A stretch of 64,000 bases of DNA from a virus (IMGVR_UViG_3300050120_000158:1-64000), one strand, 5' to 3'; shown: positions 1 to 64,000, counted from the stretch's first letter. Notes: generated by a model not told the origin, from the sequence alone. Numbers and translations: made by a program.

Positions 1-163
1 CGTTATCGACATCGCTAACCTTCATCATCGCTATTCCCCATTGTGCCGGGTATGAGCCAAGCGGAAGCGCTAGGACTATTCCACACCGGACTGAGTTTAG
101 TTGGGTACGTCCCGCGACAAAGCGTGAAATACACTTCGCCGTCGATGACGTAATAATACATCA

Positions 164-418
164 TCATGCCCTGCTCGCTTTCCTAAGCGCCTTCTTGGGC
201 ACGGGGAATTTGGGGGCGGGGGGTTTGGGTGCAGGAACCTGCACGTCGATCTTGACCGAACGCACGGTCTCAAGATCAAGATCAGTTAGCGCTCCGAGGG
301 CGTTGACGCTAGCTTCATACAGTAAGGCCCGCAAGTTCCCTTGCGAAGCCGGCTCTTTATTGACGACGACCCGTAAAGGTTCGACGGCCACGCCGTTGAC
401 GGTGACTTGGATTGACAT
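164..418 (-). CDS. hypothetical protein, paralog of 491..772
   Basis: Shares YEAxVNAxGA..LD motif with the neighbouring ORF. Confidence 0.7.
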   Translation of the reverse strand: MSIQVTVNGVAVEPLRVVVNKEPASQGNLRALLYEASVNALGALTDLDLETVRSVKIDVQVPAPKPPAPKFPVPKKALRKASRA

Positions 419-490
419 TGATTGGTTCCCACATATCGCGCATTATTGGCCGTAGCCGATGATGCTATTATACGCGAAATGCGGGGCTGA

Positions 491-772
491 TTAAAGAGAG
501 TTAGACAAGCCTTCATTGCGAGAAGGCATCGATACCGGCCCGTGCAGCGGAGTAAATATTTCAATGGTAATAGATGCGATCTTATCGTGATCGAGGCCGA
601 GGCACGCACCCCAAGCGTTAACACACGCTTCGTACATGACTGCGGTAAGATTATCACCGGCTAATGGCCGTCCGTTGGTAACCACCTTGATCGGAGTGGC
701 TCCACTCGCCATGATCGTGATCTTGATCGACGTGTGTGGTTCGGTTTCAGTACCGTGCTTCGTGCTAGCCAT
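491..772 (-). CDS. hypothetical protein, paralog of 164..418
   Basis: GAGGA RBS; shared YEACVNAWGA motif. Confidence 0.7.
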   Translation of the reverse strand: MASTKHGTETEPHTSIKITIMASGATPIKVVTNGRPLAGDNLTAVMYEACVNAWGACLGLDHDKIASITIEIFTPLHGPVSMPSRNEGLSNSL

Positions 773-971
773 TTAATTGTTCCTCGTTACTGTCTGTAAT
801 CGTGACACTACCGAGCGTGACACTTTCCTTTGACGTGGATACTGACTGTTGGATTTACGCATTACTATTTACTCCATACGTATTTACACTTTGTTAAAAA
901 CTCCCCCCGTATTTTCTTGATTAAACCACCGCGAAATTTTGCATGTAATCTTTGAGAAGTTTGCATGCTTT

Positions 972-1271
972 TTAGAGTATATCTGTGTCCAATAGAAGCT
1001 GCGCATGCCGGATAAAGCCCGACTTAACACCACTATACTTGCGCATATCCTCGCCAAGTTTACCGATTGCTTTACCACGATCAGTAAGACGGTAGCCGGG
1101 ACCATCCCATATAAATTCTTCGATAAGCTTGTTCTCGACCGCCGATGCAATTCCAAATGGGTATGCAAGCGCTACCGCGTCCCAAGCAGGGCACCAGTGT
1201 TCGTGAGAGTTAACCTCGTCACCTTCAAAGAGATACCCGAGGAAGTTGAGCATGTTTTCCGATAGCTTCAA
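972..1271 (-). CDS. hypothetical protein, possible winged-helix
   Basis: GYRLTDRGK wing-like motif; overlaps the upstream ORF by 4 nt. Confidence 0.6.
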   Translation of the reverse strand: MKLSENMLNFLGYLFEGDEVNSHEHWCPAWDAVALAYPFGIASAVENKLIEEFIWDGPGYRLTDRGKAIGKLGEDMRKYSGVKSGFIRHAQLLLDTDIL

Positions 1272-1498
1272 TGCATTCTCCTATTGCCGTCGCTGACCAT
1301 AATCAGCTTGTAGCTGCGGTTCAATTCAGCGCAGAGCGCTTCGACCGTTTGCTGCGTTGCTTGAGGATGCCCGGCTTCCAAATAGAAAGCCATAGCTCCC
1401 GCGTAGAACACGTCCCGAATTTGGTTGGCGTGATCTTCATCCTCCATAAGGATATGGTGTTCCTTGAGGAAGGTTGACCAGCGATGCTGCAATGACAT
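1268..1498 (-). CDS. hypothetical phage protein
   Basis: RDVFYAGA motif; operon packing. Confidence 0.65.
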   Translation of the reverse strand: MSLQHRWSTFLKEHHILMEDEDHANQIRDVFYAGAMAFYLEAGHPQATQQTVEALCAELNRSYKLIMVSDGNRRMH

Positions 1499-1504
1499 TA
1501 CGCT

Positions 1505-1849
1505 TTACTCCGGTTTGAAGTCCGCCGCTGGCTTGACTTCGATCTGGCCAGATTTGAGAACGCCGCTATCTACGCCGAGATGCACGTCCGCGAAATGATG
1601 TGCCATCTGCAACATAGCATCGTCGATATCCTCCGCTTCGAAGGTAGCATCCGCGATAATACGAAAGAGCTTCGAATTTTGTATTGCAGGAACCTGCAAA
1701 TTAGCAATCTCGGATATTTTCTGACAGCCGTTTGGAAATTCGCTCCCAGTCCAGCCGCAGCCGTCGCATTGGTATTCCCCAGTAGCGAACGACCTTGTGA
1801 TTGCACAGCCCGGAGGCATTAGCGCGTTCTCTTGTCGTAGTAGTGCCAT
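1505..1849 (-). CDS. hypothetical protein with Cys cluster
   Basis: C..CDGCG..C; operon packing. Confidence 0.6.
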   Translation of the reverse strand: MALLRQENALMPPGCAITRSFATGEYQCDGCGWTGSEFPNGCQKISEIANLQVPAIQNSKLFRIIADATFEAEDIDDAMLQMAHHFADVHLGVDSGVLKSGQIEVKPAADFKPE

Positions 1850-2340
1850 GTCGCGATCCTGTCTTGCTTTGGTCTTACTAGCTCTTTGTAGTTTTCCCGG
1901 GGAGAATTTTTTAGAACGGCTTTGTCCCCGTGATGCACCACGCGATTGTGGAACACACTATCATTGTAAGCTTTTGCGACGCCCAATTTAGCAATTTCAT
2001 GGTAGTTCCCCGTTATCGCAGATTATTGTTAACGAAGATTAATATAGCCGATTATTATAGTTACCGCAATGCCGCAAGAGCTATGTGACTATCTGCCGCG
2101 ATTTATTATGCTTTCCATGCCTTTGTGCCCCGAAATGGGACGCATTGTCTTACAGCGCTGTCTTACACCATTTCGTATATTTTTTGCTGGGGATTTTTGC
2201 ACTTGTACATATAGGGAGGGGGTCGTGGCACTGCTGCCGTTTCGCGGCGTGTCCGATTGATCGTATGCATGTTTAGGATGTCGCGGCGATGCATATGTGC
2301 GATAGCATTTAGAATGCATTAGGATGACCGCTGATAGGCA

Positions 2341-2366
2341 AAGAAAAACCGGGCACGTATGCCCGG
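2341..2366 (-). terminator. intrinsic terminator
   Basis: CCGGGCA-cgta-TGCCCGG stem followed by a U-tract on the minus strand. Confidence 0.75.
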
Positions 2367-2397
2367 CTGATAGGGTTGGCGCTATGGCTGGCCCGCG

Positions 2398-2856
2398 TTA
2401 GGCTTTGGTGGACGTTCCGAGGGCGGTGATAGTGAAGCTATGGCCGTCCGCGCTGGCCGCGATAAGGCCCGCTTTCGCAAGGCGGTTGATAACCCCGGCG
2501 TCGTGCGGCTTGTTAGAGCCGAGGTGAGCCGGGCGCAGGCCGCTTGCAACGATGGACGCAAGCGTAGCAATGCCGCCGGTTTGGGTCGCGGCGTGCCGAC
2601 GATAGAAACCGAGGTAGGCTGTATCCCGGTCGCTAAGGGTGCCGAAGTTGGTACGCTGGGCAACGACGGTTGCAGCGGTACGGGTAATGTTAGCCGAGGG
2701 CTTGGCAACGGCAGGCACCGCAATGACGGCAGGCACGGCGGCGGGCTTGGCAACGGTGGCAGCAACCGCAACCGGCTTTGCAGCGGCTTTGGTGACGGTG
2801 GCAACGGTTGCGGTTGCAGCGGGCTTGGCAACGATTTTGCGGGTTGATTTGGCCAT
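2398..2856 (-). CDS. Ala/Lys/Pro-rich tail plus putative winged-helix DNA-binding protein
   Basis: GGAG RBS before ATG 2856; H1-like N-terminus; DAGVINRLAKAGLI...FTITALG; similar to 8624..9106. Confidence 0.65.
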   Translation of the reverse strand: MAKSTRKIVAKPAATATVATVTKAAAKPVAVAATVAKPAAVPAVIAVPAVAKPSANITRTAATVVAQRTNFGTLSDRDTAYLGFYRRHAATQTGGIATLASIVASGLRPAHLGSNKPHDAGVINRLAKAGLIAASADGHSFTITALGTSTKA

Positions 2857-3531
2857 GATGTAAGCTCCGGTATTAAGCCGCGTTGCATGCGGCGGGTTAA
2901 CGGTGCGGGTTGCGCCGTCGAATGCAAACCTGCCCGATGATTGTAAGACGCGCAAGCGAAATCGCGTACCCATAGCGATAAATCGAAATCACGTATTGTT
3001 GCAGACGTATGGCGCTAGGATTGCATTAGCGCGGCGCTGGTATGCCATCCGCTTGCCCGGTATGTTGCTATGGAATTGCCGAAATAACGCATAGCGCGCC
3101 AAATCGGTTTTTTAGTTTGCAGGAACCCGCAACGGTCCTAGTTGGCATGTCGATTGCAGACGCCGCAATGCACCTACCGCAACGCACCTACATGCTGCGG
3201 CGCATCTACCGCACAACACCTAACGCGTTGCACATACACGAATTGTTGCGACTTCATCAAGATTTGTTACTTCAACTCCATAGCAACAGTGTTACTCCAT
3301 TACAACATCGAGAGATGTAACTCCTTTACAACAACTACTCCATTGCAACATGTTACTGTAAGACAACATTCTACTTTCGACGTGTTACTTTCATACAACA
3401 ACTCCACCTTCTTACTACTTCTTCTCCAACTTCTTCAACAACTCCTTCTTCATCTTCTTTGTCTTACATACACGCACATTTACCTATCTACTTCTTGGCT
3501 GTAATACATGCGTACATTTACCTATCAGCAC

Positions 3532-3559
3532 AAAAAAAGACCCTGCGACTTAGCAGGGT
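3532..3559 (-). terminator. intrinsic terminator
   Basis: ACCCTGC/GCAGGGT stem plus U-tract on the minus strand. Confidence 0.7.
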
Positions 3560-3574
3560 AGTTTGGGGGTAAAC

Positions 3575-3727
3575 TTAGTTGATTGATGCAATCCAAAGCT
3601 GCGCATGAGACAGCGCAATCTCGGGAGTTAGGTATTCGTATTTGCTGGTTTGCATTAAGTCGCCGTTTTCATGGACGACGACGAACTGCCAGACACCATC
3701 GGTGTTTTGATTGAGAATGATGCTCAT
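3575..3727 (-). CDS. 50-aa hypothetical protein (below ORF-track cutoff)
   Basis: MSIILNQNTDGVWQFVVVHENG...; GGAG RBS; terminator downstream. Confidence 0.6.
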   Translation of the reverse strand: MSIILNQNTDGVWQFVVVHENGDLMQTSKYEYLTPEIALSHAQLWIASIN

Positions 3728-3736
3728 GTGGCTCTC

Positions 3737-3802
3737 CTAGTGATGTAAGACGTATGTGAGAACAAGTGCGAAGCAGAGGATGCTGAATAACACCGCTTTC
3801 AT
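3737..3802 (-). CDS. 21-aa hydrophobic peptide
   Basis: MKAVLFSILCFALVLTYVLHH; TAATG coupling to the upstream ORF. Confidence 0.45.
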   Translation of the reverse strand: MKAVLFSILCFALVLTYVLHH

Positions 3803-3888
3803 TAGAAGCCAACTGCGTTGCAGGCGACCGCGAGCATGATAGGCAGAAGGATGATGCTCATTACGAGCGTGATACCGAACGTCTTCAT
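3802..3888 (-). CDS. 28-aa hydrophobic peptide
   Basis: MKTFGITLVMSIILLPIMLAVACNAVGF; AGGGG upstream. Confidence 0.45.
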   Translation of the reverse strand: MKTFGITLVMSIILLPIMLAVACNAVGF

Positions 3889-4460
3889 TTGATTAACCCC
3901 TACTTATTGTTTGCCCCGGCTTGCTGCCGGTTTGAGTAGAATAGATAGTTTGCAGGAACCCGCAACGCCGGATTACTTTACATGGATAGCTGCCTTACAT
4001 AGCGTATTACACCATCTCCATCACCACCTACAACACCTTCTTCAACTATGTAATACACCAACAACTACAACAACATACTTGCACATTTACCTAGCGCCAT
4101 TTGTCTAGCTACTTCAACTTCATCACCACCTCCAACTTCTTCAATAAAAATTAGGATCGCCCTTTTGCCTCGCTACAACGTGAGGCAAGTTCATCTAGGT
4201 TGACTATGGGGGTAATGCCTAGGGGGTCTATGGAGTGTCCTATAGGAGGGTTATACGTTGTGTGTCATTTGCCTGCCTATCTTGGCTTTACTATATAGTG
4301 TCTCTTTACATGCGTCCGCGATTAGCAGTTTTTATTGCCCCGGCGATAACGTGGTTTCTAAGTGTTTGTGGGGATTGGTCTTACATCGTAATACGATGTT
4401 GCACTAAATAGGTGATTTCAAAGTGGGTGTGACTCATACAGAGTCTAATTATCTTGTAGG

Positions 4461-4700
4461 CTACTTGAGGTCGAGAGCTTTGGGGTATAGAGCAATCTCT
4501 ATTCCACGTTCGTCTTCGAAGGCATAGCTGGTTTGTGCATAGCCATATCCCTTACTTACTAACTCGGCCGCGATTAGCAGGTTTTCAGCAGTAACTTGGA
4601 TATAGAGTTGTGTCTTACGAAGGGACTGGATCAGTTTCAATGCGCCCGGCGTAAGATCGGTTTGGGGTTTACTGACGTTGATCTTGCGTGGTCGTCTCAT
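4461..4700 (-). CDS. hypothetical protein
   Basis: ORF in minus-strand operon. Confidence 0.55.
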   Translation of the reverse strand: MRRPRKINVSKPQTDLTPGALKLIQSLRKTQLYIQVTAENLLIAAELVSKGYGYAQTSYAFEDERGIEIALYPKALDLK

Positions 4701-4880
4701 TGTATTACGTCCGGCCTATAGCGGCTGCTTGCTCGCGCAATGCTTTGGCTTCGTTAAGCAACACCAGCTTTTCAGCTAGCGTTACGTTGTGGCCCTTTGA
4801 GGCATCGTGTATCACCATCGCTTTACCGAGCAAAGCGGTAATCTCGATGAATTGTTCGTGCGTAACCTCGCGAACGTCGC

Positions 4881-5102
4881 TCATTGCTCGTCAACCTCGT
4901 CTGTGGGTACCCATGCGTAGCGATACTTGGGATCGTGGGTATTGCCGGTTAACTTAATCAGTAGATCGACCGACGCTACCGCCCACATGGAGTTTATCTT
5001 GCTGGGGTATTCGACATTGGTGCCTTTAGGCAATACAACATCGGTACCCCAGAGGTTGATGGGCAGATCGCGCTTTAGTTTACCTGTGCGTTGCTTGGGC
5101 AT
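4881..5102 (-). CDS. hypothetical protein
   Basis: ORF in operon. Confidence 0.6.
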   Translation of the reverse strand: MPKQRTGKLKRDLPINLWGTDVVLPKGTNVEYPSKINSMWAVASVDLLIKLTGNTHDPKYRYAWVPTDEVDEQ

Positions 5103-5108
5103 TTTGTA

Positions 5109-5411
5109 TTACTCCGGCTTTGCAGGTTCCTGCACGATTGGTTTGACACGTTGCGCTTCGATCCATACCCGAACGTCGGTCTTGAGGTATATATGGCCCA
5201 TCTTAAGTCGAACCGCCGCTCGCGGCATTAGCATAGGATAGTTGACAACTCGCCGCCAGATCGTTCCGCTTTTGAATTGGCATATCGCCGCTACTTCCGC
5301 CGCGCCAAGATAGAAACTCGGGTAGTCGTCAAGCCGCTTCAATGCCGCGTCAACATCGACGAGCATGCAGTTGTTGAAGCCGACCGGCCTATCGAGTTTC
5401 TTGATGGGCAT
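5109..5411 (-). CDS. AlpA/Xis-like helix-turn-helix protein
   Basis: LGAAEVAAICQFKSGTIWRR...P.AVRL...IYLKTDVRVWI pattern. Confidence 0.65.
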   Translation of the reverse strand: MPIKKLDRPVGFNNCMLVDVDAALKRLDDYPSFYLGAAEVAAICQFKSGTIWRRVVNYPMLMPRAAVRLKMGHIYLKTDVRVWIEAQRVKPIVQEPAKPE

Positions 5412-5710
5412 TAGCGATATCGCATAGCTTGCGCGATACTTGTGTCACCAAGGTACGCCAGCATTGAGTCACATGGTTTAGGCGGCTGACCGGTGGCGTT
5501 TTTGTTGGATACGATATCTTGAGCCATGAGTGCGTTTATCGACCACTGATAGAGCGTGGGATACGCCATCGTCATGAATTCTTGATAGGTAGGGAATTTC
5601 TCGGTGCAAGATGCCGCGTTGTCGGAGTTCGACACTGGCTTATGGGCACAACCGGCGAGGATGAATGACAGCGCGATTAATGAAATGATACGCATTGAAT
5701 TACTCCGCAA
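5411..5710 (-). CDS. putative lipoprotein
   Basis: Hydrophobic signal ending in the lipobox LAGC. Confidence 0.65.
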   Translation of the reverse strand: MRSNSMRIISLIALSFILAGCAHKPVSNSDNAASCTEKFPTYQEFMTMAYPTLYQWSINALMAQDIVSNKNATGQPPKPCDSMLAYLGDTSIAQAMRYR

Positions 5711-6198
5711 TTATTTCTTTTTCGAGTTGTGCCGCGATTAGGTCCAACTGGGCGGCAACGTAGGTATCGACCCTAGCATCCGTTTTTGTCTTACGCAAGG
5801 CTGCGGAGCGCCGCTTCTGTGAAGCTAGGTTGCGCAGATGGTCCGCGACTTCTTTGGGTGTGTTCATTGTCGCGGCTTGATTGTTGATAGCAAAAGCAGG
5901 ACGCCGATCATCATGCTTATGATCATGGGGGCGGAATTGGTTTTGGTACCGTCGTAATCATCACTGAAGAAATTGATGTAGAACGGAGCGAGGATTAATC
6001 CAATACCAAGTATGGCGCGCATCTTCATGGCTTAACTCCATTACGGTCGCAGAATTGGAGCATGTGCCAGTTGTGCTGCACATAGTCCGCCGCTTCGCGA
6101 AGGCCGATAACTTTCCAAAGACGATAGGCTTTGATCGCCTCAATCATCCGGCCATGGCGAACCGCTTCGTTGAACTGTTCATGATAGTTTTCCATGGA

Positions 6199-6408
6199 TC
6201 ACCCGTGGTAGTCGTCGTGGCAGGATTTCGAGCAGAACAACCCTTTATGCCGGTGCTTGCTGCCGCCATCGCTTTCGCTGTAGTAGCAGAACAGCTTCTT
6301 GTTGGTCCGATCACTGCCGCACCAATCGCACGTTCTGCCGGATGCTGCAACGCTTTCGCGATGTAGCTCTTGGCGCGCAAATGGATCGCGGCTGATAAGA
6401 CGGCTCAT
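6199..6408 (-). CDS. small Zn-finger protein
   Basis: CDWC...FCSKSC. Confidence 0.6.
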   Translation of the reverse strand: MSRLISRDPFARQELHRESVAASGRTCDWCGSDRTNKKLFCYYSESDGGSKHRHKGLFCSKSCHDDYHG

Positions 6409-6593
6409 GCGTAATACCTCAGTCCATCGTCGGCTACAAACCAGCATTTCTTGGTACGTGTGCCGCGATGGCAGCAATCCTCTACTTTGAACGTCCGGTA
6501 ATGCGTCGCGCCTTCGCCGAAGCGGATTTCAAGTCTGGTTGGCGAACGATGGTATTGGCATTCAATAACATCGTCTCGTACTGGTAAGCTCAT
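6405..6593 (-). CDS. hypothetical phage protein
   Basis: ATGA overlap; RFGEGATHYRTF. Confidence 0.55.
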   Translation of the reverse strand: MSLPVRDDVIECQYHRSPTRLEIRFGEGATHYRTFKVEDCCHRGTRTKKCWFVADDGLRYYA

Positions 6594-6738
6594 GACCGAT
6601 TTCCGAATGACAGTTGCAGATAGATATCTGCGAGGATTTCGTAGGAGCGGATAACTGCCCGCTGATGGTGTGACGACAACAACGCATGGATGCGGCGCGC
6701 GTTGTAAAAACTTTGGACGTGGAAACAATGGTTAGGCA

Positions 6739-7065
6739 TCACTTGACTCCCAGTAACTTGCCGAACGGCTCGAAATTGCCACGCAACATTTCGTCAGCGA
6801 CGTATCGCCCCGCAGCGCGCATAGCACTATTCTTGCGCCGCACTTCGCGATTGTTGCGCTCAAGGCCATCGACACTATCGAAGCCCATGTGTTTCGCCGC
6901 TACGTTGCGGAAGGCATCTTCGAAAGAGCTACCCATGGCCTCGGTCTTGCCGATCATGCCGTGAAAGCGTTTGGTCTCGGCGTGTTGCCACACCTTGCCG
7001 ATCCGGTTGCGTCCGCGATAGATCGAACGCCACGGATATCCGTCGTTCTTGAGAGTAAGGCGCAT
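6739..7065 (-). CDS. hypothetical protein
   Basis: GGAG RBS; ORF. Confidence 0.65.
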   Translation of the reverse strand: MRLTLKNDGYPWRSIYRGRNRIGKVWQHAETKRFHGMIGKTEAMGSSFEDAFRNVAAKHMGFDSVDGLERNNREVRRKNSAMRAAGRYVADEMLRGNFEPFGKLLGVK

Positions 7066-7141
7066 TGCTCGTCTCCGTTACCCGCGTTGCATGCGGTAAC
7101 GAGATTATAACCGATGATCAGTTATGATTGGGGATTGATTA

Positions 7142-7600
7142 CTAGACTTGAACGCTGGTGCGCCGCTGTAATGGGAATAATCGAACCCCATTCACGTTGC
7201 GAATAGCAGCGCCGATGATTTCTTCAATCACCTCGGGATGCACAAAATCCCAATGAGGTATTTCAATCCGCAGATCGCACACGAACTGTTTGTATAAGAA
7301 CGCCCCGCGCTTGCCGCTTTTGAGCGTGTTGTAAACTTCCTCTTTGTGCCCGAACTCGACCGCGCTAATGCGTTTCTTGGAGGCACTATTCAATCGGTAA
7401 GTTATCCTAACGTCCTTACCGTATGGTATTACAACGCCGTCGCGGTTAGCCAGCCAGCGCACGTATTTGATCGCGCGGCTTTCGTTGTATTCTGTCGGTG
7501 TTTCACCGCTCTTGAGGCCGTTGGTTACCCGGTGCTTGACACGATAACCTTTGACCGCAATGTGGGTAACCCGGATATTCATGAGGTTTTCAATTCCCAT
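7142..7600 (-). CDS. hypothetical protein
   Basis: ORF in operon. Confidence 0.6.
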   Translation of the reverse strand: MGIENLMNIRVTHIAVKGYRVKHRVTNGLKSGETPTEYNESRAIKYVRWLANRDGVVIPYGKDVRITYRLNSASKKRISAVEFGHKEEVYNTLKSGKRGAFLYKQFVCDLRIEIPHWDFVHPEVIEEIIGAAIRNVNGVRLFPLQRRTSVQV

Positions 7601-7854
7601 TGTTCAACGCCATTGTTGGCATCGTGGCATGAAATGCGCGTGATATTTTCAAATCCTTTCATCGTGTCGAGCGCAACCTTGTGGCGGTTATATTCCTTCT
7701 TGTTATCCCAGTTGATAACGATGCTGTCTTGAAGTGTAGCCATTGTAGCTCTCCTGTTGAAGTTACTTGGTGAATGGTTGGGGCGGATGGGGACTCGCCA
7801 TCCGCCCCGCTACGTGCCGATGATAGCATCACCACACCATCGGCACGTAGTAGC

Positions 7855-8148
7855 TTACGCCGCCTTCTTGGCGGGAGTCTTGGTCGCGGGCTTGGCGGCA
7901 ATTTCCGGCATTGCCGAAGTCAGTCCGAACGCGATGGCGACACGGTTCGCGGCGTCCGTTCCGATGGCGAACGAAATGCCCTTGCCGGGGCACCAAGCTT
8001 CGTTTTCGTCCTGATAGACTTCCCGCAGATGGACGGACTTTTTGCCCTTCCACTCGGCGACGTATGCCCACTTGGGATTGCGGCCCTTCGGCTCAACGAC
8101 GACGATATCGGTCGGCTTGAAATCGCTGCGCGTCACGTATTCGGTCAT
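7855..8148 (-). CDS. PC4/p15-like ssDNA-binding protein
   Basis: EWKGKKSVHLREVYQDENEAWCPGKGISF matches the PC4 signature. Confidence 0.8.
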   Translation of the reverse strand: MTEYVTRSDFKPTDIVVVEPKGRNPKWAYVAEWKGKKSVHLREVYQDENEAWCPGKGISFAIGTDAANRVAIAFGLTSAMPEIAAKPATKTPAKKAA

Positions 8149-8209
8149 TGTCTTGCTCCGTTGCTGCGTTGGCGTTATTGCCCGATGCAGTGGGATTATA
8201 AGAGCAGGG

Positions 8210-8488
8210 TTATTTCACCCCGGCAAACGAATAGACCTTTCCATGGTCGTCGGTAACAAGACGATCAGCGATGAATTCTCTATACGAGGTTTCGGTCTTG
8301 GTCAAACCGAGCCACTTCATGCTATGCACGTCGATCTTGTGCAGCATCTCCGGTAGTTCGGTAAGCGGAACGGACGGCCAGAGTTTAACAATCTGGTAGA
8401 ATTCATCGTACCGATGTTGTGCTACGCTGCGATAGCGCATGATAGAGGCGTGCGCTTCTTCGGTCAAATTCTGAGCATGCGATTTCAT
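8210..8488 (-). CDS. hypothetical protein
   Basis: GAGG RBS, promoter upstream. Confidence 0.6.
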   Translation of the reverse strand: MKSHAQNLTEEAHASIMRYRSVAQHRYDEFYQIVKLWPSVPLTELPEMLHKIDVHSMKWLGLTKTETSYREFIADRLVTDDHGKVYSFAGVK

Positions 8489-8623
8489 AACCCGTCCTCA
8501 AAGACGAAAAGCTGATTTTTAGATTATAGCGAAAAATCTGCTATATGGAAAGCCCCGGCAACTTGTCTTGAAACGCAAAGAGCGGCCCAACGCGGGCCGC
8601 CCTATACGTGGTGTAGTAGCTAC

Positions 8624-9106
8624 TTAGCCGTGCGCGGGGAGGAACTTGAGACCGTCCGCCGTGAACTGCAACATGCAATTCTCGGAAGCCGGGTCGCCCG
8701 ACACATGGGCAACGTAGCCCTTGCGGATCAGGTAGTTGAGAATGCCAGCGTCGGCGTTAGCCCGCTCAAACGCCTTGCCCGCGTACTTGGCACGCAGCGC
8801 CTTGCCGACCTTCTCGGTGCGCTCCGTAAGCACATAACTCGGGGCGGTCGCGAAGGCGGCAATGTCGAGTGCAGTGCGCGACTTGCGCTTGTTGAGGCCA
8901 GCCGATGGCCCGGCGTATTGCGACACAACCTCGTGGGTGTGGCGCTCGACCTTCGGCGCGCGCGGGGTCTTCGGCGCGACGATGATCTTCGGCGGGGCTT
9001 CCACCTTGGCGGCCTTGACCGGCGCGGCGGTGACGATCTTGGGAGCGACGGCTTTCGGCGCGGCTTTAATGGGGAGCGCCGCAGTAACGATTTTGCGAGT
9101 AGCCAT
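8624..9106 (-). CDS. Ala/Lys/Pro-rich tail plus putative winged-helix protein
   Basis: AGGAGG RBS; DAGILNYLIRKGYV...LQFTADG; similar to 2398..2856. Confidence 0.7.
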   Translation of the reverse strand: MATRKIVTAALPIKAAPKAVAPKIVTAAPVKAAKVEAPPKIIVAPKTPRAPKVERHTHEVVSQYAGPSAGLNKRKSRTALDIAAFATAPSYVLTERTEKVGKALRAKYAGKAFERANADAGILNYLIRKGYVAHVSGDPASENCMLQFTADGLKFLPAHG

Positions 9107-9188
9107 GATAACCTCCTGTTGCAATCCGCAGAATTGCGGGTCGTTGCAATTTGGACGTTATCTGGTTTGCAGGAACCCGCAAGCGGAT

Positions 9189-9611
9189 TTAACTGGACTT
9201 GGCCGCTTGCGTCTTGGACTTGTTATCCGCTTTGTTTTCGATACTAGTTCCGTACTTGAGATTAAACAACGCATTATTAATTCCGTTGTCCAAGTGGCGC
9301 GTCTCCATACCAGCAGGCAAAGGTCCGCAGAACGCGAGCATAACAACTCGATGAACGTACCACGTTTCGGTGACACCATTCTTAGAGAGGTCGAGACCGA
9401 GGTATTTCTTACCAATGAAATTTAACTTTCGCGCCCTAGCCTTTCGGACCATGGTGCTTCGGTTCGGAGAAGTGACGATCCTAGCAACTGCCCTGACGCG
9501 GCCAAGATTTGAAACTTCATAAATATCCTCGTAAGACGGCACAGGACGCCAAACTTCGATCCCTCGTCTGGATTTTACAAGCGCATCATAGTCTCTGACG
9601 GGCGTGGCCAT
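9189..9611 (-). CDS. NUMOD4-HNH homing endonuclease
   Basis: WRPVPSYEDIYEVSNLGRVR; VHRVVMLAF; RHLDN. Confidence 0.85.
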   Translation of the reverse strand: MATPVRDYDALVKSRRGIEVWRPVPSYEDIYEVSNLGRVRAVARIVTSPNRSTMVRKARARKLNFIGKKYLGLDLSKNGVTETWYVHRVVMLAFCGPLPAGMETRHLDNGINNALFNLKYGTSIENKADNKSKTQAAKSS

Positions 9612-9826
9612 TTACCTAACTTCTTAGTGGAGCGTGGATAGGAACCCATTTAGGAGCTTCATGTAGTCCATGAGGGTTTTATAGGTTTTCATGAGGCGCT
9701 TAAATAGTTCGCCGCCGAAACGCTTGAGCGCATACGGCAGCAACAGCACCAAAATCTTTTGCGAGACTAGACAAAAGACGAGCGTTGCAGCGGTTCCAAG
9801 AGCGATGTTACGGAACCGCTGCAATG

Positions 9827-10378
9827 TTATTCTCGCATCCTGACGATGGGTTCGCCGCCCCGGTACGGTACTTGGGAAAGCCGCCTGATAAGCAGAGCCG
9901 CTTCGCTACCGGCTTCCTCAAGATCATCCTCGGTAGCTACCAATTCCGGCAGCGGCGTTGATCGGGGTCTGGACGGCGGCGGCGCGGGTTCAGGGGCTTT
10001 CGCAACTTGTGCATCCTCCGCTATCCGCCTTAGCTTGGCCGCTTCGTCGGAAGCACGCCTACCAAGGATACCAAGATCGCATATTGCCTCTGCGAGGATT
10101 TCCGGGGATGCCTTGGCATTGCTGAGAATGAGTGCAAGCGACATGAGCTTGATCGCCGCGTATGTCTGCGCTCCGATTGGATGGGCGGGCCACTCGACCC
10201 CCGCCTTCTCGCAGATGTAGTTGAACGCGATGTTCTCGGCGAGCGCCTTGAGCGTCGATCCGCCGTAAATTTCCGTGTCACGCCTGTACAGTGCGTTACC
10301 GCGTTCGATAACGTCCCTTGAGAATAGGCCGACGATACCGTCCTCGGACGCATCGCTTGGTGCGGGCTGGGCATTCAT
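9827..10378 (-). CDS. hypothetical protein
   Basis: GGAG RBS; ORF. Confidence 0.65.
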   Translation of the reverse strand: MNAQPAPSDASEDGIVGLFSRDVIERGNALYRRDTEIYGGSTLKALAENIAFNYICEKAGVEWPAHPIGAQTYAAIKLMSLALILSNAKASPEILAEAICDLGILGRRASDEAAKLRRIAEDAQVAKAPEPAPPPSRPRSTPLPELVATEDDLEEAGSEAALLIRRLSQVPYRGGEPIVRMRE

Positions 10379-10478
10379 TATGGTTAGCTCCGGTTTGACC
10401 GTGTTGAGGGAATTAAACCGATTAATGGTCAGTGGTGCAAGTAATCGTTACTCGTCTTCGGGTGCAGGTTCCTGCAAG

Positions 10479-10766
10479 CTAAGCAGCGCCGGGAACGGTA
10501 ACCTCGATATCATGACGGGCCGCCATAGCCGCCAGATCGGCAAACTCGGGCGGCAGATGGTAATCAGTCTCGAATGTCGCGATATCGACCATGAGCGCGA
10601 CCGGTACAATGGTTGTGCGCCCATCTTCCACGATTTGGCAGCAAACAAACGTCGCCGCCTCCCCGTTGTCCTTACGGGTAACGCTGATCAACGTGAGATT
10701 ATTAGCCGCCGCATGCAGCAAGATCGCATCAAGCATAGACTTGTCGAAGGCACCAATAGCGGGCAT
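10479..10766 (-). CDS. hypothetical protein
   Basis: AAGGA RBS, promoter upstream. Confidence 0.65.
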   Translation of the reverse strand: MPAIGAFDKSMLDAILLHAAANNLTLISVTRKDNGEAATFVCCQIVEDGRTTIVPVALMVDIATFETDYHLPPEFADLAAMAARHDIEVTVPGAA

Positions 10767-10824
10767 GCGCTATCCTTTCCGTAAGACCAATAGTATAGCG
10801 GATTATTGTCTGCGCAACAAGCAG

Positions 10825-11235
10825 CTAGCGCGCGGTCTTTATCTTGCGCTTGCTCGGTCTTGCTGGCGCTTTGGGGGAGCGGCTTTTCTCAATAACGATA
10901 TTTCGCTTGGGTATTTTTGTGACGCGGAACCGCATAAACATTCCGCGAACCCTATTGATGATAGCCAAATCCAAACCAAGCATGGTCGGGATAAACTTAC
11001 TATGCACAAATGCGTGATCGAGCGCGTGAGGGAATAAACGAGATGCCTCCGGTATCGGTAGCGGTACCCCATCGATATCTATGATCAAATAGCACTCAAT
11101 AGCATAGCCGGTTGCTTTGAGCGTGTTGAATACATCGTCAGTATTCGCGACCGGCTCGACATAGGGGAGCGTCACGTCTAAGGCAATTCCGCTAGCCCAC
11201 GGGTGGCTCTTGACGGCCTCAATAAGAGAACTCAT
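10825..11235 (-). CDS. hypothetical protein
   Basis: ATGA overlap in operon. Confidence 0.6.
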   Translation of the reverse strand: MSSLIEAVKSHPWASGIALDVTLPYVEPVANTDDVFNTLKATGYAIECYLIIDIDGVPLPIPEASRLFPHALDHAFVHSKFIPTMLGLDLAIINRVRGMFMRFRVTKIPKRNIVIEKSRSPKAPARPSKRKIKTAR

Positions 11236-11663
11236 GTGTCGTTACGCTTTCCAAATACCATATCCCTAAATCGCTGAATTGTTTGCGGGCTTGGCCCCGG
11301 GAGGGCAACTACTGTGCCGGGAGGTAGGTTAAGATCGGACCTAACCGGTACCCCCATATGTATAGCGCCATTGTACGCATGGGGCGCTGGTGCGGTGTTT
11401 TCAGCCGCCTGTCGTAACCTCTCATATACATCGCGCGATACGACTTGCTCCGATGGTACTTCCCCGACAAGTCGGCTAGCCTGCCTAAAGGTATCGGCAG
11501 TAAGCGAGTTGCCTTCCGAGAAAAGCCTGCGTCGTTCTCTACGCGCTTTGTCCGCCTCTATAAATGCGTCAATGGCTACCTGTCCCGGCTTTGCAGGTTC
11601 CTGCACGGGTTCGATTGGTGGTACTGGTTTACTGAAACCAGCTATTCGGCGGGGCTTAAGCAT
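11232..11663 (-). CDS. hypothetical protein
   Basis: Operon overlap. Confidence 0.6.
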   Translation of the reverse strand: MLKPRRIAGFSKPVPPIEPVQEPAKPGQVAIDAFIEADKARRERRRLFSEGNSLTADTFRQASRLVGEVPSEQVVSRDVYERLRQAAENTAPAPHAYNGAIHMGVPVRSDLNLPPGTVVALPGPSPQTIQRFRDMVFGKRNDT

Positions 11664-12237
11664 AGGCGTTGCTCACATAGATGCAGTTGTCCATGGGGAT
11701 AAAGTCGCCGCCGCTTTGGAACCGGCACTTGAACCGGCTTCTACGGGCGGCGGTAACAAGCGGGCCGCCAAGCAAGTCCTTGATAGGAAGCACCGGTTGC
11801 GGAGTGTTGATACTCGCTACAACGTCAACCATAAGCCGACCATCGCGAACGGTGTACCACCAAACCTCAGAATGATCGGTGTCGCTTATGTGCGCGCGGT
11901 TCGATTTCTTGATGATATAGGCAACAGCGGCACAGTTGGCTGGCAGCAACACCTTCTCTAATCGGGCGACGATAAAATCATCCTGTTCGTACTGAATGAT
12001 CTTGCCGTCGATGATCTTGTTAAGTTCCGGCAAGTATAGTTGCGCCATAAAGCCGCCGCTACGAATGGCCTTGAAGCACTGGCCACGATTGAATGCATAG
12101 GGATCAGTAATTGCATCCGTGTATTCGAAATGAAATGCTTCGACCGCTTTCGCTTCTGCTTCAAGCTTCTTGCGCTCGGTATGGGCTTTACTGAAAATGG
12201 TTACGCGCGGTGTTTTCATGGTTCTTTTCTGTTCCAA
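11656..12237 (-). CDS. hypothetical protein
   Basis: Operon overlap. Confidence 0.6.
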   Translation of the reverse strand: MEQKRTMKTPRVTIFSKAHTERKKLEAEAKAVEAFHFEYTDAITDPYAFNRGQCFKAIRSGGFMAQLYLPELNKIIDGKIIQYEQDDFIVARLEKVLLPANCAAVAYIIKKSNRAHISDTDHSEVWWYTVRDGRLMVDVVASINTPQPVLPIKDLLGGPLVTAARRSRFKCRFQSGGDFIPMDNCIYVSNAYA

Positions 12238-12419
12238 TCATCGCGTTTAGTTTCGGCTAGGTGAAGAAGGGCCGCTTCATCGACCTTCTCACCTAGCTTG
12301 GTTTGCCCGCTGTCATATCTGAATTCTTCGTAGACACCGAAACCTTTGGTGGAACGAAGAACGATGTACCTTTTATCGGTGGCCATTGTTGGCTCCTGTT
12401 CGTTGAGAGAGATCGTCAC
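12216..12419 (-). CDS. hypothetical protein
   Basis: ORF; true start probably the internal MATDK. Confidence 0.5.
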   Translation of the reverse strand: MTISLNEQEPTMATDKRYIVLRSTKGFGVYEEFRYDSGQTKLGEKVDEAALLHLAETKRDDWNRKEP

Positions 12420-12440
12420 TCAACGCAACAGAACTAAGCG

Positions 12441-12701
12441 CTACACAAGCACCTGATGGCTCAACGCAGCGCGGTTACGCCACCACGTTGTTTTGCGATC
12501 CAGCTTGGCGCGTTGGGCCGGATCGGCGATAACATCGATGCCGACGATGGTGGCACCGGGAACGTCCGTCTTGAACTGGGCTTCCGCCTTGGCGATTGCG
12601 ATATCAGCATCGCCCGGGTTGGGAACAATAACCTGATACGCAACCACCCTGCTTTCATCCAGAACGGTAAACTCGACGGCGTAGGCGTGTTGATTGGCCA
12701 T
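12441..12701 (-). CDS. hypothetical protein
   Basis: GGAG RBS, promoter upstream. Confidence 0.6.
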   Translation of the reverse strand: MANQHAYAVEFTVLDESRVVAYQVIVPNPGDADIAIAKAEAQFKTDVPGATIVGIDVIADPAQRAKLDRKTTWWRNRAALSHQVLV

Positions 12702-12751
12702 AGTGGCTCCAAGGTTAATTCGGGATTTGGAGCCGATAGTATAGCAGATTT

Positions 12752-13408
12752 TTAGTCCCGCACAACCCGATGGTTGATCGTACATTTGTTGGTCGATTTC
12801 ACGATTGTAATAATCAACTGGTCACCGAGTTCCGCAAATTTGCCGATACGTTCCGCCTCAACTTCGATCCTGCGGAATAGTACAGCAGTCTCGTCGGAAT
12901 TCGGGTATCGCTTTTGTGCATCCCGGTAACCGTACCTGAATAGCCCTGCCATAGCCTTAAGCTGTACGGGGCTGAAATAGTCATCGACGCTGAATTCATC
13001 ATCTGAAAATTCGCGCCTAATGAAATCCGAGATACCTGTACAGAACTTTTGGATTTCGCTTTCCCAGTCCTCTAGCGGCTTCTTGGAAATGCGCGGGTCG
13101 GCTATCGAAGGCCACTCTTTGCCTTGTCCGACCTGATTAACGAAGTCCACGAATTCAGCCTGAGTGTGCCCCGCCCAACCATGAACGTCATTCAAGCGGT
13201 GCCAGTAGCCGCCCTCGGCGCGAATGTACAGCATGCGACCGAACGCAATGAGTTCATCGGCGATAGAACCGCTATCTCCGCGTCCATGTTCAAGGATATC
13301 GTGCGGTACGACTAGGGCACCGAGAGGATCAGCGCCGGGTATCCATTTCGGACGCCAGCCGTTCCAGCCGCCTTCTTGGTGTTCGGCGTAGTCGAAAACG
13401 TAGCGCAT
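12752..13408 (-). CDS. hypothetical protein with H-D-x-x-E-H putative metal-binding motif
   Basis: PHDILEH; GGAG RBS. Confidence 0.65.
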   Translation of the reverse strand: MRYVFDYAEHQEGGWNGWRPKWIPGADPLGALVVPHDILEHGRGDSGSIADELIAFGRMLYIRAEGGYWHRLNDVHGWAGHTQAEFVDFVNQVGQGKEWPSIADPRISKKPLEDWESEIQKFCTGISDFIRREFSDDEFSVDDYFSPVQLKAMAGLFRYGYRDAQKRYPNSDETAVLFRRIEVEAERIGKFAELGDQLIITIVKSTNKCTINHRVVRD

Positions 13409-13475
13409 CGTAATCTCCGGGGTTTGCAGGAACCTGCACCGAGGTTCCCGCTATGTTGCACCCGGAAGAATACGG

Positions 13476-13886
13476 CTAGTTAACTCGGCTCGCAAGCGCC
13501 GTTGACTGGCCTTGCCGACGAACGGCCCGGCTTACCAACGTCTTGAATTGCTTGAGGCGGGATTTGGGGTCTTCGGAGAATAGCCTCGTGCTGGGCTGGT
13601 AGTACCAATTCTGTTCGCCGTTGATATGGCAGAACAAGATATGCCCGGTAATGAAGATATGCGTTCTCGGGCTGAAGTGGTAATCGGTCCAAGCTGGCCG
13701 GATCGACAGGTTCATGTCGCCTATCGTAACTGTGAGATTTTCGTAGAAAGGTAGATACTCCGCTTTGAATTTCTTCTTGTCCATAACGGTCCCCATCGGG
13801 AGCGCTTCGGCAAAGAGTGCTAACAGCGGTTCTGGCATCAAGTGTTGCGTTGTAACGTCTACTCCGGTCCTTGATATAATAGGCAT
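13476..13886 (-). CDS. hypothetical protein
   Basis: ORF. Confidence 0.55.
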   Translation of the reverse strand: MPIISRTGVDVTTQHLMPEPLLALFAEALPMGTVMDKKKFKAEYLPFYENLTVTIGDMNLSIRPAWTDYHFSPRTHIFITGHILFCHINGEQNWYYQPSTRLFSEDPKSRLKQFKTLVSRAVRRQGQSTALASRVN

Positions 13887-13904
13887 CTTGTGTTCCCCAC
13901 AATC

Positions 13905-14393
13905 TTAATGTGTTTGGTCGTTGCTATTCTTGTTGAGTAGTTCATAAGAATACTCCCGCAAAACTTGGACCCCCGCCAAAACGATAACTTGGTTGAGCGT
14001 AGCTCCATACGCGCGAAACTGATCTTGCTTGTCGTTGCCGATCTTGGCCCCGTAGTCGATCACTTTGCCCGCTAGATCTGGGTCTTTAAAAAGCACCCTG
14101 CGATCCTCGGCTGTAATCGGTATTATCCTAAGCTCCCCGAACTGCATCGCCCAAGTAATAGCGCGTTGCAGGTTTTCGAGAGCGTCACCAAAAGGCACGT
14201 ATGCCTCGCCAAAAATTGTCTTGACATAGGGATCGAGCAACACGCCGATGGCGATGTGGTCGCTGATTTTCCAATCGTACACTTCCTTGAATACGATTTC
14301 AAGGTGTTCGTCGGCGTGTTTTCCTAAACTTTCGTCCGTATATATACGGTGCGGCATTTGTGATGCATCCTTTTTGTTGCCGATCAATACCAA
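13905..14393 (-). CDS. hypothetical protein
   Basis: ORF in operon. Confidence 0.6.
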   Translation of the reverse strand: MVLIGNKKDASQMPHRIYTDESLGKHADEHLEIVFKEVYDWKISDHIAIGVLLDPYVKTIFGEAYVPFGDALENLQRAITWAMQFGELRIIPITAEDRRVLFKDPDLAGKVIDYGAKIGNDKQDQFRAYGATLNQVIVLAGVQVLREYSYELLNKNSNDQTH

Positions 14394-15766
14394 AGATTAC
14401 TTACGGTTTCGTGCAGCCACTCCGGCCACCGAACGTCCTCCCAGTTGCATTCGATTGTCCCAAACTGATTAAAGGCGAGGTGTCGCCAGTTTACGCCCAT
14501 GTACGCGCCGCACAGTCGCAGATCGTAATGCTCTTGCGTTGCTCCGGGTTGCCACTCGGCGGGATAGCGCCGCAGTAGTGCTTTACCGGCCCAAGTATGG
14601 TTATCGTGAGCATATACCGGGATTGTGGGGGCTACCCCGAGGCGTAGGGAGGGGGCAGGGGCACGTAATACCGCGTTAAACGCCGGGGGCTGTAGCAGTC
14701 CCGCCCCGAACGGTTCGCCAAGCAAAAAATCGACCAGATTGTTTAATTCGTGGTACCCGATCCCTAGCTTGTTGAGCGCCCTCTTGGAGATTTGATCCAT
14801 GAGCATCCCTAGATGCTTTTTATCGACCTTCGCTATGATCGCCTTGTCACTGCAAAGCTCGTTGATGATCCAAGCCCGGTGTGCGTCGATATCGCCGGTC
14901 TTGAGTTTTTGCAATCCCTTAAGACCATATTGCGTAGTCATGCGGTCGCCGTCGCGAAGGCCGGTCTTGAGGGCTTCGATAAGCTTTTTCTTATGCTTAT
15001 CGTCAATGATGTTTCCGCCTTTGGCAACGTCCCGCCCGAATTCGTTGACGAGCATTTCATATCCGCGCATTTCTTCCATAAGGAAATCGAAATGCGACGG
15101 CAGTTCCCATTTCTTTTTGGACGCGCAAAATAGGGCGATGCCGGTACGCATGAGGCCGTAATCCATTTCGGCATTCGGTGGCCCGATCATGATTTTGGCA
15201 AGCCAACCGGCAAGAACGTGATCCCGGGTTTCCTCGTAAATGATATTAAGCATGTACTTGATGACGCCGCGAACACCCCGGAAGTTGGCTAGCATCGTTC
15301 CCCAGAATACCGCTTGATCGACACTACGCCGACGAAGTTCTTTGTGGAATGCGCTAACAACCTCAAACATGTTATAGCGGCTGCATACCTCTTTGGCGTA
15401 GGCCGCTTGCATAGCGGGAGGCCGACCTGCTTTGTCCACGATATCCGCCATGGCGCGGATTTTGTGGGAGCATGCGATGTTACGAACCCACATTTCGTTT
15501 TTGACGTGCCATTGCCACGGGCCGCCCCGGATGCATTTGCAGGTTCCTGCAAGAAGATCGACGTTGTATACCGGCCCTTCGATGTTCTTGGCCTTATGGG
15601 CGGCGGATGCATAAACGTCGGACTTGGTATTGAACGCCGGATGCAGCGGCATGAACTTGGTCGGAAGCGGCGTGTTAGACGGCAGCTTCTCGATAGGCGT
15701 ATCTATTATTCCGTCGTCTTTAGCAATAGGGGCTTTGGTCGGCAACTTGAGCCGCTTAAGTGCCAT
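14384..15766 (-). CDS. SWIM Zn-finger plus RarA/MgsA C-terminal-like domain protein
   Basis: CKC...CSHK (SWIM); FEVVSAFHKELRR..DQAVFW; IPVYAHDNHT; no Walker A. Confidence 0.6.
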   Translation of the reverse strand: MALKRLKLPTKAPIAKDDGIIDTPIEKLPSNTPLPTKFMPLHPAFNTKSDVYASAAHKAKNIEGPVYNVDLLAGTCKCIRGGPWQWHVKNEMWVRNIACSHKIRAMADIVDKAGRPPAMQAAYAKEVCSRYNMFEVVSAFHKELRRRSVDQAVFWGTMLANFRGVRGVIKYMLNIIYEETRDHVLAGWLAKIMIGPPNAEMDYGLMRTGIALFCASKKKWELPSHFDFLMEEMRGYEMLVNEFGRDVAKGGNIIDDKHKKKLIEALKTGLRDGDRMTTQYGLKGLQKLKTGDIDAHRAWIINELCSDKAIIAKVDKKHLGMLMDQISKRALNKLGIGYHELNNLVDFLLGEPFGAGLLQPPAFNAVLRAPAPSLRLGVAPTIPVYAHDNHTWAGKALLRRYPAEWQPGATQEHYDLRLCGAYMGVNWRHLAFNQFGTIECNWEDVRWPEWLHETVSNLWY

Positions 15767-15808
15767 TGGGGTTTTCCCGGATTTCAAGGGTTTCGGCGCT
15801 AGTAGCAG

Positions 15809-15837
15809 AGTATCGCGGATTGTTAGTCACCGGTCAA
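15809..15837 (-). promoter_or_regulatory. sigma70-like promoter
   Basis: TTGACC-N17-GATACT on the minus strand. Confidence 0.55.
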
Positions 15838-16390
15838 GGGGAACCACGCCGTATTTGCCTGCCATCACGAAGTATTCATCAACCTGCTCGATACCAAGTA
15901 GCTTCTCGAAACGCACCTGCGACCGGCGCAAGTTAGCTATTAGTACCTTGTCTACCATAACCCGCTTAACACCTAGCGACCGTTGATGGGTATACCAAGC
16001 GTAGACCGGCTGAACTTGATGGTAGAACCAGATCGTCCTTTCGTTACGCTGCGATCCAACCACCTTAATCATAGGTTCCGGCATAACACCGATACTGACC
16101 CATCTGAATAAGGTAACGCGATCTATAGCGAAAAGATTGCAGATCGTTTTCGCGGTATATGCCTTAGTGGTGATGCCCTGATACAGGAAGGGTTTGCCGT
16201 TAGCCCTTAGCTGGAAGCCGTACCGGTAGGGCAGCGCTATGGCTTTATAGCCTGCGCTGTAGGCTTTGGCCTTACCCCAGCGCTGCACGGTATTAGGATT
16301 TTTTGATGGGTAGAACTCTATTGACGCGGGGTCTTGGCCCCGTTCGGCTGGGCGAGGGGTATATTGTTTTCGTCTCGACCGGAACGCCAT
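15827..16390 (-). CDS. MerR-like HTH DNA-binding protein
   Basis: YTAKTICNLFAIDRVTLFRWVSIGVMPEP. Confidence 0.7.
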   Translation of the reverse strand: MAFRSRRKQYTPRPAERGQDPASIEFYPSKNPNTVQRWGKAKAYSAGYKAIALPYRYGFQLRANGKPFLYQGITTKAYTAKTICNLFAIDRVTLFRWVSIGVMPEPMIKVVGSQRNERTIWFYHQVQPVYAWYTHQRSLGVKRVMVDKVLIANLRRSQVRFEKLLGIEQVDEYFVMAGKYGVVPLDR

Positions 16391-16697
16391 GGTTTTTAAG
16401 GATTTCTGACTTGCCGAATTTTATAGCTCTAGCAATTGCGCGCTCAACAAACGCATCGCCGAGTTTCCATGGGTAGGTGCATCCGGGTGCCCTGCCCCAT
16501 ACGAGGTATTCCCTATAAGGGATTTCCTTGTCGCCGTTGCAAGTATAGCACTTGCCGGGAATATATCCTTTGCATTCTGGGCATTGAACGTGCCCCGGCG
16601 AATACTTCAGCGGTTCGCAAACCGGGATACGAAAAAGGCGGCGGGTTATCGTTTTATGCGACGACGGTGCCACTCTATCAAACTTTCTGATCGGCAT
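16293..16697 (-). CDS. hypothetical Zn-binding protein
   Basis: CPECKG..CYTCNG (DnaJ-type Zn repeats). Confidence 0.5.
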   Translation of the reverse strand: MPIRKFDRVAPSSHKTITRRLFRIPVCEPLKYSPGHVQCPECKGYIPGKCYTCNGDKEIPYREYLVWGRAPGCTYPWKLGDAFVERAIARAIKFGKSEILKNHGVPVETKTIYPSPSRTGPRPRVNRVLPIKKS

Positions 16698-17008
16698 GTA
16701 GTACCCGCTTTGCGTTCATGAGGTTCCGCTACACGCTTTAATATCAAATAAGGTTCTATAGTAAAGTAGACCTTTCGTGCCGTCGCGTGAGTTACGCGCC
16801 AATACCATTGTGGTTTATAATGCACTTTACTTACTTTATGTGGCTGCACCCTTCCACCAAACGTTAAATGTAACAAATCTATAATTGGCTTATAAGTCAT
16901 GCCAACAGAAATATAGAAAACTGGTTGTTGGGAGCTTGATTTAGGTCCACGCTGATAATACCCAACGCTTCCCTCGCCATCTATAATGCCACCTAAATAC
17001 GCTAACAA
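16646..17008 (-). CDS. single-motif LAGLIDADG homing endonuclease
   Basis: LAYLGGIIDGEGS; FGG; IEPYLILKR; AT-rich; probable TTG start at 17008. Confidence 0.8.
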   Translation of the reverse strand: MLAYLGGIIDGEGSVGYYQRGPKSSSQQPVFYISVGMTYKPIIDLLHLTFGGRVQPHKVSKVHYKPQWYWRVTHATARKVYFTIEPYLILKRVAEPHERKAGTTCRSESLIEWHRRRIKR

Positions 17009-17021
17009 ATGTGTACCTGTT

Positions 17022-17047
17022 AAAAAGGGCGGCGTTGCCGCCGCCCT
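17022..17047 (-). terminator. intrinsic terminator
   Basis: AGGGCGGCG/CGCCGCCCT stem plus U-tract. Confidence 0.8.
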
Positions 17048-17072
17048 ATCCAGTGCCTTGATCGGCAACGGC

Positions 17073-18329
17073 TTACGCCGCAGCGGCCACGGCAACGTTC
17101 GCCGGATGGTCGGCGGGCAGCTTGACGCCACCCTTAACCAGTGCGTTCCGCTTGCGGGTAACCGCAGCAGCCGCCTTCGGCGCGACTTCGGCCAGATGAT
17201 CGCCGGCCCATTCGGTAACGATGTGTTCGAACACCGCATTCAGGTCCGTGGTGCCGAGTTGCTTTTGAGCGGCCTTGAGGATCATTTCGATCCCTTCGCC
17301 CTGATCCTCGAAAAGCTTGAACGCGAACTCGGTTTTCTTGATCGTCGCCCTCGCGGCGGCGGTCCCACGAGCATTGACGCCGCCCTCAGACGTGTAGCTC
17401 GTCTTGAGGATTTCCGACATTTGATCGTAGTTGTTGGTCTTGGCAACCTCGATCACTTCGGCGGCGTTGTCGTCGGTGATGAAGCGAGCGAGCTTCTGTG
17501 CCTTCCACCAGCCGAGCGTCGAGATTTCCTTGATGACGGTCGCGGCGTTCGAAAGCGACGAAATGCTCTCGTAAATCGCGATCAAGTCCATGACCTTCCG
17601 ATAGCCGCCGAGGCTTTCGGAGAAGTTGTCCTTGAGGAAAGCTTCGAAGCCTTCCTTGCTGTCCTCGTAGTTGACATTGGCGTCGTTGGCGTAGCCCGTG
17701 AACAGCGACTTGCCGTCCTCGCCCTTTTCCTTGTAGAGCTTGGCCATGACGCCGCCGAAGTAGAAGAAGCCCTTCTCGATATCCCCGAAAATCTTCTGGG
17801 CGATCAAGAGCGGGTCACCGTCGCTCTGCTTGAGGTAATTGGCCATTTCGCCAACGACCGGCAGATGGAACGGAGCCTCAACAACCTTGCTGGTGCGCTT
17901 GGCTTCTCTCGCCAAGATTTCTTCGCCAGCCGGGCCGTTCTCCGGGTCCGCAATGTAGGCGTGGTAGTCGGCCTTCTTGACGACGCCAAGAACCTGATCG
18001 CCATCGCGCTGAACTTCGCTAACGACGGCGAGTTCTTCGCCCGGCGTAAAGAGGCCATCGGTCTTCTCGATGGTGTTCTCTGGGTTGGCAGGATCGGGGA
18101 TCGGGCTGTAACCATTGAAGACGACAATCGAACCCTGATCGTAGGGCTTTGTCTCGGGCTTGGGCTTCGCGACCTTGGGGGCCGGTTTTGCAGCGGCAGC
18201 GGGCTTCGCGGCGGGCTTCGCGGCGGCCTTTGCTCTCGGCTTCGCCAGCGTCGGCTTGGCGGCGGGCTTTGCCAGCGCGGGCTTTGCAGCAGCGGCGGGC
18301 TTGGCAGCGGGTTTAGCGAGTGGAGCCAT
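17073..18329 (-). CDS. protein with histone H1-like (PAAK) N-terminal repeats, likely highly expressed
   Basis: AKPAAKP repeats; strong GC3 codon bias; own promoter and terminator. Confidence 0.8.
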   Translation of the reverse strand: MAPLAKPAAKPAAAAKPALAKPAAKPTLAKPRAKAAAKPAAKPAAAAKPAPKVAKPKPETKPYDQGSIVVFNGYSPIPDPANPENTIEKTDGLFTPGEELAVVSEVQRDGDQVLGVVKKADYHAYIADPENGPAGEEILAREAKRTSKVVEAPFHLPVVGEMANYLKQSDGDPLLIAQKIFGDIEKGFFYFGGVMAKLYKEKGEDGKSLFTGYANDANVNYEDSKEGFEAFLKDNFSESLGGYRKVMDLIAIYESISSLSNAATVIKEISTLGWWKAQKLARFITDDNAAEVIEVAKTNNYDQMSEILKTSYTSEGGVNARGTAAARATIKKTEFAFKLFEDQGEGIEMILKAAQKQLGTTDLNAVFEHIVTEWAGDHLAEVAPKAAAAVTRKRNALVKGGVKLPADHPANVAVAAAA

Positions 18330-18335
18330 GGTTGA

Positions 18336-19073
18336 TTACCTCGTTGGCGTTAAAAATAATCGGGTGGGTCGGCTAGTGTTTTGCAGAGTAGGCTTGGGTC
18401 TAAGGATTGTCAATGACGTTTTTATCGCAGATTGTTTGTTGATAATTCTTAAGTTACTGCAAGGCTTTGTGGCGGGATAACCCTGTGCAGTTGCAGGTTC
18501 CTGCAAGGCTTTATAATGCGGCAACGCCGGATGCTTTACAATCGTTAATGACTGCCCTTCAAGATTTGCCACGAGATATCTTGTCAGACAGAACGCATCC
18601 ACTAGGTTGTCGTTCCCTGATACGAACCCAAAACGCATATGAGCGGCGTGGGCCATATCGGCTTTCTCATGGGTTCCGTGGCCCATGAATTTCTTGAGCG
18701 CTTTAGGGGCTACTAGGTAAATATCAAATCCAAATATCGTTAGTGCAATGTACTTGATGGTGCCGATAAGTTCGGCTCTAGTAAACGCTTTGCCGGTATT
18801 CTTGCCGAATGCGTAGTCCTCAATAACAACCGCTGTATTACCGGCATACTTCCTGAATACGTCGATTGCGCAAGTGATAATGGCCGCTTGTCGTAGCGGG
18901 TCTTTGAGTGTCTGAAATACCTTGGTGCTAGTTACGATGGGGGATGGCTTAAAGAGGTTGTCAAACTGCCGAATAAGCGGGACCATCCCGGTGTCAGTCA
19001 GGGAAATATCCAGTCCGATGATCGTGTCGTATTTGACACGCCGGATTAAGTTGATCTTCCTAGGTAGCAACAA
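18336..19073 (-). CDS. RuvC-like Holliday junction resolvase
   Basis: IIGLDISLTDTG, VVIEDY, DNLVDA catalytic motifs. Confidence 0.85.
   Translation of the reverse strand: MLLPRKINLIRRVKYDTIIGLDISLTDTGMVPLIRQFDNLFKPSPIVTSTKVFQTLKDPLRQAAIITCAIDVFRKYAGNTAVVIEDYAFGKNTGKAFTRAELIGTIKYIALTIFGFDIYLVAPKALKKFMGHGTHEKADMAHAAHMRFGFVSGNDNLVDAFCLTRYLVANLEGQSLTIVKHPALPHYKALQEPATAQGYPATKPCSNLRIINKQSAIKTSLTILRPKPTLQNTSRPTRLFLTPTR
18385..18413 (-). promoter_or_regulatory. sigma70-like promoter
   Basis: TTGACA-N17-TACTCT. Confidence 0.55.
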
Positions 19074-20013
19074 TTACATTGCTCCGACGATTGAAACAGG
19101 ACGTGCATACCGGGCAGTCCTTGGCGCGTGGTACGGCGGGTCCATCGCATATTCTGGTTGGTAGAATATTACGATCTAGGCTTTCCTTGAGCAAGCGGGC
19201 ATTTTCAAGCATCGGCTTAATACGGTCGCCCGGCGATGCCCGCTTTGAGAACTCCCGGTACACTGCCTTGCCAAAGAGCTTCTTATTGCTCCGGTCGGCA
19301 TAGAGGTAGTTAACAAAGGGATCGATTTCATGCTTGATGATACCCTGCTCGATCATCCAGCGGATCATCCAGTAATAGAACGATGCCTGTAAGGTATGGT
19401 CGCCAAGCGGCGCTTCCAGCCGGTCGAAATCAATGCCCTCTCGGTCGAGGGTTTTAATCTCGTACAAGTGAAGAACGTTACCCCAAAGCAAGAACAGGTC
19501 AGGGTGACCGGTGATATTGTATTGCTCATGGAGTAGGTCGATTTCTTCGTAGATGCGTGCGTGCAGTCCACAGTGTTTGCAGGTTCCTGCAACCGGGTCG
19601 GGCATCAACTGCATTACGAAATGCGTCTTACCGCAAAGGCACCGCCAATTGCCCCAGACCTTATCGCCATGGGGACTGCGCTTGATAAAATCGTTGGTCA
19701 TATGCGCTTGCGCACCATGGCCAAAGGTATGCAGCAAGCTCATGCCAGCGGATATCTTGCGTACATAGCTCCCGTTGCGCTGTTCGATGAAGGATAGCGC
19801 ATGCTCACGCGGGCAAAACCGCCGTCGCGAGTTGGACTGGATCAGGTCGGATACGTGAATGTAATACTTGTCCCGCGTGTAGCCACGGGTCCGGTGGTAA
19901 TCAACATGCTCACTGTTGAGCGTTTCGGCGATTACACCGAACGGCTTCGTATCGCTTTCGACCGGCTTGAAGAACCTATTAGGCTCAGGTTTTGGAAGTA
20001 TCTTGAGCGGCAC
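19060..20013 (-). CDS. Cas4-like PD-(D/E)xK exonuclease
   Basis: CPR...GHPD...YEIKT...Q...Y, C-terminal Cys cluster. Confidence 0.8.
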   Translation of the reverse strand: MPLKILPKPEPNRFFKPVESDTKPFGVIAETLNSEHVDYHRTRGYTRDKYYIHVSDLIQSNSRRRFCPREHALSFIEQRNGSYVRKISAGMSLLHTFGHGAQAHMTNDFIKRSPHGDKVWGNWRCLCGKTHFVMQLMPDPVAGTCKHCGLHARIYEEIDLLHEQYNITGHPDLFLLWGNVLHLYEIKTLDREGIDFDRLEAPLGDHTLQASFYYWMIRWMIEQGIIKHEIDPFVNYLYADRSNKKLFGKAVYREFSKRASPGDRIKPMLENARLLKESLDRNILPTRICDGPAVPRAKDCPVCTSCFNRRSNVIVAT

Positions 20014-20374
20014 GTATTAATCCCTCTAATTGCTTAACATCGCAAATGGCTAGCTCTGCCTCGGGTTTCCCACTTTGGTTCAAGAATTCCACGACTAAGA
20101 TAGGCATTTCGTCCGAAGCTAAAGCTGCATTTCGTATCTTGTCTAGCATAGCTATCGTAACGCTGAAAGAACGCCGCGAAGTCGCTTTTGCTTCCAGCCG
20201 GATCAAGCCCGCAATCCGTACATCCCCTTTGGTGGTACCCGCACCACTCCGGGAGACTTGGCGGGCATTCAATCTCTTTGCCAAATCTTTTTCTTGCTTT
20301 GGTGCCCGCCAGAAGGCGTTCCCCTGTTTCGACTTTTGGGCCGCGCGTGTCATAAAGGGGTTTGGTGGGGACAC
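19985..20374 (-). CDS. Hjc-like PD-(D/E)xK resolvase/nuclease
   Basis: QEKDLA...SGAG..KGD...LEAK. Confidence 0.75.
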   Translation of the reverse strand: MSPPNPFMTRAAQKSKQGNAFWRAPKQEKDLAKRLNARQVSRSGAGTTKGDVRIAGLIRLEAKATSRRSFSVTIAMLDKIRNAALASDEMPILVVEFLNQSGKPEAELAICDVKQLEGLIRAAQDTSKT

Positions 20375-20448
20375 TTAGCAATGCTCCGTTGAAACGTACT
20401 ACGCGGGGCCGGGGCTTTAGGCTGGGAACGAACGGCTTGACGTATTTC

Positions 20449-21729
20449 TTAAGTGACGCCCCACTTCTTACGATAGGTGTCCACAATTCTCGATACAATT
20501 CCCCGTTCCCGCGTCCCGTCATCCACGAGGAACTTGGAGAAATCGGCCGCACTCCTAAACTTTCCATCAAACGGATCATCCACGACGCTAAAGCTCGTTG
20601 GATGGCCGTCGAGAACGCCACTAGAAAGTCCGAAGGAGATGATTGATCGTACTTGGTTAACGTAACCAACCGGGAGTCCGTAGCTCTCGTCGCGAACGAG
20701 AACAAATCGTCCTTCCTTAAAACGTCCGCCAGATTTGTCTTTGGTGATCTTAATCGAGTGTTCGTTATATACGACGGTGGTGCCCTTGTCGGCTTTCTCG
20801 TCCCCGGATGGTGGAGCGGCCCCCTTCTCTCCCTTCGTCTTTTCGGCATTAGTATGCTCTTTGTTTGAAATTTCGATCTGTTGCGTGGTGGCAAATTCAA
20901 GGGCCTTGCCACCGGGCAGAACGCGGGGGTCCCCGAACATAACGCCGATGGACATACGAAACTGATTGAGATGCAAAACAACTGGATAATGCTGGCGATG
21001 GCGTTCGACCAGAAGTGTGGCGTTTACGCGGCGAAGGTAGTTGCCGATAAGCCTTGCGTGAATGCCCGGGAAACTGTCCTCCGCACTCGATATGATTTCT
21101 TTCATTGGCGTGAGGAACGCGATGCTGTCCGTAACGATGATGCAGACTTCCATGGTCCGCAACAGTGCGTCGGCAATATCCACGGCGGACTCCCCGGTCT
21201 CAGGCTCAACGATGTGGAGCCGGTCAAGATCAACGCCTTGCATAGCCGCCCACGGCGGATCGAACGTGCCTTCGATATCCATCCAGATTGCGAACTTGTC
21301 GGGGTAGGCGCGTTGCGCCGCCGCGACGAACCTTGCGGCAATTGTAGATTTGCCTGCGGACTTGTTACCGTAGATCATCGATCCGCGTGATGCCATCAGG
21401 CCGCCAGCCAAACACAGGTCCGCCGATAGGATGCCGCTAGGGATACGTCCGAAGTTGACGCGCTCGCCATTGGCCCGGGTGATGATTGCCGGGCTGTAGA
21501 CCTTTTTCATTTGCTCTACAACGTTAGCGAGTTCCCCATAAACCTCGATAACGGAGTGCTTGATGATCGGTGCCCGTTCGCGTCGGCGCATACCGCCCTT
21601 TTTCTGTTCGATAGCCCCAACCAAGCTATCGATGGCCCCCTTAGTTTCTTCCGCTAGAGCAACTAGCGACGGGCTTGCAGGAACCTGCAAGGGGACGATA
21701 GGGAGTTTTCTTATCGCGATGGCCATCAA
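20449..21729 (-). CDS. recA: RecA-like recombinase
   Basis: IPSGILSADLCLAGG, GNKSAGKST, DIEGTFD, DSIA, NQFR, PGGKALEF. Confidence 0.9.
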   Translation of the reverse strand: MMAIAIRKLPIVPLQVPASPSLVALAEETKGAIDSLVGAIEQKKGGMRRRERAPIIKHSVIEVYGELANVVEQMKKVYSPAIITRANGERVNFGRIPSGILSADLCLAGGLMASRGSMIYGNKSAGKSTIAARFVAAAQRAYPDKFAIWMDIEGTFDPPWAAMQGVDLDRLHIVEPETGESAVDIADALLRTMEVCIIVTDSIAFLTPMKEIISSAEDSFPGIHARLIGNYLRRVNATLLVERHRQHYPVVLHLNQFRMSIGVMFGDPRVLPGGKALEFATTQQIEISNKEHTNAEKTKGEKGAAPPSGDEKADKGTTVVYNEHSIKITKDKSGGRFKEGRFVLVRDESYGLPVGYVNQVRSIISFGLSSGVLDGHPTSFSVVDDPFDGKFRSAADFSKFLVDDGTRERGIVSRIVDTYRKKWGVT

Positions 21730-21750
21730 TCAATTCCTGTCCCTGAGATG

Positions 21751-21779
21751 AAAACGGAGAGGGTGATTAGCCCTCTCCG
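21751..21779 (-). terminator. intrinsic terminator
   Basis: CGGAGAGGG/CCCTCTCCG stem plus U4. Confidence 0.7.
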
Positions 21780-21804
21780 CGTAGTCCGTAGAAAGTCGCG
21801 GGTC

Positions 21805-22659
21805 TTACGCCCCGGCTTCCTGCTTCTCAAGGATTTTCTTGATAGCAGCCTTGCGGGCGATCTTCTCGGGACCAGTCGGGAACTTGCCCATGCCCCAAGC
21901 TTCGTAGACCGCCTTCAGATCGTCGGTCGAAGCGGCACCAAGGGTTTCCTCGGTGTAAGCCTCGTCCGCCGCTTCATCGGCAACCGCTTCGCCTTCGACG
22001 GCGGCTTCGCCTTCTCCGAGAATTTGTGCCTTCAGAACTTCGCGCAGATCGGCTTCCTCGGGGAAGTCGCCCGGGTTGACGCCAAGGTCCGGGTTCTCGG
22101 TGCAGAGCGCGATCATGGTATCCATGTCGGCAGCGTCGAGGTATTCCGCGTCGATGGTGCCTTCCGGCTGGGCTTCAGTTTCTTCCGCGACCGCTTCACC
22201 GGCAACCAGATCGGCATCGCCAGCAACGCCCGCGTCATTCTCCGGGGGAACGAAGCTGGTGATCAGTGCGTCGAGAGCCGCTTTGCCCTTCTCCATAAGT
22301 TGCGAAAGCATGTTGTCGGTTTCTTCGACGTAGTGCGGCGCACCAACGGAAACGTCGAACTTGACCATTTCCATATGGCCGCCGAGCGCCTTGTTGTAGC
22401 CGATCTTGATGGACGAGAACGCCGGATTGGTGGCGAACACCTTGATATCCCGTTCCTCGGAAACGACGGGCTCGCCGTTGATGGTGCCGTTTTCAAGGAT
22501 CGTGGTGGATACGGTCATAACCGCTTCCCGCAGGATCGCGGTGGGGGTCGTCTTGGTAACCGGTTGCCCGCCGACAGTGGCAAGCGCGGGCTTGGCGGCT
22601 GGCTTTGCTGCAACAGCAGCGGCAGGTTTGGCAGCGACAGCGCGGTTCTGAATAGCCAT
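21805..22659 (-). CDS. acidic protein with PAAK N-terminal tail
   Basis: High GC3; acidic repeats. Confidence 0.75.
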   Translation of the reverse strand: MAIQNRAVAAKPAAAVAAKPAAKPALATVGGQPVTKTTPTAILREAVMTVSTTILENGTINGEPVVSEERDIKVFATNPAFSSIKIGYNKALGGHMEMVKFDVSVGAPHYVEETDNMLSQLMEKGKAALDALITSFVPPENDAGVAGDADLVAGEAVAEETEAQPEGTIDAEYLDAADMDTMIALCTENPDLGVNPGDFPEEADLREVLKAQILGEGEAAVEGEAVADEAADEAYTEETLGAASTDDLKAVYEAWGMGKFPTGPEKIARKAAIKKILEKQEAGA

Positions 22660-22671
22660 TAGAGGTTTTCC

Positions 22672-22734
22672 TTAGTTGATCTTGAGCTTTTTGCGGATTG
22701 CAGAGAAGCGCTGCTCAATTCGCCCTCTAACTTC
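22672..22734 (-). pseudogene. orphaned duplicate 3' end of gene 23134..23655
   Basis: Encodes EVRGRIEQRFSAIRKKLKIN* versus EVRARIESRFVAIRKKLKIG*. Confidence 0.85.
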
Positions 22735-23134
22735 GGTTAGTATTCTCACGTTCTCGCCGCTCTTTATCGGCTTGTCCGTGGTCTTTCTTACAGAGCCATC
22801 GAACTTCTAATGGCTTCATGTAATCCTCGTGGTGCGCTTGAACTTTATCCGATCCACAAACCTCACAAGGCTCTCGTTTTAGCGCACCTAGCACAAGTGC
22901 AAATCGAACTATCTGGCAAGCAGCCCATTGCTTTCGCCCCTTTGGTGTTTTCTGGCGAGCAGCGCTTCGCGCACTACTTTTCTTTCTATTTTCCGGTCGA
23001 TCCGAATGTACTTTAATCATTGCAGACGAACAGGGCTTACAATACCCGGCGTAGCCATCCCGCATCCTAGCATTTTTGTAATACTCGGAGATAGGCTTTA
23101 CCTCATGACAACCTAGGCATTGTTTACGATACAT
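22727..23134 (-). CDS. HNH-type homing endonuclease (Zn-finger)
   Basis: CLGC..CKPC; CEVCG..QAHHEDY..WLC. Confidence 0.8.
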   Translation of the reverse strand: MYRKQCLGCHEVKPISEYYKNARMRDGYAGYCKPCSSAMIKVHSDRPENRKKSSARSAARQKTPKGRKQWAACQIVRFALVLGALKREPCEVCGSDKVQAHHEDYMKPLEVRWLCKKDHGQADKERRERENTNRS

Positions 23135-23655
23135 TAGCCGATCTTTAGCTTTTTTCTAATTGCGACAAACCTGCTCTCAATTCGCGCTCTGACTTCCAAA
23201 TGGTCGCGCCTTAAGTAGGTAATAGTCTTCTGATGCTCCCCCACTTCTTCGATAAGGATGCGAACTTCTTCCTTGTGGTAGACCGGATAAGGGTCTCGCT
23301 TCCCGTTTCCCCTTACCTTGGTGGACATTAGCACCGGCGACGGGATAATCCCATTATCAACCCAGCGCCAAAGCGTTTGATAGAGCATCTGAAGCATTGT
23401 CGCTGTCTTGGGAATGCTGGCAACCGCCATTCGTTTTTGTTTCCCGTTCGGCAGCTTAACGTCCTGATCCTCCGTAAGTTTATCTAAAAATTGCAGCGAG
23501 TAAAGGCACGAAGTCATGTCAACATTGGCTTTATTTCGATACGCCTTTCGCGAAAGCTTTTTGGCTTTTTCCCTGTAATCAACGTCCGTCGCGTATCTAT
23601 GCTTCCGCTTCGAAACGACAGCCGGGGCTTTGCGCGTGAGAACTTGAATAGCCAT
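23134..23655 (-). CDS. MerR-like HTH DNA-binding protein
   Basis: TATMLQMLYQTLWRWVDNGIIPSP...VYHKEEV. Confidence 0.7.
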   Translation of the reverse strand: MAIQVLTRKAPAVVSKRKHRYATDVDYREKAKKLSRKAYRNKANVDMTSCLYSLQFLDKLTEDQDVKLPNGKQKRMAVASIPKTATMLQMLYQTLWRWVDNGIIPSPVLMSTKVRGNGKRDPYPVYHKEEVRILIEEVGEHQKTITYLRRDHLEVRARIESRFVAIRKKLKIG

Positions 23656-26204
23656 TATGCACCTAATTCAAAGTCTTGTGGCGTAAGGTAGGCCACCTCC
23701 CCCTGTTGGTCCGCATAAGAACCCTCCCTCGCCTTGGCGGCGCGCACAAGCCAAGGATATTCAAAAGGTTCCTTCGGTCCAAAGAGCGGGGCGGCTGCGG
23801 AGATGTCAGGGTATACCATAATGTGATCCCTGATTGAATACCATTCTGGTATTGGCTTGCCCGCCATCAACCGCAAGATACGTCCTACACCCTGTCTTAC
23901 GTTCTGCCTTGGCGTGAACTCGACGCCCATATCCAGTGCTTCAACGTCCGCGCCAGTATCAAACAATCCAAAGGTAGCCATCCTGATTTTGCAGGAACCT
24001 GCAACACGCTCTTGTTCCCCTCGCTTTACCTTTATCCTTTTACCTTTCAACGTGTACGCGCCAACGAGCATTCCGATATCCTCGGGGGCAACGCCCATGG
24101 CGATAAGGTGTTGCATGTTCTTGTAAAGCTGGTCTGTACGATCCGAAAGGCAGACTATTTCCCGGCCCCGCGTATACCCTTCGTATACGATGTTACAGAG
24201 CAATTGATTGCGATCATGGAAACGGGAAAGCAGGGAAGTCATGAAGCCTTCGTTGCCGACCTGTACCTGCGGCGGCAACGTCTTGTGATAGTCGATGACA
24301 AATATCTGCGGCTTCTCAACCTCTTGCTTGGAAACAATTCTAGGCTTTCCCAAGTGAAGGCTGCAAACCTTCAACAAGGCATCTCGTCGGTTTGTCGCGG
24401 TAAAGCCAATTCGGACTGAGGCCGGGTACCGGGACAGAATTCGACCCATGCTTGGCGTACCAATTTTGTGCCATTCATCAAAAATAAGCGCTGTAAAATA
24501 TTCCCTGAGGGCAACTGGATAGTCTCTACGCGCCAGCGAGGCGGCGACGCCCAAGACAATGAGTCGTCCTTCGTAGTCCTGCGTATCTTGCTGTATGTGG
24601 CCGACATATTGATTGAACCACTGTTGCCCCGTTGTGTCGATGATACGCTGACGCCACTGATTTAACAGGTAGGTTGTCGGTACAGTAATTAGTGTCGGGG
24701 CCTGAATAGCATTCTCGATAACATAGAGCGCCGAGATAGTCTTGCCGGTATTATGATGAATTACAAAGTCGGCGGTTAGATAGAGATGATCGCAATCAAG
24801 CCTAAAACCATAGTAGTCCCCTTTGCCAACTGGATGCACCGAAAATCCAGTAACTAACGGGTTTTTCTTTTGGGTGCGCGGGTTACAAAACTTCCTAAAA
24901 AGACGCACGGGTAATTCATGCATTTCGCCATAAGCATGAACGCGGTAATAAGTCACATCGTTAACGATCTTTAGTGCAATTGAAGCGCTATATCCTAGGC
25001 TCCGGCAAATAAACGCGGTGTCGTCTGCAAGCTGCCTTGACTTAAAAGTAAGCTCGTATCCATTGCCAGTTAATGAACCATCGCTATCGATAAGGCCCGA
25101 TAGAGTTTCTTTGCGTACTTCGATAGACCCGCACTTGTATTGGTGAGGAATAAACTTGGTTCCGCAAGAAACTGATCGTAGCCCTAGATAGCTAAACGCA
25201 TCAATCAAATCATTACAAATACCGCCGCGATTTCCGGCTGTAATATGGTAATTACTAGACCTATTATTTTTTTGTAGCTCCCGTCTAACGTCTAAATTAA
25301 AACGGCCCGCTTCATCGTAAATTGCATCAACGATTTCCCGATCCATCGTGGTAACGGTCGCTTTATTAGAATGTCCGTCACCAAGCCATATGCCTAGAAA
25401 ATACGGAGATATTGGCAACTTACCGTTAGGTGTCGGAAAATTAACACCGACTCGACGAAGCTTATGCAAGTGCTTAAATCTTGCCGTCCGTTCTAGATAA
25501 TCGGAAACAGTAACGTTTATAATTTCACCAGCTTGCTGAGATGCGTGATTGCGCGGGTCACGAATGCCGTGAAATTCCCGTGTTCTAACAAGAGAAAGAA
25601 TATGGCTCGCATTAACAGTGAACGGTTTACCACCTCGTTTAGGCGTAATAGAGAACATTTCTTCGTTGCCGGAAATAAGTTCAAGGACTTTACGCGGCTG
25701 GCTATCCGGCCCCATAAGCAAGTCCCCTATAGTGACCGCTTCAACCGGCTTAAGCGTCCCGCCAAACATGAGAATAAGAGTGCCCTCCGCGTGACATCCT
25801 GTTCTGGCGTTGGCAACGATATCCACAGGCTTAGGGCCGCGAACAGCAGCACACAGAGTTTCCATAAAGTCTTTTTGCTTTTGGTCACGGGGCTTGATCT
25901 TTCTGACAAAAAGCTCGGGCTGCGGTCGCTTGAACGTGGTGATGTTGATGAACTTGGTGACGCCTAGCTGTTCAATGCCGTAGGAACGGGGGACGCCGAT
26001 ATAGCCGGGGACGCTAAGGTCATAGCAGATAATTTCGGGGTTCGCTGCGTCAACCGTAGCCTCCGCTACGTAGTCTTCCTCGAAATCGACCTTCTCGTCT
26101 TGCTTGGTATAGCGGACGCGCAGCTTGTCCATAAGGGGCTGCGCGTCAACTAGGTTGAGCGGCACGTACATCAAGGCATTAACGAAGGTCTTACGTGCCA
26201 ACAT
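23655..26204 (-). CDS. superfamily 2 DNA helicase (intein-containing)
   Basis: ARTG|TGKT Walker A split by the intein; DEWH; FTAT; QGVGRILR. Confidence 0.9.
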   Translation of the reverse strand: MLARKTFVNALMYVPLNLVDAQPLMDKLRVRYTKQDEKVDFEEDYVAEATVDAANPEIICYDLSVPGYIGVPRSYGIEQLGVTKFINITTFKRPQPELFVRKIKPRDQKQKDFMETLCAAVRGPKPVDIVANARTGCHAEGTLILMFGGTLKPVEAVTIGDLLMGPDSQPRKVLELISGNEEMFSITPKRGGKPFTVNASHILSLVRTREFHGIRDPRNHASQQAGEIINVTVSDYLERTARFKHLHKLRRVGVNFPTPNGKLPISPYFLGIWLGDGHSNKATVTTMDREIVDAIYDEAGRFNLDVRRELQKNNRSSNYHITAGNRGGICNDLIDAFSYLGLRSVSCGTKFIPHQYKCGSIEVRKETLSGLIDSDGSLTGNGYELTFKSRQLADDTAFICRSLGYSASIALKIVNDVTYYRVHAYGEMHELPVRLFRKFCNPRTQKKNPLVTGFSVHPVGKGDYYGFRLDCDHLYLTADFVIHHNTGKTISALYVIENAIQAPTLITVPTTYLLNQWRQRIIDTTGQQWFNQYVGHIQQDTQDYEGRLIVLGVAASLARRDYPVALREYFTALIFDEWHKIGTPSMGRILSRYPASVRIGFTATNRRDALLKVCSLHLGKPRIVSKQEVEKPQIFVIDYHKTLPPQVQVGNEGFMTSLLSRFHDRNQLLCNIVYEGYTRGREIVCLSDRTDQLYKNMQHLIAMGVAPEDIGMLVGAYTLKGKRIKVKRGEQERVAGSCKIRMATFGLFDTGADVEALDMGVEFTPRQNVRQGVGRILRLMAGKPIPEWYSIRDHIMVYPDISAAAPLFGPKEPFEYPWLVRAAKAREGSYADQQGEVAYLTPQDFELGA
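24750..25796 (-). mobile_element. intein with LAGLIDADG endonuclease (349 aa)
   Basis: Starts CHAEGT, ends HHN followed by Thr; LGIWLGDG and LSGLIDSDG; lower GC. Confidence 0.92.
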
Positions 26205-26209
26205 TAGAA

Positions 26210-26641
26210 TTATAGCCTTTTCGCTTTTGGGTGTTTCATACCAACGCGAGTACCGCAGTAGGCTAGGAACCCCGGAGCGTTTAAGTTCTCTTTCTGTGTT
26301 CCCCATCCAACGTTGTCGGCCCGGTTAATTCTAGAGTTTTCATTCAAATGCATCGCTACCGCTTCCGGGAATGGTCTAGGGCCGTGGAACGCTTCACAGA
26401 TTAGCTGCGCTATTCTGTAAGTTCTTGTCGTTCGTTCCGGCGTCTTATCGCAAATAACCAAAACGTATCGTTTTTCATCCTCCTGCCAATGACCTATTTT
26501 AGGATCACCGGTATAAAGCCTAACACCCCGTCCGTTCGGCATTGCCGCATAGTAAGGTATTACTCTAACCCGACCGTAAGACGAAACTTCATATCGCGGT
26601 ACGGTCGGGCTAACGCGCCATTCTTCTGTAGGTTGAGGCAT
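26210..26641 (-). CDS. NUMOD4-HNH homing endonuclease
   Basis: EWR..YEVSSYGRVR; EAFHGPRP; MHLNE..N..DN. Confidence 0.85.
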   Translation of the reverse strand: MPQPTEEWRVSPTVPRYEVSSYGRVRVIPYYAAMPNGRGVRLYTGDPKIGHWQEDEKRYVLVICDKTPERTTRTYRIAQLICEAFHGPRPFPEAVAMHLNENSRINRADNVGWGTQKENLNAPGFLAYCGTRVGMKHPKAKRL

Positions 26642-26666
26642 TTCAACTTACAACCTATAGTATAAT

Positions 26667-27458
26667 CTAAAATGGCAAATCGTCGTCACTGCCCGGCGCG
26701 GCGTTATCCACGGAACCGATAGCGCCGCTGGCCGCGTTATCGATATTGTAGGTCAGCGCCATTTTCTCGGCGGAAAGGCGCGGGTACTGCTTGGTCATAT
26801 CGATAGGCAGGGCCAATTCGCCGTACTTGGCCAGTTCCGCTTCGGTCAGCATCCGCACGAACTCGACCGTCGATCCGGTGCCCGGGGCTTGCTTCTTGTC
26901 TCGGAAGCATCGAATGACCATACCCCGGAACGTCTTGTGCGCCTGATACAGCCGCTCGAATACCGGGATCATCGAAATCTTGACCGGGTAGGGCCGCTTC
27001 TGGCGGGGCTGAGGCTGTCCGGCCTTCGGTCCCTTTTTCGGGACGTACTTGCGGCTATCGATGCAACTAAGCATCATTTCGTAGCCGCCCTTCTTGCTGA
27101 GATTGCGGCAGAGCGGGCAACCCTCGGGGCCATCCGTGATGCAAACCTCGGTCTTGGGTTCGCCTTCCTCAAATCCCCAACGATGCATGTAGCAGAAATA
27201 AGGCATCGCCGGAATGCGAACCCTATCCGTAAGAATGATTGTCACACCCTGCATCCCGCCCTCGTTTACGTCCATGCGGAATTCATACGCTTGGCCGCGC
27301 TTACGTTCCCGTTCCTCGTTCATGGCTTGGGCAGTGGCAAAGCCGCCGCCGACTGACTTGGGGGGCGCGGCGGGAGCTACTGCGCGGCGTGCAGGAACCT
27401 GCAAGGGTTTCGCCGGGATAGCAATAGCACGGGCGGGGAGCTTAATATTGAGGGCCAT
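26667..27458 (-). CDS. single-stranded DNA-binding protein (gp32-like)
   Basis: H..C..CPLC Zn site; acidic DDDLPF tail. Confidence 0.75.
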   Translation of the reverse strand: MALNIKLPARAIAIPAKPLQVPARRAVAPAAPPKSVGGGFATAQAMNEERERKRGQAYEFRMDVNEGGMQGVTIILTDRVRIPAMPYFCYMHRWGFEEGEPKTEVCITDGPEGCPLCRNLSKKGGYEMMLSCIDSRKYVPKKGPKAGQPQPRQKRPYPVKISMIPVFERLYQAHKTFRGMVIRCFRDKKQAPGTGSTVEFVRMLTEAELAKYGELALPIDMTKQYPRLSAEKMALTYNIDNAASGAIGSVDNAAPGSDDDLPF

Positions 27459-27523
27459 AGGATTACCTTTGCAAGCGGTTCAAGCGGGGCAAGCGTTTCG
27501 GGCGAGCCTTTTGGGGCAAGGGT

Positions 27524-27553
27524 ATTCTACGGCTGGTCGCACTTTTTTGTCAA
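27524..27553 (-). promoter_or_regulatory. sigma70-like promoter
   Basis: TTGACA-N18-TAGAAT. Confidence 0.6.
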
Positions 27554-27565
27554 TGAATGCGTATC

Positions 27566-28057
27566 TTACTTTCTCCGATTATTTGCTTGCTCTTTTCTTG
27601 TTGCCCAACGACAGTTATCCGGTTCGTAGTTTCCATCGTTATCGGGATATCGGTCAATCGTTTTGCCGACTGGACGCTCGCCCATGTCGGCAAAGAAGTT
27701 TTCGAACGAATTTAGCCAACGATCGCAAACTGTAACGCCTCGACCGCCGTAGTAGCTATAATTTATAGTGTTTGGGTTAGTACATCTTTGCTTCATGGCC
27801 TTCCATACGTCATATTCTTTAGTTCTCGACAATCCATGTGTGATAGTTTTTGTAATTCCACGATTTTCCTGCAACAAGCAGCCGCACGATCTGACTACTC
27901 CAGCAGACAAGGCCGAACCACGCACCACTGTAGCGTTACCGCAGGTACATAAACAAAGCCAGCGCAAGCGCCCGCTAGTTTCGCGGCCACACTTGTTTAC
28001 AACCCGCAGCCGACCGAAGGTTACGCCCGTTAAATCTATGCATTTCCTACCCATCAT
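27566..28057 (-). CDS. HNH homing endonuclease
   Basis: FGRL..WLCLCTCG..SCGC..YGGRG..TIDR..DGNYEPDNCRWAT. Confidence 0.9.
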   Translation of the reverse strand: MMGRKCIDLTGVTFGRLRVVNKCGRETSGRLRWLCLCTCGNATVVRGSALSAGVVRSCGCLLQENRGITKTITHGLSRTKEYDVWKAMKQRCTNPNTINYSYYGGRGVTVCDRWLNSFENFFADMGERPVGKTIDRYPDNDGNYEPDNCRWATRKEQANNRRK

Positions 28058-29124
28058 ATTCTCGTGATTAATTCGGCATCTTTCATCATTGAGTGTATGA
28101 CGCCGGGAGGCAGTGATCCGGGGTCAGCCAACTCGTACCCTTCGGGGTACTGGACGCTTAGCAATGGTATCTTTCCAAACAGCGCAGCCTTAATGGTCTC
28201 AATGCAATCGTGTCCGGCGCTATCGTTATCCATGAACAGGACTACGGGCCGGTCCCATCGTATGAGTTTTCTTATCTTCTCGGGAGTAACCGCCGTTCCA
28301 AGAATTGCAATGCTTGGGATGCCCAATTCGGAAAGGAACGCATGATCAAAGATACCTTCAACGAGTGCAATCCGGGTATTACTACCGGTGCGGAATTGCC
28401 TCTGATATCCTCGAACACTCGATTGGGTTCGGACGAAAGCTCCCAATTCGCCAAGGAAAAACTGACGCTTTCTAAACCCAAAGTAATCGCGCACTTTGAG
28501 ATAGGGTCTGCCGTCGAGTTCGCATTCGTCTCCATCAGCATTGACGAGGGGAGCGGCGTCGATGCGACGACCGGTAAAGCCCGCAAAACGCCCTCCTGTA
28601 TCATACACAGGAAACAAGACCCTTCGCTGATAGGGGTCATAGCGGATACCAAGGCGGATAATTGTAGAAACTGAGATTGATCTATCCCTGAGATACGGAA
28701 TTCCTGTTGCGGAGGGGAATTCAAACTCTCGTCTCGGGTCGGGGTATTCAATTTGATCCGGCGTGGTTTGCGCACTGTATTCCTCCGGTATTTCATCGTC
28801 CCATTTAGGCAAGACTACTTGGGGACCGAGCAATTCCTGTAGCTCGATCTGCTTACCGATATGGGTAAGGTCTTGCTTGCGTAGCCGCCCTAGCTCATAG
28901 GCCAGTTGCGGCAACGATCCTTTGGAATGGCATGACCAGCATTGGTAGATTGAATGCCTGTCTTCGCTAACACTGATATTGAAGTGGTGCGACTTAGACC
29001 GCTTGTCATCATGCTTCCATTGCGCGAACGGACAACGGTAATGCAGCCATACTGCATTGCTTGTCCTAGACGGAGCGCCAAGGCCGAGAACCCGCGCGAA
29101 CTCGATTGCACCTTGGCGCTGCAT
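28054..29124 (-). CDS. DNA primase (Zn finger plus TOPRIM)
   Basis: CPF..H..CWSC; GFTGRR; VEGIFD; MDNDSAG. Confidence 0.9.
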   Translation of the reverse strand: MQRQGAIEFARVLGLGAPSRTSNAVWLHYRCPFAQWKHDDKRSKSHHFNISVSEDRHSIYQCWSCHSKGSLPQLAYELGRLRKQDLTHIGKQIELQELLGPQVVLPKWDDEIPEEYSAQTTPDQIEYPDPRREFEFPSATGIPYLRDRSISVSTIIRLGIRYDPYQRRVLFPVYDTGGRFAGFTGRRIDAAPLVNADGDECELDGRPYLKVRDYFGFRKRQFFLGELGAFVRTQSSVRGYQRQFRTGSNTRIALVEGIFDHAFLSELGIPSIAILGTAVTPEKIRKLIRWDRPVVLFMDNDSAGHDCIETIKAALFGKIPLLSVQYPEGYELADPGSLPPGVIHSMMKDAELITRI

Positions 29125-29354
29125 TAGGCAACCGGCAATTCGATCAGTGCGCTACCGGCTAGCTCAAGCTGTTCTGGCTGACACCAACGAATATCTCGCT
29201 CTCCGTGGACCTGAAAGCCGAACTTCCAATCGTCCCGCGCAACAGCGGAGTTGCTGGGTCCAATTATAAGGATAGCAAACTTGCCGTCGAGCATCCGGCA
29301 AATAGGCGCGGGGTCCGTGACTAGCCACCACTCCCTGAGTTCTTCCCGCTTCAT
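29124..29354 (-). CDS. hypothetical protein
   Basis: Coupled overlaps on both sides. Confidence 0.55.
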   Translation of the reverse strand: MKREELREWWLVTDPAPICRMLDGKFAILIIGPSNSAVARDDWKFGFQVHGERDIRWCQPEQLELAGSALIELPVA

Positions 29355-29881
29355 ATCCCGGCCTGCTTAAGTTCTTCTGGGATTTTGTGCTTATACCCCA
29401 CCCTCACAACGGCAAAGCCGGTACGCACGCCAAGGATGGCCGAATGCGCCTTGTAGCGGTCGCGGACGTTCGACATATAGAGCGCCCGCAAATACTGGAA
29501 GCGCGTTTCCAGCGCATAGTATTCTTCGGCTTCTTTCATGGTCGGAAACAGGATCGTATCGTCTAGGTTCTTGATGGTATCCTGCGGCTTGGACGATAAC
29601 CGGGTTGCCGCCGCTACCATCTCAAACGAGCGAGCGGTTTGCTCTTTCTGCAACTCGTTGAGTTCGGTTTGCAGGCTGGCCATCTCGCAGAAAATAATAC
29701 GCTCCTGATCGTTAAGATAGCCGATGATCGTTTCGCCGGGGCCGACCGGTTCAAGCTCGACGTTGGCTTGCTGTTCGCGGAGCATCTTCCGCTGGCGAAG
29801 ATCGATAATCGTGGCTTCATCGATCTTGGGGGCTGTTGTGAATTGTTCACCTTCCGACACTGGCTTTTCCTTTCGGTACAA
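29351..29881 (-). CDS. hypothetical protein
   Basis: ORF. Confidence 0.65.
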   Translation of the reverse strand: MYRKEKPVSEGEQFTTAPKIDEATIIDLRQRKMLREQQANVELEPVGPGETIIGYLNDQERIIFCEMASLQTELNELQKEQTARSFEMVAAATRLSSKPQDTIKNLDDTILFPTMKEAEEYYALETRFQYLRALYMSNVRDRYKAHSAILGVRTGFAVVRVGYKHKIPEELKQAGI

Positions 29882-30416
29882 CTATGAGGCGCTTGTTCAG
29901 AGGCCGTGCAGGAACCTGCAACGGCACGCCAAGCCTCGGCTTAATTCCACCACTGGGCGGTTTAATGCCCGCTGGCAGGACGATTTCGATCCCCTTCTTG
30001 GTCCCGGCGTTGTCGCCGTTAAAACGAATATCCGCAGTTTTGCCGGATTGCACCGACGAAATGGTGGCGACTTGATCCTCGCCAATGGAAAGTACCGCGT
30101 CCTCTTTGCTGACCCGCAAACCATCGAAGTATTGGGCTTCGGTGATTTCCTTTTCGACAAAAAGCTTGTGCCACTTGCGCACGTCGATAACGTTGCTTTC
30201 CGCCGTGGCCCACATGTATTCCGCACCATCGATCACAACCTTGGTCTTGGCGGGGAACGCTTCCTCCTGCATGAAGGATTTGAACAGGTTTTTGGCCGCC
30301 GTGTTGCCCTTGTTGAAGGTGTTATTGGCGTCCTTCTTGACCACGTTTAGCGCAGCCCAGTCCTTGAGCGATTGGATCAAGTCATTGTAAAGCTTGGCGT
30401 TTTTGAGTGTGGGCAC
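29847..30416 (-). CDS. hypothetical protein
   Basis: GGAG RBS; promoter upstream. Confidence 0.7.
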   Translation of the reverse strand: MPTLKNAKLYNDLIQSLKDWAALNVVKKDANNTFNKGNTAAKNLFKSFMQEEAFPAKTKVVIDGAEYMWATAESNVIDVRKWHKLFVEKEITEAQYFDGLRVSKEDAVLSIGEDQVATISSVQSGKTADIRFNGDNAGTKKGIEIVLPAGIKPPSGGIKPRLGVPLQVPARPLNKRLIVVPKGKASVGR

Positions 30417-30438
30417 GGTCGGCTCTCCGATTGGGTTG

Positions 30439-30466
30439 ATTATAGCATATCGCAGATTATTAGCAA
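30439..30466 (-). promoter_or_regulatory. sigma70-like promoter with extended -10
   Basis: TTGCTA-N16-TATAAT, TG-N-TATAAT. Confidence 0.6.
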
Positions 30467-30475
30467 GTACCTAGC

Positions 30476-30503
30476 AAAAACCCCCGGACTTTCATCCGGG
30501 GGC
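30476..30503 (-). terminator. intrinsic terminator
   Basis: CCCCCGGA/TCCGGGGG stem plus U5. Confidence 0.8.
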
Positions 30504-30515
30504 TTAGGGGAAGTA

Positions 30516-30584
30516 TTCGCCGCGTACAGGGATCGAACCCGCACACCCTGCACTGTTGGTCAACTACGCAGAAGTCACCGGCGT
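30516..30584 (-). ncRNA. possible degenerate tRNA-like element
   Basis: GGTTCGATCC T-loop and an imperfect acceptor stem; no clear D arm or anticodon arm. Confidence 0.25.
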
Positions 30585-30650
30585 TGTCGGCATCTGGAAA
30601 GGTTCATGGATACCCTTCCTAACCTAGTGGACGGATTACTTCCAAGCTTC

Positions 30651-31094
30651 TTACGAACCGGCAGGGGCAACCGGAGCGACAGGCGGGGTCGGGGTCGCAG
30701 CAGCGACAACAGCAGCGGCGGCGGCCGGGTCGGTCTCGGCGGGGGCGGCGACAACAGCAGCGGCGGCGGTCGCAACAGCGGTCGAGTGGGTAACGAGGGT
30801 CTGCTTGAAAGTGCCAAGCTGGCCAACAGCCGCTTCAAGCGCAGCATCGTCGCCGGAAGCCTGCGCAGCAACAGCCGCGTCGATCAGGGGAATGATGCTG
30901 TTGATGGTGGTGCCGAGATCGGTGACGGCGTTAACAACGTCGGTGGTGGACTGTTTCATGTAGCGCTCCATGTGGATATCTCTGGCTGTAAGTTTCCTAA
31001 CTTCGCCCGCCAGTTCAAGCAAAGCTAATTCAACGAGAGAAAGACCTTCCTCGACCGTTCTGCGGCGTTTACGTTGCGGCCACTTGTCGAACAT
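30651..31094 (-). CDS. Ala-rich hypothetical protein
   Basis: ORF, codon bias. Confidence 0.6.
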   Translation of the reverse strand: MFDKWPQRKRRRTVEEGLSLVELALLELAGEVRKLTARDIHMERYMKQSTTDVVNAVTDLGTTINSIIPLIDAAVAAQASGDDAALEAAVGQLGTFKQTLVTHSTAVATAAAAVVAAPAETDPAAAAAVVAAATPTPPVAPVAPAGS

Positions 31095-31097
31095 GGA

Positions 31098-31262
31098 TCA
31101 AATTCTCCCGAGTAAGAGTAGGATAAGTAGCACGACAACGATAAGCCCAAGGCCACCGCCACCGTAGTACCCCGTTCCATAGAATGGTCCGCCGCCAATT
31201 CCAGCGAACCCACCAAGCAACGCGATAACGAGAATGATCAGGATGATCGTGCCTAAGCTCAT
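31098..31262 (-). CDS. DUF3309-family small membrane protein
   Basis: MSLGTIILIILVIALLGGFAGIGGGPFYGTGYYGGGGLGLIVVVLLILLLLGRI; GGAG RBS. Confidence 0.8.
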   Translation of the reverse strand: MSLGTIILIILVIALLGGFAGIGGGPFYGTGYYGGGGLGLIVVVLLILLLLGRI

Positions 31263-31330
31263 GGCTGGCTCCATCTGTTAAAATTGTAGTCCTTAATAAC
31301 GCGCCGGGTCAAGTGAAGGTTCCGTGACAT

Positions 31331-31573
31331 TTATCCTTCCGTAAACAGCTTCGGTATCGCATCAAACGCCGGGGTGCCCAGCAAACGAGACTGCATCCGC
31401 ATTCGGAGAACATCGACGCCCGGCTTATGGTCGTCGGCGTTACCCAGAGCAAGATCAGTGAAACGTTTTATGTCGGCTTCCGGGTCCAGCATACCGCAAT
31501 CGTTCTCGCGGACAGCGCGAGCATATGCTTCTGCCATGGCAATCCTATAGTGTGTTTCGCTAACCTCGGTCAT
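31331..31573 (-). CDS. hypothetical protein
   Basis: ATGA overlap with pol. Confidence 0.6.
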   Translation of the reverse strand: MTEVSETHYRIAMAEAYARAVRENDCGMLDPEADIKRFTDLALGNADDHKPGVDVLRMRMQSRLLGTPAFDAIPKLFTEG

Positions 31574-34329
31574 GCTGCTTTCCTTGCTGGTAGTCGGATA
31601 ACCCGGAACGGCGGTCTGGATTTTGCAGGTTCCTGCACGGGCTTTTTCTTGGCGTCCTCGATTGCCTTAACGTGTTCGAACGTGGTGATCTTCGCGTCGC
31701 CCAAAATCTTCTTGTCGAGTTCAATCATCTTGGCCAAGTTCATGCCGATAGATACGTCCGCAATGATTGGGATTGGCGGCGTAAAGCCAAACCATTCCTT
31801 AAGCGGATTTGTTTCCATGTAGCGCTTTACTTCTCGGGCCGCTTCCATTTCACGGCCCTTACGAGCAATACAAATAATAGCATCGTGAACGAAACCAATA
31901 ACCCGAACATAGTTATGATCAAGCCCAGCATTAATCCTAGCGAGCGCAATAAGACCAAGATCGGAACCGAAGCCCTGTACTGGTGAATTGACGGCCATAC
32001 GTTCTGCGGACGAAGCAACGCCATCGTCGTCCACAACAACAGCAGGCAAATGACGAACCCGACCATCGATGCACCTGACATATTTATGTATCCTTACGAA
32101 TGCCTTGACGCTTTCATGCCACGACGACAAGGCGCGGTACTTGCTAAAGAACGCACCGCGAATTCTTTTACCTTCTTCCTCGGTGTAGTCGATGCCGTAA
32201 TCCGTCTTGGCATAAATGACGAACTTGCGGAAACCCATGCCATATATAAAGCCGAAGTTGACGGCCTTGGCACGGTACCGCCCCAGAGCATACTTTTCGG
32301 GGTCGTTTTGCTTGAGGGCCATAAAGGCTTCAAGGCTAATTCCCATGACGATAGCCGCCGTCATGCAGTGAATATCGCCGCCTTCCTTGTAAATCTTGAG
32401 GAAGGTCGGCTCTTTCGAGAGAATGCCAGCGATACGAAGTTCTAGCTGCGAATAGTCGGCTTCCAGTAAGACCCATCCGTCAGGAGCTTCGAAGATAGCT
32501 CGATACTCTTTTGCGAACTCGCCGCGCTTGGGGAAGTTTTGCCCATTTGGATTATCTGACGCAGATCGTCCGGTGACGGTTGCATGCAACTTATAAGATG
32601 GTCGGATATAACCGCCGTTGATATATTGCCAGAAGCCAGTGGCATCAACCCACTTTCCTTCGCTGTCTTGATGCCTGTCACGCCCTATGTACGTGGTAAG
32701 CATCTTCTCGTTTTTGACGTAAGCAATAAGGTCGGCAATTAGATCGCACGTCTTCTCGACGCCGTTCCAATCCTTATACGTCCCGCGCATGTGCTTGCCG
32801 ATGAAGTACGGCAGATGCGTCTTGGTTGATGTAGAGGCTAGACCGGATTTGGTCTTATGGAGCGGCTTGATCTTTAGGCCGTCTTTATGGTCGAACAGGA
32901 AATCCCGCAACAGCACTTCGCGGGTTAGTTTGAGGCCGACGCCTGTATTCTCGAATTTGTCTCGTATCGTTTTCGGGATAAGCGACATAAGCCGCTTGCG
33001 TTCAAAGTCCTGTTTCTTTTGGACCTTTACCCGAAGCGTTTCAAGCGCGATCCTGTTGACCTTGAAGCCGCGAGGCTCGATATCGCAGAACGCTCGCAAG
33101 GCCGGTAGCACTACGCGGTTATAGCAATTCAATAGCTTGGGATCGGCGGCGATCTTCGCCTTAAGGATCGTCCTTAGCTGGAATGTGCAGTCGCTATCCG
33201 CCGCGCTATAGGCAAGAATGTCTTCGGGCGGCACAAGGTCCATGCGGGCCATGTCATAGCCCTTACGCCGGAACTCGTCTTTGTAGCCCGCCATCTCAGG
33301 AAGATAGACCCGGGCGATATCGTCAAGCGCCTTGCTCAACATGTTTTCGTTAATCATGTGAACAAGCATAAGAACGTCATCCGCATAGTTTGCGATCTTG
33401 ACACCTATCTTGGTAAGCAGGAAAAGGAAATCGTACTTGAGGTTCTGGCCTACTACCTCGCAATCCTTGTTCTCAAGTAATGTCTTGAGTTGTGCGATTA
33501 ATTTGGTTCGCGTCCCCGGCGCTATCGGATACCCGGGGTAGTCAATTGGAACAACGTAGCTGTCGCCAGCCTTATCAGTAAGCTGTACGGTGAGTATCTT
33601 ACTGTGGGGGTTGTACCAGTGGGAGAACTCTGCGGTGCCGAATGCGCTTGTCTCCGTATCGACCGCCAGAACCTTCGGCTTCCGATTGATCAGGAATTGA
33701 AGATCGGTACACCACTTATAGTTTTTGGCCGGGCCAGTTGGACCGCCGACTTTGAAATCGTTTTTGATGATCTGCATCGCCGTTCGCATATCGGCGGTAA
33801 ACAGTTCGGCATGCTCTGGCACTCGCAAGACATGACCAAGCCCAAGCATTGGCATGATAGGAACGCCTAGCGTTTCGTCCTCAATGGCAACACCGCGAAG
33901 CTTGGTGATCTTGGCCGGTCGATTGAGGACTTGCCGTATCGCCGCCTTGCCTTGCGCTATGACCAGCCTTGGCTTGAGCGCATGGAACGCTTCCATGAAT
34001 TTCGGGTGATCGTTCTTGATTGCCTTGCCGAGTTTCGAGTCGCTTGTCCAAGCGTCCTTGTCGATTGGGTTGCATGCGCTGACAAAACAAACGTTATCCC
34101 CGGAAAGCCCAGCCTCTTTCATGAACGGTGCAAGCTGGGTAAGTAGCCGGTTATGCATCGGCTTGGGGTTAACGTCGAAGAACTCGCCCTCGTAAACGAT
34201 TGGATCGACCACGATCATTACCGGCGCGGCGGGGTTACCCTGCCACGGCAGTTTGCAGGTTCCTGCAAGGTTTCCGCGTCCATTGAGAACGGTGCGGCGC
34301 TTCGGTAGCTGAATTACTCTAAGAGCCAT
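31570..34329 (-). CDS. polA: family A DNA polymerase with N-terminal UDG-like and 3'-5' exonuclease domains
   Basis: DTET, NLKYD; TGRSAS..PN.QNFP; DYSQLELR; RAKAVNFGFIYG; VHDA; N-terminal PRLVIAQGKAA..ITKLRG. Confidence 0.93.
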   Translation of the reverse strand: MALRVIQLPKRRTVLNGRGNLAGTCKLPWQGNPAAPVMIVVDPIVYEGEFFDVNPKPMHNRLLTQLAPFMKEAGLSGDNVCFVSACNPIDKDAWTSDSKLGKAIKNDHPKFMEAFHALKPRLVIAQGKAAIRQVLNRPAKITKLRGVAIEDETLGVPIMPMLGLGHVLRVPEHAELFTADMRTAMQIIKNDFKVGGPTGPAKNYKWCTDLQFLINRKPKVLAVDTETSAFGTAEFSHWYNPHSKILTVQLTDKAGDSYVVPIDYPGYPIAPGTRTKLIAQLKTLLENKDCEVVGQNLKYDFLFLLTKIGVKIANYADDVLMLVHMINENMLSKALDDIARVYLPEMAGYKDEFRRKGYDMARMDLVPPEDILAYSAADSDCTFQLRTILKAKIAADPKLLNCYNRVVLPALRAFCDIEPRGFKVNRIALETLRVKVQKKQDFERKRLMSLIPKTIRDKFENTGVGLKLTREVLLRDFLFDHKDGLKIKPLHKTKSGLASTSTKTHLPYFIGKHMRGTYKDWNGVEKTCDLIADLIAYVKNEKMLTTYIGRDRHQDSEGKWVDATGFWQYINGGYIRPSYKLHATVTGRSASDNPNGQNFPKRGEFAKEYRAIFEAPDGWVLLEADYSQLELRIAGILSKEPTFLKIYKEGGDIHCMTAAIVMGISLEAFMALKQNDPEKYALGRYRAKAVNFGFIYGMGFRKFVIYAKTDYGIDYTEEEGKRIRGAFFSKYRALSSWHESVKAFVRIHKYVRCIDGRVRHLPAVVVDDDGVASSAERMAVNSPVQGFGSDLGLIALARINAGLDHNYVRVIGFVHDAIICIARKGREMEAAREVKRYMETNPLKEWFGFTPPIPIIADVSIGMNLAKMIELDKKILGDAKITTFEHVKAIEDAKKKPVQEPAKSRPPFRVIRLPARKAA

Positions 34330-34936
34330 CGAATTTTATAAATTCCGTGTTGCCGCTTACATATAGAGGATGCCGGGGAAAGCCGTCTTTGGTCAAGCCC
34401 AAGCAAACTGTCTTGTCATGGTATTTGTCTACTTCGTCCAAAACCCTGTGTGCTATCGGCATCCATCGCGGGTTAAGTGCGCCGTAGGCCATGACGATTA
34501 GATCGGCCTCTTTGGCGAACGCTGCGATGGTAGCAAAATTGTTGACGCTGAAAGGCGGCACATTGTTTCGGTAACGGTCGTTAAGCAGATCGGATGGATG
34601 CGTCGCCCGATAGTCCATTAGGTTGCACTTTACCATAGAATGCTTGGCTTCACGCCAAGTGAAGCCCATCTCTCGGCGAATGGTCGGGTCGTCTACATTT
34701 CCTTCGCCGACCGATGGGTTATGACCTATCCATAGGATATAGCCTTCCCCGCGACAGGTTCTAGTACGTTTAAGAATGTGCCGGTAGCAACCGTCATTAC
34801 TGAATACCGCGTCTCCGACAATTCCCGGCTGTAACGCCCAACGCTTAGAGCCGCCCGCGTCGTGTTTTGCAGGTTCCTGCAAGCGCGGCTTGGATATGCC
34901 TTTCAGAAAGCGGGGTGGGCGGATAATCAAACCCAT
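34319..34936 (-). CDS. DUF1643-family protein
   Basis: YRHILKR; WIGHNPS; DDPTIRR; TKDGFPRHPLY. Confidence 0.85.
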   Translation of the reverse strand: MGLIIRPPRFLKGISKPRLQEPAKHDAGGSKRWALQPGIVGDAVFSNDGCYRHILKRTRTCRGEGYILWIGHNPSVGEGNVDDPTIRREMGFTWREAKHSMVKCNLMDYRATHPSDLLNDRYRNNVPPFSVNNFATIAAFAKEADLIVMAYGALNPRWMPIAHRVLDEVDKYHDKTVCLGLTKDGFPRHPLYVSGNTEFIKFDGS

Positions 34937-35493
34937 TAGCCTAGGACCTGTCCGATAATATCCCACATATGTTCGACCGGCATAGCATTGTTCCGGTTGA
35001 ACTCGTTATCGGGGGCGGTCCCGATTGGCACAAGCACCCTTGGCGAATTGCCGGAACTGCCTATCTTGGTCATGATCGAGGCGGACGGTCGGTCGGTGAA
35101 GCTCTCATGGTACTTCATGCCATGCATGTTGTAGCTCTGGCCCGCCGAGATCAAACGCATTGCCGGGTGATGGAGCATAACCTTGAATGCGCCAGCGACC
35201 GGCTCAAGCACAGTGTCCTCGCCGTCGCGTGTTACCGGTTCGAACAGCGCATGCGTTGGCGCGTCGGTGACCTTGCTGAAATCGTAAACGGCGTTGATCA
35301 GTCTGCCGACGATAATCTCGCTTCGAAAGTTAAACCGGTGATTATGGATCGAGGTATCGATCTTCTGCCGGGGCAAGTCCGGGTGCCCCCAGATATGCAA
35401 GCGCTGGCCATTCTTGAAATCCAGTTGCATGAAGCCGTTACCGTGGATACGTGGAACGGTGCCTATCTCTTGTAAGTCTCTGATACTAATCAT
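34936..35493 (-). CDS. cupin-like hypothetical protein
   Basis: IHNHRFNFRSEIIVG...YHES. Confidence 0.6.
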   Translation of the reverse strand: MISIRDLQEIGTVPRIHGNGFMQLDFKNGQRLHIWGHPDLPRQKIDTSIHNHRFNFRSEIIVGRLINAVYDFSKVTDAPTHALFEPVTRDGEDTVLEPVAGAFKVMLHHPAMRLISAGQSYNMHGMKYHESFTDRPSASIMTKIGSSGNSPRVLVPIGTAPDNEFNRNNAMPVEHMWDIIGQVLG

Positions 35494-35500
35494 CTTTCCC

Positions 35501-36811
35501 TCAGATCATATGGCTCATGTCTTGTTGCACGGTTTCTTCTTCCTCGTTATTCGAAGCTGCACTTACAAAGTCGAAACATACCGGGGAGAACTCGTACTTG
35601 AATTGAAAGCGCCCACCCTCGCCTTCGCGGCCTTTCATGATGGCCGCCCAGCGTCGGATTTCAGATAGCGGAGGGAACGCTTTTGCGACGCCCAAGACGC
35701 ATGACGATGCTTGGCCGATAACATCGGTTTCCGCGATCTTGGCGAGAGACAGGTGCGAAGTAGGGTTTGTGTTCTGTTGACTGTCCCGGGTCCGCACTCG
35801 TTCCGCCGAACGGTTGAACTGTGTGCTTTGGACAAGCGGTCGGCGGCGCTCAATGGTGATCCGCTTCAAATCTTCGATTGTATCGCTGATCGTTTCCCGG
35901 CGACCATCGGAATTCTTGCGCTTGGTGCTGGACTTAAGCAAGTACCCCGCATCAACGAAAATGATATCCGGGTCCGTTGCGTCCGCTACCGATTGGACGG
36001 TTTCTACTGATTTCTTGAAACCCCCAGCGATGACATTGAACGGAATGCCATTCTGTACCATCCCCGTTGCATGATCCTGCAACTGGTTTGCCATGAAAGA
36101 CGATAGACGCCCCTTGCGGATTAGATCGGGATTGATCTTGGTGTGAATACCAAACAAACGCCGGATCAATTGGGTTACGCCAAGTTCCATAGATACGAAC
36201 AGGACGTTATACCCGGCATTCCAAGCGGCATACGCCATGATCAGCATCATGTAGGTTTTGCCAACACCAATACGCCCGATCACGGAGATAAGATCGTCCG
36301 CGAACCATCCGCCAGTAATGTCGTTTAGGTAATTCCAGCCGGTCGGGATACCGCGCAATCCAGAGGTGCGGTGCGCGTCGTCATAGTCCTGTAGAACGCT
36401 CTCTAGCCCGGCTTGCAGGGTCGCGAACTCAGACGACGCGGATACGAAGCTGGCCGACCGCTGGATAACTTCACGGGCCATGGCAACGAAAGCATCCGGG
36501 TCTTTGCGTTCGATGGCATTTCGGAATTCATTGAACGGGTCCATCAGGGCGCTATAGAGTGCGCGCTTCCTGCCTTGATCCAAGTAGAACGATAGCGGCT
36601 GAGCTACCTGCAACGTAGTTATGCCGGTCTGCCGCCTAAACATGTTGGCGTCGGGAAATGCCCGGTACTGCGTAACATGGTCGCGCAGATATCGGAACGC
36701 CGCTAATTCGTCGGCTTCTTCGAAGTAGCTTTCAGGAGTATCGCGGATCGCGGCGGTGCTGCCGCTTCTACGCAAGGCCGATAAAAGATTAACGCCCGTA
36801 GGTGTTGCCAT
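35501..36811 (-). CDS. dnaB: DnaB-like replicative helicase
   Basis: GIPTGW..LNDITGG; GRIGVGKT; SMEL; QFNR. Confidence 0.9.
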   Translation of the reverse strand: MATPTGVNLLSALRRSGSTAAIRDTPESYFEEADELAAFRYLRDHVTQYRAFPDANMFRRQTGITTLQVAQPLSFYLDQGRKRALYSALMDPFNEFRNAIERKDPDAFVAMAREVIQRSASFVSASSEFATLQAGLESVLQDYDDAHRTSGLRGIPTGWNYLNDITGGWFADDLISVIGRIGVGKTYMMLIMAYAAWNAGYNVLFVSMELGVTQLIRRLFGIHTKINPDLIRKGRLSSFMANQLQDHATGMVQNGIPFNVIAGGFKKSVETVQSVADATDPDIIFVDAGYLLKSSTKRKNSDGRRETISDTIEDLKRITIERRRPLVQSTQFNRSAERVRTRDSQQNTNPTSHLSLAKIAETDVIGQASSCVLGVAKAFPPLSEIRRWAAIMKGREGEGGRFQFKYEFSPVCFDFVSAASNNEEEETVQQDMSHMI

Positions 36812-36814
36812 CCG

Positions 36815-37333
36815 TTACACCGCGAACGAACGGAGTAAGCGGCCTTGCGTGACGCGAAAACCTTCGCTCCACCAATCCGCTTCAGCTATCGGCTTTGTCA
36901 TGGAGTAGTAGTTCCGTTTCTTCTGGTTGGTGCGTTCCTGTAGAAATTCCTCGACGTGCATTCGTTGGGCATAGTCCAGTGGCATCGGAATAGAATGATC
37001 ATACATGGTCGCGACATACAGGGCTACCGCCCCGGCGACTTCATCGAATGCAGGGTGGTTATCTTCGGTCACCGCAAGCATGAGCGCGGGCATAGTGACA
37101 TAGCGAACGTTCCGCCCAAGTAGCGCAGCGCCCCGGGCCATTGCCGCAAAGGTCTCGAACCGTGATGCCGAGGCCCCATGAATAACGGCACCTACCCCGG
37201 CAATAATATCCTCACGATAACCATCGGTTTGTAGGTACGTCGCAATCGCCATGTTACAGGTCGATATCCTCGTATCGTGATGACGGAACGGGATGCGGGC
37301 GGCCTTTAGGATTTCGTCGGCAGAGACTTCCAT
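36815..37333 (-). CDS. degenerate DnaC/IstB-like loader
   Basis: ARIPFRH; P-loop decayed; lies between initiator and DnaB. Confidence 0.5.
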   Translation of the reverse strand: MEVSADEILKAARIPFRHHDTRISTCNMAIATYLQTDGYREDIIAGVGAVIHGASASRFETFAAMARGAALLGRNVRYVTMPALMLAVTEDNHPAFDEVAGAVALYVATMYDHSIPMPLDYAQRMHVEEFLQERTNQKKRNYYSMTKPIAEADWWSEGFRVTQGRLLRSFAV

Positions 37334-37935
37334 TATTTATCGTCCCATTTTGGTAGACCAAGACTTACCCGTGCGGCATTGCTCGCAACCGGGTCGGCTT
37401 TATAGCGGTTAATTGGAATACGCTTTAACGGGGCAGGCGGGGCCGCTGGCGCTGGTTTCGGTATTGGCCGGGCCGCGATAGGGGCAGGCGCGGCAACCGT
37501 ACCGTTGAGCCGCTTACCAAGCGGGAGGCTGGCTGCGATTTCCGGCTTGCTCCGCATGAAGCTTGCATGAACCTGCACGAGGTTAGGGATGACGAACTTT
37601 AAGTCCGGCGCTTCCGGTCCTCGCGGGGTACTGAGCGAATAGCTGAAAACCTGCGTCCGAAGTTGCTGCCAGTTCGCAACAATCCAATAAAGGAAGTTGC
37701 ACACGTCCTCATGGCGAAGCCCGCGCTTCGCAACCGCCTGCTTAAGGTTGTTGCCAACCCGGTCAGGGTAGCTAATGACGCTTTCAGGATAGAACTCACG
37801 AAGGGCGTCCTCCCATGTCTTACGCCAAGCGGAATAGTTGCCCTTGGCAATGTTCTTCTTTCGAGAGGTTTGGGCTTTTTCTAAGGTAGACGCGACCACT
37901 GCGCTAAGTAACGCCTGTGTAGCTTGGTTCGGCAT
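37333..37935 (-). CDS. hypothetical protein (possible initiator C-terminal partner)
   Basis: ORF; position in replication cluster. Confidence 0.6.
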   Translation of the reverse strand: MPNQATQALLSAVVASTLEKAQTSRKKNIAKGNYSAWRKTWEDALREFYPESVISYPDRVGNNLKQAVAKRGLRHEDVCNFLYWIVANWQQLRTQVFSYSLSTPRGPEAPDLKFVIPNLVQVHASFMRSKPEIAASLPLGKRLNGTVAAPAPIAARPIPKPAPAAPPAPLKRIPINRYKADPVASNAARVSLGLPKWDDK

Positions 37936-37952
37936 GTGATGCTTTCTGCGTC

Positions 37953-38621
37953 TTACTTTTTGTTGATTTGGATTTTACGCAGTCTTACTGGAACTAAAAC
38001 CTCGGTCGGAGGCGGCATCGCCGCAGGGTTAAAAATTGGATTGTTAAAGTTCTGACTATTAAGAACCCCAGCATCCTTAGTAGGGGCTACCTCAGTATTC
38101 TGAGTGGGGGTACCCAAGAATTTTGAGGTAGCCCCCTCTAGTAGAGCCTGCACCGCCGGGGCCTGTAATACCTTGGCTTGCATCCTTTCGTTAAGCGAGC
38201 GCTGGTACCGTCGAGTGTATGCAACAACATGCTCCCGGTCGATTTCAGCATCACCCCTGATCCTGTACATGTTGGGATTTGACGTGCCGGGGTAACTGCG
38301 GACTTCTACAATCCCTTTGCCTTTAAGATGCTTCAGGCATTCCCAAATCTTGGGTTCGCTTACATCGACCGGAGGTGCAACGAGATTACCATCAGCCGAG
38401 AACACTCCGTTCTTGAAGTGTTTGATCGGGATGCTTTCCCATTCCTTCCGGTAAAGCCTAGTGCGAAGGAAAATGAAGTTGAGAACGTCGCGCTCATACG
38501 TGTCTAGGTATAGTCCGTATGGTGTCATAACGTCCCTCAAGATCGCCCAAGTATCCGCCCACGATGGGTCGCTGCCGCGCGCCGCCATTACGATTATTTC
38601 CCCGAATTTGCTGATACCCAA
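37953..38621 (-). CDS. lambda O-like replication initiator (winged helix)
   Basis: ERDVLNFIFLRTRLYRKEWESI...CLKHLKGKGIV...NMYRI. Confidence 0.65.
   Translation of the reverse strand: MGISKFGEIIVMAARGSDPSWADTWAILRDVMTPYGLYLDTYERDVLNFIFLRTRLYRKEWESIPIKHFKNGVFSADGNLVAPPVDVSEPKIWECLKHLKGKGIVEVRSYPGTSNPNMYRIRGDAEIDREHVVAYTRRYQRSLNERMQAKVLQAPAVQALLEGATSKFLGTPTQNTEVAPTKDAGVLNSQNFNNPIFNPAAMPPPTEVLVPVRLRKIQINKK
38030..38135. promoter_or_regulatory. candidate replication origin (iteron-like repeats plus AT-rich tract)
   Basis: GGGGCTACCTCA 38083 inverted at 38124, related GGGGGTACCCAA at 38106; AT-rich 38030-38062. Confidence 0.5.
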
Positions 38622-38828
38622 TAGTACGATTTACGCGGCGCTGTCGCAATCGCGATGTACTTGGTTTTGCTGCCATATTCGGGGTCTTGACATAGAGCAA
38701 ATCGCGCTTGCAGGTTCCTGCACCCGCATCGCACATTCTTGGCACGTTTCTTGCTTGTTTGGGATACTGCGACGTTTTGTCGCGGTCATGGCGCAGCGCG
38801 GTAAGACTAGAACGCTGCGGGAACAAAA

Positions 38829-39034
38829 CGTCCTACATACGTCCTACAAACGTCCTACGGGCCGTAATCGGCCCATTGATTTCATTGCAGATTTTTGGTT
38901 TGTGTAGGACGTGTGGCGGAGAGGGAGAGCGCCAAGCGGACAGGCAAGAAACCCAATGGTACCAGTCAATCCATTGTACCGATTGACATTTCCAGCTTGC
39001 ACGGCTTAGCTGGGCGTCCTACATACGTCCTACA
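38829..39034. other. attP with arm-type repeats and tRNA-Ser 3'-end core
   Basis: CGTCCTAC x3 (38829-38858), inverted copy ~38903, x2 (39015-39034); core TGGCGGAGAGGGAG 38914-38927 is the reverse complement of CTCCCTCTCCGCCA. Confidence 0.75.
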
Positions 39035-39053
39035 TTGCCGTTGGGTTTTTTTC

Positions 39054-40364
39054 ATGTCCGAGTACCTTACTAAGCGGAATGGCTACTGGCATTTTCAGCG
39101 ACGTGTTCCCCTTGAACTAGCTGGGCTAGATAAGCGCGGCATCGTAAGGCACTCAACCAAGATCGCGGTTCGCGCAGATCGCAGGGGTGCCCGCGCTGCT
39201 GGCATAGCCGCTGGAATGAACCGGGAGCTAGAAGCGTATTGGCGCGGGCTAGAGGAAGGCAAAGCGCAAGAAGCTATAGACCGCTATACGCGCGCTAGGA
39301 AACAAGCCCGTGCGTTCGGCTTTGAGTATGTGGAGACGCCGCAGCTAGTCGAGCGGCCAAGCGCATACGTGCTAGAGCGGCTTGAGAAACTGGTTACCAC
39401 CAAGACTCTTGACGATGCGAGCGCGCGTACTGCCGTACTTGGGTATGAAAACCGCCCAGTGGTCAAGCTGTCGGAAGTGTTCTCTAGGTTCGAACACCAG
39501 ACCCGGAACGAAGTTAAGGACATGTCGCCGGATCAGCTAAGGCGCTGGAAGAACGGTTACAGCCTATCGATGGCCGACCTAATCACCGCGATAGGCGACA
39601 AAGACGTAACCGCTATCAGCCATACCGATATCCTCGATTACCTCGATTGGTTAGAGGGTCGCGTTGACGAAGGCGACATAATCCCAAAAACGGCAAACAA
39701 GTACATCGGTCGCGCAAGCACAATGCTCAAGACCATTAACCGCAAACTTCGGCTTGGTATACCTGATCTGTTTTCCGGCATGCGCCTTCAGGGCGGGAAG
39801 AACGAGGTTCGGCCACCCTTCCCTACCGAGTTCGTCCAAGATCGAATATTGGCCGAAGGCGCTCTAATGGGGTTGAACGATGAAGCCCGCCGCGCCGTGT
39901 TCTTGATCGCGGATAGCGGCTTACGTCTATCGGAAGCCGTCAACCTAAACGAGACCACGATTTTCCTCGAATGCAGTGTCCCATATGTGAAGGTAATGCC
40001 CGATGGGCGGCGAGTTAAGACGCCGGACTCAATCAGGGAAATACCTCTTGTCGGAACGGCCCTAGCTGCAATGCGGCTGCATCCTAAGGGCTTTCCGCGT
40101 TATCAGGATAAGGGAGCATCGTTCTCGGCATACGTGAATGGGTACCTTAAAGACGCGGGCCTTCGCCCTACCCCGAAGCATACCGTGTACTCGCTAAGGC
40201 ACACGTTCAAGGATCGCTTGATCGCGCTCAAAGAGCAGGATTCTATGATAGAAGCATTGATGGGGCACGCCGATGACCATCCTAAGTATGGTGCCGGGCC
40301 GTCCCTTGAATTGAAACTAGAGGTGCTTCAGCGTATCGCCTTCAGGCCGCCCCGGGTCCTGTAG
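39054..40364 (+). CDS. int: tyrosine integrase with DUF6538-like N-terminus
   Basis: YLTKRNGYWHFQRRVP; SGLRLSE; VKT; YSLRH; LMGH..KY. Confidence 0.92.
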   Translation: MSEYLTKRNGYWHFQRRVPLELAGLDKRGIVRHSTKIAVRADRRGARAAGIAAGMNRELEAYWRGLEEGKAQEAIDRYTRARKQARAFGFEYVETPQLVERPSAYVLERLEKLVTTKTLDDASARTAVLGYENRPVVKLSEVFSRFEHQTRNEVKDMSPDQLRRWKNGYSLSMADLITAIGDKDVTAISHTDILDYLDWLEGRVDEGDIIPKTANKYIGRASTMLKTINRKLRLGIPDLFSGMRLQGGKNEVRPPFPTEFVQDRILAEGALMGLNDEARRAVFLIADSGLRLSEAVNLNETTIFLECSVPYVKVMPDGRRVKTPDSIREIPLVGTALAAMRLHPKGFPRYQDKGASFSAYVNGYLKDAGLRPTPKHTVYSLRHTFKDRLIALKEQDSMIEALMGHADDHPKYGAGPSLELKLEVLQRIAFRPPRVL

Positions 40365-40543
40365 CTGTCGAGCAGCGCGAGGGCGCGGGCTTCGGTATCG
40401 CCAGCCGCACGCATGGCCGCTAGGTCTAGTTCCAGCTTCTCGAATATCGGGATGGCTTTCGGGCCGTCCAGCACAACCAGATAGGCCGCGACGGCTAGGC
40501 CCCGCTCAAGTCGTTCGATTGTCACGGGTTCGCGGGATTGCAT
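40328..40543 (-). CDS. small protein convergent with integrase
   Basis: ORF. Confidence 0.55.
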   Translation of the reverse strand: MQSREPVTIERLERGLAVAAYLVVLDGPKAIPIFEKLELDLAAMRAAGDTEARALALLDSYRTRGGLKAIR

Positions 40544-40612
40544 ATTATTGGCACGGTTCTTGCATGTATGGAAAATCTTGCAGGAACCTGCAAGGCGACT
40601 AGGGGAATTGTA

Positions 40613-40846
40613 TCACAACCTAGTGCCTAAGACCACCGCATCGCGGTCGTGTCTATCGATGATAAACGGGGTATGCCATACCGGATGCACGTCGCAGATA
40701 CCCCGCATCCGCTCCATATCGATTTCGCTGGCCGTGTCGCTATAAATCATCTTGAGGTATTCCGGCTCCGAACCCTCGTAATGCTGGTGGACGCAGAACA
40801 CGTAGCGCTGGCCCCGGTCGCCAATCTTATGCGGAGGGAGAGTCAT
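40613..40846 (-). CDS. hypothetical protein
   Basis: ATGA overlap. Confidence 0.6.
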   Translation of the reverse strand: MTLPPHKIGDRGQRYVFCVHQHYEGSEPEYLKMIYSDTASEIDMERMRGICDVHPVWHTPFIIDRHDRDAVVLGTRL

Positions 40847-41040
40847 TCGCCGTACCGCTTCTTTATTTCGCGAAGACCGCCCTCAATGGTATCGGTCGGA
40901 ATAAGGTCTAGGGCTATTGCTAACTCCCGCATATCCTTAGCGGCGATTATCGCGTCCGCCTTGTCCGGTTCGTGCTTCACTACAATTGCCGAGGCTTGGG
41001 CAATCGCTATGATACCCTGTGCAATATCTGCGATATTCAT
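40843..41040 (-). CDS. hypothetical protein
   Basis: ATGA overlaps. Confidence 0.6.
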   Translation of the reverse strand: MNIADIAQGIIAIAQASAIVVKHEPDKADAIIAAKDMRELAIALDLIPTDTIEGGLREIKKRYGE

Positions 41041-41378
41041 GTGAATGAATGTCCCAAGAGCCTAAGCGCGTTGCAGGTAGAAACCTCGCACTCGACGGCT
41101 TCTTCGTAACTGTCGAAGTACATAGTCTCGCCGTCGCCGTGACATTGTACGTTGCCGTTGGAGTAGAAGCAATCTACGCTGGCTGAGCCACCCGTACTCG
41201 TATCGAATAGTGGTCCCTTGAGCCATCGGATAAAGAACTTCTGTCCGTCGTCAGTAGGTAGAACCTCGGAGAGCCGTTCGATCTGCCGGTTCCCAAGTAC
41301 TCGGGTGTCGAAAACCTTGTCCTTAAGAAGGCTTTCGACCGTTCCGTCAGCGTGAAAGGCTACAACGAGTTTAGGCAT
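41037..41378 (-). CDS. hypothetical protein
   Basis: GGAG RBS. Confidence 0.6.
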   Translation of the reverse strand: MPKLVVAFHADGTVESLLKDKVFDTRVLGNRQIERLSEVLPTDDGQKFFIRWLKGPLFDTSTGGSASVDCFYSNGNVQCHGDGETMYFDSYEEAVECEVSTCNALRLLGHSFT

Positions 41379-41379
41379 T

Positions 41380-41877
41380 TCAAATACTCCGATTATTGAT
41401 TTGTTCGCTTCGTGTGGCCCATGTGCAATTGTCGAGATTATAATGCCCGTCGTTTTCCTTCCGTTCAATAGATAAATCTCCGTCAGGCTTTAATCCCATA
41501 TCCTCCAAGAAATTTTCGAATACATGCCAGCGCACACAAACGTAGATGCCGCGACCGCCATAATGCTTAAATCGATTGTGCTTAGGGTAATAGCAACGTT
41601 TCATCATATTCTGCCAAGCAGTGTACTCGACACTTTTGCCAGATTTACGAGCGTGACCATGCGTGGTTAAGCGCTCTACATTCGTGTCAATACGAAAACA
41701 ACCGCAGGATTGCGTATGGCCACTTCTGAGATTTGAGCCGCAAACTATGCAAATGGTTTCGCATTCACAGATGCACGTCCAGTAGATTTGCTCGCAAGAG
41801 GTATGCGCCCTTGCTAGTACGGTCAACCGTCCGAATTGCTTCCCTATTAACGGAATAGCTTGCCGACCGCGCGCCAT
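41380..41877 (-). CDS. HNH homing endonuclease
   Basis: FGRLTVL..CICECE..SCGC..YGGRG..SIERKENDGHY..NCTWAT. Confidence 0.88.
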   Translation of the reverse strand: MARGRQAIPLIGKQFGRLTVLARAHTSCEQIYWTCICECETICIVCGSNLRSGHTQSCGCFRIDTNVERLTTHGHARKSGKSVEYTAWQNMMKRCYYPKHNRFKHYGGRGIYVCVRWHVFENFLEDMGLKPDGDLSIERKENDGHYNLDNCTWATRSEQINNRSI

Positions 41878-41894
41878 GGTAGCTCCAAAAAACG

Positions 41895-42021
41895 TGCGCC
41901 GGATCAGGGCTAAGGGAGGCGTCCCCATACTGATCCGGCGCAATTGGCTAGCGATGGGATGCCCTCTCGCCGCTAACCAATTGGTGACCGGGGCGCAGTG
42001 TTACAAACAACGCTCCCGGTC
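41895..42021 (-). ncRNA. three tandem long hairpins, candidate structured RNA
   Basis: Stems 41895-41942, 41941-41983, 41986-42021. Confidence 0.4.
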
Positions 42022-42081
42022 CGCTGACTATTTAAGGAGTCATGCTTATCCGGTTGCCGCACACAGCCCTAGATGTTGTGG

Positions 42082-42612
42082 TCATGTCATCCAGCCATGT
42101 TCGACTGCCTTGGCATTGCCGAGTGTCGGCTCAAAAGCGAAAAGCTCTCCCCAACTCAGCTTCCCGTGGTTGATTTTCGCCGTCAAAGCGCGATCCATTT
42201 GGCGAAGTGCATTCATCGCGCTATCCGCCTGCTCTTGCGAACGAAACGCGAGCGCACGGTTATGGTCGGAGGTCCATTCAAAGGCCGCCGAGCCCGTCAG
42301 AACCTGTACGGCGAGGTATTTCGTCCCCGGCGCCTCGATAAGCCATCGGAAATCATCTCCTTGCGGCAGCCCCTCCACCATGTGGCGGACCATCGCGTCG
42401 GCCTGCGTTGCGTCGAAAAGATTGGTGCCGCTAGGCTCATGCTTCATCGGGTGAGGCGTATGCTCGTTGAACGCCGCCTTGAAGCTGATCCCGGCGTCGG
42501 GACTGAAATCCTCCGGAAGTTTCCAGCCAAGGAAACGGTTCACCATGTGCTCGATTTGCTTTTTCAACATCTGGTAGCCCTTAGCGTTTGTGTGTCGGAA
42601 CCGGATAAGCAT
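42082..42612 (-). CDS. hypothetical phage protein
   Basis: MVNRFLGWKLPEDFSPDAGISF..P.GTNL. Confidence 0.7.
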   Translation of the reverse strand: MLIRFRHTNAKGYQMLKKQIEHMVNRFLGWKLPEDFSPDAGISFKAAFNEHTPHPMKHEPSGTNLFDATQADAMVRHMVEGLPQGDDFRWLIEAPGTKYLAVQVLTGSAAFEWTSDHNRALAFRSQEQADSAMNALRQMDRALTAKINHGKLSWGELFAFEPTLGNAKAVEHGWMT

Positions 42613-42665
42613 GTAAGGAGTTAAAAGGACTAAACCCCGCGCCAGCGTTTGCAGGTTCCTGCAAG

Positions 42666-42863
42666 CTACCAGTTCTGGGCGACGGCCTGACCCTGTGACG
42701 CGGCGGCTTGATCGTCGTACTCGGGCTTGAGGTTCCGGGTCGCCGAACCGGCAAGCGCCGCTTCAATGCTGGCGGTAGCGGCAATACACGCATCGCCGGT
42801 TTCGCCTTCGACGTTGACCTTGCTGGTTCCGAACTTGTCGATGGTAACAATGATCTTGGGCAT
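42666..42863 (-). CDS. DUF2997-family protein
   Basis: IIVTIDKFG..VNVEG.TGDAC...T..IE.AL G....LKPEY. Confidence 0.8.
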   Translation of the reverse strand: MPKIIVTIDKFGTSKVNVEGETGDACIAATASIEAALAGSATRNLKPEYDDQAAASQGQAVAQNW

Positions 42864-42912
42864 TTCAGTATTCCTTGATGAATGAATTAGTGGGGCTGTT
42901 GGGCGACGGGCC

Positions 42913-43356
42913 TTAGGCGTATTCTGCCGTCAGCAAAATCTCGCCGTTCTTCCCGGCTTCGCGAACAACCTGATGACCGGCAAGGGCCATTTGCTTTTCC
43001 GTGACATGGACGCCGTACATCTGCACGAGCTTGGCGATTGCAAGCTTGTCGCGGGGTTCGCCCGGCTCAATCTCGCACGCCAGCACTGAACCATTGACCC
43101 CTCGGCCGTAGTTCATGTCGCCGTCGAACACCGGCATGTACGAACCGTCCGGCTGTTTGACGAGCCCAACGTCATAGCGCTGGCCGGGCAACTCGATGGT
43201 GTAGTCGCACGTGTTGGGCTGTCCCTCGTAGGTGCGGAACGTGCCGCTCTGCGAGAGGTTGATGCTGATCCCGCTCTGCTTCAGTTCCGCAATCGCGGTA
43301 CGGAGGCAATCGATTTCGGTGATTTTAACGTCCTTGATGATGGTATTGTGGCTCAT
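42913..43356 (-). CDS. DUF1257 (Ycf35-like) protein
   Basis: MSH.T.IK..I..CL..AI.EL; YDVGL...DGSY...D. Confidence 0.8.
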   Translation of the reverse strand: MSHNTIIKDVKITEIDCLRTAIAELKQSGISINLSQSGTFRTYEGQPNTCDYTIELPGQRYDVGLVKQPDGSYMPVFDGDMNYGRGVNGSVLACEIEPGEPRDKLAIAKLVQMYGVHVTEKQMALAGHQVVREAGKNGEILLTAEYA

Positions 43357-43363
43357 GGCACCC

Positions 43364-44002
43364 TCACTTGATTTTGATGTTACGCCGGGATGGCGAACGA
43401 TTGATCTTGATCTGGCCCTTTTCGGTTTCGACGGTTTTAACGGAAACGACGGGCCTCTTTCTCGTTTCCGCTTCTACGATTACCGTCTGGAAGAATTCAT
43501 CGGGCTCCCAGTTGTATTGATCGACCCTGCTAAGGTCGAACGTATATCCGAGTATATCGAATTGATCGGGCGGCACAATATCGAAACGCCCCTCAATAAT
43601 CCCGCTAGCCATCGTGGCATTCGGGTTCTCGGTGAAGGGAATGACAAGGCGACAAAGCGCCGCCTCGTCTCGCATGAGTAGCACAAACAGACCTGTATCA
43701 TACGTTAGATCGCTTCCCTTCTTGCGTTCGATCTTGACGGTTACGCATGCACCCTCTTGGAGAGTGTACCGGCCTGTGACCCATACGCCGTGGTTGCGGT
43801 TCCGCTGGCCTGCCGGTATCTGATCGGAGCGCCCGATTTCAGCAACCTCGTTCTCTGCTCGACGCGATGCCTGCTGTAGCGGGGTATCGGTAAAGCCGGG
43901 CCTACGTCGATAGAATTGCGCGACCTTGACCGTACCGGCATACAGAGCGCCGCCGTTAGCGGCACTGAAACTCTCCATACCTGATATTACGCCTAAAATC
44001 AT
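43364..44002 (-). CDS. hypothetical protein
   Basis: GGAG RBS; ORF. Confidence 0.65.
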   Translation of the reverse strand: MILGVISGMESFSAANGGALYAGTVKVAQFYRRRPGFTDTPLQQASRRAENEVAEIGRSDQIPAGQRNRNHGVWVTGRYTLQEGACVTVKIERKKGSDLTYDTGLFVLLMRDEAALCRLVIPFTENPNATMASGIIEGRFDIVPPDQFDILGYTFDLSRVDQYNWEPDEFFQTVIVEAETRKRPVVSVKTVETEKGQIKINRSPSRRNIKIK

Positions 44003-44061
44003 TTGGTGGCTCCGTATAAAGTCGTTGCACGCTGCCGGATGCTAGAACGCCCGGCAAGCGG

Positions 44062-44574
44062 TTACAAGTTAATTCGGCTTCCCTTGTTAGCCCCTTGCTC
44101 CGCGTTGGTCGCCCATCGACAGTTTAGCTTCTCATAATTACCGTCTGTGTTGGGATAACGATCAAGCGTTTTACCGGCAGGCCGATTACCCATGTCGTGT
44201 AAAAAGTTCTCGAAATCGAACCAACGCGGGCAAACACTAATACCGCGAGCGCCATACCGGTAATACCTATTGTTATTTTTGTCATAGCACCTCGAATGCA
44301 TCGCCATCCAACTTCTAAACGTCCCGGTAGGGTAGATGCCTTGCTTACGTCCAACACTGTGTCCGTGCGTAGTTTGCACAACCCTTGCACGATCCACTTG
44401 TAAACACTTGCAAGATTGGGTATGGCCGCTGCGCAAATTGTCGGTCTGCACAACAATTAGAGTTCCGCAATCGCACAGGCAATTCCACTGTGTTTTTCCG
44501 TTTTTATTGGCCGCTGCACCCTGAACAAGCAATCTGGTAAAACGGTGGCCAGCAAGGTTTACTTTGGCTATCAA
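44062..44574 (-). CDS. HNH homing endonuclease
   Basis: WNCLCDCG..SCKC..YGARG..TLDR..DGNYEKLNCRWAT. Confidence 0.88.
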   Translation of the reverse strand: MIAKVNLAGHRFTRLLVQGAAANKNGKTQWNCLCDCGTLIVVQTDNLRSGHTQSCKCLQVDRARVVQTTHGHSVGRKQGIYPTGTFRSWMAMHSRCYDKNNNRYYRYGARGISVCPRWFDFENFLHDMGNRPAGKTLDRYPNTDGNYEKLNCRWATNAEQGANKGSRINL

Positions 44575-44912
44575 TACGGAACCCCATTCTTGATGATCTG
44601 AGTAACCGTTTTCCGACCATCCTTATCGACCATGACCATTTCGACGTTATGCCCGGTCATCACCGAATGCATCAAACGAATTGCACGTTTGATCGTTTCG
44701 GATTTGTCAGCCTCGATAATGCCCATGACTTCCTCAAGCATCAAGGTATGGTTCGCGGGCATACGAACCGTGATGCTCTTGGGTGGTGTCTTGTCCGCTG
44801 GTGGTGTTGGGTCAGCGGCCATTATTTTAGCTACCGCCACCATTGGCTTGAACCCCGACGACTTATTCAGTTGTGGAACGGTGAGCGGACGAACAGGCAG
44901 TTTCAGAACCAT
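44571..44912 (-). CDS. ribbon-helix-helix (CopG-like) DNA-binding protein
   Basis: KSITVRMP...LEEVM....DKSETIKRAIR. Confidence 0.7.
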   Translation of the reverse strand: MVLKLPVRPLTVPQLNKSSGFKPMVAVAKIMAADPTPPADKTPPKSITVRMPANHTLMLEEVMGIIEADKSETIKRAIRLMHSVMTGHNVEMVMVDKDGRKTVTQIIKNGVPY

Positions 44913-44953
44913 AGTATTATTCCCTTGTGAGTTGTTTGCAGGTTCCTGCAAGT

Positions 44954-46717
44954 CTAGCCGTCGAGACCCTTACCCTTCGACGGCTTGGCAGGCATATTGA
45001 TCCGACGCGCGCCGGGCAGTGCCCCTGCCTTAACCGGCAAAGTCTTGGGCGGTGCAACGCCGTCAAAGTGCATTCCAGATGACGCTGGCTTGGCGTTGTT
45101 CTTGGCCCATTCGTGCATGGCCTGCACTCGATCCGGGAAAGCATCGTGCAGCGGACGGATAGCTTTGGCCTCGTCCAAGAACACTTTGACGCCGGGCTTT
45201 TTCTGCTTGAGGTTGAAGCTCTCAAGCAACCCGGTCTTGACGAGTTCTTCAAGCTCCGCGCCGACGAAGTGATCCGTCGCCATGGCGATAGCGTTGATAT
45301 CCTCGCCGCTCAACGAGTTTTCGTGGCCCCGGTTCTTGAGGTGGATTTTGATGATTTCTTCGCGTTCTTCGACCGAAGGGAACGTAACAGCGAAGATTTC
45401 ATCGAGCCGCCCCTTTCGCATAAGCTCCGGGGGAAGACCCGTCACGTTATTGGCAGTCATAACGACGAAAACGGGGTACTTTTCGCTGTCCCTATCCTGC
45501 ATCCACGAAAGGAAGCTACCGAATACACGCATGCCCACGCCCCCGTCACCGGCTGCGCCGTTCATGCCCCCGAATGCCTTGTCCACTTCGTCAAGCAGCA
45601 AGACGCAAGGGGCCATGCTTTCGATCATAACGAGGGCTTGTCGCATCCGGCCCTCGCTCTCGCCGATGAACTTGCCGAAGATTTTCCCGATATCGAATTT
45701 GACGAGCGGGACAAGCAGCGTGCTTGCCGTAGCCTTGGCGACGAGCGACTTTCCGCCGCCCGGGGGGCCAACGCACATGAAGCCCCTCGGAACTTCTACG
45801 CCGTAGCCCTTAGCTTCCGGCGAATAGGCATTGACCCGCTTTTTGAGCCACGCCTTGAGCAAGTCGAGACCGCCAACGTCCGACATATTCCGGGGCTGCA
45901 TCAATTCGAGAATGTCTGTCTTCTTGATCGCTTCGGTCTTGTGCTTGAGAACAACCTTGATGTAGTCGTCGGGATGCTGCTCGCCGTCCTCCCGAGTTTC
46001 GATTACGTTCTGGGTTTCAACGATACCGAGCGCCAGCGCCGTCTCGAATTCGTTGATCGTCATGCCGACCGCGTTCTGCACGATGGTATCGATCTGCCCC
46101 GCATCGAAATCCGGCTGGGCGCTGTCCTCGATGCTGTCCATGGTCTGCTGATAGCAGTCCAAGAGTTCGGCATGGGACGGCGGACGAAAATCCATGACGT
46201 GAATATCGTCCTCAAGCTCAATCGGTATTTTGACGTTCTCAGGAACGAGAAACACCAACCGGTGATCGTGTTCTCGGGCCTTAGCAACGAAGTCTCGAAT
46301 GTCCTGCTGGATCATCGCCTTGTCGAAGTGGAAGTGCAGATGGTGCAGCACAAAGATCGCCGGGGCCGTTTCCTTTATGGCAAACTCAAGGGCCATGTGA
46401 ACGTCGATAGTCCGTTCGATAGGGCCTCCTACCGGCTTTGCGATATCAATCCCATCCGTCAAACCGGCTGACGGGTCGGGAAACCGTTGCCAACCCTTGT
46501 TGCAGGTCCACATGAGGAATTGGACCGTTTTCTCGACGCTGATATCCTGAATGCAAGACGCCGCCCGTACAAGTTCCCGGGTACGAATGGCATAAACACC
46601 GATAGCAGCATTCGAGTTTTGCTTGAACTCGGTTTTGAAAAGGTCCGCGTTTTTGATTTCGCGGGTTTCGGCAGTGGTCATAAGCACGGGCATCACAAAG
46701 CTCCGATTTGAGGGCAT
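44954..46717 (-). CDS. Ycf46-like AAA+ ATPase
   Basis: DVGGLDLLKAWL; GPPGGGKS; LDEVDK; TAN..LPPELMRKGRLDEIF; degenerate first AAA domain. Confidence 0.9.
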   Translation of the reverse strand: MPSNRSFVMPVLMTTAETREIKNADLFKTEFKQNSNAAIGVYAIRTRELVRAASCIQDISVEKTVQFLMWTCNKGWQRFPDPSAGLTDGIDIAKPVGGPIERTIDVHMALEFAIKETAPAIFVLHHLHFHFDKAMIQQDIRDFVAKAREHDHRLVFLVPENVKIPIELEDDIHVMDFRPPSHAELLDCYQQTMDSIEDSAQPDFDAGQIDTIVQNAVGMTINEFETALALGIVETQNVIETREDGEQHPDDYIKVVLKHKTEAIKKTDILELMQPRNMSDVGGLDLLKAWLKKRVNAYSPEAKGYGVEVPRGFMCVGPPGGGKSLVAKATASTLLVPLVKFDIGKIFGKFIGESEGRMRQALVMIESMAPCVLLLDEVDKAFGGMNGAAGDGGVGMRVFGSFLSWMQDRDSEKYPVFVVMTANNVTGLPPELMRKGRLDEIFAVTFPSVEEREEIIKIHLKNRGHENSLSGEDINAIAMATDHFVGAELEELVKTGLLESFNLKQKKPGVKVFLDEAKAIRPLHDAFPDRVQAMHEWAKNNAKPASSGMHFDGVAPPKTLPVKAGALPGARRINMPAKPSKGKGLDG

Positions 46718-46728
46718 CCAATGGGGCG

Positions 46729-46757
46729 AGTATAGGCCCGGCTGTCTTACGCCGCAA
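46729..46757 (-). promoter_or_regulatory. sigma70-like promoter
   Basis: TTGCGG-N17-TATACT. Confidence 0.5.
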
Positions 46758-46775
46758 GCAAAAAATCTGCGATAA

Positions 46776-47585
46776 CTAGCGCGGAATGGTTATCTTGCGC
46801 CTTGGGCGGTAAGACGCTTGCTCCGGTTTAGCCTGTTTATCCTGCTTGGGTCCATCCCAGTGGGTGCCGCCTGTCCACAGCTCGTTTGCAGGTTCCTGCA
46901 ACGGTCTCACGACTAGCGTTACCTCAAACGATCCGCTGGGCATCTCTTGGATACTCTGGACCAGAACCGGGAGACCGTTATAAACGATAGTTGCCCCTAT
47001 CTGATAGGAAACCAACTCAAATTCCTGCGCTAGGTGTAAGAACGTCGCCCCTTCTGGGTAGGGTGGTGGGGGCTGCTCACGAACACAAACTATATTGAAT
47101 ACACCGGTAGCTTGCTGCACGCAAGCAGACACAAACCACTGCTCCCCTACTCCGTCGCGCTCTATAGTAACAGCATCCCCAATCCTCATTGACTGCGTAG
47201 CGTGGAAATCAAGTCGTTCCGTTATAGGAACAGTAAACGATGAATAGGTATACTGGGGTTCGGGGATCAGGCCCCCAAGGAGTGCCGCCGAAAGTCTATC
47301 AGCAGCCTCGCGCATCGCGCTATCTAGCCCCGGCGAATGTATCTCGGCAATTTCTTCGATAGTCCTCGTCTCATGGTCGATCCGGCGCACCGACATAGTT
47401 ACCGGAACTATCTCGCAGGGAGCATCAAGGTAGCGCCGATACTCCGCTAGGGATGTTTCGTCTAGCTCCTGTCCGGGTAACGTCCGCGTAACCATGTCAC
47501 GAAATGCATCAACCGGATGGGTGACGCTCCAATCCTCCCACGGGATAAATCGAGGGTTATTATCGCTTTCATCCTCTGGCGGCAT
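46776..47585 (-). CDS. hypothetical protein
   Basis: ORF. Confidence 0.6.
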   Translation of the reverse strand: MPPEDESDNNPRFIPWEDWSVTHPVDAFRDMVTRTLPGQELDETSLAEYRRYLDAPCEIVPVTMSVRRIDHETRTIEEIAEIHSPGLDSAMREAADRLSAALLGGLIPEPQYTYSSFTVPITERLDFHATQSMRIGDAVTIERDGVGEQWFVSACVQQATGVFNIVCVREQPPPPYPEGATFLHLAQEFELVSYQIGATIVYNGLPVLVQSIQEMPSGSFEVTLVVRPLQEPANELWTGGTHWDGPKQDKQAKPEQASYRPRRKITIPR

Positions 47586-47735
47586 AACTACATCCCAATA
47601 TGGCTAGGGCGGAAATCGACCACACGCCCATGGGGTCAATTCCCGCCCTTTTCACTGCCCGACTTCACGAGGCTGCTACCATTGCTGGTAGGAACAATAC
47701 TATACCTATAACCGATTTTGTGTCAAGTCGCCGGT

Positions 47736-48038
47736 TTAGGTAATAATGCTGGTTCCGTCCGGTAGCTCACGGCTGATCCGGTCGGTGGCGATATATTGAT
47801 CTGCCGGGCTTTTACGACAAGGGCCGTTGTCATACCGCGCAGTATAGGGGACGCCCGGGTTGATATGTTTCAGAACTGCCGCGAGTTGCTCTGCCTGCTT
47901 CGGATTGCGGATACAGAAGGCGCAAGGGCGCTCGCCGCTGGGGCCTGACGGATATGCAACGCCGCCCGCACTGTGTCCGCAGCCGTAACAGACGAGCGGC
48001 GCACCTTCTTTATCTTTCACTACGTTAGCGTGATCCAT
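47736..48038 (-). CDS. Zn-binding hypothetical protein
   Basis: CYGC..CAFC. Confidence 0.6.
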   Translation of the reverse strand: MDHANVVKDKEGAPLVCYGCGHSAGGVAYPSGPSGERPCAFCIRNPKQAEQLAAVLKHINPGVPYTARYDNGPCRKSPADQYIATDRISRELPDGTSIIT

Positions 48039-48047
48039 CTATGTTTC

Positions 48048-48302
48048 CTACTGTTTGCGCCACTTACCCATGTTGTTCTTGCGCCAGCGGGAACCATCGA
48101 TGGCGGTCTCAATCGCTTCCTCAACCATCGCGTGATCATCCTCGGGGCGGTCGCCGTTGAAGATAGCGCGCTGCCGGTTTATTGCCCAATCCTTCACAAG
48201 GCGTTCGAAGTCAGGGTCGCGGGCGCATATGGTAAAGGTCGGTTCGTCCGGCAGAGCTTTACTGTGGCAGTCGAATTTGCCGGGGTTGTTTTTAGTTCCC
48301 AT
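48048..48302 (-). CDS. hypothetical phage protein
   Basis: MGTKNNPGKFDC..ALPDEP.F..ARD. Confidence 0.7.
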   Translation of the reverse strand: MGTKNNPGKFDCHSKALPDEPTFTICARDPDFERLVKDWAINRQRAIFNGDRPEDDHAMVEEAIETAIDGSRWRKNNMGKWRKQ

Positions 48303-48508
48303 GGTGCAGGTTCCTGCAAATTAAAATTAAAGAGGGCCGCGCCAGCGCGATTGCTTGTGGGGTCAATCGGCGGCGCGGCCCTTATCCCGGAGCGGCTATC
48401 AGGTGCAACGACCCGGAGCGGATCAAGACGACCGTTCGGAATTGCGGGGCGTTGGTTCCCCGCATTTGGCAAATATAAAGCGAGGCTCTTGTTATTGCAA
48501 GTGCGAAA

Positions 48509-48730
48509 TCAAGTCCAATTTTTTATTGTGTTGGCCGCCGCCTCCATGATGAATTGCTGCCATTCTTTCGGCGACATTTCCATGGTTGTTTGAACGCCCT
48601 GACGATTACGCACTGTAACGATAACAACCTGATCCGCTACATTAAGCCGCGCATTGACATACGCTACATAAGTTTCGCCGGGGGCAGTTGGGTGTGTCGG
48701 ATCAGTGAATGCAGCTAGGGTTTCGTCCAT
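48509..48730 (-). CDS. hypothetical protein
   Basis: AGGA RBS. Confidence 0.55.
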   Translation of the reverse strand: MDETLAAFTDPTHPTAPGETYVAYVNARLNVADQVVIVTVRNRQGVQTTMEMSPKEWQQFIMEAAANTIKNWT

Positions 48731-48752
48731 ATCGCACCATCCTGTTTGAGAT

Positions 48753-48784
48753 AAAAAAACGCCCGGCAGTTTCCCGCCGAGCGT
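48753..48784 (-). terminator. intrinsic terminator
   Basis: ACGCCCGGC/GCCGAGCGT stem plus U7. Confidence 0.65.
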
Positions 48785-48804
48785 CAAGTTTGGGGGAGGC
48801 GCTG

Positions 48805-50121
48805 TTAGCCAGCGACAACGCTCAACGGCTTGTACATCGCGTTGGTGCCAACGAGGGCATTCAGCGCGGCGGCCAGTGTCGAGATGTTGTTACGGTTGTT
48901 GGTCAGCCACGTATTGACGGCGGTATTCAACATGGTAACCGCCGTCGTCGCGCCTACGCCGGTACCCGTCGCAGCAATGGCCGCGAGAGTATAGGAGAAC
49001 GCGCCGCCAAGCGCGTCGGGAATGGTGGGCTCAAGACCGAGCAAATTCGCAAGGTCATTGGTGCCCGCCGTCAACGAAGACAGCGCGTTATCGATATGGG
49101 CCATGGCCGTTGTCGCCGAAACAACGTCAACAGCAACGGTACCGGTGGAACCGTCAACGGCAACGAGCGCGACCGACTCGGCTGCAATCGTGGTGCTGGC
49201 GGTCCCGGTCGAGTTGTCCGCGAACAACGGAAGATCGAAACCAGCCCGCAGGGCATTGAGCCGGGACGACAAACTCGCAACGGCATTGGCAATGAGTGCA
49301 ACCTGCGTATCGAACCCAGCCTTCGGGGCCGAAGTGGTCGCCGCGCCAGCCGCCGCTGCCGGAGTGGCATTGGCAACAAGGCCAGCCGCAGCGGTACCGC
49401 CCGAGCTATCGGTAAGCGCTGCTAGTCCGCCCTGTACCATGATCTGGTTCCAGCGTGCAGCAAACGTGGCGAGGTTGTTGGCAACCGCAGCCAAGAAGGC
49501 ATCGGCATCGGTCTTCGCCAGAGCGCCGGTACCCGTGGTGGACGCGATTGCAACACCCAACGCAACTACGTTACTGTTCAATGACGCCAACCCCTGAAAC
49601 GCGCTGACTTCACGGGTATTACCGAGACAGTCGAGAACGTGCTGGAACGAGTCATCGAGCAGCGCAAGGTTGGCGACGATGTTGGCCATGACAGCCTTGG
49701 ACGTAACGAAGTCCGCCGCCGTTGCGCCGGTCGCGCCAGTGCTGGAAAGATCGAGCGCCGGGAGGGTGTCCTTGGTGACTTGGGTTCCGGTCGTTGCCTT
49801 CAGCAACGAGACGCCGAGACGGCCACGGACATTGTTGATCGAATTGCTCAAGACGCGATAAGCATTCTCGATCTTGCCGAACGAGGTATTCAGCGCGGTA
49901 AGCTGCACACCGCCTGCCGCAGTCGCGTCGATTGCAACGGTCGGAACGGCGAGCGCCGCATACGAGGTTCCTGCGGTACCAGTGGTGTTGTCGGTGATAT
50001 CGGCCACACCGGCAACTTCGATCTTGTTGCGGGCGTTGTCGATGGCGAGGGCACGAAGGGCGTTATAGACGTAGGGACCGATCGTGAACTTGGTATCGGC
50101 GCGAAGTCGGATTGCAGTCAT
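48805..50121 (-). CDS. Ala/Thr-rich putative virion protein with internal duplication
   Basis: Repeated D(N/S)(T/S)TGTA motifs; strong codon bias. Confidence 0.7.
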   Translation of the reverse strand: MTAIRLRADTKFTIGPYVYNALRALAIDNARNKIEVAGVADITDNTTGTAGTSYAALAVPTVAIDATAAGGVQLTALNTSFGKIENAYRVLSNSINNVRGRLGVSLLKATTGTQVTKDTLPALDLSSTGATGATAADFVTSKAVMANIVANLALLDDSFQHVLDCLGNTREVSAFQGLASLNSNVVALGVAIASTTGTGALAKTDADAFLAAVANNLATFAARWNQIMVQGGLAALTDSSGGTAAAGLVANATPAAAAGAATTSAPKAGFDTQVALIANAVASLSSRLNALRAGFDLPLFADNSTGTASTTIAAESVALVAVDGSTGTVAVDVVSATTAMAHIDNALSSLTAGTNDLANLLGLEPTIPDALGGAFSYTLAAIAATGTGVGATTAVTMLNTAVNTWLTNNRNNISTLAAALNALVGTNAMYKPLSVVAG

Positions 50122-50203
50122 GTTCGGTATTCCTTGGTTGAAGCTCTAGGACAGTCCTTTGAACAACAACCAAGGTTACACGAATTTGCAGGAACCTGCA
50201 ATG

Positions 50204-50575
50204 CTATCGGAGCGACATACCCTTGAAGGGGTTTCGGCTCCCGGCGTTGTCGTACACGTCCTTCTGCACCGCATAGAACGCTTCAAGCCGTCGCCCGCAC
50301 TCGGACTTTTGCAAGTCCAGCTTTTCCTGCGCCGCCAAGATATCGAAGACTTGCTTGCGCGTAAGCGTCTTCGCCGCCCCCGGCTGTATCTTGGCGGGGT
50401 TCTTCGGATCGCGCTTGACGACTAGGCTTGCCGGAAGCGTAATCTCCTGCTCAAAGCAGGCAACGATATCATCGGGTACTGGCGGCAGACTTGGATTGCC
50501 CGAGAAGGTCGAGCACTGCGTCAACATCGTCGCCGACAAAGCAGTCACCACTGCTAATTTTCGCTTTAAGGCCAT
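50204..50575 (-). CDS. o-spanin-like lipoprotein
   Basis: Lipobox-like LTQC, Pro-rich; overlaps the i-spanin. Confidence 0.6.
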   Translation of the reverse strand: MALKRKLAVVTALSATMLTQCSTFSGNPSLPPVPDDIVACFEQEITLPASLVVKRDPKNPAKIQPGAAKTLTRKQVFDILAAQEKLDLQKSECGRRLEAFYAVQKDVYDNAGSRNPFKGMSLR

Positions 50576-50840
50576 TTACCACCCCATCCATAACATTAAG
50601 TTTGTCTTGTGTTGCTTTGAGTGCCGCGCTGTTGGCGTCATAGGCCGCCTGCTTCGCCGCAATCTGCGTATTGAGATTGGTGATTTGCTGGCGTTCCGCG
50701 CTGGCGACATAGAACTTGCTGGTAACGACCGCCCCGCCCGTGGTGCCGACCGCAAGGCACACCGCGCCCACGATAGCCATACCCTTGAGACCGAACACGC
50801 TGCTTCCGATGCCGCTAAGGGCCGCGCCGAGAATGCTCAT
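50469..50840 (-). CDS. i-spanin (Rz-like)
   Basis: N-terminal TM plus coiled coil, C-terminal Cys. Confidence 0.65.
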   Translation of the reverse strand: MSILGAALSGIGSSVFGLKGMAIVGAVCLAVGTTGGAVVTSKFYVASAERQQITNLNTQIAAKQAAYDANSAALKATQDKLNVMDGVVNGLKAKISSGDCFVGDDVDAVLDLLGQSKSAASTR

Positions 50841-51304
50841 GATTTATCTCCACGATTGGGGCCGGTGTTTATGTCGTGGTCAATGTCAACATGCGAGGCG
50901 CTATCATCGACCTTCACGCTAACATCGACCTTATTCTTATCGTCTGCCGTGCCGCCGTCCCCGTCGCCGCCGTGATGGTGGTCCGGGTCGATATCCGATT
51001 GTACATCGGTTTGTTGGATGAAGTCACCCCCGGCTTTGCGCCTCAAGTGATCATCCGCGATTGCCCCGAACACGTAGGAGCAAATAACGACCATCATCAT
51101 GTTGAAGGCGTTTGCGAGCATCGGCGATGCAGTCTCAATACGCATCCAGCCAGCCGCCCATGTAATCCAGATAACACAGACAATCAGAGCGCCAAATATC
51201 ACGATACGGCGGTAAGTCCAATCCCTCGTCTTTTGGTCGAGAGAAAAGAAATCGCTTACGGACTGTTTCCTAACCGTCGTCTTACGAGTAGTAGCAACTA
51301 CCAT
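50837..51304 (-). CDS. holin-like 2-TM protein
   Basis: RRIVIF..TM..YVFGA..DD. Confidence 0.6.
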   Translation of the reverse strand: MVVATTRKTTVRKQSVSDFFSLDQKTRDWTYRRIVIFGALIVCVIWITWAAGWMRIETASPMLANAFNMMMVVICSYVFGAIADDHLRRKAGGDFIQQTDVQSDIDPDHHHGGDGDGGTADDKNKVDVSVKVDDSASHVDIDHDINTGPNRGDKS

Positions 51305-51309
51305 CGGAG

Positions 51310-51540
51310 TTAACCCCTCATGCGTCCCATCGGGACAACCCCATCATTCTTAACAACCCGGTCATAGTCGAGGTTCTGGAACAACTCCCCCATTACATGG
51401 GCCAGCCGGTTGCGAGATGCCTTGTTTCGCATATGGGCTTTTTCCAGTGCCTCATGACACTCTTTCAAATCTGTTTCATCCATTCCGTAGAACAGAATGC
51501 AGAACAGGCACCGTGTATTACGAAGGAGTCTAGTAAGCAT
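51310..51540 (-). CDS. hypothetical lysis-region protein
   Basis: ORF. Confidence 0.45.
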   Translation of the reverse strand: MLTRLLRNTRCLFCILFYGMDETDLKECHEALEKAHMRNKASRNRLAHVMGELFQNLDYDRVVKNDGVVPMGRMRG

Positions 51541-51769
51541 TGGGTCCGATCCTATCGCGGCCCTGTACGTAACTTGTGAGCCGGTCGTTCGACTCAGTTT
51601 GTTCGTTAAGGGCGTCCAATAAAACTTTCGTACCTTCTTTGGCGTTATGTATCTCTGCGTCCTTGGATTTTATAAGCAGAGCGAAAAGGCGTCCAATAAC
51701 AATTGCCTCCATTACGCAGACAATACCAAGGACGCCTTGTTTAATAAGTTCGACGAATTCCTCATGCAT
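51530..51769 (-). CDS. holin-like 1-TM protein
   Basis: QGVLGIVCV TM plus coiled coil. Confidence 0.55.
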   Translation of the reverse strand: MHEEFVELIKQGVLGIVCVMEAIVIGRLFALLIKSKDAEIHNAKEGTKVLLDALNEQTESNDRLTSYVQGRDRIGPNAY

Positions 51770-51800
51770 TCACAGTCCTACCGAACGTAAAGTCCCGCTA

Positions 51801-52682
51801 TTACTGCGGCAGAGCAATTCCAAGGCTATCCAGCAACAGCGAGTCAACCTTGCCGGTCGGGGACAGCCCGGCCTTGGTCTCATACGCGATGATCGCGTTA
51901 GTCGTTACCGGACCGGCGATGCCATCCGTCTTGATGATCAAGGGCTGGCCCGGCAGAACTTGCAGCGCGGCTTGTACGGAGGCGACGGTCGCACGATCTG
52001 CGAAGTAGCGCTGCGACGGCACAGTGTCATCGGCGGAAACGCTGGCGGCGCTTTCGCTCGACCGCAGCGAAGCCCACTTGGCAACGAGCTTGCGGTAAGA
52101 CACGGCCATCTTGTTGTCGTAGTTGTTGGCGGCGTAGCCGGGGCCGTTATACGCGCGGGCGAAATCCTTCCAGTCGTCGGTTCGGAGATAGCCGTCGATC
52201 TTGCGTTTCTGAATATAGCTACAGAAGGCTTTGAGATGATCGCCCGCCGAATGTGCCATGGCGGCAACGAAGTCTTCTACGTTGGCGAACCCGGCGTCCG
52301 CGTATTCTTCGCCGAGGATTTGGAATGCTCCGAACGAAGCGGACATGACTGCTGCAACCGGGTCGCAACCCATTGCCGTGAGCAAGCGGGTGTACTGCCA
52401 AGCGCCTGAATGACCATACAGCGTGCGATCCCAATGATCCGAGCTGATCGGCTTGCCGTTCGGATCGAGAATGTTGTTGTACTTGTGGCCGGTATGCCGA
52501 CCGAAGACATGGGCCTCGAAAAGAATATCGGGCCGCTTGTCGGGCAGGAATGGCGAGCCGTTGGTTTCCACCAGCGTCACGGCTTGGAGTTCGGCGGGGC
52601 CAATGTTGACCTGCTTGGACGCGAGCAAGTAGTCGCTATCCTGCATCGGAATTGCGTCGCCGTAGAAACTATTCTTGTCCAT
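51801..52682 (-). CDS. endolysin, DUF3380 N-acetylmuramidase plus C-terminal PG-binding domain
   Basis: VE..G; ILFEAHVF; SASFGAFQILG; FARAYNGPGY; DGIAGPVT. Confidence 0.92.
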   Translation of the reverse strand: MDKNSFYGDAIPMQDSDYLLASKQVNIGPAELQAVTLVETNGSPFLPDKRPDILFEAHVFGRHTGHKYNNILDPNGKPISSDHWDRTLYGHSGAWQYTRLLTAMGCDPVAAVMSASFGAFQILGEEYADAGFANVEDFVAAMAHSAGDHLKAFCSYIQKRKIDGYLRTDDWKDFARAYNGPGYAANNYDNKMAVSYRKLVAKWASLRSSESAASVSADDTVPSQRYFADRATVASVQAALQVLPGQPLIIKTDGIAGPVTTNAIIAYETKAGLSPTGKVDSLLLDSLGIALPQ

Positions 52683-52769
52683 TAGTATTCTCCCGGTTTG
52701 CAGGAACCTGCAACTGATGGCGTATACTAACGGTTGTGGCGGCTCCGAACAATCATTGTAGATTTTTAG

Positions 52770-53210
52770 CTAGGCAACCGTAACACCTAATGCGGTAGCA
52801 ATTTCTGCCATGCGAGGTTGGCCGAGAACCTGTACAAGAGCAGACCAGCCCGCTAGAAACCGTGCATTGGTAACTAGCATAGGGTCGCGCTGCGCTACCA
52901 TAGCCGACCATAGTAACCAGAACTGTGCGTTGGTTGCTATAGCCGCCTGTATCAAGGCAGCGTCCGCCGCAGTAAATTGCGTCATCAAATCCTGCGGCAG
53001 TACGCTTTGTGGGGCCGGTACGGCAACAACAGGGTTCTGATCGAACGTCGCCGTTCCATTCCATCCCCATCCCGGCAAGCATACGCTGTCCGCTAACGCG
53101 ATGAAGTTTCCATCCATGCCGGGCGGCACGCCAACGGGAACGGTACCGTACTCGATAACGTTCACAACGAGCTTGGTATCCGTGTTAATAATTGCGCATC
53201 GAATTGTCAT
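52770..53210 (-). CDS. tail fibre assembly-like protein
   Basis: VVNVI..GWGWNG; follows fibre gene. Confidence 0.6.
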   Translation of the reverse strand: MTIRCAIINTDTKLVVNVIEYGTVPVGVPPGMDGNFIALADSVCLPGWGWNGTATFDQNPVVAVPAPQSVLPQDLMTQFTAADAALIQAAIATNAQFWLLWSAMVAQRDPMLVTNARFLAGWSALVQVLGQPRMAEIATALGVTVA

Positions 53211-54130
53211 GATCCGTAAAACTCCTCAATGATAATTATGCCGCCCGCGCCCGCGCCACCGACACCACCACCGACACCACCGCCCCCTCCGGCGCCAAAG
53301 ACATTCGCCGCCTGCCCGTTTCCATTATTTGTTCCGCCGCCAGAAGCACCGGGACCGAACGGAGTACCAGCGCCAGCACCGCCAACGTATATTGGGCTCT
53401 GCGCCCAACCGTAATAACCAACGATGCCGAGCGCGTTATAAAACCCTCCGCTTGCCGACCCACCTGCCCCTCCGAATGAAGATGTGCTGCTTGAGGCTCC
53501 AGCATCCCCAGCGCCCGCCGTAAGTAACGACGTTCCAAATGTAGTCGTGCCGCCTGCTGCCCCAACAGCATAAGAATAGGTAGCCGAAGGCGCTGGTATG
53601 TTTGCTTCAACATACCCACCAGCGCCGCCGCCACCGCCAGAGGTCGAGCCTACCGCGTTTCCACCAGCGCCACCGCCGCCAACCATACGAACTTTAATGC
53701 GCGTGCAACCCGTTGGCTTCGTATAAGTGCCACTGCCTGACGTGAAAACCTGTGTAGTCGGGGCAACGAAAATGTTGGACTGCACTTGTGTTTTTTGTGT
53801 CGCCGTCAACGTTTGCGCCGCACCATACGAAACGCCGTTCAAATTACCAAGAGCCGTTGCCGCGTTCGCAATCGTCGAGAGGTTGTCTTCGTTAAACGAA
53901 GGCGTCTTGGCAAGGTTGTTGATCAATACCCATACTGCCGGACCCGTTGACGTTAGCGTGTACGTCTTGCTTTGATCCGACCGATAGCAATTCATACCGA
54001 CACCTATATTGGTTGTCGGGAACGCGGTTCCTGTGAATTGCGTTAACAGCGCATCGGTATTGTTATTGAGCGTGGTACGCGAAGTAGTCAGCGTATCGGT
54101 ACCAGCCATCTGAGCATAGGTCTGCGACAT
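53207..54130 (-). CDS. glycine-rich tail fibre protein
   Basis: FTSGSGTYTKP..VGGGGAGG; N-terminal domain shared with 54166..55428. Confidence 0.8.
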   Translation of the reverse strand: MSQTYAQMAGTDTLTTSRTTLNNNTDALLTQFTGTAFPTTNIGVGMNCYRSDQSKTYTLTSTGPAVWVLINNLAKTPSFNEDNLSTIANAATALGNLNGVSYGAAQTLTATQKTQVQSNIFVAPTTQVFTSGSGTYTKPTGCTRIKVRMVGGGGAGGNAVGSTSGGGGGAGGYVEANIPAPSATYSYAVGAAGGTTTFGTSLLTAGAGDAGASSSTSSFGGAGGSASGGFYNALGIVGYYGWAQSPIYVGGAGAGTPFGPGASGGGTNNGNGQAANVFGAGGGGGVGGGVGGAGAGGIIIIEEFYGS

Positions 54131-54165
54131 TTTTTATTCCTAGTTTGCAGGTTCCTGCACGGAGA

Positions 54166-55428
54166 TCAGAGCTTCAGATGGAAAGTCACTAGAAGGTAGG
54201 GCGGCATATTGTTGTGGGCGGCCCCGCCGCCAGCGGCGGCTATACTTGCGTTGATGCCAGTATACGAACCCCCGGTTACTCCTGCCGTGTTGGAATTGAG
54301 CGCTACGCTGGGCGCGACGGAACCCGCCAGTGCGCCACCACCCGAATGTACGCTACCCTCGGAATGCGTATGAGACGGATCGGACCAGTTAAGTCCGTGG
54401 GCATGGGAAGGCATCTCGCCGTAAGAAAGAACGTGCAGATACTCTCCGTTTACGTCACCAACCGCATTGTAGTTTCCAAGGTTCATCACACCGGCTTGGC
54501 CGGTGATGACGCTATAATCAAGCCCAACGAGCGTTCGGCCACGGGTATCGGGCAGTACCAAAACCTTGTTAGCAGCCCAATCAGCCGCATGGTTAACGCC
54601 ACGACCACCAACTACTGCTGCGCCGCGATCCCACAGCCAGTTATATAAAGCCTGACAATCGTTATTTGCGCGGGCAGTAGCTCCAATGCTAGCGGCGCTG
54701 CCGATACCGCCGCCCGTCATAGGTACATAGCCCGGCATAATATCTGCGTTTGTGGCGAAGAAAGCAGCAATTTGCCCTGTCTGCGCAACACCGTTAGTGA
54801 TGCCCATCAAGCTAAGCAACGTAGCGGTATCTGGCGCAGCAAGCGCCGAGAGACCTAGCGTGCCGGGTGTAACGCCATGTAATTTATCAGCGTCGAGACC
54901 TGATCCGGCCCCGTCGTTTCCGGCATCCCATACTACCCCTGTTCTGGTCCGAACAAGACCATCAGCAATGGATATGCTAAGCGGTACGTCAACAATCGCG
55001 CCGACACTGTTGTATCTGGCAAATGTAAGATTTTGGCTCGGGTCTTTCTGGATGCTGTGTTGAACCACACCAGCATTATTATAGAAATATACCGAGGCAG
55101 AGTCAGCACCGCCAACGCCAGAGCCTTGCAAGAGCAGGGGCGCAGGAACCATAGTTCCCTGTTGGAAATAGCGGGCGTCTGCCAACTCCTGCGACAAGTA
55201 CGTCGAGCCAGTGTTTTCCGTAAGAGTCCAAACGGCGGGGCCTATAGACGCGAGCCGATATGTCTTGCTCTGGTCAGTTCTGTAGCATGATTGGCCAACA
55301 GCAATATTGGTTGTCGGAAAACTTGTGCCAGCGAAGTTGCTGAGCAAACATAACAAGTTCTCGTTGAACACCGGCAACGAGTTGGCCAGCGTATCTGAGT
55401 TTTGGACTATGGTGTAATCTTGTGCCAC
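54166..55428 (-). CDS. tail fibre with tail-collar domain
   Basis: GSGLDADKLHG; LPDTRGR; EMPSHAH; HNNMPPY. Confidence 0.85.
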   Translation of the reverse strand: MAQDYTIVQNSDTLANSLPVFNENLLCLLSNFAGTSFPTTNIAVGQSCYRTDQSKTYRLASIGPAVWTLTENTGSTYLSQELADARYFQQGTMVPAPLLLQGSGVGGADSASVYFYNNAGVVQHSIQKDPSQNLTFARYNSVGAIVDVPLSISIADGLVRTRTGVVWDAGNDGAGSGLDADKLHGVTPGTLGLSALAAPDTATLLSLMGITNGVAQTGQIAAFFATNADIMPGYVPMTGGGIGSAASIGATARANNDCQALYNWLWDRGAAVVGGRGVNHAADWAANKVLVLPDTRGRTLVGLDYSVITGQAGVMNLGNYNAVGDVNGEYLHVLSYGEMPSHAHGLNWSDPSHTHSEGSVHSGGGALAGSVAPSVALNSNTAGVTGGSYTGINASIAAAGGGAAHNNMPPYLLVTFHLKL

Positions 55429-55439
55429 TGTTTATTTCC

Positions 55440-56807
55440 TTAATAGCCCAAAGCTGTCCAACTGGCCGTGCCAGTAAGGCGACTGTTGCTTACATCTATT
55501 AGCTCAACATCGAAGCCCGTTCTTGTAATGTTGCTTATACGGGGCTGGGCGAACGCTGTTGACGAAACACTGGTTACGCTTACTTCCGGGATACCATAGA
55601 AGGTTCGCACAAAGACGACCGGCGTTACGCCAGCGGTAGAGGTTATGTTTATCCGTCCGCTATCGCTAACGTTCGGCACGTCAACAGATATAGTCCCCAC
55701 GGTAAGCTTGGTGTCTTGCGCTACGTTATCGCGCGTCATCACGATCTTGATACGGGCTTTCGAGAGGCTGTAATCGCCGACAATGAATGGAACATAGTCG
55801 CTATAGGTGTACGGTGTATCGCTGGCGGCGTCGGTAAGGAACGTGCCATAGCTGATCGCAACGTTACTAAGCACCATATCGTTTACAACTATCGAGCCAC
55901 GCCGGATCAACATATCCTGCGTACTAAAACTCTCGCCCGGGAAATTGATCGAGTAGTGGTGCGGACTCAATTCAACGAATGTCGCCGTCTCCGTATATGT
56001 CCTAAAGAAAACAACCGTTCGGCTCCAAACATCGACCGTGTTTAACGTTTCGATACTATTCTTGCGCGGGGCCTTATACAGCACTTCGGCGGTATGGAAC
56101 GCCTCGACGTATGGTGCCGGTGCCACGATCTTCATATTTATATCGACGGTCTGTAAACCCTCGCCGTAGGTCCTAAACCAGTTGAGTTGTCGGCTCCAAA
56201 CGTCAACCGTCGAGAACACCTCAAGCATGGCTTTGATCGTGGCCCTAGAGCCTACGTCAAGCGTATTGAATGCTTCAGTAAGCGTCTTGGTGGTAGTGGC
56301 CAGTCGCACGTCAGCGGTGGAAAAACTCTCGCCGTAAGTGTGGTGCCAATTACTTTGAAGGCCAACGGTTTCAGCGGTCGCGAAAGCTTGCTGAAGGGTT
56401 TGGCTATAGGTCCACTTACCTTTGGCGTCCGCCGTGGTGAATGCTTCTGCAATTTTCTTTGTTGGGCTGCGAAAACCGCCCTCGACCGTGGAAAATGCCT
56501 CCGCGAGAAATTTACTAACCGCAGCGGTTCGCGCATCCGCTGTCGCAAACGCTTCCGTCTGGTTTTTGGTTGCGGAAACTTTTCGGGCATCAACGGTGCT
56601 GAATGCTTCGGATAATTTCTTGGTCGGCTGATTGCTTGGCGCATCCACCGTTGTAGCGGTTTCCGTAACCGTCAACGCATAGCTGTTCGCGCTATTGGCA
56701 GTATCCCATGACAACGACGACGAGCTACCGCCAACCCAAGTGTCCGGGTAGCTGTTCCATGTATAGGCGCTACCCGGAGTCAGGACGACATTGGTGGTCG
56801 TTGTCAT
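55440..56807 (-). CDS. tail protein with ~19-aa E-x-F-x-T-x-D repeats
   Basis: Repeated EAFSTVD-like units. Confidence 0.7.
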   Translation of the reverse strand: MTTTTNVVLTPGSAYTWNSYPDTWVGGSSSSLSWDTANSANSYALTVTETATTVDAPSNQPTKKLSEAFSTVDARKVSATKNQTEAFATADARTAAVSKFLAEAFSTVEGGFRSPTKKIAEAFTTADAKGKWTYSQTLQQAFATAETVGLQSNWHHTYGESFSTADVRLATTTKTLTEAFNTLDVGSRATIKAMLEVFSTVDVWSRQLNWFRTYGEGLQTVDINMKIVAPAPYVEAFHTAEVLYKAPRKNSIETLNTVDVWSRTVVFFRTYTETATFVELSPHHYSINFPGESFSTQDMLIRRGSIVVNDMVLSNVAISYGTFLTDAASDTPYTYSDYVPFIVGDYSLSKARIKIVMTRDNVAQDTKLTVGTISVDVPNVSDSGRINITSTAGVTPVVFVRTFYGIPEVSVTSVSSTAFAQPRISNITRTGFDVELIDVSNSRLTGTASWTALGY

Positions 56808-56828
56808 GGCGTTGCAGGTTCCTGCAAG

Positions 56829-57314
56829 CTATATGCGGAAACGACGCAACGGCATAGGGCGGCGATTGCCATTCTGCGCATCACGGGTAGCCCAAGAACA
56901 ATTATCTGGATTGTAACCTTCGTCATTCTTTTCCCGTTCAAGCATAAGACCCGGAGGGCGTGGCCCCATATCAGCGTAGAAGTTTTCGAATGAGTGGAGC
57001 CAGCGATCACAGATTTTAATTCCTCGGCCACCATAGTCTTTATAACTCTTATTCATCGGGTTAGTGCAGCGCTGCTTCATACTGGCCCATGACCCATACT
57101 CAGATGACTTACGCAATCCGTGAGTGGTATGAACACCCTCTTTAAGACGGCATCCACATGTAGTTGTAGACCCTCTAAGCAAAGAGCTACTTATCGTTTC
57201 TAACGTACCACCGCATGTACACTGGCATTCCCACAAGTACCTACCATGTTTTTTACCCACTACTCTTAACGCTGTAAGGCGGCCAAATATCATTCCAGTA
57301 AGATCGTGTGCCAT
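56829..57314 (-). CDS. HNH homing endonuclease
   Basis: FGRL..WECQCTCG..YGGRG..LEREKNDEGY..NCSWAT. Confidence 0.88.
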   Translation of the reverse strand: MAHDLTGMIFGRLTALRVVGKKHGRYLWECQCTCGGTLETISSSLLRGSTTTCGCRLKEGVHTTHGLRKSSEYGSWASMKQRCTNPMNKSYKDYGGRGIKICDRWLHSFENFYADMGPRPPGLMLEREKNDEGYNPDNCSWATRDAQNGNRRPMPLRRFRI

Positions 57315-57384
57315 AGTCGGCTCCCTATTATGGATTAGCCGACTATAGTAACACATTACGTTAATTTTCACAAATTCGTGAAAA

Positions 57385-57906
57385 TTAAGATAGAGTAAAT
57401 GTGAAGGTCGAGGTGAGGATGTCCAAGGCACCCTTGTTGATCACGGCGTAGATCACATGGTTGAGCAGGAGGCCAACCGATGCTGCGTTGAGGACACCGG
57501 CTTCCGTAAGCGCCCCCGTTGCAACGCCAGCGGCGAAAGTGGAGGACAACGTTGCGACCTTGGCCGCATAGCTGTAGGCGGCCACCTGCCGGATCGACTC
57601 CGTTTGCAGCGCGGTATCTCCGATGGCCGCAGCCGTAACACCGGTTCCAACCGCAAGATAGCTCCCGACTGCGGGGCGACCTGACTGAATGAACAGGCAG
57701 TCCGAAATAAGCTGGAACCCAGCCGCCGTGATCAGGTTTTTCTTCTCGCGAACATCCTTGAGCTTGCCGTCAGGTCCGTACAGTTCGAACTTCCAGTTGC
57801 CGGTGACCTTGAGACCTTCGCTACGCGGGTCTTTTGCTTCCGCTGGCAGGAGCAAACCGCCGCCAGTACGAAGAAAACCATCTGGAATTGTCATGGGAGG
57901 TGACAT
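57385..57906 (-). CDS. tail-associated structural protein
   Basis: NLIT.AG; YLAVGTG..AA..DTALQTE; LTEAGV. Confidence 0.7.
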   Translation of the reverse strand: MSPPMTIPDGFLRTGGGLLLPAEAKDPRSEGLKVTGNWKFELYGPDGKLKDVREKKNLITAAGFQLISDCLFIQSGRPAVGSYLAVGTGVTAAAIGDTALQTESIRQVAAYSYAAKVATLSSTFAAGVATGALTEAGVLNAASVGLLLNHVIYAVINKGALDILTSTFTFTLS

Positions 57907-57925
57907 GAGAGAAACCTTTGCTTTT

Positions 57926-60900
57926 TTATGCGGCCACTGTGGAGTAAGTGCCCGACGCTGCGATTGAGGCGGAAGCACGAGACGCGAGTGTACTATTCAA
58001 GTCATACATATACAAGGAGCGGGTAAAGCTATCCTGCACTATGGCAAGCTCCCAGCGCTGTTCGCCGGTGCCAGAAACCGTCATCGAAATATCGTTCGCT
58101 GGATTGCCGTCACTCAAAAGAAGTCGTGGCCCAGTGTCGTTCTTGTACCAAAGTACCATATGGCTTCCACTATACTGACCTACCTTGGCGAGTTGTAGCG
58201 CTTGATCGAATACGCCAGCGCCAAAGATATCTGATGGTGTAAATCGAACAGTAATTTGCAGGGTAAACGTTGCCGCTACTGAGATAGTGTAGCCGGGTTC
58301 ATCGCAGACAATTGACGTTCCATTATAGGTAGCGCCGACGCCTGTTACATATTTGCCTTGAGTAGCCGCCGTGCCATTAAGCGTTCCGGTGATGCCGATC
58401 TCGAATGACCACACCTCTTGGACTGTTACGGGGTACGTGGCCGCCGCCTTGATCGTGGCAATAAACCAGTTGACTTGAGCGTTCCCCAAATCTAGCAACG
58501 GCTGCCAAGCGACCTGTGCTTGCGGATCGGTCCATAGGAACGTCGCATTCTGCCATTGCGGTGTGGCCGCATCACTGACGAAGTTGTAATCGAACCATGT
58601 TCTGGCGCGAACCTGCGCGTCATCTGGGTAGCCCGTATCAATCTGGAATTCATAGTGCCCCGTCAATACCCCGGCCTGCATTGACAATTCACTGTTATCA
58701 AATCCGCTAGGCGTCATGCCATAGCAGAACCCGGGCCATGCGAGAGCGGATTGATCGTCCGTATAAATAACATTCCTTGTTTGGACCGCGACAAGCAGCA
58801 CCTCGGCAAAGCCCGCATTGAGGCTATACAACCCTACACCGGAAAGCGATTTGATCCAGAACTTACGGTTTTGCGTAAGGGGGTACATGACGTTCGCGGT
58901 GTTGCCCGATACGAGAGCAACCTTTCTGCCGATGGCAAAACTATCGCCTTCCCTTATCTCGTATCGAATATCGGTTCCGTTAACCTTATTCCAGTTGAAA
59001 ATCACTCGGTCATTGTCTTGCGTTGCATAGAAGTTTTGTACGTCATCCGGGGGAGCAACGGAGGTAACAACGGATACCGCATTGACGCTGTAGTGCTTCG
59101 TATCGTCGAGCGCCTTGATGAAGAACGTATGGTTGTTCGTGTCGTTAAGAACAACGAATTCCGTTGTGCCGTTCATCTGTGTGGTAACTAGAGAGCCGCC
59201 ATCCCATGAACTACCTTGGCGGATTTCGTAACCAACCACGTCAAGATCGGCAACAGCATTCCAGCTAAGCTGCACACCGCTGATCGTCCGCGTTGCGGTG
59301 AAGTGCGTAACATCTGCCGGGGGCGCCGATTTTCCAAGGGCCGTATAGCTGATGTAACTAAAAGCCGAGTTTCCACCGATAGTAGCAATCGCCCGAACTC
59401 CGAATGTATAGAGGCCCGGTGTTTCGTCGGTCATCGTGTAGCTAACGTCCGAAGTACCGGACAGTATTTGGAATGGACTGCCCGCGAACGAATATACTAG
59501 CTGATAATAATTGATCCGGGTGTCCGGGACCGGTCCCCACGAAATAGTCAACTTCGTGCGGACTTGGTTGTTCGCCACGTAGATAGCTTCCGAGCAAACA
59601 ATATTTGTCGGCGCAGCAATCTGCGACGTATCGTCGATAAGTTTCTTGGTGGTGATAGCCTGATAGCCGGTCTCAACACGCGCGTATTTGGTTGGGTCAT
59701 ACTCAAGCGCGGAAATTTCGAATGTCTGCGGCGCTATCTCTCTGTTATTGACGATCCTAAACAAGCGCGGAGCTACATCAGTGCCGGTAATAACGAATGG
59801 AACACCATTGTTGGGTGCCGCTGGCAGAGTACCAGCAAGCGGCACTACCGCATATGCGCCGTTCAGTCCCGGCGTAACCGGAACGTCAACCACCGTAACA
59901 AATGAACTATAATAAAGCGTGCCACTTCTAAAGACAGAGAAGTTCTGCCCGGTGCGGCTTGTTCCGGCATAGACGGTTGTGAGTGCGAGACTGCCCGCGC
60001 TGGTTGGCGTGGCCGCGAGTTCATATTGCCTGTTATCACCCTCAAAAATGATTATGTCATTCGCCGCGAGCGGCAAAAGAGAGTTGTTAAACGCGGTGCC
60101 CGATCCATTGATAACGTTGCTGCCGTTCAATACGGCAACGCGGCCCCATGTCGGGATGACGACGCTCATTACATACGTTTCAAGATTACTAAACGTATAC
60201 GGAGCATCCATGGTGACGCTGGTGGCGGTCGCTGATACAACACGACCACCTTGCCTGAGACCGGCGTAAGCGGGATCGCTAACGGATATAATTTCTCCCG
60301 GTACTGCGTCAGCATGGTCCCATCCTGCCCGATAGGTAACAACGTCCGTTGCATATTTCTCGGTATCAAGGGTCCACCGACCCATGCGGCGGGCCTGCCC
60401 TCTCGATGTACATCCGAACGCCGTTATATCGATAGTGATATACCCAAATCGAGCAATAAGATCGGCATCTTCAACAACGTCTACCGTTGGCGTATAGAAA
60501 TTGGCAGGGTCATTCCATGTAACAAGGACGACGGAGTGCCGCGCGTTAAGCGGAACGCCGGTATAGGCAAACCCGCTGCTGAGTACATTGGCACGGGTAA
60601 CAACGCGGCTAACTGGTCCCGGCGCGTCTTGTGACGCCATCACTTGTCCGGTGGCCCAGTAGATCATGCCGCGAAACGTTCCGGCAAACATGTTCAAAAC
60701 ATCATACGCATTACTTTGCGACGTAATCTGCGTATTGAAAACAAAGCGCGGCTCTGTGCCGCCGCGACCGTCCTCGACAAATTCATCGCAATATTTTGCG
60801 ATGGTATAGAGAGTGGAGAAGTCTAGGTAATCATCGTTGATCCACTGCCCCAGCCCGTAACGCTCATGCGTCAAAATATCGAGGAAACACCATACGGGAT

Positions 60901-62068
60901 TGTTCGTCCAAGAGAGCGTGAACGTGCCATCCCATATACCTGTATAGGCCCGGGTGTATGCGTTGTAATTCGACGGAACTCGGATGATCCGGCCGTAAAC
61001 ATCATAGCCGCGCGTCGGTATTCCGTTGCTATCGTACTCTGTGTCCGCTGTAATACCGAACACCATTGAGTCACTGTACATGACTTGGCTATCGATGATC
61101 TCTGTATAACTCGCAAAAGTGATCTGGTCCTGCGTGTAAGTCGCATAATTCGCCGCGCCGTTAAAGTCGGTCGCATCCGGGGTAATTCTGATGACACGGA
61201 TTTCCCATGGAGCGCCGCCCGCAGGAAGCTCCATTCGGTAATCTTCGATAAACCCGGACTCGGTTTTGCCGGTCAGATTAATCCATGCGTTTAAGTTATG
61301 GTAGGCGTTATAATTTCCAAGTCGGCCAACGCCGTTGCCGAACGTCTCAGATAGCGTCGTCTCGTACTGTGCATAGGGTATCGCAAGGGCGCTAAACTCT
61401 GGATAAAACGTTGTTGCCGCGCCAGCGTTGACCCCGGCATAGGTGCCGCCAACAATCCATGTAGGGCTACCTAGTGGGCGATAATAGAAAATAAGGTTGT
61501 ACTGGCCGCCCGCAGGCACGTCCAATGATGTCATGCATTTAACGCCATCGGTCGGCCCCGACGGATTTGAAGTATACCGTATGAAAGACGAGTCATAATA
61601 ACCGGTAGTCCACTGCCCTCCATAGCTCATGTATTGGAGTTGAAACAGAACCGTAGTCGGGTTCGCGTCCCCGTTCGCGTCACCTTTGACAAAATTGCCG
61701 ACGCTGATTTTGATCCTGACCGCGCTAACATTCGCGTTTTGAACGGTCTGGACGATTGGGCCATTATTCGCCTTGACGATTTGCCCAACCTGCACCTCGT
61801 TCTCGACATCGGAAAATCCCGTCATGATGGATTGTTCGGGATAGCCTAGACGCCAATCCGCCGTCACCCCCAAAACGCTGAATACCCCATCCGTAGGGCT
61901 TTGTAGAGGCACCCTATTGAAGTAGATAGAAGACAATCCGGCGGCGGGGCCAACGCACGGCCCTTCGGACACAAGATCGAGGCAACGCACAAGCGTTTTC
62001 GACATGAGTGTATCGGCGGCAACATAACCAGTAGAGCCGCCGCTGCTGCCGCCAAAAAGACCACCCAT
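57926..62068 (-). CDS. tail tip/host specificity protein J
   Basis: DLVSEGP; WDGTF...WTNNPVW..DILT..RYGLG; GCTSRGQARR.GRW. Confidence 0.92.
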   Translation of the reverse strand: MGGLFGGSSGGSTGYVAADTLMSKTLVRCLDLVSEGPCVGPAAGLSSIYFNRVPLQSPTDGVFSVLGVTADWRLGYPEQSIMTGFSDVENEVQVGQIVKANNGPIVQTVQNANVSAVRIKISVGNFVKGDANGDANPTTVLFQLQYMSYGGQWTTGYYDSSFIRYTSNPSGPTDGVKCMTSLDVPAGGQYNLIFYYRPLGSPTWIVGGTYAGVNAGAATTFYPEFSALAIPYAQYETTLSETFGNGVGRLGNYNAYHNLNAWINLTGKTESGFIEDYRMELPAGGAPWEIRVIRITPDATDFNGAANYATYTQDQITFASYTEIIDSQVMYSDSMVFGITADTEYDSNGIPTRGYDVYGRIIRVPSNYNAYTRAYTGIWDGTFTLSWTNNPVWCFLDILTHERYGLGQWINDDYLDFSTLYTIAKYCDEFVEDGRGGTEPRFVFNTQITSQSNAYDVLNMFAGTFRGMIYWATGQVMASQDAPGPVSRVVTRANVLSSGFAYTGVPLNARHSVVLVTWNDPANFYTPTVDVVEDADLIARFGYITIDITAFGCTSRGQARRMGRWTLDTEKYATDVVTYRAGWDHADAVPGEIISVSDPAYAGLRQGGRVVSATATSVTMDAPYTFSNLETYVMSVVIPTWGRVAVLNGSNVINGSGTAFNNSLLPLAANDIIIFEGDNRQYELAATPTSAGSLALTTVYAGTSRTGQNFSVFRSGTLYYSSFVTVVDVPVTPGLNGAYAVVPLAGTLPAAPNNGVPFVITGTDVAPRLFRIVNNREIAPQTFEISALEYDPTKYARVETGYQAITTKKLIDDTSQIAAPTNIVCSEAIYVANNQVRTKLTISWGPVPDTRINYYQLVYSFAGSPFQILSGTSDVSYTMTDETPGLYTFGVRAIATIGGNSAFSYISYTALGKSAPPADVTHFTATRTISGVQLSWNAVADLDVVGYEIRQGSSWDGGSLVTTQMNGTTEFVVLNDTNNHTFFIKALDDTKHYSVNAVSVVTSVAPPDDVQNFYATQDNDRVIFNWNKVNGTDIRYEIREGDSFAIGRKVALVSGNTANVMYPLTQNRKFWIKSLSGVGLYSLNAGFAEVLLVAVQTRNVIYTDDQSALAWPGFCYGMTPSGFDNSELSMQAGVLTGHYEFQIDTGYPDDAQVRARTWFDYNFVSDAATPQWQNATFLWTDPQAQVAWQPLLDLGNAQVNWFIATIKAAATYPVTVQEVWSFEIGITGTLNGTAATQGKYVTGVGATYNGTSIVCDEPGYTISVAATFTLQITVRFTPSDIFGAGVFDQALQLAKVGQYSGSHMVLWYKNDTGPRLLLSDGNPANDISMTVSGTGEQRWELAIVQDSFTRSLYMYDLNSTLASRASASIAASGTYSTVAA

Positions 62069-62080
62069 CTATTTTATTCC

Positions 62081-62857
62081 TTAAGCCACTAGCCCAACGG
62101 CAGGTTGTTGCGGTATTGCAAACGTAAGGCTGTTCTCTGTTGGTGGAGATGAAACAACCGCGAGTGTCACCGGATTAAGCGACTCATTGTACAGCCCGGC
62201 GCTAACTACTACGGAACCAGCGATAACGCGACCGTAGACCAAGGGTACGCATACCCCCTCTGTATCTGTGTTGGCCGCGCCATTGAACGTGAAGCTACTG
62301 TAATTTTGGCCCGCCGCTGGCGTTAACATAATCGATATGCCTGCGAGCGCGATTGCGGTACCGGCCAGCGCAAGGGTGCCCCATGACATGCCACCAAAAA
62401 TCGACGTGCCGGGAATAGCTGCGCCCATGCCGCCCATGAAACCAGCGGTCGAAGAAGCACCAACCGCGCTTGCGGCGTCCGCACCAAACAAGCCGCCAGC
62501 CGCCGCTCCGCCCGTCAAGGCAATAGCCAAGATCGAGACCCCGATGATCGCCATAACCATTCCCTTGCCCATACCAGAGCCGGATATTGCGGGAATGAAA
62601 TGGATCGTGCCGTCTGGAAAATAGAAGTCCAAAAAGTTGTCATTACAGTAAATGCCGTGATTGGGCTCGCCAACGACAACATGGTACGAACCATGCTGCA
62701 ATGCCCCGCTGAATACCTTCGGGAAGTTGGCCTCAAGCAATCGCACTGCCTGCGAGGGGCTTTTGACCGCAAGCAGAAATTCCGACTGGCCAACAGCGTC
62801 GGCAAGGTGACCGTGCAGGACGACTTTACGCCTGCGCTGCGCTAAGGGTGCTGTCAT
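62081..62857 (-). CDS. tail assembly protein I
   Basis: LHGHL; IHFIPAISG; VPLVYGR..GSVVVS. Confidence 0.88.
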   Translation of the reverse strand: MTAPLAQRRRKVVLHGHLADAVGQSEFLLAVKSPSQAVRLLEANFPKVFSGALQHGSYHVVVGEPNHGIYCNDNFLDFYFPDGTIHFIPAISGSGMGKGMVMAIIGVSILAIALTGGAAAGGLFGADAASAVGASSTAGFMGGMGAAIPGTSIFGGMSWGTLALAGTAIALAGISIMLTPAAGQNYSSFTFNGAANTDTEGVCVPLVYGRVIAGSVVVSAGLYNESLNPVTLAVVSSPPTENSLTFAIPQQPAVGLVA

Positions 62858-63645
62858 GTTGCAGGTTCCTGCAAGGATTTGTGGCGGAATGAGTGGGTCG
62901 AGAACTTACGCCAGTTATACACGCTTTCATCGGTCGATAGTCGTGGCCGCGTTACTGAACCGTGCAGATGGTGGCGCACCAGTCCGTTCCCCAAATACAC
63001 ACCACAATGATTAGTCGTGGGGGCGGTGGTAAGTTTACAGATCATTGCATCGCCGGGCTGCATATCTAAGAAGCCGATTTCGAAGAACCCCGCTTCTTGG
63101 AAATGGGTCAAGAACATGTTGCTGTCCGTGGCTCCGTGAGCCTGATCCCACCACTGATCCTGCCGTGGGAAGTTCGGCAAAAGGATGTTGTACTTGTTCC
63201 TGTAGTGGTCGCGGCCCAGTGCGTAGCAGTCATAAACACCATGAATAAACGGGCGGCCTATCTCAGGTGCAATCGGAACATCGTCGCCAAAGAAAACAAC
63301 GTCGATAACGTTGCTATGCCCCATGACGATAATGCCGAACGGTATCTTTGCGGTGATCTGCTTTTCCATGTCGTGGAAACTCGGGCACCGCTGCCCGCGA
63401 GGATGCGAGTGCATCACCGCCTGTAAAGACCCATGTTTCTCGATAAGCATAACGAGTTCAACCGGGTTAACTTCAAAGCTTTCTTGCGGGAGCGGATGGA
63501 CATTTGCCATGGGGAAGTATTCGCCGCCCACAACCGCTCCGCAGCTTTCATTCGGAAAGGCTTTCAGCGCATGGTCCATAGCATCGTGGACCGCACTCTC
63601 AGGGACCGGATACAGCCCTTGTTGTCTCTGCCAGAATTGGTACAT
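62854..63645 (-). CDS. tail assembly protein K (JAB plus NlpC/P60)
   Basis: PNESCG; HSHP; DCY; HCGVYLG. Confidence 0.9.
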   Translation of the reverse strand: MYQFWQRQQGLYPVPESAVHDAMDHALKAFPNESCGAVVGGEYFPMANVHPLPQESFEVNPVELVMLIEKHGSLQAVMHSHPRGQRCPSFHDMEKQITAKIPFGIIVMGHSNVIDVVFFGDDVPIAPEIGRPFIHGVYDCYALGRDHYRNKYNILLPNFPRQDQWWDQAHGATDSNMFLTHFQEAGFFEIGFLDMQPGDAMICKLTTAPTTNHCGVYLGNGLVRHHLHGSVTRPRLSTDESVYNWRKFSTHSFRHKSLQEPAT

Positions 63646-63646
63646 A

Positions 63647-64000
63647 TTATGATTGTCCTCCGAATTGTCCTATCCCGAAGAATGCCCACGTAGGCAATGG
63701 GGCACTCCCGAAGCGTGCTTTGCACCCAACTTGATCTTTTCCGCATACGTCATTGGCTGGGGTAGTCGGCTGGCCATATACGTCGAAACACGCAACTCCC
63801 GCATACGGGCACTGCGCATTCGTATAATCAAAGGTTCCATTGTTGGCGTTGTACGCACGATAAAATCTCTTGCAATAATTCCTCAAAACCTTTCGGTTGG
63901 GGAGTTGCTGGCCCTCAACGTCGATGGCCGCCTGCAATTGAAATTCAATCTGCAACTTATCCGAGTTAACCTTCTGAGCAACTAGAAAGATATCCGGGGG
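63647..64000 (-). CDS. minor tail protein L (partial, runs off window)
   Basis: C.Y.G..C..D..CGK...CKARFG. Confidence 0.85.
   Translation of the reverse strand, partial: PPDIFLVAQKVNSDKLQIEFQLQAAIDVEGQQLPNRKVLRNYCKRFYRAYNANNGTFDYTNAQCPYAGVACFDVYGQPTTPANDVCGKDQVGCKARFGSAPLPTWAFFGIGQFGGQS

Follow-up and report, generated by a model that had tools for sequence, protein, structure and literature searches.

An evenly spaced 14-bp palindrome across a temperate phage genome, with differently spelled counterparts in relatives and a ParB-like protein as a candidate reader

The closest published case to the repeat described here is a 17-bp dyad (TGTTCGG-NNN-CCGAACA) in Cluster O mycobacteriophages such as Corndog, reported without a function and absent from the host (Cresawn et al. 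2015, PMC4351075). The two are alike in that invariant inverted repeats occur genome-wide, roughly one per 2 kb, with about half of them within genes, around an A/T-rich asymmetric centre (TTT/AAA in Cluster O) that follows no orientation rule; we re-counted 34 to 37 copies in Corndog. However, spacing in Corndog is irregular (CV 0.94, P 0.44), with sites denser at one end, and spelling, length and spacer all differ. Homology to Cluster O was not apparent: tblastn found only a shared AAA ATPase and one weak hit, and an iterated profile search a ParB-like N-domain. Cluster A stoperators, according to the passage on them in PMC4351075, are dozens of short repressor sites scattered across a temperate phage genome, many in transcribed regions. 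They resemble the present sites in number, shortness and temperate setting, but are asymmetric 13-mers oriented with transcription, whereas the sites reported here are dyad symmetric, evenly spaced and orientation free (both centre orientations lie on the transcribed strand), and lattices of this type also occur in apparently lytic relatives. Among ParB-fold proteins, the KorB clamp can slide as far as about 1.5 kb away from the palindromes it reads (PMC11790492), a range that matches the interval of our lattice. KorB-OB of IncP-1 plasmid RK2, ParB-parS and Noc-NBS each combine such a protein with a 13- to 16-bp palindrome dispersed over a replicon, as the phage may do by analogy; they have a dozen or fewer sites near promoters or origins, whereas about 48 tile the phage genome evenly.

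We analyzed the first 64,000 nucleotides (the window) of a 94,476-bp virus record (IMGVR_UViG_3300050120_000158), a 94-kb temperate phage that has an integrase and carries nearly all of its genes on one strand. The window contains 27 exact copies of TGCAGGWWCCTGCA (TGCAGG-AA/TT-CCTGCA), from 230 to 62860, and five one-mismatch copies (Table 1), where ∼0.01 copies are expected by chance (100 shuffles). Spelling is near all-or-none: besides the 42 exact copies in the whole record (∼0.01 expected), six copies have one mismatch and two have two mismatches; unrelated viral contigs hold single chance copies only. One invariant inverted repeat is thus dispersed genome-wide in tens of copies, far above chance. 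A preliminary description of the window had already placed all 27 exact copies correctly and judged them far above chance. Its total of 30 holds for these plus three copies of the variant TGCAGGAACCCGCA (at 3118, 3951 and 9168) but misses two further one-mismatch copies, at 36068 and 37564, and its 16-bp palindrome needs trimming: only the 14-bp core is invariant, the 16-bp form (T...A flanks) being limited to 16 of the 27 exact window copies and 23 of the 42 in the genome, with G and/or C flanking the others. The centre of every exact copy is AA or TT, never AT or TA; we recovered the split of 13 AA to 17 TT given for those 30 copies, and counted 17 AA to 25 TT among the 42 exact genome copies, both orientations on one transcribed strand. 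Outside dyads, the two half-sites occur 15 and 23 times versus 16 and 19 expected. Because isolated half-sites are not enriched, the functional unit is the whole dyad, which fits a dimeric binder. The earlier proposal that a dimeric protein would coat the genome is supported in part; no single binder could be picked from the candidates.

Table 1. Palindrome copies and associated features. Positions refer to the window unless marked "genome"; "kept" means that the site position is retained in the named relative.
Feature	Position	Strand	Context
Exact, AA	230..243	.	inside weak ORF
Exact, AA	1685..1698	.	in ORF, LQVPA
Variant TGCAGGAACCCGCA	3118..3131	.	intergenic
Variant TGCAGGAACCCGCA	3951..3964	.	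intergenic
Exact, TT	5121..5134	.	12 nt from ORF 3' end
Variant TGCAGGAACCCGCA	9168..9181	.	intergenic, 7 bp from HNH_3 gene
Exact, TT	10463..10476	.	intergenic; kept in G001
Exact, TT	11592..11605	.	intergenic; kept in G001
Exact, AA	13425..13438	.	intergenic; kept in G001
Exact, TT	15538..15551	.	within 467-aa gene, AGTCK; kept in G001
Exact, TT	18492..18505	.	RuvC-like gene, LQEPA; kept in G001 and G002
Exact, TT	19578..19591	.	Cas4-like exonuclease gene, AGTCK; not conserved in G001
Exact, AA	21676..21689	.	RecA gene 5' end, LQVPA; kept in G001
Exact, AA	23990..24003	.	helicase gene, AGSCK; kept in G001
Exact, AA	27390..27403	.	SSB-like gene, LQVPA; kept in G001
Exact, AA	29907..29920	.	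in ORF, LQVPA
Exact, TT	31624..31637	.	DNA polymerase I C-terminus, VQEPA; kept in G001
Exact, TT	34254..34267	.	DNA polymerase I N-terminus, AGTCK; kept in G001
Exact, TT	34868..34881	.	in ORF, LQEPA
One-mismatch TGCATGATCCTGCA, possibly decayed	36068..36081	.	DnaB-like gene; no counterpart in G001
One-mismatch TGCATGAACCTGCA, possibly decayed	37564..37577	.	no counterpart in G001
Exact, TT	38709..38722	.	intergenic, upstream of integrase
Exact, AA	40579..40592	.	intergenic
Exact, TT	42650..42663	.	intergenic, 2 bp past stop codon; kept in G002
Exact, TT	44937..44950	.	directly downstream of AAA ATPase gene
Exact, TT	46887..46900	.	in ORF, LQEPA
Exact, TT	48305..48318	.	intergenic
Exact, AA	50187..50200	.	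kept in G001
Exact, AA	52699..52712	.	intergenic; kept in G001 and G002
Exact, TT	54146..54159	.	occupies 35-bp spacer between tail genes; kept in G001
Exact, TT	56813..56826	.	intergenic; kept in G001
Exact, TT	62860..62873	.	last codons of tail gene (LQEPAT-stop); kept in G001 and G002
MerR/excisionase-type HTH protein, 173 aa	23134..23655	-	second candidate binder
LAGLIDADG intein in helicase gene	about 24750-25796	-	site-free insertion
HNH_3/NUMOD4 ORF	26210-26641	-	site-free insertion (intein plus ORF span 24750..26641)
AAA ATPase, tandem-AAA, Cdc48/p97-like	44954..46717	-	marks lattice-carrying phage lineage
ParB/KorB/Noc-fold protein, 286 aa	genome 85267-86127	-	outside window
MarR-like protein	genome 89158-89700		further candidate binder

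The even spacing proposed earlier is clearly non-random: the 48 genome sites have a gap CV of 0.55, where random placement gives 0.98 ± 0.13, not one of 20,000 random sets reached this regularity, and the smallest gap is 394 bp versus a random median of ∼30 bp. Comparable values (CV 0.47 to 0.66, P about 0) were obtained for this phage, its provirus relative G001, RcMenchie, JP1, L338C and SM1; of 309 pooled gaps, only 5 are shorter than 500 bp, versus ∼20% expected. The 3.4-kb gap at 23990-27390, which the preliminary description had reduced to about 1.9 kb by subtraction, holds both the LAGLIDADG intein and the HNH_3/NUMOD4 ORF; G001 has neither, and there the homologous gap measures 1,920 bp, in agreement with that estimate. 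The two insertions lengthen a single lattice interval from about 1.9 kb to 3.4 kb. As had been noted, none of the three HNH_3 genes contains a copy.

Copies lie both inside and between genes (27 of the 48 genome sites are in ORFs); our independent gene calls put about 17 of 30 window copies in ORFs and 13 between, so the earlier split stands in kind, if not in its exact counts of 16 and 14. In-gene copies are read as LQ/VQ-E/V-PA or AG-T/S-CK, as first described, and the third frame is never used. Every Q[EV]PA peptide in the proteome (20 of 20) and every AG[TS]C peptide (4 of 4) is motif encoded, with the minority codons TTG, CCT and GCA (16 to 18% usage). Peptide and codon use, frame independence and positional conservation in a relative together strongly support the earlier view that DNA, not protein, is the target of selection.

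That relative, G001, has about 68% nucleotide identity to this phage: 23 of 29 mapped sites fall within 30 bp of a site there (3% at random), and conserved sites keep both 6-bp arms intact against the diverged background. Even in G002, whose sites are spelled differently, 5 of 20 positions are still occupied, versus 3.7% at random. Equivalent lattices with other spellings occur in related siphoviruses of about 80 to 110 kb, including Rhodobacter phage RcMenchie, Agrobacterium phage JP1, Rhizobium phage L338C, Pseudomonas phage SM1, a Vibrio phage and dozens of uncultured contigs; we found no published description of lattices in these siphoviruses. L338C and another relative, G003, have the spelling TGCAAC-NN-GTTGCA in common, and Vibrio phage VA-RY-4, of the same lineage, carries 23 quasi-regular GCAATTAATTGC sites, of which 14 fall within ORFs. 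Across relatives, then, spelling drifts at a maintained density, and some positions outlast a change of spelling, as predicted for a phage-encoded reader that co-evolves with its site. Lattices with spellings of their own in a large group of relatives make it most likely that a phage DNA-binding protein docks at the copies.

Our leading candidate for that protein is the 286-aa ParB/KorB/Noc-fold protein, presumably acting as a dimer. It has a ParB_N Pfam match (E = 2.8e-8), and Foldseek aligns its AlphaFold model to Noc, KorB and ParB (E about 1e-8, about 200 columns) across both the N-domain and the helical DNA-binding domain, so a ParB-fold N-domain and an HTH are encoded on the replicon that bears the sites. 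Of 12 lattice genomes, 11 encode a ParB_N protein (this phage, G001 to G005, RcMenchie, JP1, L338C, SM1 and Corndog), and all evenly latticed relatives examined encode a protein of this fold; none was detectable in VA-RY-4, even with custom HMMs, despite its 23 sites. At all 25 IMG/VR loci with a close relative of the protein, a lattice-family palindrome is the commonest inverted repeat (2 to 14 copies per locus; at least 4 in 18), and it occurs at none of 13 loci with weak ParB-like hits only. The phages share a common ancestry, which confounds this co-occurrence of gene and lattice. The candidate lacks the canonical CTP-binding boxes (Box I QPR, Box II GERRxRA, Box III ENLQR): its Box II is an invariant SGHHRxKA where CTP-clamp ParBs carry GERR, its Box I reads NPNEQ-D/E, and its Box III, R-R/E-N-x-L-R, keeps only N and R. 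It also differs from KorB and ParB in that we found no ParA or KorA partner. Within one motif class, the putative recognition helix shows no visible extra conservation, and a site lies immediately upstream of the gene in this phage and G001 only.

On this reading, to which we give a little under an even chance, a phage-encoded dimer would recognize the whole dyad on double-stranded DNA with high affinity, and its sequence would co-evolve with site spelling. Selection would keep about one site per 2 kb, removing close neighbors and filling long gaps, so that no stretch of the phage chromosome lay far from a site. By analogy with ParB and KorB, each site could be a loading point from which the protein slides or spreads, perhaps under nucleotide gating, across the 1 to 2 kb to the next, so that all of the phage DNA becomes coated or compacted; organization, protection or global control might be the purpose.

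Another phage dimeric HTH protein could bind the sites instead. Either the 173-aa MerR/excisionase-type protein or the MarR-like protein might act as a transcriptional roadblock or silencer across the whole genome, much as at Cluster A stoperators but with dyad symmetry. MerR and MarR family members are dimers that recognize dyad sites, the phage is temperate and G001 is a provirus, many sites sit in short spacers directly past stop codons, and the 173-aa family occurs in 8 of 9 proteobacterial lattice phages examined (undetected in G004), including the ParB-less Vibrio phage. We nevertheless consider this unlikely: lattices occur in Samunavirus SM1, regarded as lytic, and in non-temperate Cluster O phages (PMC4351075); L338C and G003 spell their sites identically, yet their 173-aa recognition helices differ strongly; judging from the gene layout, the majority of sites lie away from predicted promoters; and operators need no regular spacing. 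The conserved AAA ATPase, also found in Cluster O phages, is a Cdc48-like unfoldase and probably not the binder. Somewhat more doubtful is a role as targets of DNA transactions instead of a coating protein: site-specific nicking or cleavage of the kind seen in T5-type nicked genomes, for instance by an HNH enzyme or by the ParB-like "nuclease"; signals for fork restart or for lagging-strand priming; or recombination hotspots for the conserved module of RecA, Cas4-like exonuclease and helicase. What all lattice phages share, including the Vibrio phage, is their replication-recombination module, the SGHHR variant is usually annotated as "ParB-like nuclease", and the ∼2-kb interval resembles the length of Okazaki fragments. 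However, half-sites at expected frequency argue against Chi-like single-strand recognition, which would leave a 5- to 8-nt motif over-represented alone; double-strand cutting of symmetric sites would leave the genome with about 48 breaks; and known primases recognize trinucleotides rather than 14-bp sites.

Two further explanations fare far worse. Many copies lie a few bases past stop codons, in short spacers or in last codons, and with nearly all genes on one strand they might act as RNA hairpins (7-bp stem, 4-nt loop) at gene ends, stabilizing or processing polycistronic transcripts; the 21-nt context folds at −7.4 kcal/mol. This is a weak hairpin (z about −2), however, at least nine copies are mid-gene, the centres split 25 to 17 on the transcribed strand, and neither spacing that ignores gene boundaries nor the perfect conservation of both arms, non-pairing flanks included, would be explained, making an RNA role very improbable. 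Least credible is a selfish or host-derived dispersed repeat without function for the phage: short palindromic chromosomal repeats (REP, HIP1) are common, but 14 to 16 bp is too short for mobility, and a REP- or MITE-like element would hardly occupy orthologous positions in a diverged relative, be written into essential genes, be spaced over-regularly and leave single chance copies only in unrelated viral contigs.

A more speculative extension of the ParB-like docking model, which we think improbable as a whole, is a form of phage "chromatin": a nucleotide-gated ParB-fold clamp on a ∼2-kb palindrome lattice, a Cdc48-like unfoldase that strips the clamps, and a co-evolved private self-mark. If true, it would apply to a widespread lineage of about 80- to 110-kb phages, including therapeutic Pseudomonas Samunavirus phages. 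Clamps would cover the whole replicating genome, the co-inherited unfoldase would strip them before replication or packaging, and co-evolution of spelling and reader would give each phage a self-mark of its own.

A pattern scan confirmed that the dispersed palindrome noticed in the preliminary description is real: the window holds 27 exact copies of TGCAGG-WW-CCTGCA and five with one mismatch, where 0.01 were expected. The whole genome (94,476 bp), whose IMG/VR record is estimated to be 95% complete and whose first 64 kb form the window, carries 42 exact copies, six with one mismatch, and merely two with two mismatches. The core is invariant over 14 bp, with T or G on its left flank and A or C on its right; 23 of the 42 genomic copies extend to the full 16-bp palindrome, and exact copies have AA or TT at the center without exception. 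Spacing, tested against random placement, is likewise nonrandom (gap CV of 0.55 versus 0.98; 0 of 20,000 random sets were equally regular). By our own gene calls, 27 of the 48 copies lie inside ORFs, although coding sequence makes up ∼86% of the genome; copies within genes are concentrated near gene ends, and intergenic copies often occupy spacers of 35 to 55 bp immediately 3′ of a stop codon. Three intergenic copies in the left arm of small genes (window positions 3118, 3951, and 9168) carry one identical change (CCTGCA to CCCGCA) in one orientation; they may constitute a site subclass or reflect the recent spread of one variant.

Selection acts on the DNA rather than on the protein, as was proposed earlier: in-gene copies use two reading frames (LQ/VQ-E/V-PA or AG-T/S-CK), all 20 Q[EV]PA and all four AG[TS]C peptides in the proteome are motif encoded, and the motif codons TTG, CCT, and GCA are minority codons (16 to 18% usage). 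Half-sites that are not part of a dyad show no enrichment (counts of 15 and 23 versus 16 and 19 expected); thus, the entire dyad is the unit, and a Chi-like half-site model was rejected on the same grounds. The array is under strong selection; a DNA signal able to fix residues of polymerase, RecA, helicase, portal, and terminase must have a part in some important stage of the life cycle.

The phage genome has a G+C content of 53%, with almost all called genes on the minus strand. Its structural genes are of the siphovirus type (J-like tail protein, capsid, portal, and terminase); it further encodes a tyrosine integrase and a replication-recombination module comprising DNA polymerase I, DnaB-like helicase, primase, RecA, a Cas4-like exonuclease, and an intein-interrupted SF2 helicase, as well as two conserved proteins without an assigned function (see the table). 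A megablast search with 20 kb of the phage against GenBank phages gave no match. Because its closest relative, G001, is classified as a provirus, and because two G001 proteins have as nearest homologues proteins named Bradyrhizobium in the source databases, the host is probably Bradyrhizobium or a relative.

Features of the phage genome discussed in the text (window coordinates unless marked "genome")
Feature	Coordinates	Strand	Remarks
418-aa protein, recombination module	17073-18329	−	Function unassigned; kept in 9/9 proteobacterial lattice phages, Vibrio phage included
284-aa protein, recombination module	21805-22659	−	Function unassigned; kept in 9/9 proteobacterial lattice phages, Vibrio phage included
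173-aa MerR/excisionase-type HTH protein	23134-23655	−	In 8/9 proteobacterial lattice genomes, Vibrio included
SF2 (ResIII) helicase gene	23655-26306	−	Bears Hint + LAGLIDADG intein at ∼24750-25796
HNH_3/NUMOD4 homing-endonuclease ORF	26210-26641	−	Adjoins intein-bearing helicase gene
Small conserved gene	42666-42863		Downstream of AAA ATPase, ∼1 kb between
DUF1257 protein	42913-43356	−	Downstream of AAA ATPase, ∼1 kb between
Small conserved gene	43364-44002		Downstream of AAA ATPase, ∼1 kb between
AAA ATPase	44954-46717	−	Tandem-AAA Cdc48/p97-type unfoldase by sequence and model
ParB-like protein, 286 aa	genome 85267-86127	−	Outside window
570-aa protein, highly conserved	genome 86505-88217 (L225:6505-8217)	−	Upstream of ParB-like gene

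G001 (∼101 kb), whose proteins are 65 to 70% identical to those of the phage, has 49 copies whose arms are those of the phage and whose central dinucleotide is free (gap CV, 0.49). By protein-anchored mapping, 23 of 29 phage sites have a G001 site no more than 30 bp away, compared to 3% at random, and in nucleotide alignments of the two genomes (∼68% identity) 10 of 15 aligned sites keep both arms. The intein is not present in G001, where the interval homologous to the phage's 3.4-kb gap measures 1,920 bp; this bears out the suggestion that the gap is due to the phage-specific intein and HNH_3 ORF. For distant relatives, nucleotide alignment was too sparse and protein anchors were used. G002, with 61 copies of TGCAG-CCGT-CTGCA, still has 5 of 20 positions in common with the phage, compared to 3.7% at random; relatives beyond it retain density but not positions.

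Equivalent lattices, each with its own spelling, turned out to be far more widespread among related phages than could have been foreseen from the sequence of the window. De novo counting of inverted repeats in isolated phages identified T[G/A]CAATCGATTGCA in Rhodobacter phage RcMenchie (48 copies; gap CV, 0.47), TTGCAAA-NN-TTTGCAA in Agrobacterium phage JP1 (33 to 37 copies; 0.49), TGCAAC-NN-GTTGCA in Rhizobium phage L338C (47 to 54 copies; 0.66), and TGCAA-N4-TTGCA in Pseudomonas phage SM1 (30 to 34 copies; 0.61). Vibrio phage VA-RY-4, which has core genes in common, carries 23 GCAATTAATTGC-type sites, 14 of them within ORFs; the gap CV of these 23 listed sites is ∼0.6 by hand estimate, and a looser core pattern gives 30 sites with a gap CV of 0.79 (P = 0.11). 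Density stays constant among the phages of Bradyrhizobium, Rhizobium, Agrobacterium, Rhodobacter, Pseudomonas, and Vibrio; when the gaps of seven genomes are pooled, only 5 of the 309 measure less than 500 bp, and the mode is 1 to 2 kb. A palindrome with at least four exact copies in 12 to 22 kb occurs at 36 of 80 IMG/VR loci holding the lineage's AAA ATPase, compared to 2 of 53 unrelated viral loci.

A chromosomal region around an ATPase homologue of 38% identity (L255; MAG contig CAWJLW010000006.1, 91323-112561) has 22 copies of [T]GCAAG-TA-CTTGC[A] in 21 kb (∼1 per kb) and is probably a prophage bearing a denser lattice. Two control loci, both unrelated IMG/VR contigs, contain the inverted repeats GAAGT-N7-ACTTC (L027; 10 copies) and CGACG-N7-CGTCG (L114; seven copies).

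The only phages for which our literature search found such a lattice described are the Cluster O mycobacteriophages; its role there has been an open question since 2015. Cresawn et al. (2015; PMC4351075) described a repeat of the same kind, noting that it is dyad symmetric, that its binder is probably a dimer, and that it is not linked to promoters, and left its function open. Like the array studied here, the known 17-bp repeat of Cluster O phage Corndog is abundant; unlike it, that repeat is unevenly spaced (CV, 0.94). Palindromes are not mentioned in the Rhodobacter capsulatus phage paper defining cluster RcF, to which 94-kb phages like RcTiptonus and RcDurkin belong, nor in a survey from 2025 in which ParB-fold proteins, those of phages included, were covered.

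As for the protein that would read the sites, the AAA ATPase is the only protein common by BLAST to all six comparison phages, Corndog included; sequence and model indicate no DNA-binding domain. We rejected it as the reader because it is a Cdc48/p97-like unfoldase whose family is also common in lattice-free cellular genomes (among the matches listed, homologues of 33 to 37% identity were common in lattice-free cyanobacterial and other chromosomes), and we keep it as a lineage marker only. Eight of 10 comparison genomes, the exceptions being the Vibrio phage and Corndog, also have the DUF1257 gene and the two small genes downstream, which may belong to one module with the ATPase.

The ParB-like protein combines a ParB N-domain with a helical DNA-binding domain, and the two match those of Noc, KorB, and ParB. 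ParB_N proteins occur in every evenly latticed genome examined, as well as in Corndog, and a lattice-family palindrome is the commonest inverted repeat at all 25 loci with a close ParB-like relative. The ParB family reads palindromes of 13 to 16 bp, and KorB slides ∼1.5 kb from its own sites (PMC11790492). Against this candidate, its Box II reads SGHHR versus GERR, the Vibrio phage has no detectable ParB domain, and common ancestry of the phages confounds its association with the lattice. Autoregulation through a site upstream of its gene was rejected, such a site being present in the phage and G001 only. The 173-aa MerR-type protein is a second candidate; against it, two phages of identical spelling have very different recognition helices. 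Comparing specificity residues with motif class in the HTH regions of both candidates, a comparison confounded by phylogeny, revealed no clean pattern. The 570-aa protein matches no Pfam or PHROG family; it is annotated as a glycosyltransferase in relatives, and its only similarity, by language model, is to GT-B glycosyltransferases, a lead that does not amount to evidence of DNA modification. Glycosyltransferases are encoded by Cluster O phages, too.

The best-supported explanation is that the phage encodes a DNA-binding protein that acts as a dimer, co-evolves with the lattice, and docks at its sites, so that the entire chromosome would lie within 1 to 2 kb of a site. The earlier proposal that a dimeric protein coats the genome is partly supported, in that the whole dyad being the unit fits a dimeric binder; a ParB-fold clamp or coat is only the leading, unproven candidate for the reader. 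We consider it less likely that the sites are targets for nicking or signals for priming, or that the element acts as an RNA hairpin or is a selfish repeat.

The lattice is a sequence signature by which this phage group can be recognized and a constraint to respect when such phages are engineered or recoded. Since relatives such as RcMenchie, JP1, and SM1 are culturable, the question is directly testable; should a ParB-type clamp be loaded at the sites, the phage would be the first virus to tile its whole chromosome with loading sites, and the ParB fold would have gained a new use.
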